From Laetmonice hystrix (taxonomy: Eukaryota): a stretch of 64,000 nt of DNA. Within the stretch, counting starts at the first letter, position 1. Each line of letters starts with the position of its first letter. The notes under the pieces are model-generated. The model had not been told where the DNA came from. It did not search any database and saw only the letters and a list, made by a program, of their open reading frames with translations. A program made the translations under genes and the position numbers. This document shows, one piece after another, positions 1 through 64,000 of this stretch. The stretch is from positions 35,590,001 to 35,654,000 of the forward strand of contig OZ249436.1 of NCBI GenBank assembly GCA_965235115.1, in the 5' to 3' direction.

Positions 1-25
1 ACAAGGTATAGGCCTACGGTAAAGG

Positions 26-213
26 CAGTGGCGGATCCGGAGGGAAGGGGATACGGGGGCTGCCCCCCCCCCCCCCCCGTTTCGAAGTAATCTTTCTTTT
101 TTTTCTGCCTGAAAGGTTCAAACCAAACATACACAACCCCCTGCCAACACCCATAACACCCCCACCCCCCCCCACCCCCACCCCCGGTTAGAGCAAACCC
201 GGATCCGCCCCTG
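26..213. mobile_element. MITE with CAGTGGCGGATCC-type TIRs (hAT-like) in P450 intron 9
   Basis: cagtggcggatccgg ... ccggatccgcccctg inverted termini around a C-rich core. Copies at 11147-11328, 22878-23060 and 34599-34781; related element at 50342-50491. No clear TSD. Confidence 0.65.
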
Positions 214-294
214 CAAGAGTAAACTAAAGAGGGTCTAGATCTATATTTGGACGTGTATAGGGCGTTTCATCCGCGATATCTGTCTAACTTACAG

Positions 295-2022
295 GGCTCT
301 CAACGACTGAGATTCTTGCCAACGCTATCCTGTTCTTTATCGCTGGCTACGACACGACTGCCTCGGCAGTTTGTATGCTCCTGTACAACTTGGCCCTGAA
401 CGACGACTGCCAACAGCAACTCCTACAGGAGATTGATAGCGTTGTGGGAGAGAACGTATGTAATACTGTGTATACATGCGTGACGTACAGACGAGATCAA
501 TGGACAGAAGGGGCGCGGAAAGAAATATTCAACTCCTACTTCTCTTTGTGCATGCGTACATAATATTTCTGGCGGCCTCGGTCCCATGTAACGAGAAACG
601 TTTTTAGCGTCTAGCTTCAGCCCGACATGAGCTTGGGCACATTAAATACACCTGTACATAACCTACGATAAAACAGGACAACAAAGTCAATATACCAAGA
701 CTATAGTCTATCTGCCGAAAGTCCATGGTACGGGGTTAAATCCTTGTCATTTTTTCATTAGGACCTGATCACCTATGACATGTTGTCTGAGATGCCGTAC
801 CTGGACCAATGCATTTCGGAGTCCCTGCGCCTTTTCCCGCCTTTGGTTAGGTAAGTATAGCTAGATTGGGATAGGGAATATAGGTACTAATATATAAAGA
901 TGTAATTTAACGTGGGCTTCTGGCTAAATGCTTGTCCATTCGCATCCTGGGCAACAGCAATATTCTAAATTCAACATGTTCTTGGACTATAGAGGAGAAG
1001 TAGGCTAAACGTTCGTGAAACCTATCACTCATACCGTTTGTTTATATTTGAGAACATTTAAGGTTATTTTTTGACAGGGCCGATCGTGAGGCCAAGCGAG
1101 ACGTCACCATCAATGGGGTCCACATCAAGAAAGGCATGGTTGTAATGATCCCAATATTTGGCATTCACCATGACCCCAAAAAATGGCCAAACCCCCTAAA
1201 GTTTGACCCAACACGGTATGTGGACCCATTAAAACCTATTACTCTATTTCACATTATGAATACGGCCTATGATAGAACTTTAGTAGATCCAGGATTTTTT
1301 AAGGGGTGTGGACCTTTCATATAAGAAAAAAGGGGAAACTGGTGTTGAAAGGGGGTTGAACCCTGCTGGAGCCGCCCTTAGAAAGAGAACATTCTGTCTA
1401 GCCCTTCATGTCCTGATATGCATGAGAAAAACAAATCCAGTGAACAAACCTACAGCCTACAAACTTATAGGTATAGGGCCTAGAAGTAATACTTTATGTA
1501 CATGCGTTCGAATAATAAGCTACAACTTTACATTTTTAGATTTTCGCCGGAGAACAAAGCAGGCCGGAATCCTTTCCATTTCTTCCCGTTTGGAATGGGC
1601 CCTCGGAACTGTATTGGAATGCGGCTTGCCCTGGCCGAGTTAAAGATTGCCATGGTTCATGTCTTACGGAAAGTCAAGGTCACACCAGCTACAGACACGC
1701 CGGTAGGTTTCACGGCTCCCCCCACAAAGGTGGCGGCAAGCAAATTTGAGAACTTTGAAAGTATTTATTGGCAATTGTCGCATGTCACTTGTGAAATTCT
1801 CCTGCTTTGCATGCATGCCTTAATAGTCAACAGTTTGATTCCTCGCTCATATACACTATTATGTCTAGGCTATATAGAGCATAATAGTGAACCATTGTGG
1901 GCTCTTTTAACTGTGTCTCTTTGCCGGTGATGCAGTCGCGGGTGAAATTCACTGTGGCACTACTTCTCACTCCCGCTTCGCCCATCAAGCTCAACGTTGA
2001 GGCCAGGAAGAAATCAAACTGA
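295..2022 (+). CDS. Cytochrome P450, CYP3 clan, copy 1 (partial: exons 10-14; the 5' part lies left of the window)
   Basis: GT-AG exons 295-455, 762-850, 1078-1215, 1540-1702 and 1936-2022 splice in frame. Motifs: I-helix AGYDTT, K-helix ESLR, meander FDPTRF, heme loop FGMGPRNCIG. Stop TGA at 2020-2022. Confidence 0.93.
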
Positions 2023-2270
2023 CACGCTACACTGGACAATCGAGGCTTCCTTGACCTGAATAATGAGACATGGCCTGCTAATACTGACAGGCCGAGAGTT
2101 ACTCGGGCACGATGGTACCATAACCAGCATTTTATATATACCCACTTTAGGTTAGAAGACAGTAATCCAGCCAAGGACATGTAAACATCTCTAACAACCG
2201 TTAGTATATATATTCTGAGCCAATTATGTCAATAAGTCTTTCTTGACTAAGTGGACATTATCTTTCACAT

Positions 2271-2666
2271 TGAAGAAAACCGCCCATTCGAAGTGTTGAA
2301 TGCGCGGCTTTCAACAGCCAGAAAACAGAGCGAGATCCTACTTGTTTGGTAGCTGGCTATGATCTACCGAGCGTTTATTTTACAGTATATATTAAAGTAT
2401 AGTGGTCGGACCGCCGGCAGGCAGCTCCTCCCCTCTTTAGATGGCGGCGTTAGAATTTAATTGGCGTTATCTGCCACACCGCCTCTGCAGAGATCAGGAT
2501 AAGCCAGCCTGGCGAGAAGCACATCCGGCGTCCGGCCATGAAGTACATTTCTAGAAACAACTCTACACATATTAGTGGTCAATAATAAATGTTATAATAA
2601 AGATACTTAATAAATATTACATTAAAGATGCATAATCAATATCTGAACGTCCTTCTATTTTCTACA
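2271..2666 (-). mobile_element. Solo LTR (396 bp), Gypsy-like 4-bp TSD
   Basis: Ends TGAAGAAAA...TTTTCTACA (TG..CA, imperfect short inverted termini), flanked by ACAT/ACAT at 2267-2270 and 2667-2670. The empty site with a single ACAT is seen behind copy 4 (37272-37275). Orientation is inferred from a minus-strand AATAAA about 100 bp from the end. Confidence 0.75.
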
Positions 2667-2863
2667 ACATGTACTATACCGCATGGGAAAGTAGAAAGGA
2701 ATACAGACAATTCACAAATAAAGAACCTTGGAACTATTTTATTTTTGTGTACGGGGCCATATGTTGCGGTCGCAAAACGGGAATAGACATAGACCTACTC
2801 TACTTCTACGTCTATGGGAATAGACACCAGATGGCAGTGCGTAGAAAGTAGTCCGTACAATCA

Positions 2864-3827
2864 GTGCGATATCGGTTTTTATCAGCACAGTTGCAAAGCC
2901 GCTCACATCAACGAATGTCACCATTATCACATGCAGTCCCACAACCACTTTGCCATATAATAAACATACATACGTATATAGGCCTATTAAACGACGTTGT
3001 GAGGTTACTGTATTGTACAACAATGCTGATTTTTCCTTTCATGGTAAAGAAACGCGTGTTAGAGTCAGCTTTATTATCTGCCATTTTGTACAGCTCCGAT
3101 GCCTGGCTCACAACTAACCTCAAGACTGCAGAAACCATGTATCACTCTGTGATAACTTATGCAAAAGGTCACATACGCGAGCGGCAAAATACATTAATGA
3201 ACAAGTGGCTGAGCGAAACCCCATTGGCAGTGACAGCCAAACTTCAACAGCGAGTTGGCAACAGTACACGAACAAAATTTAAGTCGTACTTTGAGGAGAT
3301 CAATCCACAGCTTTCAGTGAACCATATATATCTTGACGATTTCAATAACATTCCCGAGAGGCATCGCGTTGTAGTTTATACTAGACTGAGAAATACATCA
3401 CATTACTTGGCAATAGAGACTATAGTAGGTGGAGCCGCATCCTCCCATGGGGTGTGCTCCTGTGGCGAGCTACAAACAGAACGCCAAGTTATTTGTTGTT
3501 GTCCATTAACTGCCAATGTACGTCGAAAGTATAACGATTTTAACTTTACAGACCTGCCTGAAGTTTTCAGCTATCCGGACGGCCCCGTTATGTGTGCTGC
3601 CGTTACGGAATCATATAACGCTGTAACGAAAAGTTAGAGTTTACGTCCCCGAGTTTTCGTTTTGTGATGACCCGCTGGTCATGTCATTTCGTCTATTACC
3701 GGACCTGACCCTGAATTCATATGTGTGCTTTATGTCCCTTATATGTCTGTTTTTGGTTCCGTTTTGTATCCTGCTTTTGCCTGGGTTTAGTCAATAAAGT
3801 TTACTTACTTTCTTACTTCCTTACTTC

Positions 3828-3870
<43 letters not shown>
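2864..3870 (+). mobile_element. 5'-truncated, decayed non-LTR retrotransposon 3' end (ORF2 C-terminus, 3' UTR, (TTAC)n tail)
   Basis: ORF 2864-3637 contains ILYSSDAW, KFKSY..INP, TRLR..SHYLAIET and CSCGELQTE..VICCCP, typical of LINE ORF2 C-termini. AATAAA at about 3793 is followed directly by the (TTAC)n tail at 3801-3870. The 5' boundary is approximate. Confidence 0.75.
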
Positions 3871-3871
<1 letters not shown>

Positions 3872-5124
3872 TTCAACCGTGCGTTTGACTTGTCTGTGAA
3901 AGTCTATAGCCTACAACAGCTTCAACAGCGGTCTTGATCATCAAACAGCGAAGCGACCGGAAGTTGGGCCGAGGTTTTCCGAATGCATCAAGACCCTAAC
4001 GGCCCCAGCCACACAGTCAGATACAATCTCCCATAATGCAAAGGGGTTTGCTTCGCATACCGCTCTGCCACACATGCCTTTTACAGGCGAAATCGGGCCC
4101 CTAAGCGTTTAACCCCGTTCTATCAAAGTCGGCCGTGCTGTATGGTATCTGTAAAACTTAACGTACCTCTAAACCCCAAAACCGAAAGTATACCAATTAA
4201 ATGACATTCACCGTACAAGAGAAATACCTGATCAAATATTAGGAACTACATTTGCGGAGGGAAATCAGCTAGTCGCAAGTCGGTCGGGGCAATTTCGGGA
4301 TGATTCGAAATACTTCGGGTGTTTCGGACTACTTTCGGACTAGGTACTTCTGCAGATGATTTCTCCGAATATTTAAATGTTTGTGTGGCATCATATTTTG
4401 AGAGTCTGTGCTTAAAAAGTAAACAAGAGTGCCTCAGCTAATTATAACCAGGAAGCAGCGGTCGAGCAGCCATGATTCGAGCTCGACAATGTTCGGCTGT
4501 TCCGGTCGGGGATTTCTAGGTCAGGTCAGGGGTCACTCAAACGGTTACCCAGTGTGTGGCAGCGATTGAACGAAGAGAACGATCTCTGTCCCGAGACTCT
4601 GGTGCATTTCAATAAAGCCCAAAGATATCTTTGAAAACCTCGCTGGAGCCAGGTGCAAGGTTTTTATTGAAACACTGTATTACCGTGGCCCAGAAGTATC
4701 ATCATTGTTTTTTCTGCATTTAATTTTGATTTTTTTTAACATTTGATTGTAGATGAATTTGATGATGAATAATCCACAGTCTCTAAACCAACACGTTGGT
4801 GGCGAAGGGGTCGGTGGTAGGATTCAGTGCATCAAGGACACTCCGTTCACTTCGATGATCCATTGAAAGTGAGACCGACGTTGGGTGATTTTCGTTGGGT
4901 TCCAAACTGACCGCAAGATGGCGTGTGTGAAGTTACCAGCAGGTGGAGCTAGTTCAAAGCGATTGAAACTATTATTCATTTACTCAATCAACTTATATTA
5001 CCGTGATTGAGAGACTCGAAATAATGGAGTTCCCTCTTTTCCGCGTGGCGGCAGCACTATCGCCTGCGAGTCTCCCAATTGTGCTACTCTGTATGTATCC
5101 CTAAAAGCGCTTTTCCTCTTTAAG

Positions 5125-5751
5125 CTTCTGCTATAGGCGCTATAAGCTTCTTATCGGTTCCTTTGACACGTGCCATAATGTCAAAGTTGGTCAGCCTTGA
5201 TGAACAAGGTAATCATCTCTGTCCTTATTAACATAGCCTTATAACTGTAACTTTATTTTTTTAATTAATTAACCGATGTACCAGCAAATCTTACTTGTGT
5301 TTGTCTTATTCTAAAGGTGCTTTATTCGGAGTTATGACATGCGCCAACAACGCTGCGACTCTGGTGAGCAGTTTGGCAGTCAACCAGCTCTACAGCGCCA
5401 CCCTGCTTGTCATGCGTGGGTTCATCTTCATGACGGGTGCGATATGTGGCACCATCAGCGTAGGCCTTCTCATGTACGTCCCCGGACCATCGATGTCAGC
5501 ATTAATCTGACAGAGAAAGCACTTTCTGTCATCAGTAATAGACCTACCAGCGTAGATAGTTTCTCATGGTGACAGCGCGGTCAGGGATGGATCATGAATC
5601 TCGTTAATGTACAAAATGTGCATGAATGAAGTTAGTCTTCCTTCAGAGGTTAAAGCTGTTCTCTGTTTTTTTTTTCAGATTATATATCTGGAAGACACGC
5701 TCAGGGGGAAAACGCACTCTCCGCAACAGAAAAGCTTTAAACGATAACTAG
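5125..5751 (+). pseudogene. Orphan 3' exons of an SLC46/PCFT-like MFS transporter (unit 1, three exons)
   Basis: Exons 5125-5208 (84 nt, SAIGAISFLSVPLTRAIMSKLVSLDEQG), 5317-5473 (157 nt, ALFGVMTCANNAATLVSSLAVNQLYSATLLVMRGFIFMTGAICGTISVGLL) and 5679-5751 (ends TAG) splice in frame. R..MSKLV...EQGALF....N.LY.AT is the SLC46 C-terminal signature. No 5' exons are present in the unit. Confidence 0.82.
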
Positions 5752-5854
5752 TGTGGTCCTGTCCATACGAAAGAATACGTGTACGGTATTTAAATGAGGT
5801 ATTATGACATGTGAAAACATAGAATAGGGTCGCAGTGTCGGTACATACAGTGTT

Positions 5855-5859
5855 CTTTT

Positions 5860-5918
<59 letters not shown>

Positions 5919-5932
5919 CTCTTTCTTTCTTT
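5855..5932. repeat. (CTTT)n microsatellite
   Basis: Read directly; shorter versions at about 17595-17663 and 29320-29384. Confidence 0.95.
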
Positions 5933-6965
5933 CGTTTGGACGACGGAACATTTTAACAAATGGGATTCTGTTATATTATACCTGTTTGCTTATAAATTAT
6001 TAGCCAGTGTGAATTCTGACAGCATATTGTAACGGTCAAGACCTGGCATCTATTTTTAGGCATTACAACTTCCGTCCATCATGGCAGAGCACAGTTATTT
6101 TTAGCTGATGACGTCCTTCCCACCTTGATTCATCTTTTTGCATATTACAAGACAGTGGTCTAAATAGGCCTACTTTTGGTTTTATTGTGGTTTATTCGTT
6201 CGGTTAGTTTTACACAATGTTGAGTAGATATATAATGCGTTCTGGTGACAGCCACGGTTATATAACTTGCAGTGTGTGACTGGGTGCGTCCCAGATTTTG
6301 AACTCGTGCACTTGATTTGTGTACTACGATATGTTCAGGGAACGGCTTCTAAGAACCGTTATACGATTTGTATACTCGTTGACTGACTAATTAAATGTGT
6401 AAACTGCACCACTCTTTGAGTCCTCAGTTTTCTATAGTGTTAATGCCATCCAGTGATCGTTCCCCCGCTGCCCGCCCCCCACGCATAACGAAGTACTATT
6501 CGAACACAACGGAGAAGTACGAGATGACATGTATGCAATGGCCGTTTGTTGTTGGGTATATGAAGGATTCTTTATTATTTCACAGCTAAACACTCCACCA
6601 AACGCCAAAGAACCGTTGCAACATTCTGACAGAGATACAACCGCCACCACATAAGAGTTAGATACTGTTGAGACTAACGGTAGGGTACTTTATGTGTCGC
6701 GAGCGGGAACACACACAGGTCTGGTATCATCCCGCTAGCCTCCCACCCGCTAGACCCCCGTTTAGCGGGCGGGGGGGGGGGGGGCTAGCGGGGGTAATCC
6801 GTAGGTCTATATAATGCAGGCCTATATATAGGCACATTACTGAGTCAGTCGCGGCAAATATACGTATACATACCCTTTGGATGGTCAGCCAGAATGAGGG
6901 AGGAGAACTGAAAGCGCCGCGTCAACCTATAATAGACCTGAGAGCCTTTCCAGGAGCTGTTTGTT

Positions 6966-6972
6966 TATATAA
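6966..6972 (+). promoter_or_regulatory. Candidate TATA box of the P450
   Basis: TATATAA about 50 bp upstream of the ATG at 7017; same site at 18697-18703 and 30417-30423. An AP-1-like TGAGTCA lies at 6841-6847. Confidence 0.55.
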
Positions 6973-7016
6973 GAAATCTTCGCTGAGTTAACCGGCCAAC
7001 ACTGACGGCGATCAAC

Positions 7017-10000
7017 ATGTTGCTGTTGGGCATTGTGGAAATCCCGCTATGGGTCATCCTGGGATGCCTCGCCATCACGATATTCCTCGTGTAAGTAGAG
7101 CACTGACCTATAAACTTTATATTCCCCTAGCCTTGTATGGCGAGCCTTGTATACCCGATCAGTAGGTCAATATATCTATTACTTGGAGACTGAATATACA
7201 CACATATCACGTATATACGAAACACTGCTTCATGCTATAGCTGCTTCGATTTGCTTCGAGTTCAAATACAGTCAATCCTCATTACAATGTAGGCCTATCT
7301 CTCCGACACCTTGAAATAAAGCCGAAAAAAAGTGATCTCTCACCTAATTTTTCTCCGGAGACGGGCGAGCAATGGAGTTTTTAGAAATAGTTTCAGAAGA
7401 GAAGAGGGTGCTTCATCACAGATATGTAATATTGTCCCAATGGGCCACCGATTACCCACCAAACGGTGGGCCTCCTTCTAATTGTTTTCCATCATGCTTG
7501 AAAAGGCCTAGTCTGACTTGGTGCAAGTGGTCTTTTAGGGGTTTTTGATAAAATGGACCATTAGTTCTCTATATCATTGGTCACATCGGAGTGGTTCAAC
7601 CACCAAACTGAAGCATGATTAGTTACTCCTTCGCGATAAGTATAGCTTTGCTTATTTTTCAAAATTTCATACATATGGCATACAATGGGTATATACACAA
7701 AGTATAGGTTTGACTGTAGTCCTTCCCCCTCCCCTCAATGTGTACGGGCATATACACATATACACTCGCAATTTGTAGGCTAAATTAAAGCAGAGAACAT
7801 ACAGTTTAGTCTAAAAATGAGAATTCTCGACATATCGTGCAATGCTCTGACAATAAGCATTCGGTCAGATATTCATGTATAGGTCTCTTTCTTTTTTACA
7901 GTTACAATACGTGGCACTTCAACTTCTTCCGCAAACAGGGCATCCCGGGAGATCGGCCATGGCCAATCATCGGAAATATTTCATTTAGGGGCGATCGCGT
8001 CAAGGTACAGATCAAAAATAGAGTCTACTGATTGAAATGGGCAATAATCAGATCGGGACATATCCAGTGCATGCCACCTGTGCTTTAAATTGTCATGTGG
8101 TTAAACGTAGGGGCCTATACCACATAATGTAGGCTTATCGTTTCAAATTGGCATCATGGGCGACCTGTTTTTTTATCACAGCCGAACGTGATTGGTTGAA
8201 ATGATTGACTCTAAATACTGCCCCCTCTTTACATCCATATCCTCGCATATTATATAGGAATGAAATTATTTTAAAGAAGCAGGGTGTCAAAATGAATGGT
8301 AATGAAATCCAACCGCTATAATTCCAGGAGTACCCGTACATGGAGACCGAAATTCAGGAGAAACATGGGGACATATTTGCGTAGGTATAGTCCTACTGTA
8401 ACCTCACTCGAATCCCGTACTTTGAACCACTGGGCGTGACCTAGAAACCTAGTAGGCCTATGAGAGGGCCCCTAGCTGCTATGTATGCAACACACATCTT
8501 TGGATAGAAGTTTATCCAATAAGCCGGTCGGCCGGCCCGCCGGTCCGTAATGCCGATTCCGAAAATGCATAGGTGTATAGTTGGGCCCATTACAATGAGT
8601 GTAGACATCAATAAGGTACATAATATATCAGCACATACAAATATATCGCAAAATGGTTTCCGATTTTTGTTAACTATGGCCTATAGGCCTACACAAAGGT
8701 GAAGGAAACTATAGGCAAGGATGGGTATTGTCATCTCTTATCCATTGCAGAGAATTCATCGGCCGTATTCCCTGCCTTGTAGTGCACGATGAGAGCTTTC
8801 TATCGGAAGTTTTGGTCAAGAGTTTCCCGGACTTTTGTGATCGATCGGTGAGTGGAAACTACTATAATCTTCAGTCCAGGCCCAGGTTTTAGAAAGCCTC
8901 AAAGCAGCAAACTTGAAGCTAAGCAGGACTACGGTGGCCCATGAGGACAAGGACCTTAACTTTCTACATTGATTTTCATAGATATTTCACGGCAATGGCA
9001 ATATCACCACGGATAAATTATTATCAATATGAAAATATCGATGAAAATAGATCTAGAAAGTTATAAACAATAAAGATCTATATTCCTGGGTTGCCGTATA
9101 GCTCTGCTTAGCTTAAAGCTTGCTGCTTACAGCCTTTCTGAAACCGTGGCCAGATTGTAAACGATATCATTTTCAACCCTTTTCATTCCATAGATTAACG
9201 CATAAATGCATGGAAAATAGGTAACTTTTCCAACAACAACAAAAACGAAGTTAAGCACATTTTAATGAGTTCAACTTTCAGAGTGTACTCAACGGAGACG
9301 AAGTGAGTGATGCTATGCTACTCAACAGTATGGGAGAAAGATGGAAGCGCATGCGCAGTTATATGACCCCAACATTCAGCACTGGTAAACTAAAACAGGT
9401 GAATATCTGTTTCAATCTCATTTCACCAATACAAGTGGTGCATGGAAAGTATCTCAACACTACGATAAGCACTCATTTACACTGGACATCCTGGCATGCT
9501 TGAAACTAAGGAGGCTAATGAGGTTTTCATTTTAGGTGAGAAAACAGGTCTTATTAAAATTGGTGAATTGGGGGTGGGGGGGGGGGTCATAGATATATCC
9601 ATTCCAAACACCTCTCCCATGAGGATAATATACGTTTCAGATGATCCCCGAGATCAACCGGTGTGCTCGGCAGTTGGCCAACAACCTGGCGAAAGAGGCC
9701 GAAAAGGGAGAAACTCTAGACATGCGTGGGTAAGTATTTGGAACTTCAGTAAAACCCTTATAGCCATTATAATGTAGCAGTCTAATAATAAATGAGTCTA
9801 TCTCGCTCACAAATGTCATTGTTAGTTTCTTCTGTTCAAATCCGTAATTAATTATGTAGGCTATGTATTAATCTAATTTGTGTGCAGTTTGACTGGCGCC
9901 TTTTCCATGGATGTCATCGCCAGCACGGCGTTCGGCATGCGGGTGGACTCTCAGAACGATGCCGACAGTGTATTTGTCCAGAAGGCCAAACGCGGCTTTA

Positions 10001-13000
10001 GTCGGTCAATGTTCAACCCTCTCTATCTTCTGGCCTGTAAGGGAATTTGTCTGCTTCAACAGCCATAATACATGATCTAGTATTTCTCTTCTCAGACCGC
10101 CACAAGACAACATTTAGAAACAGATGTTGCTTTTTTATTTAACATCGCAGAGGACGGATATTCTGACATTTTTCTTCATATTTTTCTATAAGCCTATATT
10201 TGAAGTTCAATTCCATTTCATGGAAAGTATTGGTTTAACCCATTAAACTCTATGCATAGATCAATTTGTAATACCCCCCCCCCCCCCAAAAAAAAAGGAA
10301 CAGAAAGCTGGCCTATTGATTTCTTATTACTAGATTCATTAGGCCTAACTATCACCTAGCGGGACACAAAGTAGGCTAACCATGCCCAACATTATGTTTG
10401 TAGTTTTCCTCCCGGCCGCCGTTCCACTGGCAACGAAGTTGGGTCTGAACAGCTTTTTGCCTCGTGACGTCATGGATTTCTTTAGGGACGTAACCCTAAA
10501 AGCAATGGAAGCTCGTAAGACCAACCAAGATCAGGTAATAGGCCTATTATACACATAAAAATAGAATCAACGTCATGACAGATTGGTCCAGACACGTGTA
10601 GATCTATTTATTTAGCAAATGTTGGACGGCAGCGAGTCCACTATACAGTTTACGGGACTTCGAAAAGCGATAATGGCTTCGGCTTCGCCTCGCCGCACTT
10701 TTCTTCGTCCCGTAAACTAAGTCCTATAGTGGACTCACCGCCATACAACATTTGTAGGCCTATCATATAATCGAAAGGGGCCGTCCATCACTTAGGCTAC
10801 GTAACGCGAAATTTTGACCAAACTACATAATGTATGGATCAGGTTGAGCACTGTAGTCTCATATTCTCATAAGGGTGATGTTGATCATGTAGATTTACAA
10901 TCTTTTTGTCTCGTGTATTTCTTTGCAAAGAGTCGTACCGATTTCCTACAATTAGTGATGAACGTTGAGCGGGATGAGAACGTACAGGCAGTGCCAGACA
11001 CCGGCCATGACAAGGACGTAACGAAACCAACTAAAGGTACAACTGTGCTCATTGTCCGCATCTCTCTGCACACCTGAAAGGCCGGAAATTAATACCACGT
11101 TCATTTCGTTCAAACTCTAGCACAAGGTATAGGCCTACGGTAAAGGCAGTGGCGGATCCGGAGGGAAGGGGATACGGGGGTTGCCCCCCCCCCCCGTTTC
11201 GAAGTAATCTTTCTTTTTTTTCTGCCTGAAAGGTTCAAACCAAACATACACAACCCCCTGCCAACACCCATAACACCCCCACCCCCCCACCCCCACCCCC
11301 GGTTAGAGCAAACCCGGATCCGCCCCTGCAAGAGTAAACTAAGGAGAGTCTAGATCTATATTTGGACGTGTATAGGGCGTTTCATCCGCGATATCTGTCT
11401 AACTTACAGGGCTCTCAACGACTGAGATTCTTGCCAACGCTATCCTGTTCTTTATCGCTGGCTACGACACGACTGCCTCGGCAGTTTGTATGCTCCTGTA
11501 CAACTTGGCCCTGAACGACGACTGCCAACAGCAACTCCTACAGGAGATTGATAGCGTTGTGGGAGAGAACGTATGTAATACTGTGTAAACATGCGTGACG
11601 TACAGACGAGATCAATGGACAGAAGGGGCGCGGAAAGAAATATTCAGCTCCTACTTCTCTTTGTGCATGCGTACATAATATTTCTGGTGGCCTCGGTCCC
11701 ATGTAACGAGAAACGTTTTTAGCGTCTAGCTTCAGCCCGACATGAGCTTGGGCACATTAAATACACCTGTACATAACCTACGATAAAACAGGACAAAAAA
11801 GTCAATATACCAAGACTATAGTCTATCTGCCGAAAGTCCATGGTACGGGGTTAAATCCTTGTCATTTTTTCATTAGGACCTGATCACCTATGACATGTTG
11901 TCTGAGATGCCGTACCTGGACCAATGCATTTCGGAGTCCCTGCGCCTTTTCCCGCCTTTGGTTAGGTAAGTATAGCTAGATTGGGATAGGGAATATAGGT
12001 ACTAATATATAAAGATGTAATTTAACGTGGGCTTCTGGCTAAATGCTTGTCCATTCGCATCCTGGGCAACAGCAATATTCTAAATTCAACATGTTCTTGG
12101 ACTATAGAGGAGAAGTAGGCTAAACGTTCGTGAAACCTATCACTCATACCGTTTGTTTATATTTGAGAACATTTAAGGTTATTTTTTGACAGGGCCGATC
12201 GTGAGGCCAAGCGAGACGTCACCATCAATGGGGTCCACATCAAGAAAGGCATGGTTGTAATGATCCCAATATTTGGCATTCACCATGACCCCAAAAAATG
12301 GCCAAACCCCCTAAAGTTTGACCCAACACGGTATGTGGACCCATTAAAACCTATTACTCTATTTCACATTATGAATACGGCCTATGATAGAACTTTAGTA
12401 GATCCAGGATTTTTTAAGGGGTGTGGACCTTTCATATAAGAAAAAAGGGGAAACTGGTGTTGAAAGGGGGTTGAACCCTGCTGGAGCCGCCCTTAGAAAG
12501 AGAACATTCTGTCTAGCCCTTCATGTCCTGATATGCATGAGAAAAACAAATCCAGTGAACAAACCTACAGCCTACAAACTTATAGGTATAGGGCCTAGAA
12601 GTAATACTTTATGTACATGCGTTCGAATAATAAGCTACAACTTTACATTTTTAGATTTTCGCCGAAGAACAAAGCAGGCCGGAATCCTTTCCATTTCTTC
12701 CCGTTTGGAATGGGCCCTCGGAACTGTATTGGAATGCGGCTTGCCCTGGCCGAGTTAAAGATTGCCATGGTTCATGTCTTACGGAAAGTCAAGGTCACAC
12801 CAGCTACAGACACGCCGGTAGGTTTCACGGCTCCCCCCACAAAGGTGGCGGCAAGCAAATTTGAGAACTTTGAAAGTATTTATTGGCAATTGTCGCATGT
12901 CACTTGTGAAATTCTCCTGCTTTGCATGCATGCCTTAATAGTCAACAGTTTGATTCCTCGCTCATATACACTATTATGTCTAGGCTATATAGAGCATAAT

Positions 13001-13137
13001 AGTGAACCATTGTGGGCTCTTTTAACTGTGTCTCTTTGCCGGTGATGCAGTCGCGTGTGAAATTCACTGTGGCACTACTTCTCACTCCCGCTTCGCCCAT
13101 CAAGCTCAACGTTGAGGCCAGGAAGAAATCAAACTGA
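7017..13137 (+). CDS. Cytochrome P450, CYP3 clan, copy 2 (complete, 14 exons, 518 aa)
   Basis: Exons 7017-7090, 7902-8004, 8328-8380, 8751-8847, 9282-9398, 9641-9729, 9888-10036, 10404-10534, 10931-11036, 11410-11570, 11877-11965, 12193-12330, 12655-12817 and 13051-13137 sum to 1557 nt, open frame, all GT-AG. N-terminal anchor MLLLGIVEIPLWVILGCLAITIFLV, Pro-rich GIPGDRPWPIIGN, WKRMR..MTPTFSTGKLK, AGYDTT, ESLR, FGMGPRNCIGMRLA. Confidence 0.95.
8877..9153. mobile_element. MITE with about 60-bp imperfect TIRs in P450 intron 4
   Basis: ggcccaggttttagaaagcctcaaagcagcaaacttgaagctaagcag matches the reverse complement of ctgcttagcttaaagcttgctgcttacagcctttctgaaaccgtggcc; AT-rich core. Copies at 20608-20884 and 32328-32604. 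Confidence 0.7.
10616..10754. mobile_element. Short palindromic MITE in P450 intron 8
   Basis: caaatgttg..gagtccactata..agtttacgggac pairs with gtcccgtaaact..tatagtggactc..caacatttg. Copies at 22347-22485 and 34068-34206. Confidence 0.7.
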
Positions 13138-13385
13138 CACGCTACACTGGACAATCGAGGCTTCCTTGACCTGAATAATGAGACATGGCCTGCTAATACT
13201 GACAGGCCGAGAGTTACTCGGGCACGATGGTACCATAACCAGCATTTTATATATACCCACTTTAGGTTAGAAGACAGTAATCCAGCCAAGGACATGTAAA
13301 CATCTCTAACAACCGTTAGTATATATATTCTGAGCCAATTATGTCAATAAGTCTTTCTTGACTAAGTGGACATTATCTTTCACAT

Positions 13386-13781
13386 TGAAGAAAACCGCCC
13401 ATTCGAAGTGTTGAATGCGCGGCTTTCAACAGCCAGAAAACAGAGCGAGATCCTACTTGTTTGGTAGCTGGCTATGATCTACCGAGCGTTTATTTTACAG
13501 TATATATTAAAGTATAGTGGTCGGACCGCCGGCAGGCAGCTCCTCCCCTCTTTAGATGGCGGCGTTAGAATTTAATTGGCGTTATCTGCCACACCGCCTC
13601 TGCAGAGATCAGGATAAGCCAGCCTGGCGAGAAGCACATCCGGCGTCCGGCCATGAAGTACATTTCTAGAAACAACTCTACACATATTAGTGGTCAATAA
13701 TAAATGTTATAATAAAGATACTTAATAAATATTACATTAAAGATGCATAATCAATATCTGAACGTCCTTCTATTTTCTACA
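13386..13781 (-). mobile_element. Solo LTR, unit 2 copy
   Basis: Same sequence and ACAT TSD as 2271-2666. Confidence 0.75.
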
Positions 13782-13978
13782 ACATGTACTATACCGCATG
13801 GGAAAGTAGAAAGGAATACAGACAATTCACAAATAAAGAACCTTGGAACTATTTTATTTTTGTGTACGGGGCCATATGTTGCGGCCGCAAAACGGGAATA
13901 GACATAGACCTACTCTACTTCTACGTCTATGGGAATAGACACCAGATGGCAGTGCGTAGAAAGTAGTCCGTACAATCA

Positions 13979-14942
13979 GTGCGATATCGGTTTTTATCAG
14001 CACAGTTGCAAAGCCGCTCACATCAACGAATGTCACCATTATCACATGCAGTCCCACAACCACTTTGCCATATAATAAACATACATACGTATATAGGCCT
14101 ATTAAACGACGTTGTGAGGTTACTGTATTGTACAACAATGCTGATTTTTCCTTTCATGGTAAAGAAACGCGTGTTAGAGTCAGCTTTATTATCTGCCATT
14201 TTGTACAGCTCCGATGCCTGGCTCACAACTAACCTCAAGACTGCAGAAACCATGTATCACTCTGTGATAACTTATGCAAAAGGTCACATACGCGAGCGGC
14301 AAAATACATTAATGAACAAGTGGCTGAGCGAAACCCCATTGGCAGTGACAGCCAAACTTCAACAGCGAGTTGGCAACAGTACACGAACAAAATTTAAGTC
14401 GTACTTTGAGGAGATCAATCCACAGCTTTCAGTGAACCATATATATCTTGACGATTTCAATAACATTCCCGAGAGGCATCGCGTTGTAGTTTATACTAGA
14501 CTGAGAAATACATCACATTACTTGGCAATAGAGACTATAGTAGGTGGAGCCGCATCCTCCCATGGGGTGTGCTCCTGTGGCGAGCTACAAACAGAACGCC
14601 AAGTTATTTGTTGTTGTCCATTAACTGCCAATGTACGTCGAAAGTATAACGATTTTAACTTTACAGACCTGCCTGAAGTTTTCAGCTATCCGGACGGCCC
14701 CGTTATGTGTGCTGCCGTTACGGAATCATATAACGCTGTAACGAAAAGTTAGAGTTTACGTCCCCGAGTTTTCGTTTTGTGATGACCCGCTGGTCATGTC
14801 ATTTCGTCTATTACCGGACCTGACCCTGAATTCATATGTGTGCTTTATGTCCCTTATATGTCTGTTTTTGGTTCCGTTTTGTATCCTGCTTTTGCCTGGG
14901 TTTAGTCAATAAAGTTTACTTACTTTCTTACTTCCTTACTTC

Positions 14943-14985
<43 letters not shown>
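13979..14985 (+). mobile_element. LINE 3' end, unit 2 copy
   Basis: Same 257-aa ORF remnant and (TTAC)n tail. Confidence 0.75.
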
Positions 14986-14986
<1 letters not shown>

Positions 14987-16166
14987 TTCAACCGTGCGTT
15001 TGACTTGTCTGTGAAAGTCTATAGCCTACAACAGCTTCAACAGCGGTCTTGATCATCAAACAGCGAAGCGACCGGAAGTTGGGCCGAGGTTTTCCGAATG
15101 CATCAAGACCCTAACGGCCCCAGCCACACAGTCAGATACAATCTCCCATAATGCAAAGGGGTTTGCTTCGCATACCGCTCTGCCACACATGCCTTTTACA
15201 GGCGAAATCGGGCCCCTAAGCGTTTAACCCCGTTCTATCAAAGTCGGCCGTGCTGTATGGTATCTGTAAAACTTAACGTACCTCTAAACCCCAAAACCGA
15301 AAGTATACCAATTAAATGACATTCACCGTACAAGAGAAATACCTGATCAAATATTAGGAACTACATTTGCGGAGGGAAATCAGCTAGTCGCAAGTCGGTC
15401 GGGGCAATTTCGGGATGATTCGAAATACTTCGGGTGTTTCGGACTACTTTCGGACTAGGTACTTCTGCAGATGATTTCTCCGAATATTTAAATGTTTGTG
15501 TGGCATCATATTTTGAGAGTCTGTGCTTAAAAAGTAAACAAGAGTGCCTCAGCTAATTATAACCAGGAAGCAGCGGTCGAGCAGCCATGATTCGAGCTCG
15601 ACAATGTTCGGCTGTTCCGGTCGGGGATTTCTAGGTCAGGTCAGGGGTCACTCAAACGGTTACCCAGTGTGTGGCAGCGATTGAACGAAGAGAACGATCT
15701 CTGTCCCGAGACTCTGGTGCATTTCAATAAAGCCCAAAGATATCTTTGAAAACCTCGCTGGAGCCAGGTGCAAGGTTTTTATTGAAACACTGTATTACCG
15801 TGGCCCAGAAGTATCATCATTGTTTTTTCTGCATTTAATTTTGATTTTTTTTAACATTTGATTGTAGATGAATTTGATGATGAATAATCCACAGTCTCTA
15901 AACCAACACGTTGGTGGCGAAGGGGTCGGTGGTAGGATTCAGTGCATCAAGGACACTCCGTTCACTTCGATGATCCATTGAAAGTGAGACCGACGTTGGG
16001 TGATTTTCGTTGGGTTCCAAACTGACCGCAAGATGGCGTGTGTGAAGTTACCAGCAGGTGGAGCTAGTTCAAAGCGATTGAAACTATTATTCATTTACTC
16101 AATCAACTTATATTACCGTCACCTCCGTGCGTTAATATCTATTTAATTTTTAAATTTTTCCCTGTA

Positions 16167-16407
16167 ATTCTCACCTCGGTGGTAATTATTTCACCCTCGG
16201 TGGAAATTATTTCAACCTCGGTGGTAAGTATTCTCACCTTAGTGGAAATTATTCAACCTCGGTGGAAATTATTTCAACCTCGGTGGAAATTATCTCAACC
16301 TCGGTGGAAATTATCCTAACCTCAGTGCTAATTATTCTAACCTCAGTAGTAATTATTTCAACCTCGGTGGAAATTGTTTCAACCTCGGTGGAAATTATTT
16401 CAACCTC
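16167..16407. repeat. 21-bp minisatellite (aattatttcaacctcggtgga)n, about 11 copies
   Basis: Read directly; absent from unit 1. Confidence 0.93.
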
Positions 16408-17490
16408 TTAAAACGATGGTTCTCAGATGAAACCTTAACACTCTCCGCAAGGATTGCAACTGTGGCGGAGAACCTCTATTTGATGTTGGCCTCGACGACA
16501 TTAATGATGTTTTTCGGTAAGGAAAATCTCACAATTAGCCTGAATGGGTCATCTGATTTTGGCGCTTGTTCAGGGCGTAGAATGAATAACCAGATCTGTT
16601 GGTCACAAGATTGTTATACAGTGTTAAATTTCTATTTACATGTACTGGTAGTTACTTCTACATTAAAGAATCTAATAGACATACAAATGATTTTAAGTTG
16701 ACTGATATGACCATTTGAATATGTTTTATGCTGGCTCGATGGTGATTGAGAGACTCGAAATAATGGAGTTCCCTCTTTTCCGCGTGGCGGCAGCACTATC
16801 GCCTGCGAGTCTCCCAATTGTGCTACTCTGTATGTATCCCTAAAAGCGCTTTTCCTCTTTAAGCTTCTGCTATAGGCGCTATAAGCTTCTTATCGGTTCC
16901 TTTGACACGTGCCATAATGTCAAAGTTGGTCAGCCTTGATGAACAAGGTAATCATCTCTGTCCTTATTAACATAGCCTTATAACTGTAACTTTATTTTTT
17001 TAATTAATTAACCGATGTACCAGCAAATCTTACTTGTGTTTGTCTTATTCTAAAGGTGCTTTATTCGGAGTTATGACATGCGCCAACAACGCTGCGACTC
17101 TGGTGAGCAGTTTGGCAGTCAACCAGCTCTACAGCGCCACCCTGCTTGTCATGCGTGGGTTCATCTTCATGACGGGTGCGATATGTGGCACCATCAGCGT
17201 AGGCCTTCTCATGTACGTCCCCGGACCATCGATGTCAGCATTAATCTGACAGAGAAAGCACTTTCTGTCATCAGTAATAGACCTACCAGCGTAGATAGTT
17301 TCTCATGGTGACAGCGCGGTCAGGGATGGATCATGAATCTCGTTAATGTACAAAATGTGCATGAATGAAGTTAGTCTTCCTTCAGAGGTTAAAGCTGTTC
17401 TCTGTTTTTTTTTTCAGATTATATATCTGGAAGACACGCTCAGGGGGAAAACGCACTCTCCGCAACAGAAAAGCTTTAAACGATAACTAG
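16405..17490 (+). pseudogene. Orphan 3' exons of SLC46-like transporter (unit 2, truncated exon plus three exons)
   Basis: Truncated exon 16405-16516 (LLKRWFSDETLTLSARIATVAENLYLMLASTTLMMFF, donor G|gtaagg, phase matches the next exon), then 16864-16947, 17056-17212 and 17418-17490. Confidence 0.85.
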
Positions 17491-17598
17491 TGTGGTCCTG
17501 TCCATACGAAAGAATACGTGTACGGTATTTAAATGAGGTATTATGACATGTGAAAACATAGAATAGGGTCGCAGTGTCGGTACATACAGTGTTCTTTT

Positions 17599-17649
<51 letters not shown>

Positions 17650-18747
17650 CTCTTTCTTTCTTTCGTTTGGACGACGGAACATTTTAACAAATGGGATTCT
17701 GTTATATTATACCTGTTTGCTTATAAATTATTAGCCAGTGTGAATTCTGACAGCATATTGTAACGGTCAAGACCTGGCATCTATTTTTAGGCATTACAAC
17801 TTCCGTCCATCATGGCAGAGCACAGTTATTTTTAGCTGATGACGTCCTTCCCACCTTGATTCATCTTTTTGCATATTACAAGACAGTGGTCTAAATAGGC
17901 CTACTTTTGGTTTTATTGTGGTTTATTCGTTCGGTTAGTTTTACACAATGTTGAGTAGATATATAATGCGTTCTGGTGACAGCCACGGTTATATAACTTG
18001 CAGTGTGTGACTGGGTGCGTCCCAGATTTTGAACTCGTGCACTTGATTTGTGTACTACGATATGTTCAGGGAACGGCTTGTAAGAACCGTTATACGATTT
18101 GTATACTCGTTGACTGACTAATTAAATGTGTAAACTGCACCACTCTTTGAGTCCTCAGTTTTCTATAGTGTTAATGCCATCCAGTGATCGTTCCCCCGCT
18201 GCCCGCCCCCCACGCATAACGAAGTACTATTCGAACACAACGGAGAAGTACGAGATGACATGTATGCAATGGCCGTTTGTTGTTGGGTATATGAAGGATT
18301 CTTTATTATTTCACAGCTAAACACTCCACCAAACGCCAAAGAACCGTTGCAACATTCTGACAGAGATACAACCGCCACCACAGAAGAGTTAGATACTGTT
18401 GAGACTAACGGTAGGGTACTTTATGTGTCGCGAGCGGGAACACACACAGGTCTGGTATCATCCCGCTAGCCTCCCACCCGCTAGACCCCCGTTTAGCGGG
18501 CGGGGGGGGGGGGGGCTAGCGGGGGTAATCCGTAGGTCTATATAATGCAGGCCTATATATAGGCACATTACTGAGTCAGTCGCGGCAAATATACGTATAC
18601 ATACCCTTTGGATGGTCAGCCAGAATGAGGGAGGAGAACTGAAAGCGCCGCGTCAACCTATAATAGACCTGAGAGCCTTTCCAGGAGCTGTTTGTTTATA
18701 TAAGAAATCTTCGCTGAGTTAACCGGCCAACACTGACGGCGATCAAC

Positions 18748-21700
18748 ATGTTGCTGTTGGGCATTGTGGAAATCCCGCTATGGGTCATCCTGGGATGCCT
18801 CGCCATCACGATATTCCTCGTGTAAGTAGAGCACTGACCTATAAACTTTATATTCCCCTAGCCTTGTATGGCGAGCCTTGTATACCCGATCAGTAGGTCA
18901 ATATATCTATTACTTGGAGACTGAATATACACACATATCACGTATATACGAAACACTGCTTCATGCTATAGCTGCTTCGATTTGCTTCGAGTTCAAATAC
19001 AGTCAATCCTCATTACAATGTAGGCCTATCTCTCCGACACCTTGAAATAAAGCCGAAAAAAAGTGATCTCTCACCTAATTTTTCTCCGGAGACGGGCGAG
19101 CAATGGAGTTTTTAGAAATAGTTTCAGAAGAGAAGAGGGTGCTTCATCACAGATATGTAATATTGTCCCAATGGGCCACCGATTACCCACCAAACGGTGG
19201 GCCTCCTTCTAATTGTTTTCCATCATGCTTGAAAAGGCCTAGTCTGACTTGGTGCAAGTGGTCTTTTAGGGGTTTTTGATAAAATGGACCATTAGTTCTC
19301 TATATCATTGGTCACATCGGAGTGGTTCAACCACCAAACTGAAGCATGATTAGTTACTCCTTCGCGATAAGTATAGCTTTGCTTATTTTTCAAAATTTCA
19401 TACATATGGCATACAATGGGTATATACACAAAGTATAGGTTTGACTGTAGTCCTTCCCCCTCCCCTCAATGTGTACGGGCATATACACATATACACTCGC
19501 AATTTGTAGGCTAAATTAAAGCAGAGAACATACAGTTTAGTCTAAAAATGAGAATTCTCGACATATCGTGCAATGCTCTGACAATAAGCATTCGGTCAGA
19601 TATTCATGTATAGGTCTCTTTCTTTTTTACAGTTACAATACGTGGCACTTCAACTTCTTCCGCAAACAGGGCATCCCGGGAGATCGGCCATGGCCAATCA
19701 TCGGAAATATTTCATTTAGGGGCGATCGCGTCAAGGTACAGATCAAAAATAGAGTCTACTGATTGAAATGGGCAATAATCAGATCGGGACATATCCAGTG
19801 CATGCCACCTGTGCTTTAAATTGTCATGTGGTTAAACGTAGGGGCCTATACCACATAATGTAGGCTTATCGTTTCAAATTGGCATCATGGGCGACCTGTT
19901 TTTTTATCACAGCCGAACGTGATTGGTTGAAATGATTGACTCTAAATACTGCCCCCTCTTTACATCCATATCCTCGCATATTATATAGGAATGAAATTAT
20001 TTTAAAGAAGCAGGGTGTCAAAATGAATGGTAATGAAATCCAACCGCTATAATTCCAGGAGTACCCGTACATGGAGACCGAAATTCAGGAGAAACATGGG
20101 GACATATTTGCGTAGGTATAGTCCTACTGTAACCTCACTCGAATCCCGTACTTTGAACCACTGGGCGTGACCTAGAAACCTAGTAGGCCTATGAGAGGGC
20201 CCCTAGCTGCTATGTATGCAACACACATCTTTGGATAGAAGTTTATCCAATAAGCCGGTCGGCCGGCCCGCCGGTCCGTAATGCCGATTCCGAAAATGCA
20301 TAGGTGTATAGTTGGGCCCATTACAATGAGTGTAGACATCAATAAGGTACATAATATATCAGCACATACAAATATATCGCAAAATGGTTTCCGATTTTTG
20401 TTAACTATGGCCTATAGGCCTACACAAAGGTGAAGGAAACTATAGGCAAGGATGGGTATTGTCATCTCTTATCCATTGCAGAGAATTCATCGGCCGTATT
20501 CCCTGCCTTGTAGTGCACGATGAGAGCTTTCTATCGGAAGTTTTGGTCAAGAGTTTCCCGGACTTTTGTGATCGATCGGTGAGTGGAAACTACTATAATC
20601 TTCAGTCCAGGCCCAGGTTTTAGAAAGCCTCAAAGCAGCAAACTTGAAGCTAAGCAGGACTACGGTGGCCCATGAGGACAAGGACCTTAACTTTCTACAT
20701 TGATTTTCATAGATATTTCACGGCAATGGCAATATCACCACGGATAAATTATTATCAATATGAAAATATCGATGAAAATAGATCTAGAAAGTTATAAACA
20801 ATAAAGATCTATATTCCTGGGTTGCCGTATAGCTCTGCTTAGCTTAAAGCTTGCTGCTTACAGCCTTTCTGAAACCGTGGCCAGATTGTAAACGATATCA
20901 TTTTCAACCCTTTTCATTCCATAGATTAACGCATAAATGCATGGAAAATAGGTAACTTTTCCAACAACAACAAAAACGAAGTTAAGCACATTTTAATGAG
21001 TTCAACTTTCAGAGTGTACTCAACGGAGACGAAGTGAGTGATGCTATGCTACTCAACAGTATGGGAGAAAGATGGAAGCGCATGCGCAGTTATATGACCC
21101 CAACATTCAGCACTGGTAAACTAAAACAGGTGAATATCTGTTTCAATCTCATTTCACCAATACAAGTGGTGCATGGAAAGTATCTCAACACTACGATAAG
21201 CACTCATTTACACTGGACATCCTGGCATGCTTGAAACTAAGGAGGCTAATGAGGTTTTTATTTTAGGTGAGAAAACAGGTCTTATTAAAATTGGTGAATT
21301 GGGGGTGGGGTGGGGGGTCATAGATATATCCATTCCAAACACCTCTCCCATGAGGATAATATACGTTTCAGATGATCCCCGAGATCAACCGGTGTGCTCG
21401 GCAGTTGGCCAACAACCTGGCGAAAGAGGCCGAAAAGGGAGAAACTCTAGACATGCGTGGGTAAGTATTTGGAACTTCAGTAAAACCCTTATAGCCATTA
21501 TAATGTAGCAGTCTAATAATAAATGAGTCTATCTCGCTCACAAATGTCATTGTTAGTTTCTTCTGTTCAAATCCGTAATTAATTATGTAGGCTATGTATT
21601 AATCTAATTTGTGTGCAGTTTGACTGGCGCCTTTTCCATGGATGTCATCGCCAGCACGGCGTTCGGCATGCGGGTGGACTCTCAGAACGATGCCGACAGT

Positions 21701-24700
21701 GTATTTGTCCAGAAGGCCAAACGCGGCTTTAGTCGGTCAATGTTCAACCCTCTCTATCTTCTGGCCTGTAAGGGAATTTGTCTGCTTCAACAGCCATAAT
21801 ACATGATCTAGTATTTCTCTTCTCAGACCGCCACAAGACAACATTTAGAAACAGATGTTGCTTTTTTATTTAACATCGCAGAGGACGGATATTCTGACAT
21901 TTTTCTTCATATTTTTCTATAAGCCTATATTTGAAGTTCAATTCCATTTCATGGAAAGTATTGGTTTAACCCATTAAACTCTATGCATAGATCAATTTGT
22001 AATACCCCCCCCCCCCCAAAAAAAAAAGGAACAGAAAGCTGGCCTATTGATTTCTTATTACTAGATTCATTAGGCCTAACTATCACCTAGCGGGACACAA
22101 AGTAGGCTAACCATGCCCAACATTATGTTTGTAGTTTTCCTCCCGGCCGCCGTTCCACTGGCAACGAAGTTGGGTCTGAACAGCTTTTTGCCTCGTGACG
22201 TCATGGATTTCTTTAGGGACGTAACCCTAAAAGCAATGGAAGCTCGTAAGACCAACCAAGATCAGGTAATAGGCCTATTATACACATAAAAATAGAATCA
22301 ACGTCATGACAGATTGGTCCAGACACGTGTAGATCTATTTATTTAGCAAATGTTGGACGGCAGCGAGTCCACTATACAGTTTACGGGACTTCGAAAAGCG
22401 ATAATGGCTTCGGCTTCGCCTCGCCGCACTTTTCTTCGTCCCGTAAACTAAGTCCTATAGTGGACTCACCGCCATACAACATTTGTAGGCCTATCATATA
22501 ATCGAAAGGGGCCGTCCATCACTTAGGCTACGTAACGCGAAATTTTGACCAAACTACATAATGTATGGATCAGGTTGAGCACTGTAGTCTCATATTCTCA
22601 TAAGGGTGATGTTGATCATGTAGATTTACAATCTTTTTGTCTCGTGTATTTCTTTGCAAAGAGTCGTACCGATTTCCTACAATTAGTGATGAACGTTGAG
22701 CGGGATGAGAACGTACAGGCAGTGCCAGACACCGGCCATGACAAGGACGTAACGAAACCAACTAAAGGTACAACTGTGCTCATTGTCCGCATCTCTCTGC
22801 ACACCTGAAAGGCCGGAAATTAATACCACGTTCATTTCGTTCAAACTCTAGCACAAGGTATAGGCCTACGGTAAAGGCAGTGGCGGATCCGGAGGGAAGG
22901 GGATACGGGGGTTGCCCCCCCCCCCCCGTTTCGAAGTAATCTTTCTTTTTTTTCTGCCTGAAAGGTTCAAACCAAACATACACAACCCCCTGCCAACACC
23001 CATAACACCCCCACCCCCCCACCCCCACCCCCGGTTAGAGCAAACCCGGATCCGCCCCTGCAAGAGTAAACTAAAGAGGGTCTAGATCTATATTTGGACG
23101 TGTATAGGGCGTTTCATCCGCGATATCTGTCTAACTTACAGGGCTCTCAACGACTGAGATTCTTGCCAACGCTATCCTGTTCTTTATCGCTGGCTACGAC
23201 ACGACTGCCTCGGCAGTTTGTATGCTCCTGTACAACTTGGCCCTGAACGACGACTGCCAACAGCAACTCCTACAGGAGATTGATAGCGTTGTGGGAGAGA
23301 ACGTATGTAATACTGTGTAAACATGCGTGACGTACAGACGAGATCAATGGACAGAAGGGGCGCGGAAAGAAATATTCAGCTCCTACTTCTCTTTGTGCAT
23401 GCGTACATAATATTTCTGGTGGCCTCGGTCCCATGTAACGAGAAACGTTTTTAGCGTCTAGCTTCAGCCCGACATGAGCTTGGGCACATTAAATACACCT
23501 GTACATAACCTACGATAAAACAGGACAACAAAGTCAATATACCAAGACTATAGTCTATCTGCCGAAAGTCCATGGTACGGGGTTAAATCCTTGTCATTTT
23601 TTCATTAGGACCTGATCACCTATGACATGTTGTCTGAGATGCCGTACCTGGACCAATGCATTTCGGAGTCCCTGCGCCTTTTCCCGCCTTTGGTTAGGTA
23701 AGTATAGCTAGATTGGGATAGGGAATATAGGTACTAATATATAAAGATGTAATTTAACGTGGGCTTCTGGCTAAATGCTTGTCCATTCGCATCCTGGGCA
23801 ACAGCAATATTCTAAATTCAACATGTTCTTGGACTATAGAGGAGAAGTAGGCTAAACGTTCGTGAAACCTATCACTCATACCGTTTGTTTATATTTGAGA
23901 ACATTTAAGGTTATTTTTTGACAGGGCCGATCGTGAGGCCAAGCGAGACGTCACCATCAATGGGGTCCACATCAAGAAAGGCATGGTTGTAATGATCCCA
24001 ATATTTGGCATTCACCATGACCCCAAAAAATGGCCAAACCCCCTAAAGTTTGACCCAACACGGTATGTGGACCCATTAAAACCTATTACTCTATTTCACA
24101 TTATGAATACGGCCTATGATAGAACTTTAGTAGATCCAGGATTTTTTAAGGGGTGTGGACCTTTCATATAAGAAAAAAGGGGAAACTGGTGTTGAAAGGG
24201 GGTTGAACCCTGCTGGAGCCGCCCTTAGAAAGAGAACATTCTGTCTAGCCCTTCATGTCCTGATATGCATGAGAAAAACAAATCCAGTGAACAAACCTAC
24301 AGCCTACAAACTTATAGGTATAGGGCCTAGAAGTAATACTTTATGTACATGCGTTCGAATAATAAGCTACAACTTTACATTTTTAGATTTTCGCCGGAGA
24401 ACAAAGCAGGTCGGAATCCTTTCCATTTCTTCCCGTTTGGAATGGGCCCTCGGAACTGTATTGGAATGCGGCTTGCCCTGGCCGAGTTAAAGATTGCCAT
24501 GGTTCATGTCTTACGGAAAGTCAAGGTCACACCAGCTACAGACACGCCGGTAGGTTTCACGGCTCCCCCCACAAAGGTGGCGGCAAGCAAATTTGAGAAC
24601 TTTGAAAGTATTTATTGGCAATTGTCGCATGTGACTTGTGAAATTCTCCTGCTTTGCATGCATGCCTTAATAGTCAACAGTTTGATTCCTCGCTCATACA

Positions 24701-24869
24701 CTATTATGTCTAGGCTATATAGAGCATATAATAGTGAACCATTGTGGGCTATTTTAACTGTGTCTCTTTGCCGGTGATGCAGTCGCGTGTGAAATTCACT
24801 GTGGCACTACTTCTCACTCCCGCTTCGCCCATCAAGCTCAACGTTGAGGCCAGGAAGAAATCAAACTGA
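18748..24869 (+). CDS. Cytochrome P450, CYP3 clan, copy 3 (complete, 14 exons)
   Basis: Near-identical to copy 2 at offset 11731-11732. Exons 18748-18821, 19633-19735, 20059-20111, 20482-20578, 21013-21129, 21372-21460, 21619-21767, 22135-22265, 22662-22767, 23142-23302, 23609-23697, 23925-24062, 24387-24549, 24783-24869. Confidence 0.95.
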
Positions 24870-25117
24870 CACGCTACACTGGACAATCGAGGCTTCCTTG
24901 ACCTGAATAATGAGACATGGCCTGCTGATACTGACAGGCCGAGAGTTACTCGGGCACGATGGTACCATAACCAGCATTTTATATATACCCACTTTAGGTT
25001 AGAAGACAGTAATCCAGCCAAGGACATGTAAACATCTCTAACAACCGTTAGTATATATATTCTGAGCCAATTATGTCAATAAGTCTTTCTTGACTAAGTG
25101 GACATTATCTTTCACAT

Positions 25118-25513
25118 TGAAGAAAACCGCCCATTCGAAGTGTTGAATGCGCGGCTTTCAACAGCCAGAAAACAGAGCGAGATCCTACTTGTTTGGTAGC
25201 TGGCTATGATCTACCGAGCGTTTATTTTACAGTATATATTAAAGTATAGTGGTCGGACCGCCGGCAGGCAGCTCCTCCCCTCTTTAGATGGCGGCGTTAG
25301 AATTTAATTGGCGTTATCTGCCACACCGCCTCTGCAGAGATCAGGATAAGCCAGCCTGGCGAGAAGCACATCCGGCGTCCGGCCATGAAGTACATTTCTA
25401 GAAACAACTCTACACATATTAGTGGTCAATAATAAATGTTATAATAAAGATACTTAATAAATATTACATTAAAGATGCATAATCAATATCTGAACGTCCT
25501 TCTATTTTCTACA
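25118..25513 (-). mobile_element. Solo LTR, unit 3 copy
   Basis: Same sequence and ACAT TSD as 2271-2666. Confidence 0.75.
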
Positions 25514-25710
25514 ACATGTACTATACCGCATGGGAAAGTAGAAAGGAATACAGACAATTCACAAATAAAGAACCTTGGAACTATTTTATTTTTGTGTACG
25601 GGGCCATATGTTGCGGCCGCAAAACGGGAATAGACATAGACCTACTCTACTTCTACGTCTATGGGAATAGACACCAGATGGCAGTGCGTAGAAAGTAGTC
25701 CGTACAATCA

Positions 25711-26674
25711 GTGCGATATCGGTTTTTATCAGCACAGTTGCAAAGCCGCTCACATCAACGAATGTCACCATTATCACATGCAGTCCCACAACCACTTTGC
25801 CATATAATAAACATACATACGTATATAGGCCTATTAAACGACGTTGTGAGGTTACTGTATTGTACAACAATGCTGATTTTTCCTTTCATGGTAAAGAAAC
25901 GCGTGTTAGAGTCAGCTTTATTATCTGCCATTTTGTACAGCTCCGATGCCTGGCTCACAACTAACCTCAAGACTGCAGAAACCATGTATCACTCTGTGAT
26001 AACTTATGCAAAAGGTCACATACGCGAGCGGCAAAATACATTAATGAACAAGTGGCTGAGCGAAACCCCATTGGCAGTGACAGCCAAACTTCAACAGCGA
26101 GTTGGCAACAGTACACGAACAAAATTTAAGTCGTACTTTGAGGAGATCAATCCACAGCTTTCAGTGAACCATATATATCTTGACGATTTCAATAACATTC
26201 CCGAGAGGCATCGCGTTGTAGTTTATACTAGACTGAGAAATACATCACATTACTTGGCAATAGAGACTATAGTAGGTGGAGCCGCATCCTCCCATGGGGT
26301 GTGCTCCTGTGGCGAGCTACAAACAGAACGCCAAGTTATTTGTTGTTGTCCATTAACTGCCAATGTACGTCGAAAGTATAACGATTTTAACTTTACAGAC
26401 CTGCCTGAAGTTTTCAGCTATCCGGACGGCCCCGTTATGTGTGCTGCCGTTACGGAATCATATAACGCTGTAACGAAAAGTTAGAGTTTACGTCCCCGAG
26501 TTTTCGTTTTGTGATGACCCGCTGGTCATGTCATTTCGTCTATTACCGGACCTGACCCTGAATTCATATGTGTGCTTTATGTCCCTTATATGTCTGTTTT
26601 TGGTTCCGTTTTGTATCCTGCTTTTGCCTGGGTTTAGTCAATAAAGTTTACTTACTTTCTTACTTCCTTACTTC

Positions 26675-26713
<39 letters not shown>
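25711..26713 (+). mobile_element. LINE 3' end, unit 3 copy
   Basis: Same ORF remnant; tail one repeat shorter. Confidence 0.75.
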
Positions 26714-26714
<1 letters not shown>

Positions 26715-27894
26715 TTCAACCGTGCGTTTGACTTGTCTGTGAAAGTCTATAGCCTACAACAGCTTCAACAGCGGTCTTGATCATCAAACAGCGAAGCGAC
26801 CGGAAGTTGGGCCGAGGTTTTCCGAATGCATCAAGACCCTAACGGCCCCAGCCACACAGTCAGATACAATCTCCCATAATGCAAAGGGGTTTGCTTCGCA
26901 TACCGCTCTGCCACACATGCCTTTTACAGGCGAAATCGGGCCCCTAAGCGTTTAACCCCGTTCTATCAAAGTCGGCCGTGCTGTATGGTATCTGTAAAAC
27001 TTAACGTACCTCTAAACCCCAAAACCGAAAGTATACCAATTAAATGACATTCACCGTACAAGAGAAATACCTGATCAAATATTAGGAACTACATTTGCGG
27101 AGGGAAATCAGCTAGTCGCAAGTCGGTCGGGGCAATTTCGGGATGATTCGAAATACTTCGGGTGTTTCGGACTACTTTCGGACTAGGTACTTCTGCAGAT
27201 GATTTCTCCGAATATTTAAATGTTTGTGTGGCATCATATTTTGAGAGTCTGTGCTTAAAAAGTAAACAAGAGTGCCTCAGCTAATTATAACCAGGAAGCA
27301 GCGGTCGAGCAGCCATGATTCGAGCTCGACAATGTTCGGCTGTTCCGGTCGGGGATTTCTAGGTCAGGTCAGGGGTCACTCAAACGGTTACCCAGTGTGT
27401 GGCAGCGATTGAACGAAGAGAACGATCTCTGTCCCGAGACTCTGGTGCATTTCAATAAAGCCCAAAGATATCTTTGAAAACCTCGCTGGAGCCAGGTGCA
27501 AGGTTTTTATTGAAACACTGTATTACCGTGGCCCAGAAGTATCATCATTGTTTTTTCTGCATTTAATTTTGATTTTTTTTAACATTTGATTGTAGATGAA
27601 TTTGATGATGAATAATCCACAGTCTTTAAACCAACACGTTGGTGGCGAAGGGGTCGGTGGTAGGATTCAGTGCATCAAGGACACTCCGTTCACTTCGATG
27701 ATCCATTGAAAGTGAGACCGACGTTGGGTGATTTTCGTTGGGTTCCAAACTGACCGCAAGATGGCGTGTGTGAAGTTACCAGCAGGTGGAGCTAGTTCAA
27801 AGCGATTGAAACTATTATTCATTTACTCAATCAACTTATATTACCGTCACCTCCGTGCGTTAATATCTATTTAATTTTTAAATTTTTCCCTGTA

Positions 27895-28135
27895 ATTCTC
27901 ACCTCGGTGGTAATTATTTCACCCTCGGTGGAAATTATTTCAACCTCGGTGGTAAGTATTCTCACCTTAGTGGAAATTATTCAACCTCGGTGGAAATTAT
28001 TTCAACCTCGGTGGAAATTATCTCAACCTCGGTGGAAATTATCCTAACCTCAGTGCTAATTATTCTAACCTCAGTAGTAATTATTTCAACCTCGGTGGAA
28101 ATTGTTTCAACCTCGGTGGAAATTATTTCAACCTC
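27895..28135. repeat. 21-bp minisatellite, unit 3 copy
   Basis: Same array as 16167-16407. Confidence 0.93.
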
Positions 28136-29215
28136 TTAAAACGATGGTTCTCAGATGAAACCTTAACACTCTCCGCAAGGATTGCAACTGTGGCGGAGAA
28201 CCTCTATTTGATGTTGGCCTCGACGACATTAATGATGTTTTTCGGTAAGGAAAATCTCACAATTAGCCTGAATGGGTCATCTGATTTTGGCGCTTGTTCA
28301 GGGCGTAGAATGAATAACCAGATCTGTTGGTCACAAGATTGTTATACAGTGTTAAATTTCTATTTACATGTACTGGTAGTTACTTCTACATTAAAGAATC
28401 TAATAGACATACAAATGATTTTAAGTTGACTGATATGACCATTTGAATATGTTTTATGCTGGCTCGATGGTGATTGAGAGACTCGAAATAATGGAGTTCC
28501 CTCTTTTCCGCGTGGCGGCAGCACTATCGCCTGCGAGTCTCCCAATTGTGCTACTCTGTATGTATCCCTAAAAGCGCTTTTCCTCTTTAAGCTTCTGCTA
28601 TAGGCGCTATAAGCTTCTTATCGGTTCCTTTGACACGTGCCATAATGTCAAAGTTGGTCAGCCTTGATGAACAAGGTAATCATCTCTGTCCTTATTAACA
28701 TAGCCTTATAACTGTAACTTTATTTTTTTAATTAATTAACCGATGTACCAGCAAATCTTACTTGTGTTTGTCTTATTCTAAAGGTGCTTTATTCGGAGTT
28801 ATGACATGCGCCAACAACGCTGCGACTCTGGTGAGCAGTTTGGCAGTCACCCAGCTCTACAGCGCCACCCTGCTTGTCATGCGTGGGTTCATCTTCATGA
28901 CGGGTGCGATATGTGGCACCATCAGCGTAGGCCTTCTCATGTACGTCCCCGGACCATCGATGTCAGCATTAATCTGACAGAGAAAGCACTTTCTGTCATC
29001 AGTAATAGACCTACCAGCGTAGATAGTTTCTCATGGTGACAGTGCGGTCAGGGATGGATCATGAATCTCGTTAATGTACAAAATGTGCATGAATGAAGTT
29101 AGTCTTCCTTCAGAGGTTAAAGCTGTTCTCTGTTTTTTTCAGATTATATATCTGGAAGACACGCTCAGGGGGAAAACGCACTCTCCGCAACAGAAAAGCT
29201 TTAAACGATAACTAG
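28133..29215 (+). pseudogene. Orphan 3' exons of SLC46-like transporter (unit 3)
   Basis: Exons 28133-28244 (truncated), 28592-28675, 28784-28940 and 29143-29215; one N>T change relative to the other units. Confidence 0.85.
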
Positions 29216-29323
29216 TGTGGTCCTGTCCATACGAAAGAATACGTGTACGGTATTTAAATGAGGTATTATGACATGTGAAAACATAGAATAGGGTCGCAGT
29301 GTCGGTACATACAGTGTTCTTTT

Positions 29324-29370
<47 letters not shown>

Positions 29371-30467
29371 CTCTTTCTTTCTTTCGTTTGGACGACGGAA
29401 CATTTTAACAAATGGGATTCTGTTATATTATACCTGTTTGCTTATAAATTATTAGCCAGTGTGAATTCTGACAGCATATTGTAACGGTCAAGACCTGGCA
29501 TCTATTTTTAGGCATTACAACTTCCGTCCATCATGGCAGAGCACAGTTATTTTTAGCTGATGACGTCCTTCCCACCTTGATTCATCTTTTTGCATATTAC
29601 AAGACAGTGGTCTAAATAGGCCTACTTTTGGTTTTATTGTGGTTTATTCGTTCGGTTAGTTTTACACAATGTTGAGTAGATATATAATGCGTTCTGGTGA
29701 CAGCCACGGTTATATAACTTGCAGTGTGTGACTGGGTGCGTCCCAGATTTTGAACTCGTGCACTTGATTTGTGTACTACGATATGTTCAGGGAACGGCTT
29801 CTAAGAACCGTTATACGATTTGTATACTCGTTGACTGACTAATTAAATGTGTAAACTGCACCACTCTTTGAGTCCTCAGTTTTCTATAGTGTTAATGCCA
29901 TCCAGTGATCGTTCCCCCGCTGCCCGCCCCCCACGCATAACGAAGTACTATTCGAACACAACGGAGAAGTACGAGATGACATGTATGCAATGGCCGTTTG
30001 TTGTTGGGTATATGAAGGATTCTTTATTATTTCACAGCTAAACACTCCACCAAACGCCAAAGAACCGTTGCAACATTCTGACAGAGATACAACCGCCACC
30101 ACAGAAGAGTTAGATACTGTTGAGACTAACGGTAGGGTACTTTATGTGTCGCGAGCGGGAACACACACAGGTCTGGTATCATCCCGCTAGCCTCCCACCC
30201 GCTAGACCCCCGTTTAGCGGGCGGGGGGGGGGGGGCTAGCGGGGGTAATCCGTAGGTCTATATAATGCAGGCCTATATATAGGCACATTACTGAGTCAGT
30301 CGCGGCAAATATACGTATACATACCCTTTGGATGGTCAGCCAGAATGAGGGAGGAGAACTGAAAGCGCCGCGTCAACCTATAATAGACCTGAGAGCCTTT
30401 CCAGGAGCTGTTTGTTTATATAAGAAATCTTCGCTGAGTTAACCGGCCAACACTGACGGCGATCAAC

Positions 30468-33400
30468 ATGTTGCTGTTGGGCATTGTGGAAATCCCGCTA
30501 TGGGTCATCCTGGGATGCCTCGCCATCACGATATTCCTCGTGTAAGTAGAGCACTGACCTATAAACTTTATATTCCCCTAGCCTTGTATGGCGAGCCTTG
30601 TATACCCGATCAGTAGGTCAATATATCTATTACTTGGAGACTGAATATACACACATATCACGTATATACGAAACACTGCTTCATGCTATAGCTGCTTCGA
30701 TTTGCTTCGAGTTCAAATACAGTCAATCCTCATTACAATGTAGGCCTATCTCTCCGACACCTTGAAATAAAGCCGAAAAAAAGTGATCTCTCACCTAATT
30801 TTTCTCCGGAGACGGGCGAGCAATGGAGTTTTTAGAAATAGTTTCAGAAGAGAAGAGGGTGCTTCATCACAGATATGTAATATTGTCCCAATGGGCCACC
30901 GATTACCCACCAAACGGTGGGCCTCCTTCTAATTGTTTTCCATCATGCTTGAAAAGGCCTAGTCTGACTTGGTGCAAGTGGTCTTTTAGGGGTTTTTGAT
31001 AAAATGGACCATTAGTTCTCTATATCATTGGTCACATCGGAGTGGTTCAACCACCAAACTGAAGCATGATTAGTTACTCCTTCGCGATAAGTATAGCTTT
31101 GCTTATTTTTCAAAATTTCATACATATGGCATACAATGGGTATATACACAAAGTATAGGTTTGACTGTAGTCCTTCCCCCTCCCCTCAATGTGTACGGGC
31201 ATATACACATATACACTCGCAATTTGTAGGCTAAATTAAAGCAGAGAACATACAGTTTAGTCTAAAAATGAGAATTCTCGACATATCGTGCAATGCTCTG
31301 ACAATAAGCATTCGGTCAGATATTCATGTATAGGTCTCTTTCTTTTTTACAGTTACAATACGTGGCACTTCAACTTCTTCCGCAAACAGGGCATCCCGGG
31401 AGATCGGCCATGGCCAATCATCGGAAATATTTCATTTAGGGGCGATCGCGTCAAGGTACAGATCAAAAATAGAGTCTACTGATTGAAATGGGCAATAATC
31501 AGATCGGGACATATCCAGTGCATGCCACCTGTGCTTTAAATTGTCATGTGGTTAAACGTAGGGGCCTATACCACATAATGTAGGCTTATCGTTTCAAATT
31601 GGCATCATGGGCGACCTGTTTTTTTATCACAGCCGAACGTGATTGGTTGAAATGATTGACTCTAAATACTGCCCCCTCTTTACATCCATATCCTCGCATA
31701 TTATATAGGAATGAAATTATTTTAAAGAAGCAGGGTGTCAAAATGAATGGTAATGAAATCCAACCGCTATAATTCCAGGAGTACCCGTACATGGAGACCG
31801 AAATTCAGGAGAAACATGGGGACATATTTGCGTAGGTATAGTCCTACTGTAACCTCACTCGAATCCCGTACTTTGAACCACTGGGCGTGACCTAGAAACC
31901 TAGTAGGCCTATGAGAGGGCCCCTAGCTGCTATGTATGCAACACACATCTTTGGATAGAAGTTTATCCAATAAGCCGGTCGGCCGGCCCGCCGGTCCGTA
32001 ATGCCGATTCCGAAAATGCATAGGTGTATAGTTGGGCCCATTACAATGAGTGTAGACATCAATAAGGTACATAATATATCAGCACATACAAATATATCGC
32101 AAAATGGTTTCCGATTTTTGTTAACTATGGCCTATAGGCCTACACAAAGGTGAAGGAAACTATAGGCAAGGATGGGTATTGTCATCTCTTATCCATTGCA
32201 GAGAATTCATCGGCCGTATTCCCTGCCTTGTAGTGCACGATGAGAGCTTTCTATCGGAAGTTTTGGTCAAGAGTTTCCCGGACTTTTGTGATCGATCGGT
32301 GAGTGGAAACTACTATAATCTTCAGTCCAGGCCCAGGTTTTAGAAAGCCTCAAAGCAGCAAACTTGAAGCTAAGCAGGACTACGGTGGCCCATGAGGACA
32401 AGGACCTTAACTTTCTACATTGATTTTCATAGATATTTCACGGCAATGGCAATATCACCACGGATAAATTATTATCAATATGAAAATATCGATGAAAATA
32501 GATCTAGAAAGTTATAAACAATAAAGATCTATATTCCTGGGTTGCCGTATAGCTCTGCTTAGCTTAAAGCTTGCTGCTTACAGCCTTTCTGAAACCGTGG
32601 CCAGATTGTAAACGATATCATTTTCAACCCTTTTCATTCCATAGATTAACGCATAAATGCATGGAAAATAGGTAACTTTTCCAACAACAACAAAAACGAA
32701 GTTAAGCACATTTTAATGAGTTCAACTTTCAGAGTGTACTCAACGGAGACGAAGTGAGTGATGCTATGCTACTCAACAGTATGGGAGAAAGATGGAAGCG
32801 CATGCGCAGTTATATGACCCCAACATTCAGCACTGGTAAACTAAAACAGGTGAATATCTGTTTCAATCTCATTTCACCAATACAAGTGGTGCATGGAAAG
32901 TATCTCAACACTACGATAAGCACTCATTTACACTGGACATCCTGGCATGCTTGAAACTAAGGAGGCTAATGAGGTTTTTATTTTAGGTGAGAAAACAGGT
33001 CTTATTAAAATTGGTGAATTGGGGGTGGGGTGGGGGGGTCATAGATATATCCATTCCAAACACCTCTCCCATGAGGATAATATACGTTTCAGATGATCCC
33101 CGAGATCAACCGGTGTGCTCGGCAGTTGGCCAACAACCTGGCGAAAGAGGCCGAAAAGGGAGAAACTCTAGACATGCGTGGGTAAGTATTTGGAACTTCA
33201 GTAAAACCCTTATAGCCATTATAATGTAGCAGTCTAATAATAAATGAGTCTATCTCGCTCACAAATGTCATTGTTAGTTTCTTCTGTTCAAATCCGTAAT
33301 TAATTATGTAGGCTATGTATTAATCTAATTTGTGTGCAGTTTGACTGGCGCCTTTTCCATGGATGTCATCGCCAGCACGGCGTTCGGCATGCGGGTGGAC

Positions 33401-36400
33401 TCTCAGAACGATGCCGACAGTGTATTTGTCCAGAAGGCCAAACGCGGCTTTAGTCGGTCAATGTTCAACCCTCTCTATCTTCTGGCCTGTAAGGGAATTT
33501 GTCTGCTTCAACAGCCATAATACATGATCTAGTATTTCTCTTCTCAGACCGCCACAAGACAACATTTAGAAACAGATGTTGCTTTTTTATTTAACATCGC
33601 AGAGGACGGATATTCTGACATTTTTCTTCATATTTTTCTATAAGCCTATATTTGAAGTTCAATTCCATTTCATGGAAAGTATTGGTTTAACCCATTAAAC
33701 TCTATGCATAGATCAATTTGTAATACCCCCCCCCCCCCCAAAAAAAAAGGAACAGAAAGCTGGCCTATTGATTTCTTATTACTAGATTCATTAGGCCTAA
33801 CTATCACCTAGCGGGACACAAAGTAGGCTAACCATGCCCAACATTATGTTTGTAGTTTTCCTCCCGGCCGCCGTTCCACTGGCAACGAAGTTGGGTCTGA
33901 ACAGCTTTTTGCCTCGTGACGTCATGGATTTCTTTAGGGACGTAACCCTAAAAGCAATGGAAGCTCGTAAGACCAACCAAGATCAGGTAATAGGCCTATT
34001 ATACACATAAAAATAGAATCAACGTCATGACAGATTGGTCCAGACACGTGTAGATCTATTTATTTAGCAAATGTTGGACGGCAGCGAGTCCACTATACAG
34101 TTTACGGGACTTCGAAAAGCGATAATGGCTTCGGCTTCGCCTCGCCGCACTTTTCTTCGTCCCGTAAACTAAGTCCTATAGTGGACTCACCGCCATACAA
34201 CATTTGTAGGCCTATCATATAATCGAAAGGGGCCGTCCATCACTTAGGCTACGTAACGCGAAATTTTGACCAAACTACATAATGTATGGATCAGGTTGAG
34301 CACTGTAGTCTCATATTCTCATAAGGGTGATGTTGATCATGTAGATTTACAATCTTTTTGTCTCGTGTATTTCTTTGCAAAGAGTCGTACCGATTTCCTA
34401 CAATTAGTGATGAACGTTGAGCGGGATGAGAACGTACAGGCAGTGCCAGACACCGGCCATGACAAGGACGTAACGAAACCAACTAAAGGTACAACTGTGC
34501 TCATTGTCCGCATCTCTCTGCACACCTGAAAGGCCGGAAATTAATACCACGTTCATTTCGTTCAAACTCTAGCACAAGGTATAGGCCTACGGTAAAGGCA
34601 GTGGCGGATCCGGAGGGAAGGGGATACGGGGGTTGCCCCCCCCCCCGTTTCGAAGTAATCTTTCTTTTTTTTCTGCCTGAAAGGTTCAAACCAAACATAC
34701 ACAACCCCCTGCCAACACCCATAACACCCCCACCCCCCCCCACCCCCACCCCCGGTTAGAGCAAACCCGGATCCGCCCCTGCAAGAGTAAACTAAAGAGG
34801 GTCTAGATCTATATTTGGACGTGTATAGGGCGTTTCATCCGCGATATCTGTCTAACTTACAGGGCTCTCAACGACTGAGATTCTTGCCAACGCTATCCTG
34901 TTCTTTATCGCTGGCTACGACACGACTGCCTCGGCAGTTTGTATGCTCCTGTACAACTTGGCCCTGAACGACGACTGCCAACAGCAACTCCTACAGGAGA
35001 TTGATAGCGTTGTGGGAGAGAACGTATGTAATACTGTGTAAACATGCGTGACGTACAGACGAGATCAATGGACAGAAGGGGCGCGGAAAGAAATATTCAA
35101 CTCCTACTTCTCTTTGTGCATGCGTACATAATATTTCTGGCGGCCTCGGTCCCATGTAACGAGAAACGTTTTTAGCGTCTAGCTTCAGCCCGACATGAGC
35201 TTGGGCACATTAAATACACCTGTACATAACCTACGATAAAACAGGACAACAAAGTAATTAAGGGTGAGGTCAATATACCAAGACTAGTCTATCTGCCGAA
35301 AGTCCATGGTACGGGGTTAAATCCTTGTCATTCTTTCTTCAGGACCTGATCACCTATGACAAGTTGTCTGAGATGCCGTACCTGGACCAATGCATTTCGG
35401 AATCCCTGCGCCTTTTCCCGCCCTTGGTTAGGTGAGTATAGCTAGATGGGGATAGGGAATATACATGTATAGGTACCAATATATAAAGATGTAATTTAAC
35501 GTGGGCTTCTGGCTAAATGCTTGTCCATTCGCATCCTGTGCAACAGCAATATTCTAAATTCAACATGTTCTTGGACTATAGAGGAGAAGTAGGCTAAACG
35601 TTCGTGAAACCTATCACTCATACCGTTTGTTTATATTTGAGAACATTTAAGGTTATTTTTCTGACAGGGCCAATCGTGAGGCCAAGCGAGACGTCACCAT
35701 CAATGGGGTCCACATCAAGAAAGGCATGATTGTAATGATTCCAATATTTGGCATTCACCATGACCCCAAAAAATGGCCAAACCCCCTACAGTTTGACCCA
35801 ACAAGGTATGTGGACCCATTAAAACCTATTACTCTAGTTCACATTATTATGTCCTTCTTGGCTTCTTCTTTATAAGCTGTCCATATGAATACCAATACGG
35901 CCTATGATAGAACTTTAGTAGATCCAGGATTTTTTAAGGGGTGGGGACCTTTAATATAAGAAAAAAAGGAAAACTGGTGTTGAAAGGGGGTTGAACCCTG
36001 CTGGAACCGCCCTTAGAAAGAGAGTTACATTCTGTCTAGCCCTTCATGTCCTGATACGCCATGAGAAAAACAAATCCAATGAACTCACTTTAAGACTCTG
36101 GATTGGAGAACAGATGTATCGAAAAATGGGTTCCGTCAATGAAGGACATGATCCTCCATAGCCAGAGAAGTATAGCTTGGTAAATTATATTCTTGGCAGT
36201 GCTGACCCCTCCCTCCCCCAAACCAATTCTTACTCTAAACCCCCCGTCCCCACCCCCTTACCAAAGTCCTGGATCCGCCCGGGCCGGGCAGCCCCTGCTC
36301 AGGGTCTGCTACAAGACGTGGACTCTACCATTCTTTACAAATGCTGGACCGGTCTTTTATGCCTTTTATTCTAAGCCTACAAACTTACAAGGTATAGGGC

Positions 36401-36943
36401 CTAGGAGTAACTTTATGTACATGCGTTCGAATAATAAGCTACAACTTTACATTTTTAGATTTTTGCCGGAGAACAAAGCAGGTCGGAATCCTTTCCATTT
36501 CTTCCCGTTTGGAATGGGCCCTCGGAACTGTATTGGAATGCGGCTTGCCCTGGCTGAGTTAAAGATTGCCATGGTTCATGTCTTACGGAAAGTCAAGGTC
36601 ACACCAGCTACAGACACGCCGGTAGGTTTCACGGCTCCTCCCACAAAGGTGGCGGCAAGCAAATTTGAGAACTTTAAAAGTATTTATTGGCAATTGTCGC
36701 ATGTCACTTGTGAAATTCTCCTGCTTTGCATGCATGCCTTAATAGTCAACAGTTTGATTCCTCGCTCATATACACTATTATGTCTAGGCTATATAGAGCA
36801 TATAATAGTGAACCATTGTGGGCTCTTTTAACTGTGTCTCTTTGCCGGTGATGCAGTCGCGTGTGAAATTCACTGTGGCACCACTTCTCACTCCTGCTTC
36901 GCCCATCATGCTCAACGTTGAGGCCAGGAAGAAATCAAACTGA
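30468..36943 (+). CDS. Cytochrome P450, CYP3 clan, copy 4 (complete, 14 exons; exons 11-14 diverged from copies 1-3)
   Basis: Exons 30468-30541, 31353-31455, 31779-31831, 32202-32298, 32733-32849, 33093-33181, 33340-33488, 33856-33986, 34383-34488, 34863-35023, 35343-35431, 35668-35805, 36459-36621, 36857-36943. Frame and all P450 motifs intact. Confidence 0.95.
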
Positions 36944-37339
36944 CACGCTACACTGGACAATCGAGGCTTCCTTGACCTGAATAATGGGACATGGCCTACT
37001 GATACTGACAGGCCGAGAGTCACTCGGGTACGATGGTACCATAACCAGCATTTTATATATACCTACTTTAGGTTACAAGACAGTAATCCAGCGAAATTTT
37101 TACACTTGTCAACCTTGCTCGCTAGTCTTGCCAGGGCCCTCAGTGTAGGCTAGTGATACACAATAAATTAGGACATGTAAACATCCCTAACAACCGTTAG
37201 TATATAGGCCTATATTCTGAGCCAATTATGTCAAATATAAGTCTTTCTTGACTAGGTAGACATTATCTTTCACATGTAGGCTACTACCGCATGGCAAAAT
37301 AGAAAGGAATACAGACAATTCACAAATAAAGAACCTTGG

Positions 37340-38056
37340 ATCACAACCACTTGCCCATGCATATAATAAACATACATAAGTATATAGCCTAGGCCTATCA
37401 AACGACATTGTGAGCTTACTGTATTGTACAAGAATGCTGATTTTCCTTTCGTGGTAAAGAAACGCGTGTTAGAGTCAGCTTTATTATCTGCCATTTTGTA
37501 CAGCTCCGATGCCTGGCTCACAACTAACCTCAAGACTGCAGAAACCATGTATCACTCTGCGATAACTTATGTAAAAGGTCACATACGCGAGCAGCAAAAT
37601 ACATTAATGAACAAGTGGCTGAGCGAGACCCCATTGGCAGTGACAGCCAAACTTCAGCAGCGAGTTCGCAACAGTACACGAACAAAATTTAAGTCGTACT
37701 TTGAGGAGATCAATCCACAGCTTTCAGTGAACCATGTATATATCTTGACGATTCCAATAACATTCCCGAGAGGCATCGCGTTGTAGTTACTAGACTGAGA
37801 AATACATCACATTACTTGGCAATAGAGACTGGTACCGGTAGGTGGAGCCGCATGTGCTGCCGTTACAAAAAGTTAGAGTTTGCGTCCCCGAGATTTCGTT
37901 TTGTGATGACCCGCTGGTCATGTCATTTCGTCTATTACCGGACCTGACCCTGAATTCATATATGTGCTTTATGTCCCTTATATGTCTGTTTTTGGTCCGT
38001 TTTGTATCCTGCTTTTGCCTGGGTTTAGTCAATAAAGTTTACTTACTTACTTACTT
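37340..38056 (+). mobile_element. LINE 3' end behind copy 4 (internally deleted, frameshifted)
   Basis: Homologous to 2864-3870 with deletions (including the Cys-rich segment) and a short (TTAC)n tail. Confidence 0.72.
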
Positions 38057-39020
38057 ATTCAACCGTGCGTTGGACTTGTCTGTGAAAGTCTATAGCCTAC
38101 AACTGCTTCAACAGCGGTCTTGATCATCAAGACCCTGACGGCCCCAGCCACACAGTCAGCTACAATCTCCCATAATGCAAAGGGGTTTGCTTCGCATACC
38201 GCTCTGCCACACATGCCTTTTTACAGGCGAAATCGGGCCCCTAAGCGTTTAACCCCGTTCTATCAAAGTCGGCCGTGCTGTATGGTATCTGTAAAACTTA
38301 ACGTACCTCTAAACCCCAAAACCGAAAGTATACCAATTAAATGACATTCACCGTACAAGAGAAATACCTGATCAAATATTAGGAACTACAATTGCGGAGG
38401 GAAATCAGCTAGTCGCAAGTCGGTCGGGGCAATTTCTGGATGATCCGAAATACTTTGGGTGTTTCGGACTATAGGTACTTCTGCAGATGATTTGTCCGAA
38501 TATTTGAATGTTTGTGTGGCATCATATTTTAAGAGTCTGTGCTAAAAGTAAACGAGAGTGCCTCAGCTAATTATAACCAGGAAGCAGCGGTCGAGCAGCC
38601 ACGATTCGAGCTCGGCAATGTTCGGCTGTTCCGGTCGGGGATTTCTAGGTCAGGTCAGGGTCACTCAAACAGTAGTACCCATATGTGTGGCAGCGATTGA
38701 ACGAAGAGAACGATCTCTGTCCCGAGACTCTGGTGCATTTCAATAAAGCCCAAAGATATCTTTGAAAACCTCGCTGGAGCCAGGTGAGAGGTTTTTATTG
38801 AAACACTGTATTACCGTGGCCCAGAAGTATCATCTTTGTTTTTTCTGCATTTAATTTTGATTTTTTTAACATTTGATTGTAGATGAATTTGATGATGAAT
38901 AATCCACAGTCTCTAAACCAACACGTTGGTGGCGAAGGGGTCGGTGGTAGGATTCAGTGCATCAAGGACACTGCGTTCACTTCGATGATCTATTGAAAGT
39001 GAGACCGACGTTGGGTGATT

Positions 39021-39278
39021 TTAAATGGTAGAAGTTAGAGCTATAGTTACTATTAAACACTAATAGGAAGATACACATGATCTTTCATTTCAGACCAAGA
39101 TTTATTACGTAGCCTGACGTGCCACCTCATAATTACGCTATTGGCATCTTTTAAAGCTTATAAGTCATTAACTGCGCAAGATTGAACCATAGTTTAGTTA
39201 CCCTACTCAGAACATGTCATATATCACGTGAATCCCCGGGGATGGGATCAATTGTGGTATCGCCACAACGTGTCTAGT
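39021..39278 (+). mobile_element. 3' end of a Helitron-like non-autonomous element
   Basis: Reverse complement of about 54118-54371. Ends in a small hairpin (gtggtatcgccac) followed by CTAG|T. Confidence 0.55.
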
Positions 39279-39288
39279 TTTTCCCTGT

Positions 39289-39614
39289 AATTTCCACCTC
39301 GGTGGTAATTATTTCAACCTCGGTGGTAAGTATTCTCACCTTGGTGGAAATTATTCAACCTCGGTGGAAATTATTTCAACCTCGGTGGAAATTATCTCAA
39401 CCTCGGTGGAAATTATCCCAACCTCAGTGCTAATTATTCTAACCTCAGTAGTAATTATTTCAACCTCGGTGGAAATTGTTTCAACCTCGGTGGAAATTAT
39501 TTCAACCTCGGTGGAAATTTTTTCAACCTCGGTGGAAATTATTTCAACCTCGGTGGAAAGTATTTCAACCTCGGTGGTAATTATTTCAAGCTCGGTGGAA
39601 ATTATTTCAACCTC
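39289..39614. repeat. 21-bp minisatellite, longer version (about 15 copies)
   Basis: Same unit, with the same internal variant copies (cctcagtgctaatt, cctcagtagtaatt) as in units 2 and 3. Confidence 0.93.
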
Positions 39615-40124
39615 ACTGTATTATTCGGCCTAACTGTGTTGTTTGCTTGGGTATTAGGGCAGCCATTACCATGCAGGGACTCCTCACTGTACTGTTTGGC
39701 CTCCCTGTACTGTTTGGCCTCACTGCACTGTTTGACCTCACTGTACTGTTTGCTTGGGTACAAGGGCAGCCTCACTGTACTGTTTGGCCTCCCTGTACGG
39801 TTTGGCTTCACTGTACTGTTTGCTTGGGTACAAGGGCAGCCAGTACCATGTAGGGACGCCTCACTGTACTGTTTGGCCTCCCTGTACGGTTTGGCTTCAC
39901 TGTACTGTTTGCTTGGGTACAAGGGCAGCCAGTACCATGTAGGGACGCTTCACTGTACTGTTTGGCCTCCCTGTACGGTTTGGCTTCACTGTACTGTTTG
40001 CTTGGGTACAAGGGCAGCCAGTACCATGTAGGGACGCCTCACTGTACTGTTTGGCCTCCCTGTACGGTTTGGCTTTACTGTACTGTTTGCTTGGGTACAA
40101 GGGCAGCCAGTACCATGTAGGGAC
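39612..40124. repeat. 89-bp minisatellite built from 18-bp subrepeats
   Basis: ctcactgtactgtttggcctccctgtacggtttggcttcactgtactgtttgcttgggtacaagggcagccagtaccatgtagggacg recurs at about 39771, 39860, 39949 and 40038, with more degenerate copies upstream. Confidence 0.92.
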
Positions 40125-40239
40125 TTGGGTATCTTTGTTCGGAGTGTGGTCATTTAATATGTTAATGAGGCGTGAGTCATTTTTGAGATCATGAACAGAA
40201 CGTTGTTTCAATGTTTGGTACGACTAGAACTAGGTGTAC

Positions 40240-41600
40240 ACGTTTTCTATGGTGTGATTTGTACCGCCAAGCCCATTAAAAACTGAGCTGAGAAAACTGT
40301 AGTTTTTAAAATTTTCTCGGGGAGGGCCTCCGACCCTGCTTTATTAAAATGTAGTCTATGACTTTCACAATCCGAGGAGGTATTTGTAGGCAAGAGATTA
40401 TTAAAAGCTGTATGGAAATCGCCCAGTCGGGGGCAAATTGTCGGATGGTCGTCGCCAAGGGTCCCGATCAATTTCCCATCACAAAATGTATGCGGACGTG
40501 TGAATTTCGGCGGTATCTTATTTCTCGCAAATGTTTACGCCGGAATGATGAGTTCATGAACACGCATGTTGTTCGTACCGACTCGGCAGTGTTCACAAAC
40601 AAATATCCGTTCTTGCCCAAACGTTCGCCAACAATGTTCGACGCAATTGGTTGCCATGTATAGTGTATACCTCCGAATAGTGTCTGCCTTGCATCGACCA
40701 ATCACCAATACACAATAGAGAGTGGCAGCCACCATGGAAGATGTCGCACAAAATTGAAGGGTTGGGCTAATATTATCTCGCAGCAGATATAGGCCTAACC
40801 TTCCTCGTGTCGGTACCGCTTTTACAGCATTATGTCGGCCACTCTGCTCCAAGCCATTGAATTTAATATAGTCGAATCTAACAGATTCTCGATAATTCTT
40901 TAACAAGATTTTGAAAAGCACGCAGTTTTTTTCGCCGAGGACAAAACTGCCGGAACAACTTTTCTGTCTTGCAAGTTGCATGGAGACCTCCATTTTACAG
41001 GACCTTTCCAATGCCAATGGTGACGGAACGGACTTTGGTACGGCGTCTGTTGTCGTGTTGATCACGTTCGTTTTTGTTGGTAGTGTAGGTCCAGCATACT
41101 ATACTAGGCCTATGGCCTTATATATAACATCTTTATTCATACACACATTAAGAACAATGCTGTACACACATATTCATATACAATATTTAATAAGAAGTAT
41201 AGATTAAACCTACAGGAAAAGTTCATCACTAACGTACCTTTGAAAAATACCGTATGGGTCATGCGCTATTTTCACACGCGTTACGCCGCGACTGGCTTCA
41301 TGGGAGTCACTCACTCACTGACTGTGTACTCTTACCGGTGACAGCAGACACCTTTCTCTCTCTCTCTTCACACCCTTATTGGGGCATGTTAACAAATACA
41401 GAGTTTGTGTGCGGCTATAGTTTGCAACCAATCGTCGATGAATCTGTTGCCATCTTGCTTCGAATTGAATTAGCGGAGACGTCATGGGCAGGTTTCTGGT
41501 AAAAGTGGTATCGCGGCGGTTCTTGAATAGCGGCCCTCTGGTCGGGAATCTGCGTGGTTCGTTCCGCCTGGCGGTCACATAACAATCCGTGGACAAGTAG
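40240..41600 (-). mobile_element. Possible highly decayed hAT transposase remnant
   Basis: Fragments on the minus strand occur in the expected order: DWL..YS...SVF (TTF zinc-finger-like, about 41400-41440), GCHSLLCIGD (about 40700-40735), and LLPTNTSSDCE..F.K...ILK.......LMGLAVQI resembling the hAT dimerisation domain (40250-40400). Many frameshifts. Confidence 0.35.
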
Positions 41601-41765
41601 GGCAGACACGCAGACGAAGCCAGGGGGAGAATGTCTAGCTACATTTCAGTTGATTATTTCTATATTAAAGACCAGACCATCACAGAATTGTAGGTAGGAA
41701 CAAGCTTGTTCATGCTGAACACCCTTATATTGATAGTGTGAACTTTTCCTGTAGGTTTAAGATGT

Positions 41766-43010
41766 TTACAGTGTGGTAATGTAGTTTAAAATATCACAGA
41801 TTTCATCTTGACTAAAACCTTGAACACCTTCGTTCAACTCCTTAATCATTTGCGCAGTTCTCATACATTCATCGTTTTCATTTACATCATACATATATTT
41901 CTCATAAGTAATAGATCCACTCTTGTTTTTAAGAAGTATAGTTTTACATACATTCATTTTTCTACATATAAAACTAATATTTGTTGCTTAAAAAATCCTT
42001 CTATTATCCTTTCTTGACAATTTGGCTAAGAAGGAGAGTTTGCTGTTAGAGCTCATTTCCATGTATGTATGCATTTCCAGAAATTTTCTAAATATTATAT
42101 CCCAGACGTGTATACCTTCATTTAGTGCACATAAATATATAGTGTACGAATCATAAGGTAGATTTTTCTGATTGCCCTGTTCCAAGTGGAGATCATTCTC
42201 TCTACATTCTTAACATTGAGATTCCACGCTTGGACACCATATAAATGAGTACAATACGAGCTTAATAATTTCATTAGAACCTCAGGTTTTGCATCACAAT
42301 ACTTTATTAGCAAGCCATTAGTTCTGCCAATAAAACTACCTTGTTTGCGTCGTATTTCATTTGCCCCACATAAATCGGACCTGATGTAGTTTCCTAAATC
42401 TTTAACACACTCTGCCCACGACAGCGCTTCTTTATTAAGCAACATCTCTGTTCTCTTTGGTTAGACTCTACTAAATTTGATACATACAGTTTTCTTTGGA
42501 TTGTATATCACACTGTATTCTTTTCCGAATTCTTCACATATGTGCAGCATATTCTTAGACCTTTTATACTAGGACACAGCTGTTTGAAATCATCTGCATA
42601 TCCCAAACATCCATAAAATTCATGCCCAACATGATATCCAATTCCAGATTTCTTCAGTCTCATGACGAGTTCATCAACATAGACTGCGAAAATTAATGGT
42701 GATGCATATATGCCCCCTTGCCTTACTCCGTTTGAGCTGGAGAAATACTCTCCGTGTTCATTATCCCAAACTGTCCTACTTTTTTGTCGAACATACATAT
42801 CCATAAATAATCTTATCATAATTGGATGCATTTGCCTTTTTATTAGCAACTTTTCAATTTTTCATATTTTATACGGTCGAACGCTTTTGATGCGTCGATA
42901 AAACAGCCATATACCTTTGAGTCTCTATTCCAATAGTAGTTTACAACCTCCTTCAATGCAAGAGAACTCATAACTGTTGAGTGTTTCTGTTTGAATGAGA
43001 ACTGTAGTCC
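41766..43010 (-). mobile_element. Decayed non-LTR retrotransposon reverse transcriptase fragment
   Basis: NGVRQGG..SPLIFAVYVDEL...LKKSGIG......GCLGYADD (42508-42849), followed by VKDLG and YCTHLYGVQAW (42122-42445). Broken by frameshifts. Confidence 0.9.
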
Positions 43011-43344
43011 GGATTTCTAGGGATGTTTCTATGCACAGGGCTTCTTTAAAACAAGACCAGAGTTAACAGGGGTGGCCGATACGTAGTGCAGCGTCGTCAG
43101 GAGTGGGCGTGACATTCCCCGCCAATAATTTTGACATCACCCTTTTATTTTACTGTGATTTTGAGATTAAAGGATGGAACCCATTTTGTTAGACAGGGGA
43201 GGCCAACCAGGAAAAAATTGCAGAGTGAAATTCCACCTTTTAATCTAAAATCGCATGGACGTCGCAAGGAAAATCGCCTTAGGGGGCCCAGTGGATCAGG
43301 TCCTTCGTTCAATATGTAGGGTCAAAGCTTTCGGCACTTCAAAG

Positions 43345-43630
43345 GCATTCAGACCAGGAACAAACCAACGTGAGTAGTATGAGTAGTAGGAAGTCGTCAC
43401 ACTTAGACATTCACACCAGGAGCAAACCTTCATGATTTATAAGTATAGGAAATTACCAGACTTTGACATTCACACCAGGAACACACCTTCATGAGTAGTA
43501 TATGAAGTTACCAGACTTTGACATTCACACCGGAACACAACTTAATGAGAAGTATAGGACGTTGCCATTCACACCAGGAACACACCTTCATGAGTAGTAT
43601 AGGATGTTACTAGACTTTGACATTCACACA
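43345..43630. repeat. Degenerate tandem repeat of about 55 bp (about 5 copies)
   Basis: cattcacaccaggaacacaccttcatgagtagtatagga..ttaccagactttga recurs. Confidence 0.8.
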
Positions 43631-45114
43631 AGGTTTGTGTGTGAATATGGGAGTTCCTAGCCGTGCGTATGCAATAATAAACGTAATAACGCAATGGTGC
43701 CATAAAACACGTGACGGGATGAGGGATCTTCACTGCGGGAAATTATGGAACAAGATGCCTGGTACATGAATACAGCACGAAGCACAGGAGGTGGAGTACC
43801 GTATTCATACGCCTATCAGTGTGCAGACTCTGTATACCATATTTCAGCTCATCAAATACAATTACAACCTTCATCACACAGGAACAAAATGTCAGGCTTG
43901 TCCAACGTCTCAACTTTTACTTCGTCAATGTCTTCTTTATATTCTTCTTCATGCCGAAAGTTTCATCTTCTGTGAAAGTCTACTTCTAGCCTCACTTCAA
44001 AATATTTCTTCATTTCATTTCTTCGTCTCATTCTTCGCCATCCCTTTTAATCATCTTGTTGAAATCTCAGGCCCGTAGCCAATGTGCATGCACCCCCCCC
44101 CCCCCGCACCGCCCCCCCCCCCTAACTTCACAGAGTTGCAAGCACTCACTCAGTGGACTAGGCCTACCCTGAACACCCCCACTCTACAGTCCAATCTCTC
44201 CCTAACTTCAAACAGTTATTTTATGCTCCAAAATGCACCACATGTCACCAAAATACACGTTAAATTTCGCAATTTTCGGGGGAGGAAGGATGCCCTGGAC
44301 CCCCTAGCTATAGCTTCGCTCGTGTACATCTATAAGTCCTACTAGTACTTGGCGTATGTGGCGTTCGCGGACTATTGGGGGGGGGGGGGGGGTACGTCGG
44401 GTGTCTCCCACAGTCCTGTTCCTAAATGTTGACAGCCAGGGTCGTATAGCTGGCTTGGTGGTGTGGGGGGGGGGGGTGGAGCAGTGAAACCCTAGAAAAT
44501 TGTAATATAACTTTGTCAAAACTCGCCTGCAAACTGGCTGGGATCGGTGGTGGTATCATCGAAAGTGGCCCAGCAGGATTTTCATTTCGGTCAGAAAATT
44601 GATCTCCAGATGCCGGGAAATAGCGTTTTGTGGCCTTCCGAATTTTTCCTCGGACCCGAAGCCACATAAACGGCTCACGCCTTTGGCGCTCGCTGAGTTT
44701 TACCTATAGGCCTATCTCTTCACGCCCCCTTTCTCAAACGCCTGGATCAGTTTCCCAATTTTGTTCTTTACCTGAATTTATGTAGTATTCTCTTCACAAT
44801 ATCTTAATAGTGTAAGTCCATTCCTTTGCAGATTAGACCTAATTGTCCCACAGCGGTCAATGCTTTCTAAAAGTCTTCAATGGATTATCATAGACATGCA
44901 AAAACCTCTTCTTTTCTCAACAGATTTATATCTTGCACACTGTGGAAGGCGGATTTAAGGGCGGCGCGCACCCCCTTATTCTTAAATTTGTTAAAATGCG
45001 TTATTCAGGTCTATAGTATAAAACCTTGGCTTGCAGATGCCAAGGAAACGCGTATTTGGCACTATAATTTTCATTTTTTCTGACCCCCGCCCAAGGCTTC
45101 ACGCTTTTCGGTGC

Positions 45115-45690
45115 TCGCATGGGAGCATTCGGGATTCCCTCGGGCATATGACGTCCTTTCTGCATATACCCTCGGGTGAAATGGGCGCCATTGGCAACCA
45201 GATACATGGCGAAATCGACCTGTGTAGCGAGGCACTGAGTGAACCGTCATATCCCATCGAGCCAGGAAGTAGTGCATTATTGACCACTGCTCCTTCGGCG
45301 TTGTATGTGCAAATATAAATTTCTGGTATGAAGGGGAACGTTTTAAGAAGAAACATGAATCACCTAATTTACCTAAATCGGCATGATACGGTAATTTATC
45401 AAATTATGGGAAGAAATATGGCCGCGCCCAGGAACGACAACAGAACGACACATGGTAGGGCATGAACATGATACTATCGTGATATTGACCACTAACTTTG
45501 GGGAAAGCACTGTAGGCCTATTTTAGTTGCTTCCATGCCTGATCAATGCAGGCAAAATGCTGCAAGCACTGCCATGCTGGCGAGAGTCCCGGCTAAATGT
45601 ACCCGCGATGCAATGTTCAAAATGGCGCCTATTTCACCCGAGGCTACTTTCGAAGATATGGCCGAGGATTCCCGAATGGCATGGGAGGTG
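45115..45690. mobile_element. Old inverted-repeat element (MITE-like)
   Basis: cattcgggattccctcgggcata..cctcgggtgaaatgggcgccatt (about 45127-45192) is the imperfect reverse complement of aatggcgcctatttcacccgagg..tatggccgaggattcccgaatg (about 45620-45678). Confidence 0.5.
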
Positions 45691-45973
45691 CGCCCTCCTC
45701 CCCAAATTCCAGATTCCGCCCGACTGCCTCCCCCCCCCCCCCCCCCAAAAAAAAAACAACAAATTTCTAGCTATGGCCCGACAACCCTGACAAAGCTGAA
45801 TGCAAGAAGCTAGGTGGGAACATACTTCGTCTAGCAGATTGCTAAATGTTCCCTCCCTTCCCCATTGTTTTTCGTTACGTTGGTAAACACCTGTACCTCC
45901 CAAATTTGGTCACCTCTAGAGACAACAGAAAGCCTATGGCTACGGGCCTGAACCTCGATCTATTACGCTGGGG

Positions 45974-48421
45974 TTAGACTGCACTTTTTGAAGTAGAACA
46001 TGTGGGAAAGTGGGAGTCATCCTCAACACTTTTCTCAATAATATGGATAGTGGTTTTAGGTCGGTCTACAGTAGTCGAATAGGGTGCTTCTGGGTTACTC
46101 TCAAGCAGTTTCTCCATGCATTTGGTTATTCCGAGGATGCGGAAATAGGCATAACGAAAGTTTTTGTTTGTGACTCCGTACAGAATGCTGTTCAGGCTCG
46201 AATTAGTGTGGGCTATGAGGATGGAGAATATGTGCAGTTCCTGTGGGTAGCTGTCCTTGTGATCGGCCACCACAATAACGGCATACGGGGACCAGCAGAC
46301 GGCAAACACAACGAATATGAGAAACAGCGTGCGCGCCAGACTCCGCGATTGTTTCTCGCTGTCGACGCTCTTGCGGTCCGCGACGTTGTTGTCAACTGTG
46401 GCTCCAACCTTCTTTTTACTGTCGCGTACGTGCTTGAAAATGAGGCAGTAACAGACGCTGATGAGGAATACCGGAAACGCGACGCCAACCGAGGAGAAGA
46501 AGACAGTGTAGGAGAAATCAGCCGTTCGATCCCAGACGCAGGAAAGAGTCTTACGGTCGTAAACGTGATCGCCCCATCCAAGGAAGTTTGGCATTTCGGC
46601 GAGAAAGCTGATCGTCCACAGTCCAAAACACATGAGGAGCGTGTTTCGAAAAGTGTATAACTTTTGATAGAGGTGATGGTGGCAGATGTGGATGTAACGG
46701 TTGAGAGAGATGGCCCCGATTGAAAGCAGCGAGCAGAAACAGGAGGTCAGGCACAGACTGGCGATGAACTCGCACAGAGCTGGTCGCTCTTCAAACCACA
46801 GTTCACCACGCACGATGCCTGAAACACAGACCAACAGCTGAAACACATTCGACCAACCAGAAAAGTTGTTGGATTCAGTAGAAGAACCCGATCTTCCATT
46901 TTGCTATTAGAAGCGGATTCATCTTTATTTTTCCTGGGAATTCCAGATTAAAATACACTGAACTGCAACTGCATGGTACTGCATGTCGTGTTTCTTCAAA
47001 TATATACAGTCGGCTTTCCGCTATTGCATTACGGCGCGAGGTCAAGACACTTTTATGCCGTGATAACATGTCCCAGACGACTAGGACAGCATATCTTCTA
47101 GCGCCATAACAACGTCATGAGATTTTCTTTTGAGCACGTTGGTCTTACGTGAATCATTGTACCATTACTTGGTCCATGAAAGTGCATTATATTATTCATT
47201 TAATGTAGCCACAAATAAAGTATTTTGATAAGTGTATGTGTAGGCCTATAAGTGATTAAAAGAGACGCTCAAGTATAGGCATTCATTCATCAACCAGCAC
47301 ACATAAAAAATAACTAACTACTTAATTATACGTTGGCCTATATAATTACATTTTTCTGATGGTAATTCTTAACTTTGTTAAACGGATGTTCACTTCTTCA
47401 AATTCGGCTCGTTCGAATGTTTACAAACACAGCCAGTTTATGCATTCATTTCATTTACATTTCCAATTTAAGGTACTGCTTTCCTGAGATTTGCGGCCTT
47501 GGCCAAGCCTTAGCCAGATGTGGTCTTAAGTACTAGTATTTATAAACATCAATCCTACGTCTGAGGCACTGGTTGATAGATATGCCTTTCTATATGGTCC
47601 CATTTTAAAGATGGCAAGAGATAAAAGCTCACCGATGATGCTGAAGGGATCGACAACCGCCGTAACACTAAGGTCTGCTATTGCCAAATTGACGATAAAC
47701 ATATTACCGACTGTTCGCAGGTTCTGAAATATGGAGGTAAACCAATAAACTGTATTTCAGACAATAATTTTGAGGAAGGATTTGAATCCAGGATTTATTA
47801 ATCCTCATCGTGTTCAAAGTCAAACTTTTTTTTACCACTTCCATTTGTCATAACGGTGTTATGACGAATAGAAGTGGTAAAAAAAGTTTGACTTTGAACA
47901 TTATTAACATGACAAATATACCAATTTCAAAAGCTCTTAACAAAAAAAACTAACCCGGTGAGGTATTATTTTTTCTGAATTTTGAAAGAGGTTTATCTTT
48001 TTTTTAAATCTGTCTCGAAAAAATGTTTGGCCTCACACTAGCACTTGCCCTTAAAGGGACATTGTGTAAGGGGCTGGTGGTGGCATGGGTCAGCTAGCCC
48101 CCCCCCCCCCTCCCCCGCGCGGTTCAACTACTGCTTTCATCAGTGACTATATGTACACTTCATAAAAATTAGTCACAGTCAACGAATTACGAGATAAATA
48201 GAGCGAGACTTTAAACGTCTGATTATAGGCTAATTCTAATGTACCAATTGGAGACTTAAAGGTGCCATGCAACCTACCTTATCAATCATGACTGCGGCAA
48301 TAACAAGGCAGTTTCCAACCGTTCCCAACAAGGTGGCGATGCAAATGATGGTCAGGTAGGGAACCGCAATGCCAGAGTGCTCGTAGATATAGTTGGGTCC
48401 GATTTGATAGCCCGTCTCCAT
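45974..48421 (-). CDS. Class A GPCR, melatonin-receptor-like (3 coding exons, 359 aa)
   Basis: Exons 48421-48278 (TM1, GTVGNCLVI), 47723-47633 (NLRTVGNMFIVNLAIADL) and 46818-45974 total 1080 nt in frame with GT-AG. TM3 SLNRYIHICH (NRY in place of DRY), TM6 FAVCWSP, TM7 NSSLNSILYGVTNKNFR, resembling melatonin receptors (NRYCYICH, NSCLNAIIYG..N.NFR). Confidence 0.92.
47811..47900. repeat. 90-bp near-perfect hairpin in GPCR intron 1
   Basis: Arms of about 43 bp (tgttcaaagtcaaac...gtcataac / gttatgac...gtttgactttgaaca), 3-nt loop, 2 mismatches and 1 bulge. Confidence 0.85.
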
Positions 48422-48957
48422 CTTTATTTCTGAGGTCGAATATTATGTTCTAATTTTTTGGAAACCGAAAAAAGCACAGCTGTGAAAATACAGCAAACAT
48501 ACATGCCAATTGCGGAGTGTCTACTGCCAAAGTACTTTGGGTGGAAGACGACCAAAACGCTATTGTCAAAGTACCAATCAGAAACTTTGTTACATTATGA
48601 CCTAGATTCTTTGGCGCCAAGACTAGGACCAGGAGGTGCCATCTTGACTAGTCCTGCTGTAATGAAGCTGGGTGACACTTTTTTTTCGACGGACCATAGC
48701 TTTTCTGAGGCATTTGACCAGTACAAGCAGGGTCAGAATGTTGTTTATCACATATACGCCTCAGAAACTGTGAAGACGTATCTAAAAAAACACCCAGGAA
48801 GACAAGACATACGGATCCCAGAGGGGATAAGGTTAGTTCATTTCTACATTATTTGACATGATTAACGGTAACTCAGAGCGAAGTTAAAATCATTTTGGCA
48901 TGATTGTTACAGGGGTGCAACAAGGCCAGACCTTAGCTATTACAGATGTGATTATGA

Positions 48958-49822
48958 TACGCCCTACCCCTTGCTGCCACAGTACTTTGGCAATAACAAT
49001 GCAGCCTAACCCCCTACCTCTTGCTACCACATTACTTTGGCAATAACAATGCAGCCTAACGCCCTACCCCTTGCCGCCACAGTACCTTGGCAATAACAAT
49101 GCAGCCTAACCCCCTACCCCTTGCTGCCACAGTTACTTTGGCAATAACAATACAGCCTAACCCCCTACCCCTTGCTGCCACAGTACTTTGGCAATAACAA
49201 TAGAGCCTAACGCCCTACCCCTTGCTGCCACAGTACCTTGGCAATAACAATACAGCCTAACGCCTTGCCCCTTGCTGCCACAGGACTTTGGCAATAACAA
49301 TGCAGCCTAACCCCCTACCTCTTGCTACCACATTACTTTGGCAATAACAATGCAGCCTTAAGCCCTACCCCTTGCTGCCACAGTACTTTGGCAATAACAA
49401 TGCAGCCTAACCCCCTACCTCTTGCTACCACATTACTTTGGCAATAACAATGCAGCCTTAAGCCCTTCCCCTTGCTGCCACAGTACTTTGAGAATAACAA
49501 TGCAGCCGAACCCCCTACCTCTTGCTACCACATTACTTTGGCAATAGCAAAACAGCCTAACCCCCTACCCCTTGCTGCTTCAGTACTTTGGTAATAGCAA
49601 AGCAGCCTAACCCCCTACCTCTGGCTACCACAGTTACTTTGGCAATAACAATACAGCCTAACCCCCTGCCCCTTGCTGCCACAGTACTTTGTCAATAACC
49701 ATGCAGCCTAACGCCTTGCCCCTTGCTGCCACAGTACTTTGGCAATAGCAATGCAGCCTAACCCCCTACCTCTTGCTACCACAGTACTTTGGCAATAGCA
49801 ATGCAGCCTAACGCCTTGCCCC
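48958..49822. repeat. 50-bp minisatellite, about 17 copies, with a palindromic core
   Basis: Unit cccctaccccttgctgccacagtactttggcaataacaatgcagcctaac. Confidence 0.95.
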
Positions 49823-51203
49823 ACAGGCTGTTTTACTGTAACTCGCGAAGGAAGTTCTGAAAGGCTTTTTTTCAAGGTTACACAGTTTCGCATGTTAATT
49901 GGCATCTCCAAATTATATAGGCCTACATGTATATAAGTAGGCCTACATTACCTTGACTACGTCAGCAAACTACGAGTATACCTTTTGCTTTTACACCTAA
50001 GATTTTCTCCACATCGCCAGTTGTAATTCTCTATGTCCAATGTGAAGGGTCGTTGGCAATAAAGCTCATGTTCAAAATAGTACCACTTGACTTCCTGACT
50101 TTATTCTGTCAATAAACGTTACGTTAAGACAGCGTCACCTGACAAAGTACTTCGCCATCAAAAATGTCCCTGTGTGTCATGACAAAGTGTGTCAAAACTA
50201 AATCTCAGGTCCAAAGATTTCATGTTTCCAGACAAAAGGGACGTTGGCTCAGTAGGTCATGCTTAGAAATTGTAGTATAGGCCTAATCACACTTTTTCCT
50301 GTCAAAGTAGGCCTACTTTGGTATTAAAAACCGTATTGATACAGGGCGGATGCGGGATTTAGGAAGGGGCGGGGTTAAGGGAAGAATTTTGGGGGGAGGG
50401 GAGTAGTCATGGACAATTAAGACCGTTCAATGGTGAAAAAAAGACAAAATTGGCTAGGGGGGTTAACTCCCTACCCCCGGATCCGCCACTGATATAACGC
50501 GGTAATAGTCTGAACGTCCCCTGACAACTTTTGTGCTTTCACACTTCAGTGCATGTGTACCCATAGACTTTGGTAACAGCGCTTCCAGACAAAGTTCTTC
50601 GCCCACATGTGCAATAAGAGTTCCTGATAAAGTTGCTGACAAAGTACTTTGATACTGAAGCCCACGGCCGATCTTCTGCACAATCGTGTGGCTTTATAAT
50701 GCGGACACAGTACTTTGTTACATGCATCAACCCCGAGTTGACCGTATACAGTCATGTTTCTTGCTTCCAAAGTACTTTGGCAGGATCAGGCAACAAGCAG
50801 TTTGTAAGCCAGTCGCCCATTGTTACTTTGGCAGCAATTACCCTGGCTTGTTACTGCCAAAGTAGAAATACTGTATTTTGATTGGTACTTTGGCAATAGC
50901 CTTTTGGTGGTCTTCCGCCCAAAGTACTTTGGCAGCAGCCATTGCCTTTAAATTGTTGGTCAGTAGTTGATCAATATGTTGGTCGTAGGTACTACACTTC
51001 AGCCCCCCCCCCTTTTAATATGGGCGGGGGGGGGGGGGCGCTATCGCCCCCCTGTCCCCGGTTCCTACGCCTATGTACAGAAAGGTCAAAAAACCTCCAC
51101 ACTGCTTCCCGTCTGGCCTACAGCGAAGCTGGCATGCATGCTTGGTGTGGTTGGCTATCTTACCAGAGAGATTAGTTCGACTCGACTACGAATATAGGAG
51201 ATA

Positions 51204-54110
51204 ACTAGACCCGTTGTGGTGATAACCACAATGGATCCCATCCTCGGGGTGTCCTGTCTTACATGTTATGAGTAGGGATGGAAGATACCAATGACATCAT
51301 TATGATATATGACATCGCGCTGTGTCATAAATCTTGCTGTCAACTGAAAGAGGATGTAAGACTTCCTAGTAACGATGGCTCTAACTTACAACTTATAACC
51401 CTGACAAAATATCGAAGACATCCTTATGACGTCACAGGTCACGTGACCTAAAAAATAATGGTACCAAACGAAAGAGCATGTAACTTCCTTTCTTGTTCAA
51501 TTGTAACTATGGCTGTAACTTCAACCATTTACAAGTTATAGCCTTGAGAAAATATGGATGACATCCTTATGATGTCATAGGTCACGTGACCCAAAAAAAT
51601 AATGATGCCAAACGAAAGAGCATATATGACTTCCTATTAGTGTTCAATAGTAACCAATGCCCCATCTGGCACCGTTTACAAGTTATAGTCCTGAGAAAAT
51701 ATGGATGACATCGTTATGACGTCATAGGTCACGTGACCAAAAAAAAATAATGATGCCAAACGAAAGAGCATATATGACTTCCTATTAGTGTTCAATAGTA
51801 ACTATGGCCCTATCTGGCACCGTTTACAAGTTATAGCCCTGAGAAAATATGGATGACATCGTTATGACGTCATAGGTCACGTGACCTAAAAAATAATGAT
51901 GTCAAATGAAAGAGCATATATATGACTTCCTATTAGTGTTTAATAGTAACGATGGCCCTAACTGGCACTGTTTAGAAGTTATAGCCCTAGATAGGCCACT
52001 GTTGAAAACTTCAAGGTCACGTGATTCAACGATTATAGGTCAAATCGCTTATCTTTGGATGATTCTATTAAAACACTTGTTAAAGAGTGTTCCTTTCCAA
52101 TATTATCAAATTTTACCAAAAAATGAAGAAGAAGTAGCCAGTTAACCAATTTGTGACCTAGGACCCAGTTCTCCCTAAGGTGAAAGGTCAAAGGTCAAAT
52201 GAAGGGTCAGTTTTAGGCTAGACCGTTGCCTGATCATAACGCCGTGATAGATCTTGGAAATTCCAAATATGAACGTCAAAAATGGCCCTCAATGTCCCAA
52301 ACACGTTTGACGTCATGACGTGACATCACGTGACGTCATGACTGATTGTGCGACCTGACTTTGTCATGGTCAAGATCTCTGCCAAATTTGATTGAGATAT
52401 TTTGAAAAATAACTGAGATAGAGGTCATTATAATCTCATACGTCATGCTCCTGCTTTCATGCAGGCTCAGATCCAGTACTGCAAGAAAGGAGGGGCACGA
52501 AAGGCGAACATGGGCACGGGGGGGGGGGGGGGGGGGACTTGAATTTAGAAAGTCAAAGAACGTTATTTCTGGAGCTAGATGTGAAGTTTCTCAAAGTATT
52601 TCAGGCGCATGTCGGTAGGGGTCCGGGGGTTGTACCCCCTCTCCTGTTCCCCCAAAGCATAGATTCTTTTCCCCTTAGATTCAACAGAACAACATCGAAC
52701 GAACAGGTGCCAAACATTCCGCCTATTTTAAACTCGTTGAGTGATGAATACACAAAATAAAATGCACTAAAAGGGTTCATAAAAGGCGGAAAAATCGCGT
52801 CTAAGAGCTTCTTATTTTAATAAAATTCCGAGAGCACCCTGCTGAAAATCCTGTATTTAGACCTAGCCTAACAATAATATTTGTCAATTCTTCAAAAAGA
52901 AAGCGTGCAGATCCGCCCCTGACATGTCGAAAGGGATCTACTGCATGGTAATTCTACCTATTTTGATATATTAATCATGGTGGAAGGAAACGTTATAAGA
53001 CGTAATTATATCTAGAGACTCTGATTGCCAAGCAATACAGGTAGGTCCCATTTCCCCAATGGTTTTCTATCATTACCTACATTTTTCTCTATTTTAATTT
53101 GACTGCCCTGTGATTCAGTCAACTGTGGAACCATCCACACCAACCTGCTGGCTCACTAAACTAATATAGGGCGCCACTGACTGGGGGGAGTGGGGGAGTG
53201 ACCGTGGACCCGACCTTATCAGCAGCAGTTACGTAGCTGCCAACACCGGGCTGGGAGAGGCCGCCGGCATCACAGCAGGCGGTTTGTATATTCAGAGATG
53301 CTAACCGTCAGAGGGTAAAAATATATTATTGTGGAGACTATTCCCATTAAAACCTACAATTCTTGCCACATTACCTTTCCAAAAAACAAACTAAACAATC
53401 AGTGGTATACCTGAATCTATTCACTTTGTAATTGTTGTATTTGTATATGGCTATCTTAAATACGTTTCAAGGTAGAGCCTGTCAACAGTCAAATTACATA
53501 TTTCATCATAAATAAAAATATATTGGTAAATTTATTAAAAGAATTATACAAAGTGATCAATCGTCAACAGCAGCACATATCTACTGACCAAATACACGAT
53601 TCCTATATGACTAAAGCAGTTTTAGAAAAAAATGTTAAAATTGACAAACTTAAAAGTCACGTGGTTCGGCGAAAATACGTCAAATCGCTAAATCCCAATA
53701 AACATATTGTGGAGCTTTCGTTAGAGAGTGTATCTGCCCAATATTGATAGATTTTACCACAAAATGAAGAAGGAGTAGCGATTTAACCGATTTGTGACCA
53801 AGGACCCAGTCCTCCCTAAGGTCAAGGGTCAAAGGTCAAATCAAGTGTCAGATTGAGGCATCACCCTTGCCCGATTACAATGGCATGAAGGGTTTTAAAA
53901 ATTCCTAATATGTGCGTAGAAAATGGCCTCAAAGTGCACAACACACTTTTCATCATGACGTCATGACGTGACGTGACGTGACGTGACGTCTTAACTCGTT
54001 GACCGACCAGACCTTGTCATGGTCAAGATATGTCCCAAGTTTTGTTGAGATATCTTGAAAAATGACTGAGATAGACGGTACTGTTTACTACTACAACTAC
54101 TACTACATCC
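51204..54110 (-). mobile_element. Composite non-autonomous Helitron-like repeat, copy A
   Basis: Begins actagacccgttgtggtgataaccac (CTAGT plus hairpin on the minus strand). Internal aaggtcaaaggtcaaa modules at about 52000-52430 and 53650-54080. Collinear with 54118-59290. Confidence 0.5.
51405..51990. repeat. 143-148-bp tandem repeat, about 4 copies
   Basis: gacatc.ttatga.gtca.aggtcacgtgacc.aaaaaataatg..ccaaacgaaagagcat at 51417, 51560, 51707 and 51855. Confidence 0.9.
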
Positions 54111-55605
54111 GCCAAAAACTAGACACGTTGTGGCGACACCACATTATTGATCCCATCCCCGGGGAGTCACGTAATATATGACATGTTCTGAGTAGGGTAA
54201 CTAATGGTTCAGTCTTGCGCAGTTAATGACTTATAAGCTTTAGAAGATGCCAATGACGTAATTATGAGGTGGCACGTCAGGCTACGTATTAATTCTTGGT
54301 CTGAAATGAAAGATCATGTGTACCTTCCTATTAGTGTTTAATAGTAACTATAGCTCTAACTTCTACCATTTACATGTTATAGCCCTGAGAAAAAAACACA
54401 TTTACAAGTTTTAGCCATGTTAAAACATAGACATCCTTCTGACGCCATAGGTCACGTGACCTAAAAAATAATGCTGTCGAAGGATACACCGCTAAGCGGT
54501 GACTATAGCTCTATCTGGAATGGTTTGGGACTTAGAAGCCTTGGAAGATGCCAATGACGTCATTATGACATCATATGACAAGCTACATTATAAATCTTGG
54601 TGTCAATTGAAAGAGCTACTTCCTATACCTGTTCACTAGTAACCATGGCTCCATCTTGCACCGTTTCCGAGTAATTCTTAAGAAAATAATGTTAACATCA
54701 TTATAACCTGACACGTTATGCTCCTTCTTTCATGCAGGCATGCACTGACCCAGCACTGCTTGGAAGGAGGGGCACCAAAGGTGCGAGGCGAACATGGGTG
54801 GGGCGTGGTTGGGGGGGGGGGGGACTTGAATTTAGAAAGTCAAAAAACGCTATTTCTGGAGATAGATGTGAACTTTTTCAATATTTCAGGCGTGCGTCGA
54901 CAGGGGTTCAGGGGGCCAGACCCCCTGCTCCACCAGAGCATAGATTCTTTTCCCCTTAGATTCAACGGAACAACACCAAACGAACAGGTGCAAAGCATTC
55001 CGGCTATTTTGAACCGGTTGAGTCATGAATCCACAAAATATAATATAAATATATAATATAATATAAAGTGGTCCATAAAAGGCGGAAAATCGCGTCTAAG
55101 AGCTTCTAACTTTTAAAAATTTCCCGAGGCCCCTCTGCTGAAAATTTTGGACCCTTGGTTGTATTTAGAGCTAGCCTAACAATACTCTTTGTCGATTCTT
55201 CAAAAAGAAAGAGTGGAGATCTTCTCCTGACATGTCGAAAGGGATCATAGAGGTCTACTGCATGGTATACCTACCTATTTTGATATATTAATTATTGTGG
55301 AATGAAACGTTATAATCGTAATTATATCTAGAAACTCTTATTGCCTAGCAATACAGGTAGGTTCCGTTTCCCCAAAGGTTTTCTATCATTACCTATATTT
55401 TCTCTCTTTTTATTATCATCCCAACAATAGCGTCATTTCCATTCACATGGACGTTACATAGCATCCCTTGGACATTATGAAATAATGTTGGCTCAGGCTG
55501 AAACCTAGTGCAGCTGACCAAAAGTTCCCGAAATGTGAAATCTATCCACATCAATCTGCAGGCTCAGTAAACCAAAGACAGCTGGCCAAGAGTTGTCTTG
55601 CAACG

Positions 55606-55995
55606 GCAAGAATACAGCCTTCATCAGAGTTTTGTTTTATTAATCTCCTCAGATATAAGATTAAAAAAATATGTATTAGACAGTTACGCATACAGCTCTA
55701 AAGCACCGCTAATTCAGTTGGGGTTGTTCTGGACATACATTCCGCCAACCCCACGCTGACTGGAGGAACCAGAGGAGTCGACACCAGCGGGCCTTATCAG
55801 CACCAATTACATAACTCTCTGTTGACCCCGGCCCGACCCCGGGTCTCGCCGGGGTCACCTGACAGTGGGCGGTCTGTCTACACAGTGACCGCAACCATCC
55901 CAGTGACAAACATTGTTGTGAAGACTATGCCCATGAAAACTTATGATTGTAGCTATGTTGCCTTTCGAGAAAAATAATTAAACAATCAGAGGTAT
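55606..55995. repeat. Direct repeat of about 390 bp, first copy (second copy 57842-58220)
   Basis: gcaagaatacagccttcatcagag...aaacaatcagaggtat occurs twice, near-identical apart from one indel of about 11 bp and a few substitutions. Confidence 0.9.
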
Positions 55996-56151
55996 CGACT
56001 CCCTTGGCGACATTACGACCTAATGCACACTTTAAACAACAGCTGCATGGTCCTTCAAGTACGTGAGTGGCCAACAACAAATGTGCTAATCAACGAACTG
56101 CATGTACAGGACTTTTCTATCAAATCGCCCTTGACATCCAAACATACCATA

Positions 56152-57482
56152 TAGTCTGGGAGCCAGCGTCCTAAAATTTTGGTTTTGTTGCACCCCCCTG
56201 GCAACATTGTACACCCTATTTTTTCTGAAAGTATGATATTTCAGGGGCAAAATGAGCCCGGGTGTAGGTTTCTATCATATTGCATAAGTGAGTAACAGCC
56301 CAAAATCAAAGATGGCCGCCATTTAACTGGGACCGGGCCATATTTCAGGTCCCAGCGGACAGATTTTGATAAAATTTGAGACAATTCTGAGGTTTATCCA
56401 GATGCTGAATCCATTTCTTACATTTTCAAAATTCAAGATGGCCGAAAAATCCAAGATGGCGGCAATTTAACTGAAAATAGCTGGATTTCTGGATTTCAGC
56501 TCCCAGCGGCCCGATTTTGATGAAATTTGAGTCGATTCTGAAGTTTATCTAGATGCTGAATACATTTCTGACATTTCCAAAATTCAAGATGGCCACCAAA
56601 TCCAGGATGGCCGCCATCTAAACGGGAAATGGCCATGTTTCAGCTGCAAGTGGAGCTATATTGATCAAGTTTGAGCTGATTCCGAGGTTTATACAGAGGC
56701 TGAATCCATTTGTGACATGCTGAATCCATTTCTTACATTTTCAAAATTCAAGATGGCCGAAAAATCCAAGATAGCGGCAATTTAACTGAAAATAGCTGGA
56801 TTTCTGGATTTCAGCTCCCAGCGGCCCGATTTTGATGAAATTTGAGTCGATTCCGAAGTTTATCTAGATGCTGAATACATTTCTGACATTTCCAAAATTC
56901 AAGATGGCCACCAAATCCAAGATGGCCGTCATCTAAACGGGAAATCAGCTCAAACTTGATCAATATAGCTCCACTTGCAGCTGAAACATGGCCATTTCCC
57001 GTTTAAATGACGGCCATCTTGGATTTGGTGGCCATCTTGAATTTTGGAAATGTCAGAAATGTATTCAGCATCTAGATAAACTTCAGAATCGACTCAAATT
57101 TCATCAAACTTGGGCCGCTGGGAGCTGAAATCCAGAAATCCAGCTATTTTCAGTTAAATTGCCGCCATCTTGGATTTTTCGGCCATCTTGAATTTTGAAA
57201 ATGTAAGAAATGGATTCAGCATCTGGATAAACCTCAGAATTGTCTCAAATTTTATCAAAATCTGTCCGCTGGGACCTGAAATATGGCCCGGTTCCAGTTA
57301 AATGGCGGCCATCTTTGATTTTGGGCTGTTACTCACTTATGCAATATGATAGAAACCTACACCCGGGCTCATTTTGCCCCTGAAATATCATACTTTCAGA
57401 AAAAATAGGGTGTACAATGTTGCCAGGGGGGTGCAACAAACTCCATTTTTAAGGCCCTTTCTCAGCATGGGCTCCCAGACTA
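56152..57482. mobile_element. Foldback non-autonomous DNA transposon, Academ-like
   Basis: Termini tagtctgggagcc...ggctcccagacta with a 3-bp TSD ATA/ATA. Inner arms 56184-56681 and 56943-57440 (498 bp each) are near-perfect reverse complements. The motif caagatggc(c/g)gc is repeated internally. Confidence 0.75.
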
Positions 57483-58415
57483 ATAGTAACTGAATTAATT
57501 ACGAATGATTATTAGCGTTCATCAGGCTTTTGCATATTTTTCTTTGCCCTTTCTAACGCTGCCATGCGGCCGAGGAAACTGGAGATAGAGAACAAAAATA
57601 GAACTTTAAGCATAATCTGCAGTCTGACGGCCAAGTAAAATGATCAGCTTTATGTATACTATTTGTGACACAGCATATGAAGATGGTTATGTTACACCGT
57701 CAAACAGGTGCGAAACACACTTCGGGAGTGTATTTTACATGTTCGCCCCATTATCGAATACCAATGACATTATGTATTCAAGCAAGTGAGCCTCTCTGAC
57801 ATATCGTATGATCTTCCAGGTTTCTATCACGCATAATTTTTGCAAGAATACAGCCTTCATCAGAGTTTTGTTTTATTACTCTCCTCAGATATAAGATTAA
57901 AAAAATATGTATTAGACAGTTACGCATACAGCTCTAAAGCACCGCTAATTCAGTTGGGGTTGTTCTGGACATACATTCCGCCAACCCCACGCTGACTGGG
58001 AGAACCAGAGGAGTCGACACCAGCGGGCCTTATCAGCACCAATTACATAACTCTCTGTTGACCCCGGGTCTCGCCGGGGTCACCTGACAGTGGGCGGTCT
58101 GTCTACACAGTGACCGCAACCATCCCAGTGACAAACATTGTTGTGAAGACTATGCCCATGAAAACTTATGATTGTGGCTATGTTGCCTTTCGAGAAAAAT
58201 AATTAAACAATCAGAGGTATACCTAACTCTTTGCACTTTATAACAGATGTACTTGCATATGGCTATGTGTAACACGTTTCAAGATACAGGCCGTAGAAAT
58301 TCGGTTACATAAATCAGAAAGATGACGTCATAGATGACGTCATAATTCACGTGATACAAAAATTAAGGTAGCTACCTATTTAAAGTGGAGACACACCTTT
58401 ATAAAGGTCATGAAC

Positions 58416-58784
58416 AATGAGGGACTTCACACTCCTTCAGACGCATGCGCAACGGCACATTTCAGGTCATATCCGCGTGGCGGCAGCACTGTCGCCCGGT
58501 CCTCTTGACTACACATTAGTATGACGTTAGATAGGACGATGAAATGCTAATCTGTGGCAGGATGTGTTTAGACTATTTGTTATGAAAAATAATAACTTGA
58601 TAGGCTTCACCATGTTGTAGAACTCCTAAACGTACCATAATATTTCATAGCAAATAGCTCTACGGCACCCAGCGATAGATTAGCATTTCGTCTACCTATC
58701 TGACGTCATAATAATGTGGGCCCAAGGGGACCGGGTTGATAGTGCTGCCGCCACGCGGAAAAGACGGTAACAAAGTCCCTCATT
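58416..58784. mobile_element. Palindromic MITE
   Basis: aatgagggactt...aagtccctcatt termini; inner arms tccgcgtggcggcagcact..gaaatgctaatc / gattagcatttc..agtgctgccgccacgcgga. An empty homologous site is at about 59401-59430. The same motif occurs at about 5040-5062. Confidence 0.75.
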
Positions 58785-60278
58785 AAGGCTCTGTCTTAAA
58801 TCTTTCAAGAGTTACAACCAGGCCTCTTCCAAATGACCCAACTTCAAAATTTGCAGGCCACGTGGTTCAGCGAAAAATAAGTCAAATCGCTTATCCGAGC
58901 ACTGATCTTGTGGAACTGTCGTTTGAGAGTGTTTCTTCTCAATATGGACATATTTGACCAAAGAATGAGGAAGGAGCAGGGAGTTTACTGATTTGTGACC
59001 TAGGACCCAGTTCTCCCTTAGGTCAAAGGTCAAAGGTCAAATCAAGGCTAGGAGGTAGGCAGCACCCTTGGCCAATTACGAAGCCGTAATGTTTTTTTGT
59101 TTTTTTTTAAATTATCAACATGAGCTTTAAAAATGACCTCAAGTTTCAAAATACGTTTGATGTCATGAGGTCATCACGTGACGTGACGTGACGTCATGAC
59201 TCACTGCCTGATTAGACTTTGTCATTATAAAGATGTGTGCCAAATTCCATTGAGATATATTGAAAAATGACTGAGATAGACATACATGTTTACAGTTACT
59301 ACAATTGCGCCGTAAAAATGACGTTATAGATGACGTCACAAGTCATGTAAGAAAAAAATTATGGTACCTAATTAAAGAGGACATACACCTTTATACAGTT
59401 CATGGACAATTATGGATCTGTCTTAAATCTTTCAAGAGTTACAGCCAGGAATCTTCCAAATGACCTAATTTCAAAACATGCAGGTCACGTGGTTCAGCGG
59501 AAAGGGGCGAAACCCCTAAAAATGATGGTGCCAAATGAAAGACTATATCATTTCCTATCTGTGTACAATAAAAAACATGGCCCTTTTAGACAAGCATCTT
59601 CGAGTTTTAGCCATAGATATCTAAACTAGGCACTGTTCACAACTTCAGCGTCACGTGACTCAGCGAAAATAGGTCAAATCGCTAAATCCCAATGAACATC
59701 TTGTGGAGCTTTCGTTAGAGAGTGTATCTGCCCAATATTGTCAATAACCCGCGGCATAACCCGCGGCAGCCATTTGCTGTCATGTTTTTTCATTACAAAA
59801 GGGCGTATCTGCGATACCCAAATTATGATGCTGAGGACAGGGACGGGTAAATCTTGATAAACAGTGTTTTTCGATCGAAAACCACTATCGATCGATAAAC
59901 AGTGTTTATCAAACTGCCCATTCCGCGTATGCAGTGTAAAGATGGTGCCCTGATCCCTTACCGATGCGGGTAACCATTCCGGGAACACCGCAGCTTCCGT
60001 GGAATGCCATGCGTAGGCTGGAGGGCTGGAAGGTCAGGGTATAGATGCTATTTTTCTTTAACCACTACAACAGGTTATTCACTATACCTTGTGCCGATCA
60101 AAACCAAAGCCACGCCCAGTCTCCGCTCCATTCGATTCGGCAAAACGACTGACATTGGACCAACTGACTGTAGTGATTATAGGCCCCTAGGTACCCCACC
60201 TGACTGTATAGTGATTAGGGCCCTATGTACCCCACATGACTGTACTAATTAGGACCTAGGACCCTGTGTACTCCACCT

Positions 60279-61156
60279 GACTGTATTTTTCTTTTGAAAT
60301 GCACGGGCATCAGGGGTAACCCAATTGCTTTGACAATGTCCCTAAAGAGAAAAGTTGTATAGTCCTCTACAGGAATCGAACCCCGGCCCCAAAGATTACT
60401 GCACCCATTCGCATAGGATAAGGTGTCGACATCCATGCCCACTAGGCCACCGCCACTCCCCTAAAAAAGGAGCTTTGGTGGTCGAGCAGGACAATGGACC
60501 CTCCCCCCTACACACATCTTCCGAAATGAGACGGAATCCATATTTTCCTAGATAGAGCTAAACATGATTTCTACCGAACATTGACTGTTAAGGTAATCCT
60601 GGCACTGGCGTAGACTGTATTTTTCTTTTGAAATACACGGGCATCAGGGGTAACCCAATTACTTTGGCAATGTCCCTAAAGAGAAAAGTTGTATAGTCCT
60701 CTAGAGGAATCGAACCCCGGCCCCAAGATTACTGCACCCATTCGCATAGCATAAGGTGTCGACATCCATGCCCACTAGGCCACCGCCACTCCCCTAAAAA
60801 AAGGAGCTTTGGTGGTCGAGCAGGACAATGGACCCTTCCCCCTACACACATCTTTTTTAAATGAGACGGAATCCATATTTTCCTAGTTAGAGCTACACAT
60901 GATTTCTACCGAACATTGACTGTTAAGGTAATCCTGGCGTGATTAGGTCCGTATATGCCCCACATGACTAGTGATTAGGGCCCTATAGGACATGACTGTT
61001 TTTTCTTTTTAAAGGCACGGGCATGAGGCGTAACCCAGTTAATTTGAGAATGTCCGGAAAGAGAAAAGTGGTTATAGTCCTCTACTGGAATGGGACCCCG
61101 GCCCCAAGATTACTGCACCCATTCGCATAGCATAAGGTATCGACACCCATGCCCAC
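60279..61156 (-). mobile_element. Tandem tRNA-derived SINE-like units (334-bp period, about 2.5 copies)
   Basis: Units start at 60279, 60613 and 60994. The minus strand has an A box TGGCCTAGTGG (60449-60439) and a B box GGTTCGATTCC (60382-60372). Embedded in a roughly 35-bp repeat (gattagggccctatgtaccccacatgactgta). Confidence 0.6.
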
Positions 61157-61471
61157 CCTTACCCCACCTGGCTGTATTGATTAGGTTCCTATACACCACA
61201 AACAACCGGAAACCAGAGATGTGTCTTGCGAAATGATTGACGGAGAGTTGGTTTAACCAGCCTCTGGCGGATTACAACTAAACTATTCGAAAAACACCGT
61301 GTCTATCGCTTGATATCACAGTTTACAGGGTTTCAAATGATGAACAGTGTTTTTCGATCGATAAACAGTGTTTTTCGATCGATAAACAGTGTTTTTGATT
61401 ATTTTAGACGTAGATAACACTGAAATTAGTACCATCAGGTTTACGTTAATAAAATGCTTTAATCGTCATTA

Positions 61472-61819
61472 AGCCCGCCGTATATACACTGCCACGTCTT
61501 TGCCCAACTCCCAACTCCCGACTGACCGCCGTATAGATCTACACTCTCCCGACCCCGTACACTGTCACGATTATTGGCTCACGATCCATGCAGTGTGGGT
61601 GGCCAGGACAACCGACGACCAGGCACACTATCCCGATTCTTTTTTTTTTTGGGGGGGGGGCAATATTTTCGCTAATTTGTCCAATGTATAGGCCTATGAA
61701 ATTATTTACATGAACATAGGGTACGGAATTTTACCCATTTTACCCTCTGGCGGAAACCCTGCACGGGGGTCAGTCGGAAGTCGGGAGTTGGGCAAAGTCG
61801 TGACAGTGTACGGCGGGCT
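61472..61819. mobile_element. MITE with about 55-bp TIRs
   Basis: agcccgccgta..cactgccacgtctttgcccaactcccaactcccgactgacc / ggtcagtcggaagtcgggagttgggcaaagtcgtgacagtgtacggcgggct. Confidence 0.75.
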
Positions 61820-64000
61820 ATACATTACACCAGTTCCATATGCTGTGAGGGCAGGTGGTCCATGGCTTTAATCTTATTGTGTGAAATAATATATCCTAGG
61901 GGCCTTCCAACCATTCTAGTAGCTCATCGAATCATGTCATTGCTGCATGCAATCTACAGACGTGTGGGAATGTGTATAGACAAGGGAATACATGATACCC
62001 AATCTTATACTAATATAGACCTAGCCTATAGTTGTACCGTACAGATAATCCATACCTCTAGATCATCCCATGGACATCCTTTCTACAGATATATTTGAAA
62101 ACATTCCCAAAGCTGATGTTAAAGAATTTTGCGATATTCAACTGTCCCAAAACGTGTTCCCCTTTTGATCCAACTATTGACTTTGAATATTCTCAGGTCC
62201 GTTCCATCCTGCCATCCTGCCCAGAGGCGGATCCAAGGGGCAGAGGGCCGGCGACAGAAATACACTGCAGTCTATATAATAATATCTAAGGCAGTGGGGG
62301 TGGTGGCCCTTTCAAGTTAAAGTGATCTGTACTTTAAGAATACCTTTCTTCAATAGATGCAATTCTTGGCAACAATCGGCCGGCCGGCTATGCTTGGCCG
62401 CGGTGGACAAAAATCAAGAATGCAAGTCACCGAAAACATAAAATCATGAATTCGCGATTTTTTATTTTAAGGCCAATCATAACGGTGAAATGCCTAAATG
62501 ATCGGCCGGCCGGCAAGGCCAGTGGACCAAGCCCATAATAAGATGGATGAACGGCTCGCGGCGCTTCCTTAGCCCTTGTAAGGGCACGTCCAGGGAGTTG
62601 CTTTGTAGGGCACAAGGGTTTTTTTTGGACCCCACATTTTAGGTTATCAAAACTTGCAAAATTTAAACAGACAAATAATTTAAAACATATTTTTTTATTT
62701 GAACTAAACATTCTAAAGGCTTACCTGTAGGTACTAAAAACTCCTAACCAAAAATCATCTTAACACTTTTCGAACTTTGACAAAATCTGGATGGACAGTA
62801 GAAACTCCAAAAATACCCCATGTGCCCTTACAAGCACCTATACCAGAAGAAGCTTCATCAAATGCTTCATAGTTACACGCATTTACTGAATACTGTTATA
62901 CATGCAGATGAGGAGACTTTGGCCCAAAGTCAGCAGGTGGCATTTAACCGTCTAGAGTAAGAGACATCTTGTGGAAAAGGGCGTTTTCAAAGCTTGGGGT
63001 CCAAAAAGACCCCTGGTACCCAGCAACAGCTTTTTCATGAAACTAAGAAGCATGCCAGCCGACTCTGTCGACATGACAATAAAATCTTTAAATGAATATG
63101 TTAAAAATCAACTAGGAAACGATATCATAGAAGTGCAGAATTCAAATTTCAGTGTTAATGAAAACATTTTCAAAAATACCGGCTTGGGGTCCAAAAATAC
63201 CCCACGTGCCCTTAATACAAGGGTTAAGCAGGGCCGTATCTAGCGGAGGGGGAGCTCTCCTCCACAAGTAGATCTAATCGTAATCATGATGACAAAGTGC
63301 CCTTTTTAGGAGCAGGTGCCTGAAGGTCTGCCGCCCAAGCAATTTTAGGCTGCGTACTGCCTTGCTAAGTTCCTGTTCAGGATATTTCCCGAACAAAATA
63401 CCGCCCTGCATGTCACATCTCATCAACAAAATGGCAAAAGAAAATGGATCACATAGGCCCCAGCGAAGTTTGATAATAATTCAGAAATGCCTTTTGACAT
63501 GAAATTAGGAATAACCTCTAACTGGATAAACAATGTATAGTAATTAGGATAATGCCTTACCGTAAGACTCGCAGGAACTTGTGTCACACGGCCAGCTTTT
63601 TGACACGACGACGTTTTGAATGCGTGTGCTTTGGTCGAGCGACGCGTTGGTTGTGGCCGCTCGCCCATACGGTAAGTCAATGTACGCATCTCATTTTGTG
63701 ACGTGCTAGGCCTGTTGGAGGCTGAACACCGACTTCCAACGATTGGTAGTTGGTCCAATGACGTAGGTCTGATCATTTCATGCAGTATTACATAAGACCA
63801 ATTAATTGATCATTTCCGAGGACAAAGAGAATCGTTAAAACGGAGCTAGGCTTGGTCAATAATTGGCAATAACATTAGGTATGTGTGTCCGGAACAAGGT
63901 ATGGATGTATATAAGATAGGAAGAATGAAAGCTGAGGTGGCGAAAAGTCATATTATTGAAGAATGGAACAGGAGAGAGCATGAGGAAGATATAAGAAAGA

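Follow-up and report, generated by a model that had tools for sequence, protein, structure and literature searches.

A tandem array of near-identical clan-3-type cytochrome P450 genes in Laetmonice hystrix, with a change of sequence type in intron 10

The P450 genes and their repeat units

The window analysed here, a 64,000-nucleotide stretch of the genome of the annelid Laetmonice hystrix, contains a tandem array of near-identical cytochrome P450 genes, which lie on the forward strand (+) like all other features described below. Three genes are full and one is represented by its 3′ part. The partial gene, copy 0 (295..2022), retains exons 10–14 and continues at its 5′ end beyond the window; its 3′ half is of the type found in the inner copies (A-type). 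Copy 1 (7017..13137) and copy 2 (18748..24869) are full genes of this inner type. Copy 3, the terminal copy (30468..36943), is identical to the inner copies in exons 1–10 and has diverged exons 11–14 (B-type). Each full copy is composed of 14 exons and 13 GT-AG introns, with a coding sequence of 1557 nt that specifies 518 aa and ends in a single terminal stop. A self-alignment of 19,369 columns at 99.2% identity excludes chance as the origin of the repeat. An intact, amplified P450 in at least four copies, three full and one partial, with intact frames and splice sites, had been proposed in a preliminary description of this DNA and is found again here.

All three full copies carry the heme-thiolate motif FGMGPRNCIG at residues 453–462, together with WKRMR at 130, AGYDTT at 323, ESLR at 380 and DPTRF at 433, which we take to represent the P450 patterns FxxGxRxCxG, WxxxR, AGxDTT, ExxR and PERF-like, respectively. 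Three of six exons searched singly (exons 10, 12 and 13) scored above the cut-off for PF00067, and exons 5, 7 and 8 alone gave no match. CYP3A chains were the top solved structures for exons 10, 12 and 13, in the last case barely ahead of CYP4B1; exon 14 alone matched no solved structure, and a homologue search with exon 10 alone returned nothing at E≤0.001. The exon sizes include 53, 89, 149, 161, 89+138=227 and 163, presumably equal to the human CYP3A4 exon sizes 53, 89, 149, 161, 227 and 163. Most of the named top homologues bear a CYP3A-like label, and a quick tree, built from 50 rows hand-picked among 188 proteins and lacking outgroups from clan 2, clan 4 and the mitochondrial clan, places the gene on a branch shared with siboglinid CYP3A-like proteins (SH-aLRT 95). 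Identity reaches 40–42% to siboglinid proteins (Ridgeia P0015, Lamellibrachia P0077–P0079), 38.3% to newt CYP3A and 39.96% to pig CYP3A, with a maximum of 44% (P0081) among the 188 proteins. P450s are assigned to one family at ≥40% identity and to one subfamily at ≥55% (PMC4229089). Judged by its sequence, the gene is a clan-3-type P450, which we do not file as CYP3A since its 38–40% identity to vertebrate CYP3A does not exceed the 40% family threshold. By analogy with other clan-3 P450s, the enzymes are likely to oxidise lipophilic xenobiotics or steroids.

The repeat unit is phased at intron 10 and most likely runs from an A-type 3′ half through a spacer to a 5′ half of the B gene. Three units were delimited: V1 (686..11800; 11,115 bp, without a 624-bp segment), V2 (11801..23532; 11,732 bp) and V3 (23533..35253; 11,721 bp). 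Any two of them differ by 14–15 SNPs over about 11.1–11.7 kb (0.12–0.135%; overall 0.10–0.14%), as well as by homopolymer and microsatellite lengths and the 624-bp indel. One of the substitutions, G>A at 12665, changes an encoded residue (E440K) and occurs only in the copy at 7017–13137, which confirms the E>K change previously noted as unique to one copy. At column 440, 42 of the 44 full-length homologues have E. The letter at 12665 could be an assembly error, as it is absent among the 40 listed of 342 read-contig comparison rows.

Each unit carries the upstream region with the promoter (28136..30467 for the terminal copy), where 3 substitutions in 2332 bp separate the last two copies. The length of a spliced contig described below suggests a transcript start near 30397. 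The suggestion that the copies have matching promoters is borne out over the proximal 2 kb; farther up it fails for the first full copy, which lacks the 624-bp segment. This segment lies at 16118..16741, with a second instance at 27846–28469, and contains a 21-bp minisatellite. In the first spacer it has been lost, at 5002/5003, with a GT microhomology of 2 bp. An old duplication junction probably falls within it, at 16407/16408 and 28135/28136. The downstream flank of the terminal copy (37096..39022) is homologous to the spacers, with 49 substitutions in 1819 aligned bases (2.7%), and is likely a remnant of the older A/B duplication. The last homology between flank and spacers is a 21-bp minisatellite of 15.5 copies (39278..39614), the positional homologue of the spacer minisatellites.

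A change of sequence type in intron 10

The sequence shared by the terminal and inner copies stops in a switch zone in intron 10 (35024..35254), where the first A/B difference is a 15-bp indel at 35254; the zone has counterparts near 685, 11800 and 23532. Upstream of 35254, 6 of 7115 bases separate the terminal copy from the inner ones, as against 44 of 1485 after this point (Fisher p=9e-28). The diverged B-type 3′ half (35254..37095) is distinguished from the inner copies by 2.96% substitutions and 12 indel events. Insertions in the terminal copy past 35254 include ones of about 15, 8, 45 and 281 bp, and another of about 76 bp lies just beyond 37095. Thus the earlier view that the units differ only by scattered SNPs, microsatellites and one 624-bp indel describes the inner units well but does not extend to the last copy, given its divergence past 35254. 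The first 685 bp of copy 0 match the terminal copy at 678 of 680 aligned bases (p=3e-7 under 2.96%), and the identical switch is found in all three inner 3′ halves, that of copy 0 included. A single crossover placement explains the whole array. The switch is sharp, falls at corresponding positions of two diverged paralogs and leaves the frame intact, as in interparalog P450 chimeras of the Cyp12a4/5 and CYP337B3 type.

The coding sequences of the terminal copy and of the third copy in the array differ at 13 sites, all within exons 11–14. Seven of these are non-synonymous: the terminal copy has K367, N392, I411, Q431, L438, P499 and M508, where the inner copies have M, D, V, K, S, L and K, respectively. 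With 7 non-synonymous and 6 synonymous differences, the two 3′ types have a dN/dS of 0.36, a value that lends no support to positive selection between them. Residue D/N392 aligns to the CYP3A4 pocket residue E374. Residue L/P499 aligns, via newt CYP3A and in a variable, gapped stretch, to the pocket residue G481. From these two alignments, a slight shift in the substrate preference of the inner-type enzymes relative to B is predicted. However, 14 of the 44 homologues have D in column 392 and 12 have N, and since both are common the D/N392 change may be functionally silent.

We consider that the inner copies are probably B/A hybrids, with a 5′ part from gene B and a 3′ part from gene A, that arose by unequal crossover between two older tandem paralogs and were then multiplied. 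The terminal copy would then likely be the parental gene B. We infer the direction of the hybrid, the 5′ half of parent A presumably lying upstream of the window. An old tandem duplication would first have produced an A-B pair joined at the 21-bp minisatellite; this pair is supported by the homology of the spacers to the flank of the terminal copy as far as the minisatellite. Misaligned pairing and a crossover in or near intron 10 would then have converted A-B into A-[B/A]-B. The frame would be preserved in the hybrid, since the two paralogs share their intron positions. Further unequal exchanges would have given at least three B/A units, which would since have diverged by about 0.1%, one of them losing the 624-bp segment. 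Each hybrid would thus join the B promoter and residues 1–360 of B to residues 361–518 of A, and 7 residues would set it apart from B.

In the converse arrangement, which seems to us rather unlikely, an intact gene A was simply duplicated to give the inner copies, and the terminal copy is either a 5′A/3′B hybrid or a B gene that received its first 7 kb from A by gene conversion. It requires two separate recombinations or a conversion tract of more than 7 kb. Nevertheless, the window holds a single kind of 5′ half, from which the direction cannot be read directly. The inner copies also keep the homologue consensus at two of the seven changed positions, which agrees with their being the intact gene: position 431 is K in 29 of 44 homologues, and position 438 is S or T in 43 of 44.

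Both 3′ types in read-derived contigs and expression

The array was compared with Logan contigs, which retain the major allele, from four runs (X1–X4) of one sample that is possibly the source of the assembly. Runs X1–X3 are DNA. In each of these three runs, inner-type letters are found at 22 of the 22 listed diagnostic sites, so that the recent amplification of a clan-3-type P450 put forward in the preliminary description is probably real. The inner-type joints 35847>35894, 36084>36390 and 37092>37170 are present in X1–X3, and contigs with the terminal-copy insertions occur at 35921/35976–36439. Contig depth is rough and by its nature gives no copy number, several contig spans having been deduced from the table; on this scale, X2 and X3 give about 117–136 for the inner 3′ type and about 55 for the terminal 3′ type. 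The shared 5′ half has a rough depth of 142–144, less than the two 3′ types give together (172–200), and in X1 the depth is uneven, ranging from 74 to 146 across the 5′ half. An excess of summed 3′ depths over the 5′ depth is predicted if some A 3′ halves are joined to another 5′ half, and it argues, roughly, against the inner copies being plain duplicates of A. On the other side, no clear second 5′ type appears among the contig rows listed: of the 15 joints listed out of 107, none gave a clear pointer to a second diverged 5′ half, and the four located in the 5′ half belong to a high-copy intron repeat.

These contigs also bear on the possibility that the array is in part an assembly artefact, in which units of both haplotypes (for example 2+1) were stacked and each chromosome has fewer copies. 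The units are 99.9% alike and 11–12 kb long, no single listed contig spans the stretch compared, which excludes the unit-to-unit junction, and the total depth fits just about 4–5 copies per diploid rather than double the count in the window. Pure stacking of two haplotypes of a single gene was ruled out, as two alleles of one gene cannot yield three distinct inner units in addition to a B type that seemingly has two alleles itself. Counted against the window, the terminal-type contig has 3 (X1), 4 (X2) and 0 (X3) different letters, which is what one would expect if each haplotype had a B 3′ end. Moreover, each pair of units is separated by 5–10 transitions, and at 12679 and 13195 two units share a letter unlike that of the terminal copy, a pattern that does not resemble consensus noise. 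The prevalence of inner-type letters at the listed sites, the presence of both 3′ types and an inner depth about twice that of B likewise argue against a pure assembly artefact. Partial stacking is very unlikely in our estimation. Copy-number polymorphism is plausible in view of the total depth.

Run X4 was taken as RNA-like from a spliced contig and from exon-sized depth in 10 of the 23 bins compared (12 counting two empty intron or upstream bins); the other bins are raised, mostly where repeats also swell the DNA runs. The spliced contig agrees with the exon model. At 12 of the 13 diagnostic sites listed it has the letter of the terminal copy, from which it departs at one letter (36895), and it shows no other letters in exons 7 and 10, which indicates that the main path joins the B 3′ end to the 5′ type of the window. 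That a B-type transcript, albeit one unlike copy 3 at 36895, keeps this 5′ type is a further argument against a plain duplication of A. In X4 a joint belonging to the 3′ UTR of the inner type is likewise found (2 contigs, depth 84.8), so that inner-type transcripts may be substantial. X4 has no separate inner-type coding contig, which reflects missing cover among collapsed contigs and is no sign of silence.

An AATAAA is located at 37162, inside the 76-bp UTR insertion found only in B, and might shorten the UTR of B. However, an X4 contig extends past it and reaches 37244.

The preliminary description had regarded the array as extra intact copies of one gene acting by dosage. This view is not supported, as the array consists of two kinds of gene joined in intron 10 and the spliced contig is of the terminal type at nearly all listed sites. 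The inner copies are alike over their full length, but the terminal copy departs from them by the seven residues in exons 11–14. Selection of the array for raised enzyme dosage against a toxin would be favoured by the intactness and common proximal promoter of all full copies, by the well-known duplications of P450s linked to resistance, and by the induction of the Capitella clan-3 P450 CYP331A1 by PAHs. Against it, the spliced contig is terminal-type and the DNA contigs are inner-type, which hints that the more numerous inner copies are not dominant in the RNA-like run, and one inner copy is altered at a near-invariant residue (E440K). The XRE core was found 0 times in each of the three upstream regions, with about 0.8 expected by chance, and says little either way. 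Overall, we regard selection for dosage as unlikely. Returning to the B/A hybrids, these would most likely represent a recombination product that segregates under neutrality or weak selection, while much of the mRNA would still come from parent B. A more far-reaching proposal is that this wild marine annelid bears, on a single chromosome, a newly formed and since amplified chimera in which the promoter and front substrate sites of B, combined with SRS-5 and SRS-6 of A, confer an activity absent from both parents, and that this chimera is gaining ground where a pollutant or dietary toxin acts, like CYP337B3 but outside insects; we hold this to be improbable.

Relation to other P450 loci

Gains in P450 copy number and interparalog chimeras are already well described in insects and humans. 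The Cyp12a family of Drosophila belongs to the mitochondrial clan. In Drosophila melanogaster, Cyp12a4/Cyp12a5 is a chimera of neighbouring paralogs that was formed by non-allelic homologous recombination and is polymorphic in populations (PMC4040991). As in the Laetmonice array, the frame is kept and the chimera lies in a cluster beside a parental gene. The Drosophila locus involves three genes and a tested link to lufenuron resistance, whereas here there are at least three near-identical hybrid-type units of a clan-3 gene and one parent is represented only in part. The Helicoverpa armigera gene CYP337B3 likewise has its 5′ part from one paralog and its 3′ part from another through unequal crossing-over, with several crossover points (PMC6211633). 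CYP337B3 is reported as a haplotype alternative to the B1–B2 pair and has a new activity that has been shown; in Laetmonice a parent would persist beside multiplied hybrids, and the parents would differ by just about 3% in DNA. Human CYP2D6-CYP2D7 hybrids, for instance *68 in two or three copies next to a CYP2D6 allele (PMC10744512), resemble the present case in that hybrid copies derived from unequal crossover were multiplied in a tandem P450 locus. However, CYP2D6 and CYP2D7 belong to clan 2 and CYP2D7 is a pseudogene (CYP2D7P1), while both 3′ types described here have open frames.

Amplification of a P450 in Myzus persicae is reportedly tied to insecticide resistance. Two further cases are 3–4 tandem copies of CYP6AA1 with insecticide resistance in Anopheles funestus (PMC7297382) and amplification of Cyp6g1 in Drosophila with raised expression and insecticide resistance (PMC4889967). 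The Laetmonice array has in common with these three cases a recent tandem gain of clan-3 P450 copies. It differs from them in that its unit is phased inside the gene.

Among the open-licence PMC and bioRxiv papers listed in literature searches, none was found to describe amplification or a chimera of a clan-3 P450 in an annelid. The value of the locus is that of a clean case, at the nucleotide level, in an annelid: a single contig appears to record an old duplication junction, a crossover in intron 10, a later multiplication and a deletion in a spacer. An array that appears to be of the dosage type can be a hybrid array, and the 13 coding differences allow the expression and activity of hybrid and parent to be tested directly.

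Gene copies and a mosaic terminal copy

A tandem array occupies about 1-39,500 of the window in self-alignment, one alignment running over 19,369 columns at 99.2% identity. Exon models place in it, all on the forward strand, a partial P450 copy comprising exons 10-14 (c0, 295-2022) and three complete ones, c1 (7017-13137), c2 (18748-24869) and the terminal c3 (30468-36943). Every intron in c0-c3 has GT-AG borders, and the coding sequences of c1, c2 and c3 are each 1557 nt long, encoding 518 amino acids with a single terminal stop, in agreement with the preliminary description of three full copies and a partial one with open frames and good splice sites. The P450 motifs WxxxR, AGxDTT, ExxR, PERF-like and heme were found in c1-c3 by pattern scanning. 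The G>A change at 12665, reported earlier as an E>K replacement unique to one copy, is E440K and is private to c1.

Compared pairwise, the repeat units show 14-15 SNPs (0.12-0.135%), length differences in simple repeats and one 624-bp indel. The preliminary description allowed only differences of this kind; that holds between units but not for c3, which is a mosaic relative to the other copies, diverged from 35254. Compared with c2, c3 has 3 substitutions in 2332 bases upstream and 3 in 4783 from the ATG to 35253, against 44 in 1485 aligned bases, plus 12 indel events, over 35254-37095 (Fisher p=9e-28 for before versus after 35254). Exons 11-14 carry all 13 coding differences between c3 and the inner copies (c0-c2), seven of which alter residues (367, 392, 411, 431, 438, 499 and 508). 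The inner 3′ type is called A and the terminal one B. The first 685 bases of c0 belong with the shared sequence, differing from c3 at 2 of 680 positions, so c0 has the same switch. AATAAA at 37162 falls within a 3′ UTR insertion specific to c3; the inner copies have their first AATAAA 562 nt past the stop.

The DNA downstream of c3 is a piecewise homologue of the inter-copy spacers (49 substitutions in 1819 aligned bases) as far as a 21-bp minisatellite, present in the spacers and at 39278-39614. Because the 624-bp segment contains this minisatellite, the segment is ancestral and was lost from the first spacer, where the deletion shows GT microhomology. Every spacer has a 261-aa stop-free frame (13967-14752 and equivalents), with a 132-aa counterpart in the c3 flank (37388-37786), both without a Pfam match; the 261-aa frame looks like the C-terminal end of a LINE ORF2.

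Elsewhere in the window, a minus-strand rhodopsin-family GPCR (45974-48421; Pfam 7tm_1, E=1e-34), which may be melatonin-receptor-like, has three exons, near 48281-48421, 47631-47729 and 45977-46840. Two matches fall below the cut-off: a broken reverse-transcriptase fragment (42122-42861, minus strand; RVT_1, E=1e-5) and a 140-aa frame (48434-48856; ZSWIM3_N, E=6.5e-4), possibly a Mutator-like relic, adjoined by a 50-bp x17 tandem array (48962-49812). Minisatellites have periods of 89 bp (39633-40124), 55 bp (43379-43633) and 148 bp (51386-51988). A large foldback (56170-57454) is built around repeat units of about 150 bp; its 512-nt arms are 98% complementary and overlap a second, 229-nt inverted pair.

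Origin of the array and DNA reads

We consider it probable that the inner copies are 5′B/3′A products of unequal crossover, later multiplied. In the simplest history, an old tandem duplication would have given A-B with its junction at the 21-bp minisatellite; unequal crossover, at intron 10 or close to it, would then have yielded A-[5′B/3′A]-B, and more unequal exchanges would have multiplied the units. Sequence comparison in intron-10 phase delimits forward-strand units at 686-11800, 11801-23532 and 23533-35253; pairwise they differ by 11, 16 and 13 SNPs. At 35100 and 35141, c0 and c3 have letters in common that are absent from c1 and c2, which could reflect two crossover points or later mutation. 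If this history holds, the array should begin, before the start of the window, with a gene whose 5′ half is diverged.

The stretch was found in four runs from one sample and one study, possibly the source of the assembly itself. Their contigs (X1-X3, DNA; X4, RNA-like) were compared with 29400-39270, the unit-to-unit junction lying outside that stretch. Among the 40 of 342 letter rows listed, 22 set c3 apart from each of c0, c1 and c2, and in X1, X2 and X3 alike the main letter is the inner one at 22/22. X1-X3 contain both inner-type joints, among the 15 of 107 joints listed, and B-type insertion contigs. Against the window, the contig specific to B shows 3 letter differences and 12 gap letters in X1, 4 letter differences in X2 and none in X3, which suggests two B alleles.

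Depth, corrected for shared 31-mers, was compared with X1 excluded as uneven, 3 of 15 contig rows sharing at least 60% of their words with B dropped, and some spans inferred. In X2 and X3 the shared 5′ half came to 142-144; 3′ ends had 117-136 if of type A and ~55 if of type B. Contig depth is no copy number; as a rough guide, these values fit about 4-5 : 4 : 2 copies per diploid. The ratio speaks against stacking of two alleles of one gene, and it agrees with an array that is heterozygous or stacked in part; partial stacking of units by the assembler seems to us quite improbable. It also leans towards additional A 3′ halves joined to another 5′ half. The converse arrangement, in which the inner genes are intact A and the last copy is either a hybrid or the product of conversion, we judge unlikely.

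Chimeras of adjacent P450 paralogs formed by non-allelic recombination are reported for Cyp12a4/5 and Cyp6a17/23 (PMC4040991), CYP337B3 is another (PMC6211633), and CYP2D6-2D7 hybrids occur multiplied (PMC10744512). A search of open-licence PMC and bioRxiv literature found no annelid case of an amplified or chimeric clan-3 P450. The present array is real and recent, has more structure than first described, and is of a known kind, probably that of the neighbouring-paralog chimeras Cyp12a4/5, CYP337B3 and CYP2D6-2D7.

Transcripts and dosage

X4 is read as an RNA-like run from a spliced contig and from bin depths that agree with exon lengths in 10/23 bins and fall to zero in two bins that hold no exon. 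The listed pieces of this 1748-nt contig are exons 7, 10, 13 and 14, with spacings that fit the intervening exons, and its length is accounted for by the 1677 nt of the modelled spliced sequence together with some 71 nt of 5′ UTR; it supports the exon and splice model. Increased dosage, which the preliminary description inferred, would predict a majority of inner-type mRNA, whereas this contig, covering 14 listed rows (13 diagnostic), carries the terminal letter at 12/13. The inner letter at 36895 is flanked by terminal letters on both sides, so that the contig looks like a second B allele. Since Logan contigs reduce variation to the major allele (10.1101/2024.07.30.605881), the contig hints, contrary to the dosage expectation, that B-type mRNA is not outnumbered by the inner type, although contigs give no levels. 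On the other side, the inner-type UTR joint 37092>37170 is present in X4 (depth 84.8, two contigs), and A-type 3′ ends are therefore probably transcribed as well. A precedent is Cyp28d1, whose tandem duplicates are expressed unequally (10.1101/114967).

For mosquitoes and a bivalve, tandem gains of P450 genes and sweeps have been described (PMC7297382; PMC9976758). Among polymorphic new genes in Drosophila, 19-26% are chimeric, but chimeric genes rarely attain high frequency (PMC4889967), so the prior for adaptation is low. We hold adaptive dosage, a separate functional claim, to be doubtful.

Deep X4 contigs (about 580) match only part of the 3′ flank (37212-37340), and others end loosely at a conserved exon-7 motif (33357-33396); the source of both may be a repeat, or else a paralog that is more distant and strongly expressed.

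Protein family and predicted pocket

Exons 10, 12 and 13, three of the six searched singly, passed Pfam p450, and CYP3A structures ranked top for the same exons in a structure-database search. The best identity among 188 fetched proteins was 44% (unnamed), with siboglinid annelids at 40-42% and vertebrate CYP3A at 38-40%. A quick tree of 50 rows, built without outgroup clans, groups the protein with annelid proteins (SH-aLRT 95). It is filed as a clan 3 protein, probably annelid; given the 40%/55% identity rule for P450 naming and clan make-up (PMC4229089; PMC4076195), 38-40% does not place it in CYP3A.

Residue 392 aligns to CYP3A4 E374, with numbering set from the residue lists in PMC6332164, and residue 499 to G481 via newt CYP3A; E374 and G481 touch docked drugs (PMC6332164). 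SRS-5 is the K/beta1 loop beside R375, and SRS-6 the C-terminal region (10.1101/2020.06.09.142851). The hybrid would thus combine B front sites with A SRS-5/6. E440K falls on a column that is E in 42/44 homologues. As dN/dS between the A and B 3′ types is 0.36 and column 392 is mixed (D in 14/44, N in 12/44 homologues), the functional effect of the predicted hybrid pocket may be small.

Follow-up and report, generated by a model that had tools for sequence, protein, structure and literature searches.

A tandem P450 array in Laetmonice hystrix with an abrupt identity switch in intron 10 of its last copy: candidate hybrid genes, or alleles exchanged at the end of an array

The window analysed here, a stretch of 64,000 nucleotides from Laetmonice hystrix (GCA_965235115.1, contig OZ249436.1, positions 35,590,001 to 35,654,000 of the forward strand), contains a tandem array of cytochrome P450 genes. 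Self-alignment gave a tandem unit of ~11.7 kb, with copies 2, 3 and 4 whole and copy 1 present from intron 9 onward. Because the window opens inside the array, its four tandem copies are a lower bound; no further P450 exons were found in the window beyond 37000. The 3' part of each gene, here called its tail, is of type A in copies 1-3 and of type B in copy 4. The gene features are as follows.

1-2022, plus strand: copy 1, partial, from intron 9 to the stop codon (from unit alignment and exon definition)
295-455, 762-850, 1078-1215, 1540-1702 and 1936-2022, plus strand: exons 10-14 of copy 1
7017-13137, plus strand: copy 2, 14 exons, 518 amino acids, A-type tail
18748-24869, plus strand: copy 3, 14 exons, 518 amino acids, A-type tail
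30468-36943, plus strand: copy 4, whole gene, 14 exons
30468-30541, 31353-31455, 31779-31831, 32202-32298 and 32733-32849, plus strand: exons 1-5 of copy 4
33093-33181, 33340-33488, 33856-33986, 34383-34488 and 34863-35023, plus strand: exons 6-10 of copy 4
30468-35023, plus strand: exons 1-10 of copy 4 together, same coding sequence as in copies 2 and 3
35343-35431, 35668-35805, 36459-36621 and 36857-36943 (35343-36943 overall), plus strand: exons 11-14 of copy 4, B-type tail

All three whole copies have open frames of 518 residues, with GT-AG boundaries at 13 of 13 introns. Over the 1080 nt of exons 1-10, copies 2-4 show 0 differences, and copy 1 has the same exon 10. As far as it is visible, copy 1 is composed 5' to 3' like copies 2 and 3: its first 685 nt are copy-4-like and an A-type tail follows. 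The visible part of its protein equals that of copy 3. The change E440K, which adjoins the PERF-like motif, is private to copy 2.

Pfam PF00067 (p450) scored above cut-off for three of the four exons tested (10, 12 and 13), while exon 7 gave no match to Pfam. Scoring with general P450 motif patterns placed the heme Cys, K-helix ExxR, I-helix AGxDT, PERF-like and C-helix motifs in all three whole copies, and the exon sizes (53, 89, 149, 161, 89+138 and 163) resemble, we assume, those of vertebrate CYP3A exons. The I-helix motif is one described for P450s (PMC4229089). When exon 12 was compared with PDB, the best 14 of the 38 matches were CYP3A4/5/7; exon 11 alone matched CYP51 best, and neither exon 14 (E up to 10) nor exon 13 (E up to 1e-10) had a PDB match. 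The nearest full protein in a HMMER search is at most 43.6% identical and unnamed; named proteins reach 38-40%, the near ones being Lingula (brachiopod) and oyster/bivalve 'CYP3A' proteins, and proteins of one CYP family are described as sharing 40% identity or more with its named members (PMC4229089). Judged by these similarities, the gene is a predicted clan 3-like (CYP3A-like) P450 of the detoxification type. Enzymes of clan 3 are described as having flexible active sites and as acting on both foreign and endogenous compounds (PMC4229089). Searches for close protein relatives that could represent an A-type parent returned 1 and 37 candidates for exons 7 and 10 in a word index, none of them significant, and nothing above 44% to the full protein with HMMER. 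Metagenome loci, 28 in all and at most 57% identical, were set aside as relatives.

A sequence-only reading of this DNA had described copy 4 as matching copies 2 and 3 through exon 10 and then diverging abruptly at about 35255. Alignment of the units bears this out, with the first fixed difference at 35254. The features around the switch are these.

34598-34782, no strand: small element in intron 9 with 16-nt inverted ends and a C-rich core, in all four copies
35024-35268, plus strand: switch zone in intron 10
36085-36373, no strand: B-only block in intron 12 (from unit alignment; two versions in public contigs)

In intron 10, copy 4 alone carries a 15-nt block (35254-35268), the earliest fixed difference, and at 35254 the divergence of copy 4 jumps from 0.1% to ~2.9%. 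Copies 3 and 4 differ by 7 substitutions in the 6781 nt aligned upstream of this point and by 37 in the 1333 nt between it and the stop codon (Fisher p 7e-23, or p 2e-7 on exons alone). A sharp intragenic switch of identity inside a tandem array, as found here, is a pattern expected of a chimeric P450 from unequal crossover. In the 477 nt of exons 11-14 copy 4 has 13 substitutions relative to copy 3 and 15 relative to copies 1 and 2, in keeping with the ~14 counted earlier. Intron 12 measures 653 nt in copy 4 versus 324 nt in the other copies; the ~290 bp of extra sequence reported there is present as a block of ~289 nt, and the net gain of +329 is made up of this block, another of ~46 nt and small indels.

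Positions 35024-35253 contain just 2-3 differences, where ~9 would be expected at the downstream rate. Between copies 2 and 4, variants are denser in the ~680 nt before the switch (5 in 678 nt versus 4 in 6103, p 9e-4), and between copies 3 and 4 the density of the same zone is not significant (p 0.15). A recombination hotspot near intron 10 is only suggested by these counts, the zone having been picked after the data were viewed. No repeat pair was found at the switch itself. The element in intron 9, which we read as MITE-like, lies 470 nt upstream of the switch.

Beyond the gene, the divergence of copy 4 extends into its 3' flank, to ~39022 and a 21-nt minisatellite. The flank differs from the spacers of copies 1-3 by 97 substitutions in 3309 nt and by 36 indel events. 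Flank and spacer features are listed here.

36944-39614, no strand: B-type 3' flank, diverged by 2-4.5% from the copy 1-3 spacers
39023-39282, no strand: repeat piece, with a second occurrence at 54114-54371
39290-39614, no strand: 21-nt minisatellite of 15.5 units, closing the B-type 3' flank
16173-16407, no strand: 21-nt minisatellite of 11 units, up to the duplication junction 16407/16408
27901-28135, no strand: 21-nt minisatellite, up to the duplication junction 28135/28136, where 3' flank meets 5' flank
5003-5004, no strand: point in the copy 1-2 spacer lacking 622 nt (equivalent to 16120-16741), with 2-nt microhomology

Since the copy 4 flank is homologous to the spacers, each spacer can be parsed as an A-type 3' flank, a junction at the end of the minisatellite, and a 5' flank. 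The loss of 622 nt from the first spacer removes both the minisatellite and the duplication junction.

On balance we think it probable, without great assurance, that copies 1-3 are hybrids of an older tandem pair, A-B, each with a B head and an A tail, and that they arose by unequal crossing-over. Two sequences ~3% apart, either paralogs or former alleles, would have become tandem, A then B, joined at the 21-nt minisatellite. A misaligned crossing-over in intron 10 would have duplicated the segment consisting of A tail, spacer and B head, and further unequal exchanges, at least one of them breaking again between 35141 and 36483, would have raised the copy number. The main effect would be more enzyme made from the B promoter, with a small change in the C-terminal third.

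The same B/A-hybrid model had been put forward in the sequence-only reading, and its geometry, a repeated block of 3' end, spacer and next 5' end, fits the array. For an analysis of phase we took the unit as tail, spacer and next head, and compared the three such units. Of the 20 variable sites, 9 pair units 1 and 2 against unit 3; unit 1 has 7 private sites and unit 2 has 4. At 4 of the 9 pairing sites (36483, 37001, 35100 and 35141) the unit-3 letter is also carried by copy 4 or copy 1, which identifies the changes as shared-derived in units 1 and 2. Tail variants are common to copies 1 and 2 and head variants to copies 2 and 3, from which we infer that the latest duplication broke between 35141 and 36483. 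This span is 11% of the unit, and the main switch falls within it.

The idea that B is a locus of its own fared well in one respect, because two close versions of the B tail in one sample, described below, are expected if it is. Calling A and B paralogs goes further than the divergence allows, 2.9% being allele-sized as well: heterozygosity of 3.2% is reported in the polychaete Platynereis dumerilii (PMC12257675), and extreme heterozygosity is also stated, in qualitative terms, elsewhere (PMC1868934). With many indels besides, a difference of this size leaves A and B unproven as paralogs. Copy 1 and copy 4 differ by 2 substitutions in 680 nt upstream of the switch, and all 685 visible nt of copy 1 in that part are B-like. 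Parental A is absent from the visible part of copy 1, so under the hybrid reading it would lie further left or would have been converted. Since a foreign end may be present in the outer copy of any array, a diverged first copy would be informative only if it came with a switch at intron 9-10.

Public sequencing contigs were compared with the window over 29400-39280. Four runs (X1-X4), from one sample and one study, cover the region; all are contigs, with minor variants dropped, and the comparison lists 40 substitution rows (of 343), 12 indel rows (of 149) and 15 joints (of 107). The A tail is the main DNA path, with a depth of 131-168 in X1, and the B-only block of intron 12 forms a separate contig with a depth of 54 in X1, 56 in X3 and 22 in X2. 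Compared with copy 4, the intron-12 contig has 0 differences in 464 nt in X1, 4 letters in X3, and 3 letters together with 12 gap positions in X2; at 37116 the choice of B version is reversed between the runs. There are likely two B tails in the sample, at about equal depth, ~1% apart and one per chromosome, and a B tail on each chromosome makes a phase slip an unlikely source of the switch. A haplotype switch in the reads at ~35.2 kb, which the sequence-only reading had allowed for, did not emerge: the sample contains both tail types and two B tails. In X1 and X3 the depth of A-type contigs is two to three times that of B-type ones.

Run X4, which is RNA-like although its kind is not on record, yielded a spliced 1748-nt contig that has 0 differences in exons 7 and 10 and equals copy 4 at 9 of the 10 listed coding sites of exons 11-14, with two differences in exons 13-14. 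The same run contains A-type 3' contigs (37399-37415, 37560 and the joint 37092-37170). Both tails appear to be transcribed, with contigs unable to tie the A tail to a given 5' half. A ranking of A and B by expression was dropped, contig depth being unfit for it.

The contigs also bear on the 5' half. No diverged 5' exon letter occurs among the 40 listed of 343 variant rows. All 12 contig ends tested in the 5' part fall at sites that are invariant among the copies in the window, whereas control ends in the tail coincide with known variants in 4 of 4 cases; about seven 5' ends at homopolymers or repeat elements were left out of this test. These ends indicate other 5' sequence in the sample, which could be a second allele, an A parent or repeats. 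The depth of 5' contigs averages 144 in X1 (5 contigs) and 145 in X3 (3 contigs), and that of A and B tails together is ~177-214, from A estimates of 113-150 plus an assumed 60-64 for B; X2, which varies twofold (74-146) within the 5' part, was excluded from the ratio. Tail depth in excess of 5' depth hints at some copies with a diverged 5' half, but repeats, or a diverged allele carried by the homologous chromosome, would account just as well for this deficit and for the extra contig ends. Taken roughly, for depth is no copy number, the depths correspond to four to five heads of the window's type, with about four tails of type A and two of type B.

It is possible, although we do not think it probable, that an A allele was recently duplicated in tandem and that an ordinary crossover with a B allele then took place in intron 10 of the last copy, exchanging its tail and all sequence downstream. 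Copies 1-3 would then be pure A, and copy 4 the sole recombinant, an ordinary mix of two alleles. This history predicts an identical pattern within the window, and the resemblance of copy 1 to the other copies in all visible sequence agrees with it, as does the extent of the divergence (2.9%, with 36 indels over 3.3 kb), which matches polychaete heterozygosity (PMC12257675). Exons are as diverged as introns (13 of 477 versus 24 of 856), and outer copies of young arrays in a polymorphic species might be expected to trade ends with other alleles. The two B versions, however, are near each other (~1% apart) and far from A (2.9%), an arrangement with a chance of ~0.20 for three neutral alleles of one locus. 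Differences among the A tails, moreover, are concentrated, with 8 of 11 events falling within 530 of 4305 nt (p 4e-4); this tract does not resemble B, and it looks as if A had its own alleles. The ratio of A-tail to 5' depth, ~0.8-0.95 when estimated by hand, is nearer to the 0.76-0.84 expected with an A parent than to the 0.67-0.73 expected from an allelic exchange, and argues weakly against the latter. The dN/dS of 0.36 between the tails of copies 4 and 3 is drawn from 7 and 6 changes and so does not separate the models.

A history in which the A-B pair is old and conversion or repeated exchange has given every copy the same exons 1-10 seems unlikely to us. The inner copies would be mosaic by ancestry, with a protein equal to that of the first copy, and nothing new would have been made. 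Copy 1 is indeed B-like from intron 9 to intron 10, and differences that cluster in tracts, both between copies 2 and 4 (p 9e-4) and among the A tails, are a mark of repeated exchange. Yet the shortfall in 5' depth and the 12 contig ends that lack an explanation suggest that some diverged 5' sequence exists, and for conversion a clean tract of 7 kb between the junction and intron 10 would be long.

False duplication is a known assembly error, and the 7 kb upstream of the switch, 99.9% identical between copies, is sequence in which assemblers can slip; no DNA contig among those listed bridges the switch with B letters. That the pattern is an artefact, whether a haplotype switch near 35.2 kb or falsely duplicated copies, is nevertheless very improbable, given the private changes in each copy and the 622-nt deletion in one spacer, the two- to threefold greater depth of A-type contigs in X1 and X3, the two B versions, which make it likely that B closes the array on both chromosomes, so that no A-to-B change would come from a phase slip, and the spliced 1748-nt contig, a majority path and not one molecule, that links exons 7 and 10 to B-type exons 11-14.

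Copies 3 and 4 differ at 7 of 518 residues (367, 392, 411, 431, 438, 499 and 508), every one within the last 158. Residue 392, D in A and N in B, lies directly before an Arg paired with the conserved Arg of CYP3A5, and would on this alignment occupy the place of CYP3A Glu374, in SRS5. Residue 499 lies in the C-terminal loop that is, we take it, usually counted as SRS6. In pig CYP3A29, the E374A change is reported to raise cooperativity, with the turnover of two substrates not significantly altered (PMC4153680). The A letters are the commonest among matched proteins (392 D in 35 of 154, 431 K in 74 of 176); such letters being common among relatives, neither tail looks decayed. Polarising the seven changes was abandoned, the relatives being too distant. 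The likeliest effect would be a change of gene dosage, with substrate handling slightly shifted; the possible new enzyme activity of the hybrid, raised in the sequence-only reading, is suggested by analogy with other chimeric P450s. We regard it as distinctly unlikely that the animal has selectively amplified an expressed hybrid CYP3A-like enzyme, with B head and promoter and an A tail distinct at the substrate-site residue 392, which has a substrate range found in neither parent and arose repeatedly at a crossover hotspot around intron 10; were that so, the array would be a wild, non-insect counterpart of CYP337B3 in which the hybrid itself is amplified.

Under either main reading the mechanism is already known, and the putative parental sequences are, by their divergence, barely more different than alleles. 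If copies 1-3 are hybrids, the array would be a clean and young case of P450 clusters making new enzymes, with the hybrid present in several copies and the setting a marine invertebrate, not a pest insect or a patient. If the last copy has instead exchanged its end with another allele, the locus would serve as a caution that ~3% heterozygosity lets the end copy of a young array mimic a separate paralog.

Intronic unequal crossover has produced hybrid and multiplied genes at human CYP11B1/B2, CYP2D6/2D7, CYP2A6/2A7 and CYP21A1P/A2, where one parent is a pseudogene or the two have different regulation or activity. Our literature search, which covered mainly open-access papers, found no description of the present locus. 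Tandem expansions of P450s are reported in corals (PMC12314368). The heterogeneous duplications of Anopheles ace-1 place two different alleles in tandem on one chromosome (PMC5137868), a possible route by which A and B became neighbours, but involve a 203-kb amplicon that is not a P450 locus, and the accessible part of that account mentions no intragenic switch. The CYP2U1c array of Ciona is likewise a young, near-identical tandem array of whole P450 genes in a polymorphic marine invertebrate, with copy number varying between haplotypes; it differs in belonging to the CYP2 family, in having up to 23 whole-gene units with no chimera described in the accessible text, and in selection being evident through introgression (bioRxiv 10.64898/2026.10.01.755871).

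CYP337B3 of Helicoverpa armigera is a chimera of adjacent P450s, attributed to unequal crossover, with repeated crossovers in one region; it is reported to have several origins, and its variants differ by 3 to 11 amino acids, which is the size of the A-B tail difference here (PMC6211633). It gains a fenvalerate metabolism that is absent from both parents (PMC6211633), and it segregates in place of a two-gene haplotype (PMC4040991). Cyp6a17/23 is described as another chimeric P450 from unequal crossover (PMC4040991). At Cyp12a4/Cyp12a5 of Drosophila melanogaster, as proposed here, tandem P450s have undergone non-allelic recombination; a chimera is kept between its parents, copy number varies in the population, and breakpoints share a region (PMC4040991). 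There, both parents are known as distinct genes, and resistance to lufenuron goes with the haplotype (PMC4040991), whereas in the L. hystrix array one parent is unseen, the tails differ at 7 of 158 residues, and at least three copies of the hybrid type stand in a row.

An open frame in the A-type 3' flank, the flank that follows copies 1-3 of the tandem P450 array, bears on the 3' contigs of X4, an RNA-like public run of assembled contigs:

25699-26484, forward strand: 261-aa open frame of the A-type flank, with equivalents in each spacer between copies

By our own reading this frame resembles the terminal part of a LINE, but a Pfam search returned no match for it. In the B-type flank, downstream of copy 4, the same frame is broken up by indels (37342-37853). 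Since the frame region overlaps the X4 3' contigs, these contigs could derive in part from other copies. One further X4 contig matched the array only at 33357-33396, a conserved stretch of exon 7, with unlike sequence at both flanks, and is likely a transcript of a distant paralogous P450.

Short elements with inverted ends and G/C-rich cores were located in introns:

34598-34782: element in intron 9
35921-36275: element in intron 12

Their inverted ends are related to each other and, in copy 4, the arm complementary to 35921-35946 comes from the block of intron 12 found only in the B-type sequence (36085-36373).

Sequence downstream of the array contains the following features:

42122-42861, reverse strand: broken reverse-transcriptase frames
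45974-46903, reverse strand: open frame of 309 aa, counted between stop codons, with a match to 7tm_1 of the rhodopsin family (E 1e-34)
48962-49812: tandem array, 17 copies of a 50-nt unit
51386-51988: tandem array, 4 copies of a 148-nt unit
56184-57440: 498-nt inverted repeat (98.8%) with 151-nt internal repeats

The reverse-transcriptase frames look like a decayed retroelement, and the match of 42508-42861 to RVT_1 fell under the cut-off for that family. The 7tm_1 frame, 9 kb downstream of the P450 array and not amplified, is a GPCR gene or large exon.

In the spacers, the 21-nt minisatellite array ends at the duplication junction. Downstream of copy 4, at 39290-40124, a 21-nt minisatellite directly abuts an 89-nt minisatellite composed of 18-nt subunits. 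A 622-nt deletion at position 5003 of the first spacer (equivalent to 16120-16741), approximately 2 kb upstream of the start codon of copy 2, takes out both minisatellite and junction. Copy 2 also carries a substitution in its coding sequence:

12655-12817, forward strand: exon 13 of copy 2, with Lys at residue 440

This Lys may impair copy 2: it occurs in that copy alone, and the residue is Glu in 165 of the 225 aligned relatives.
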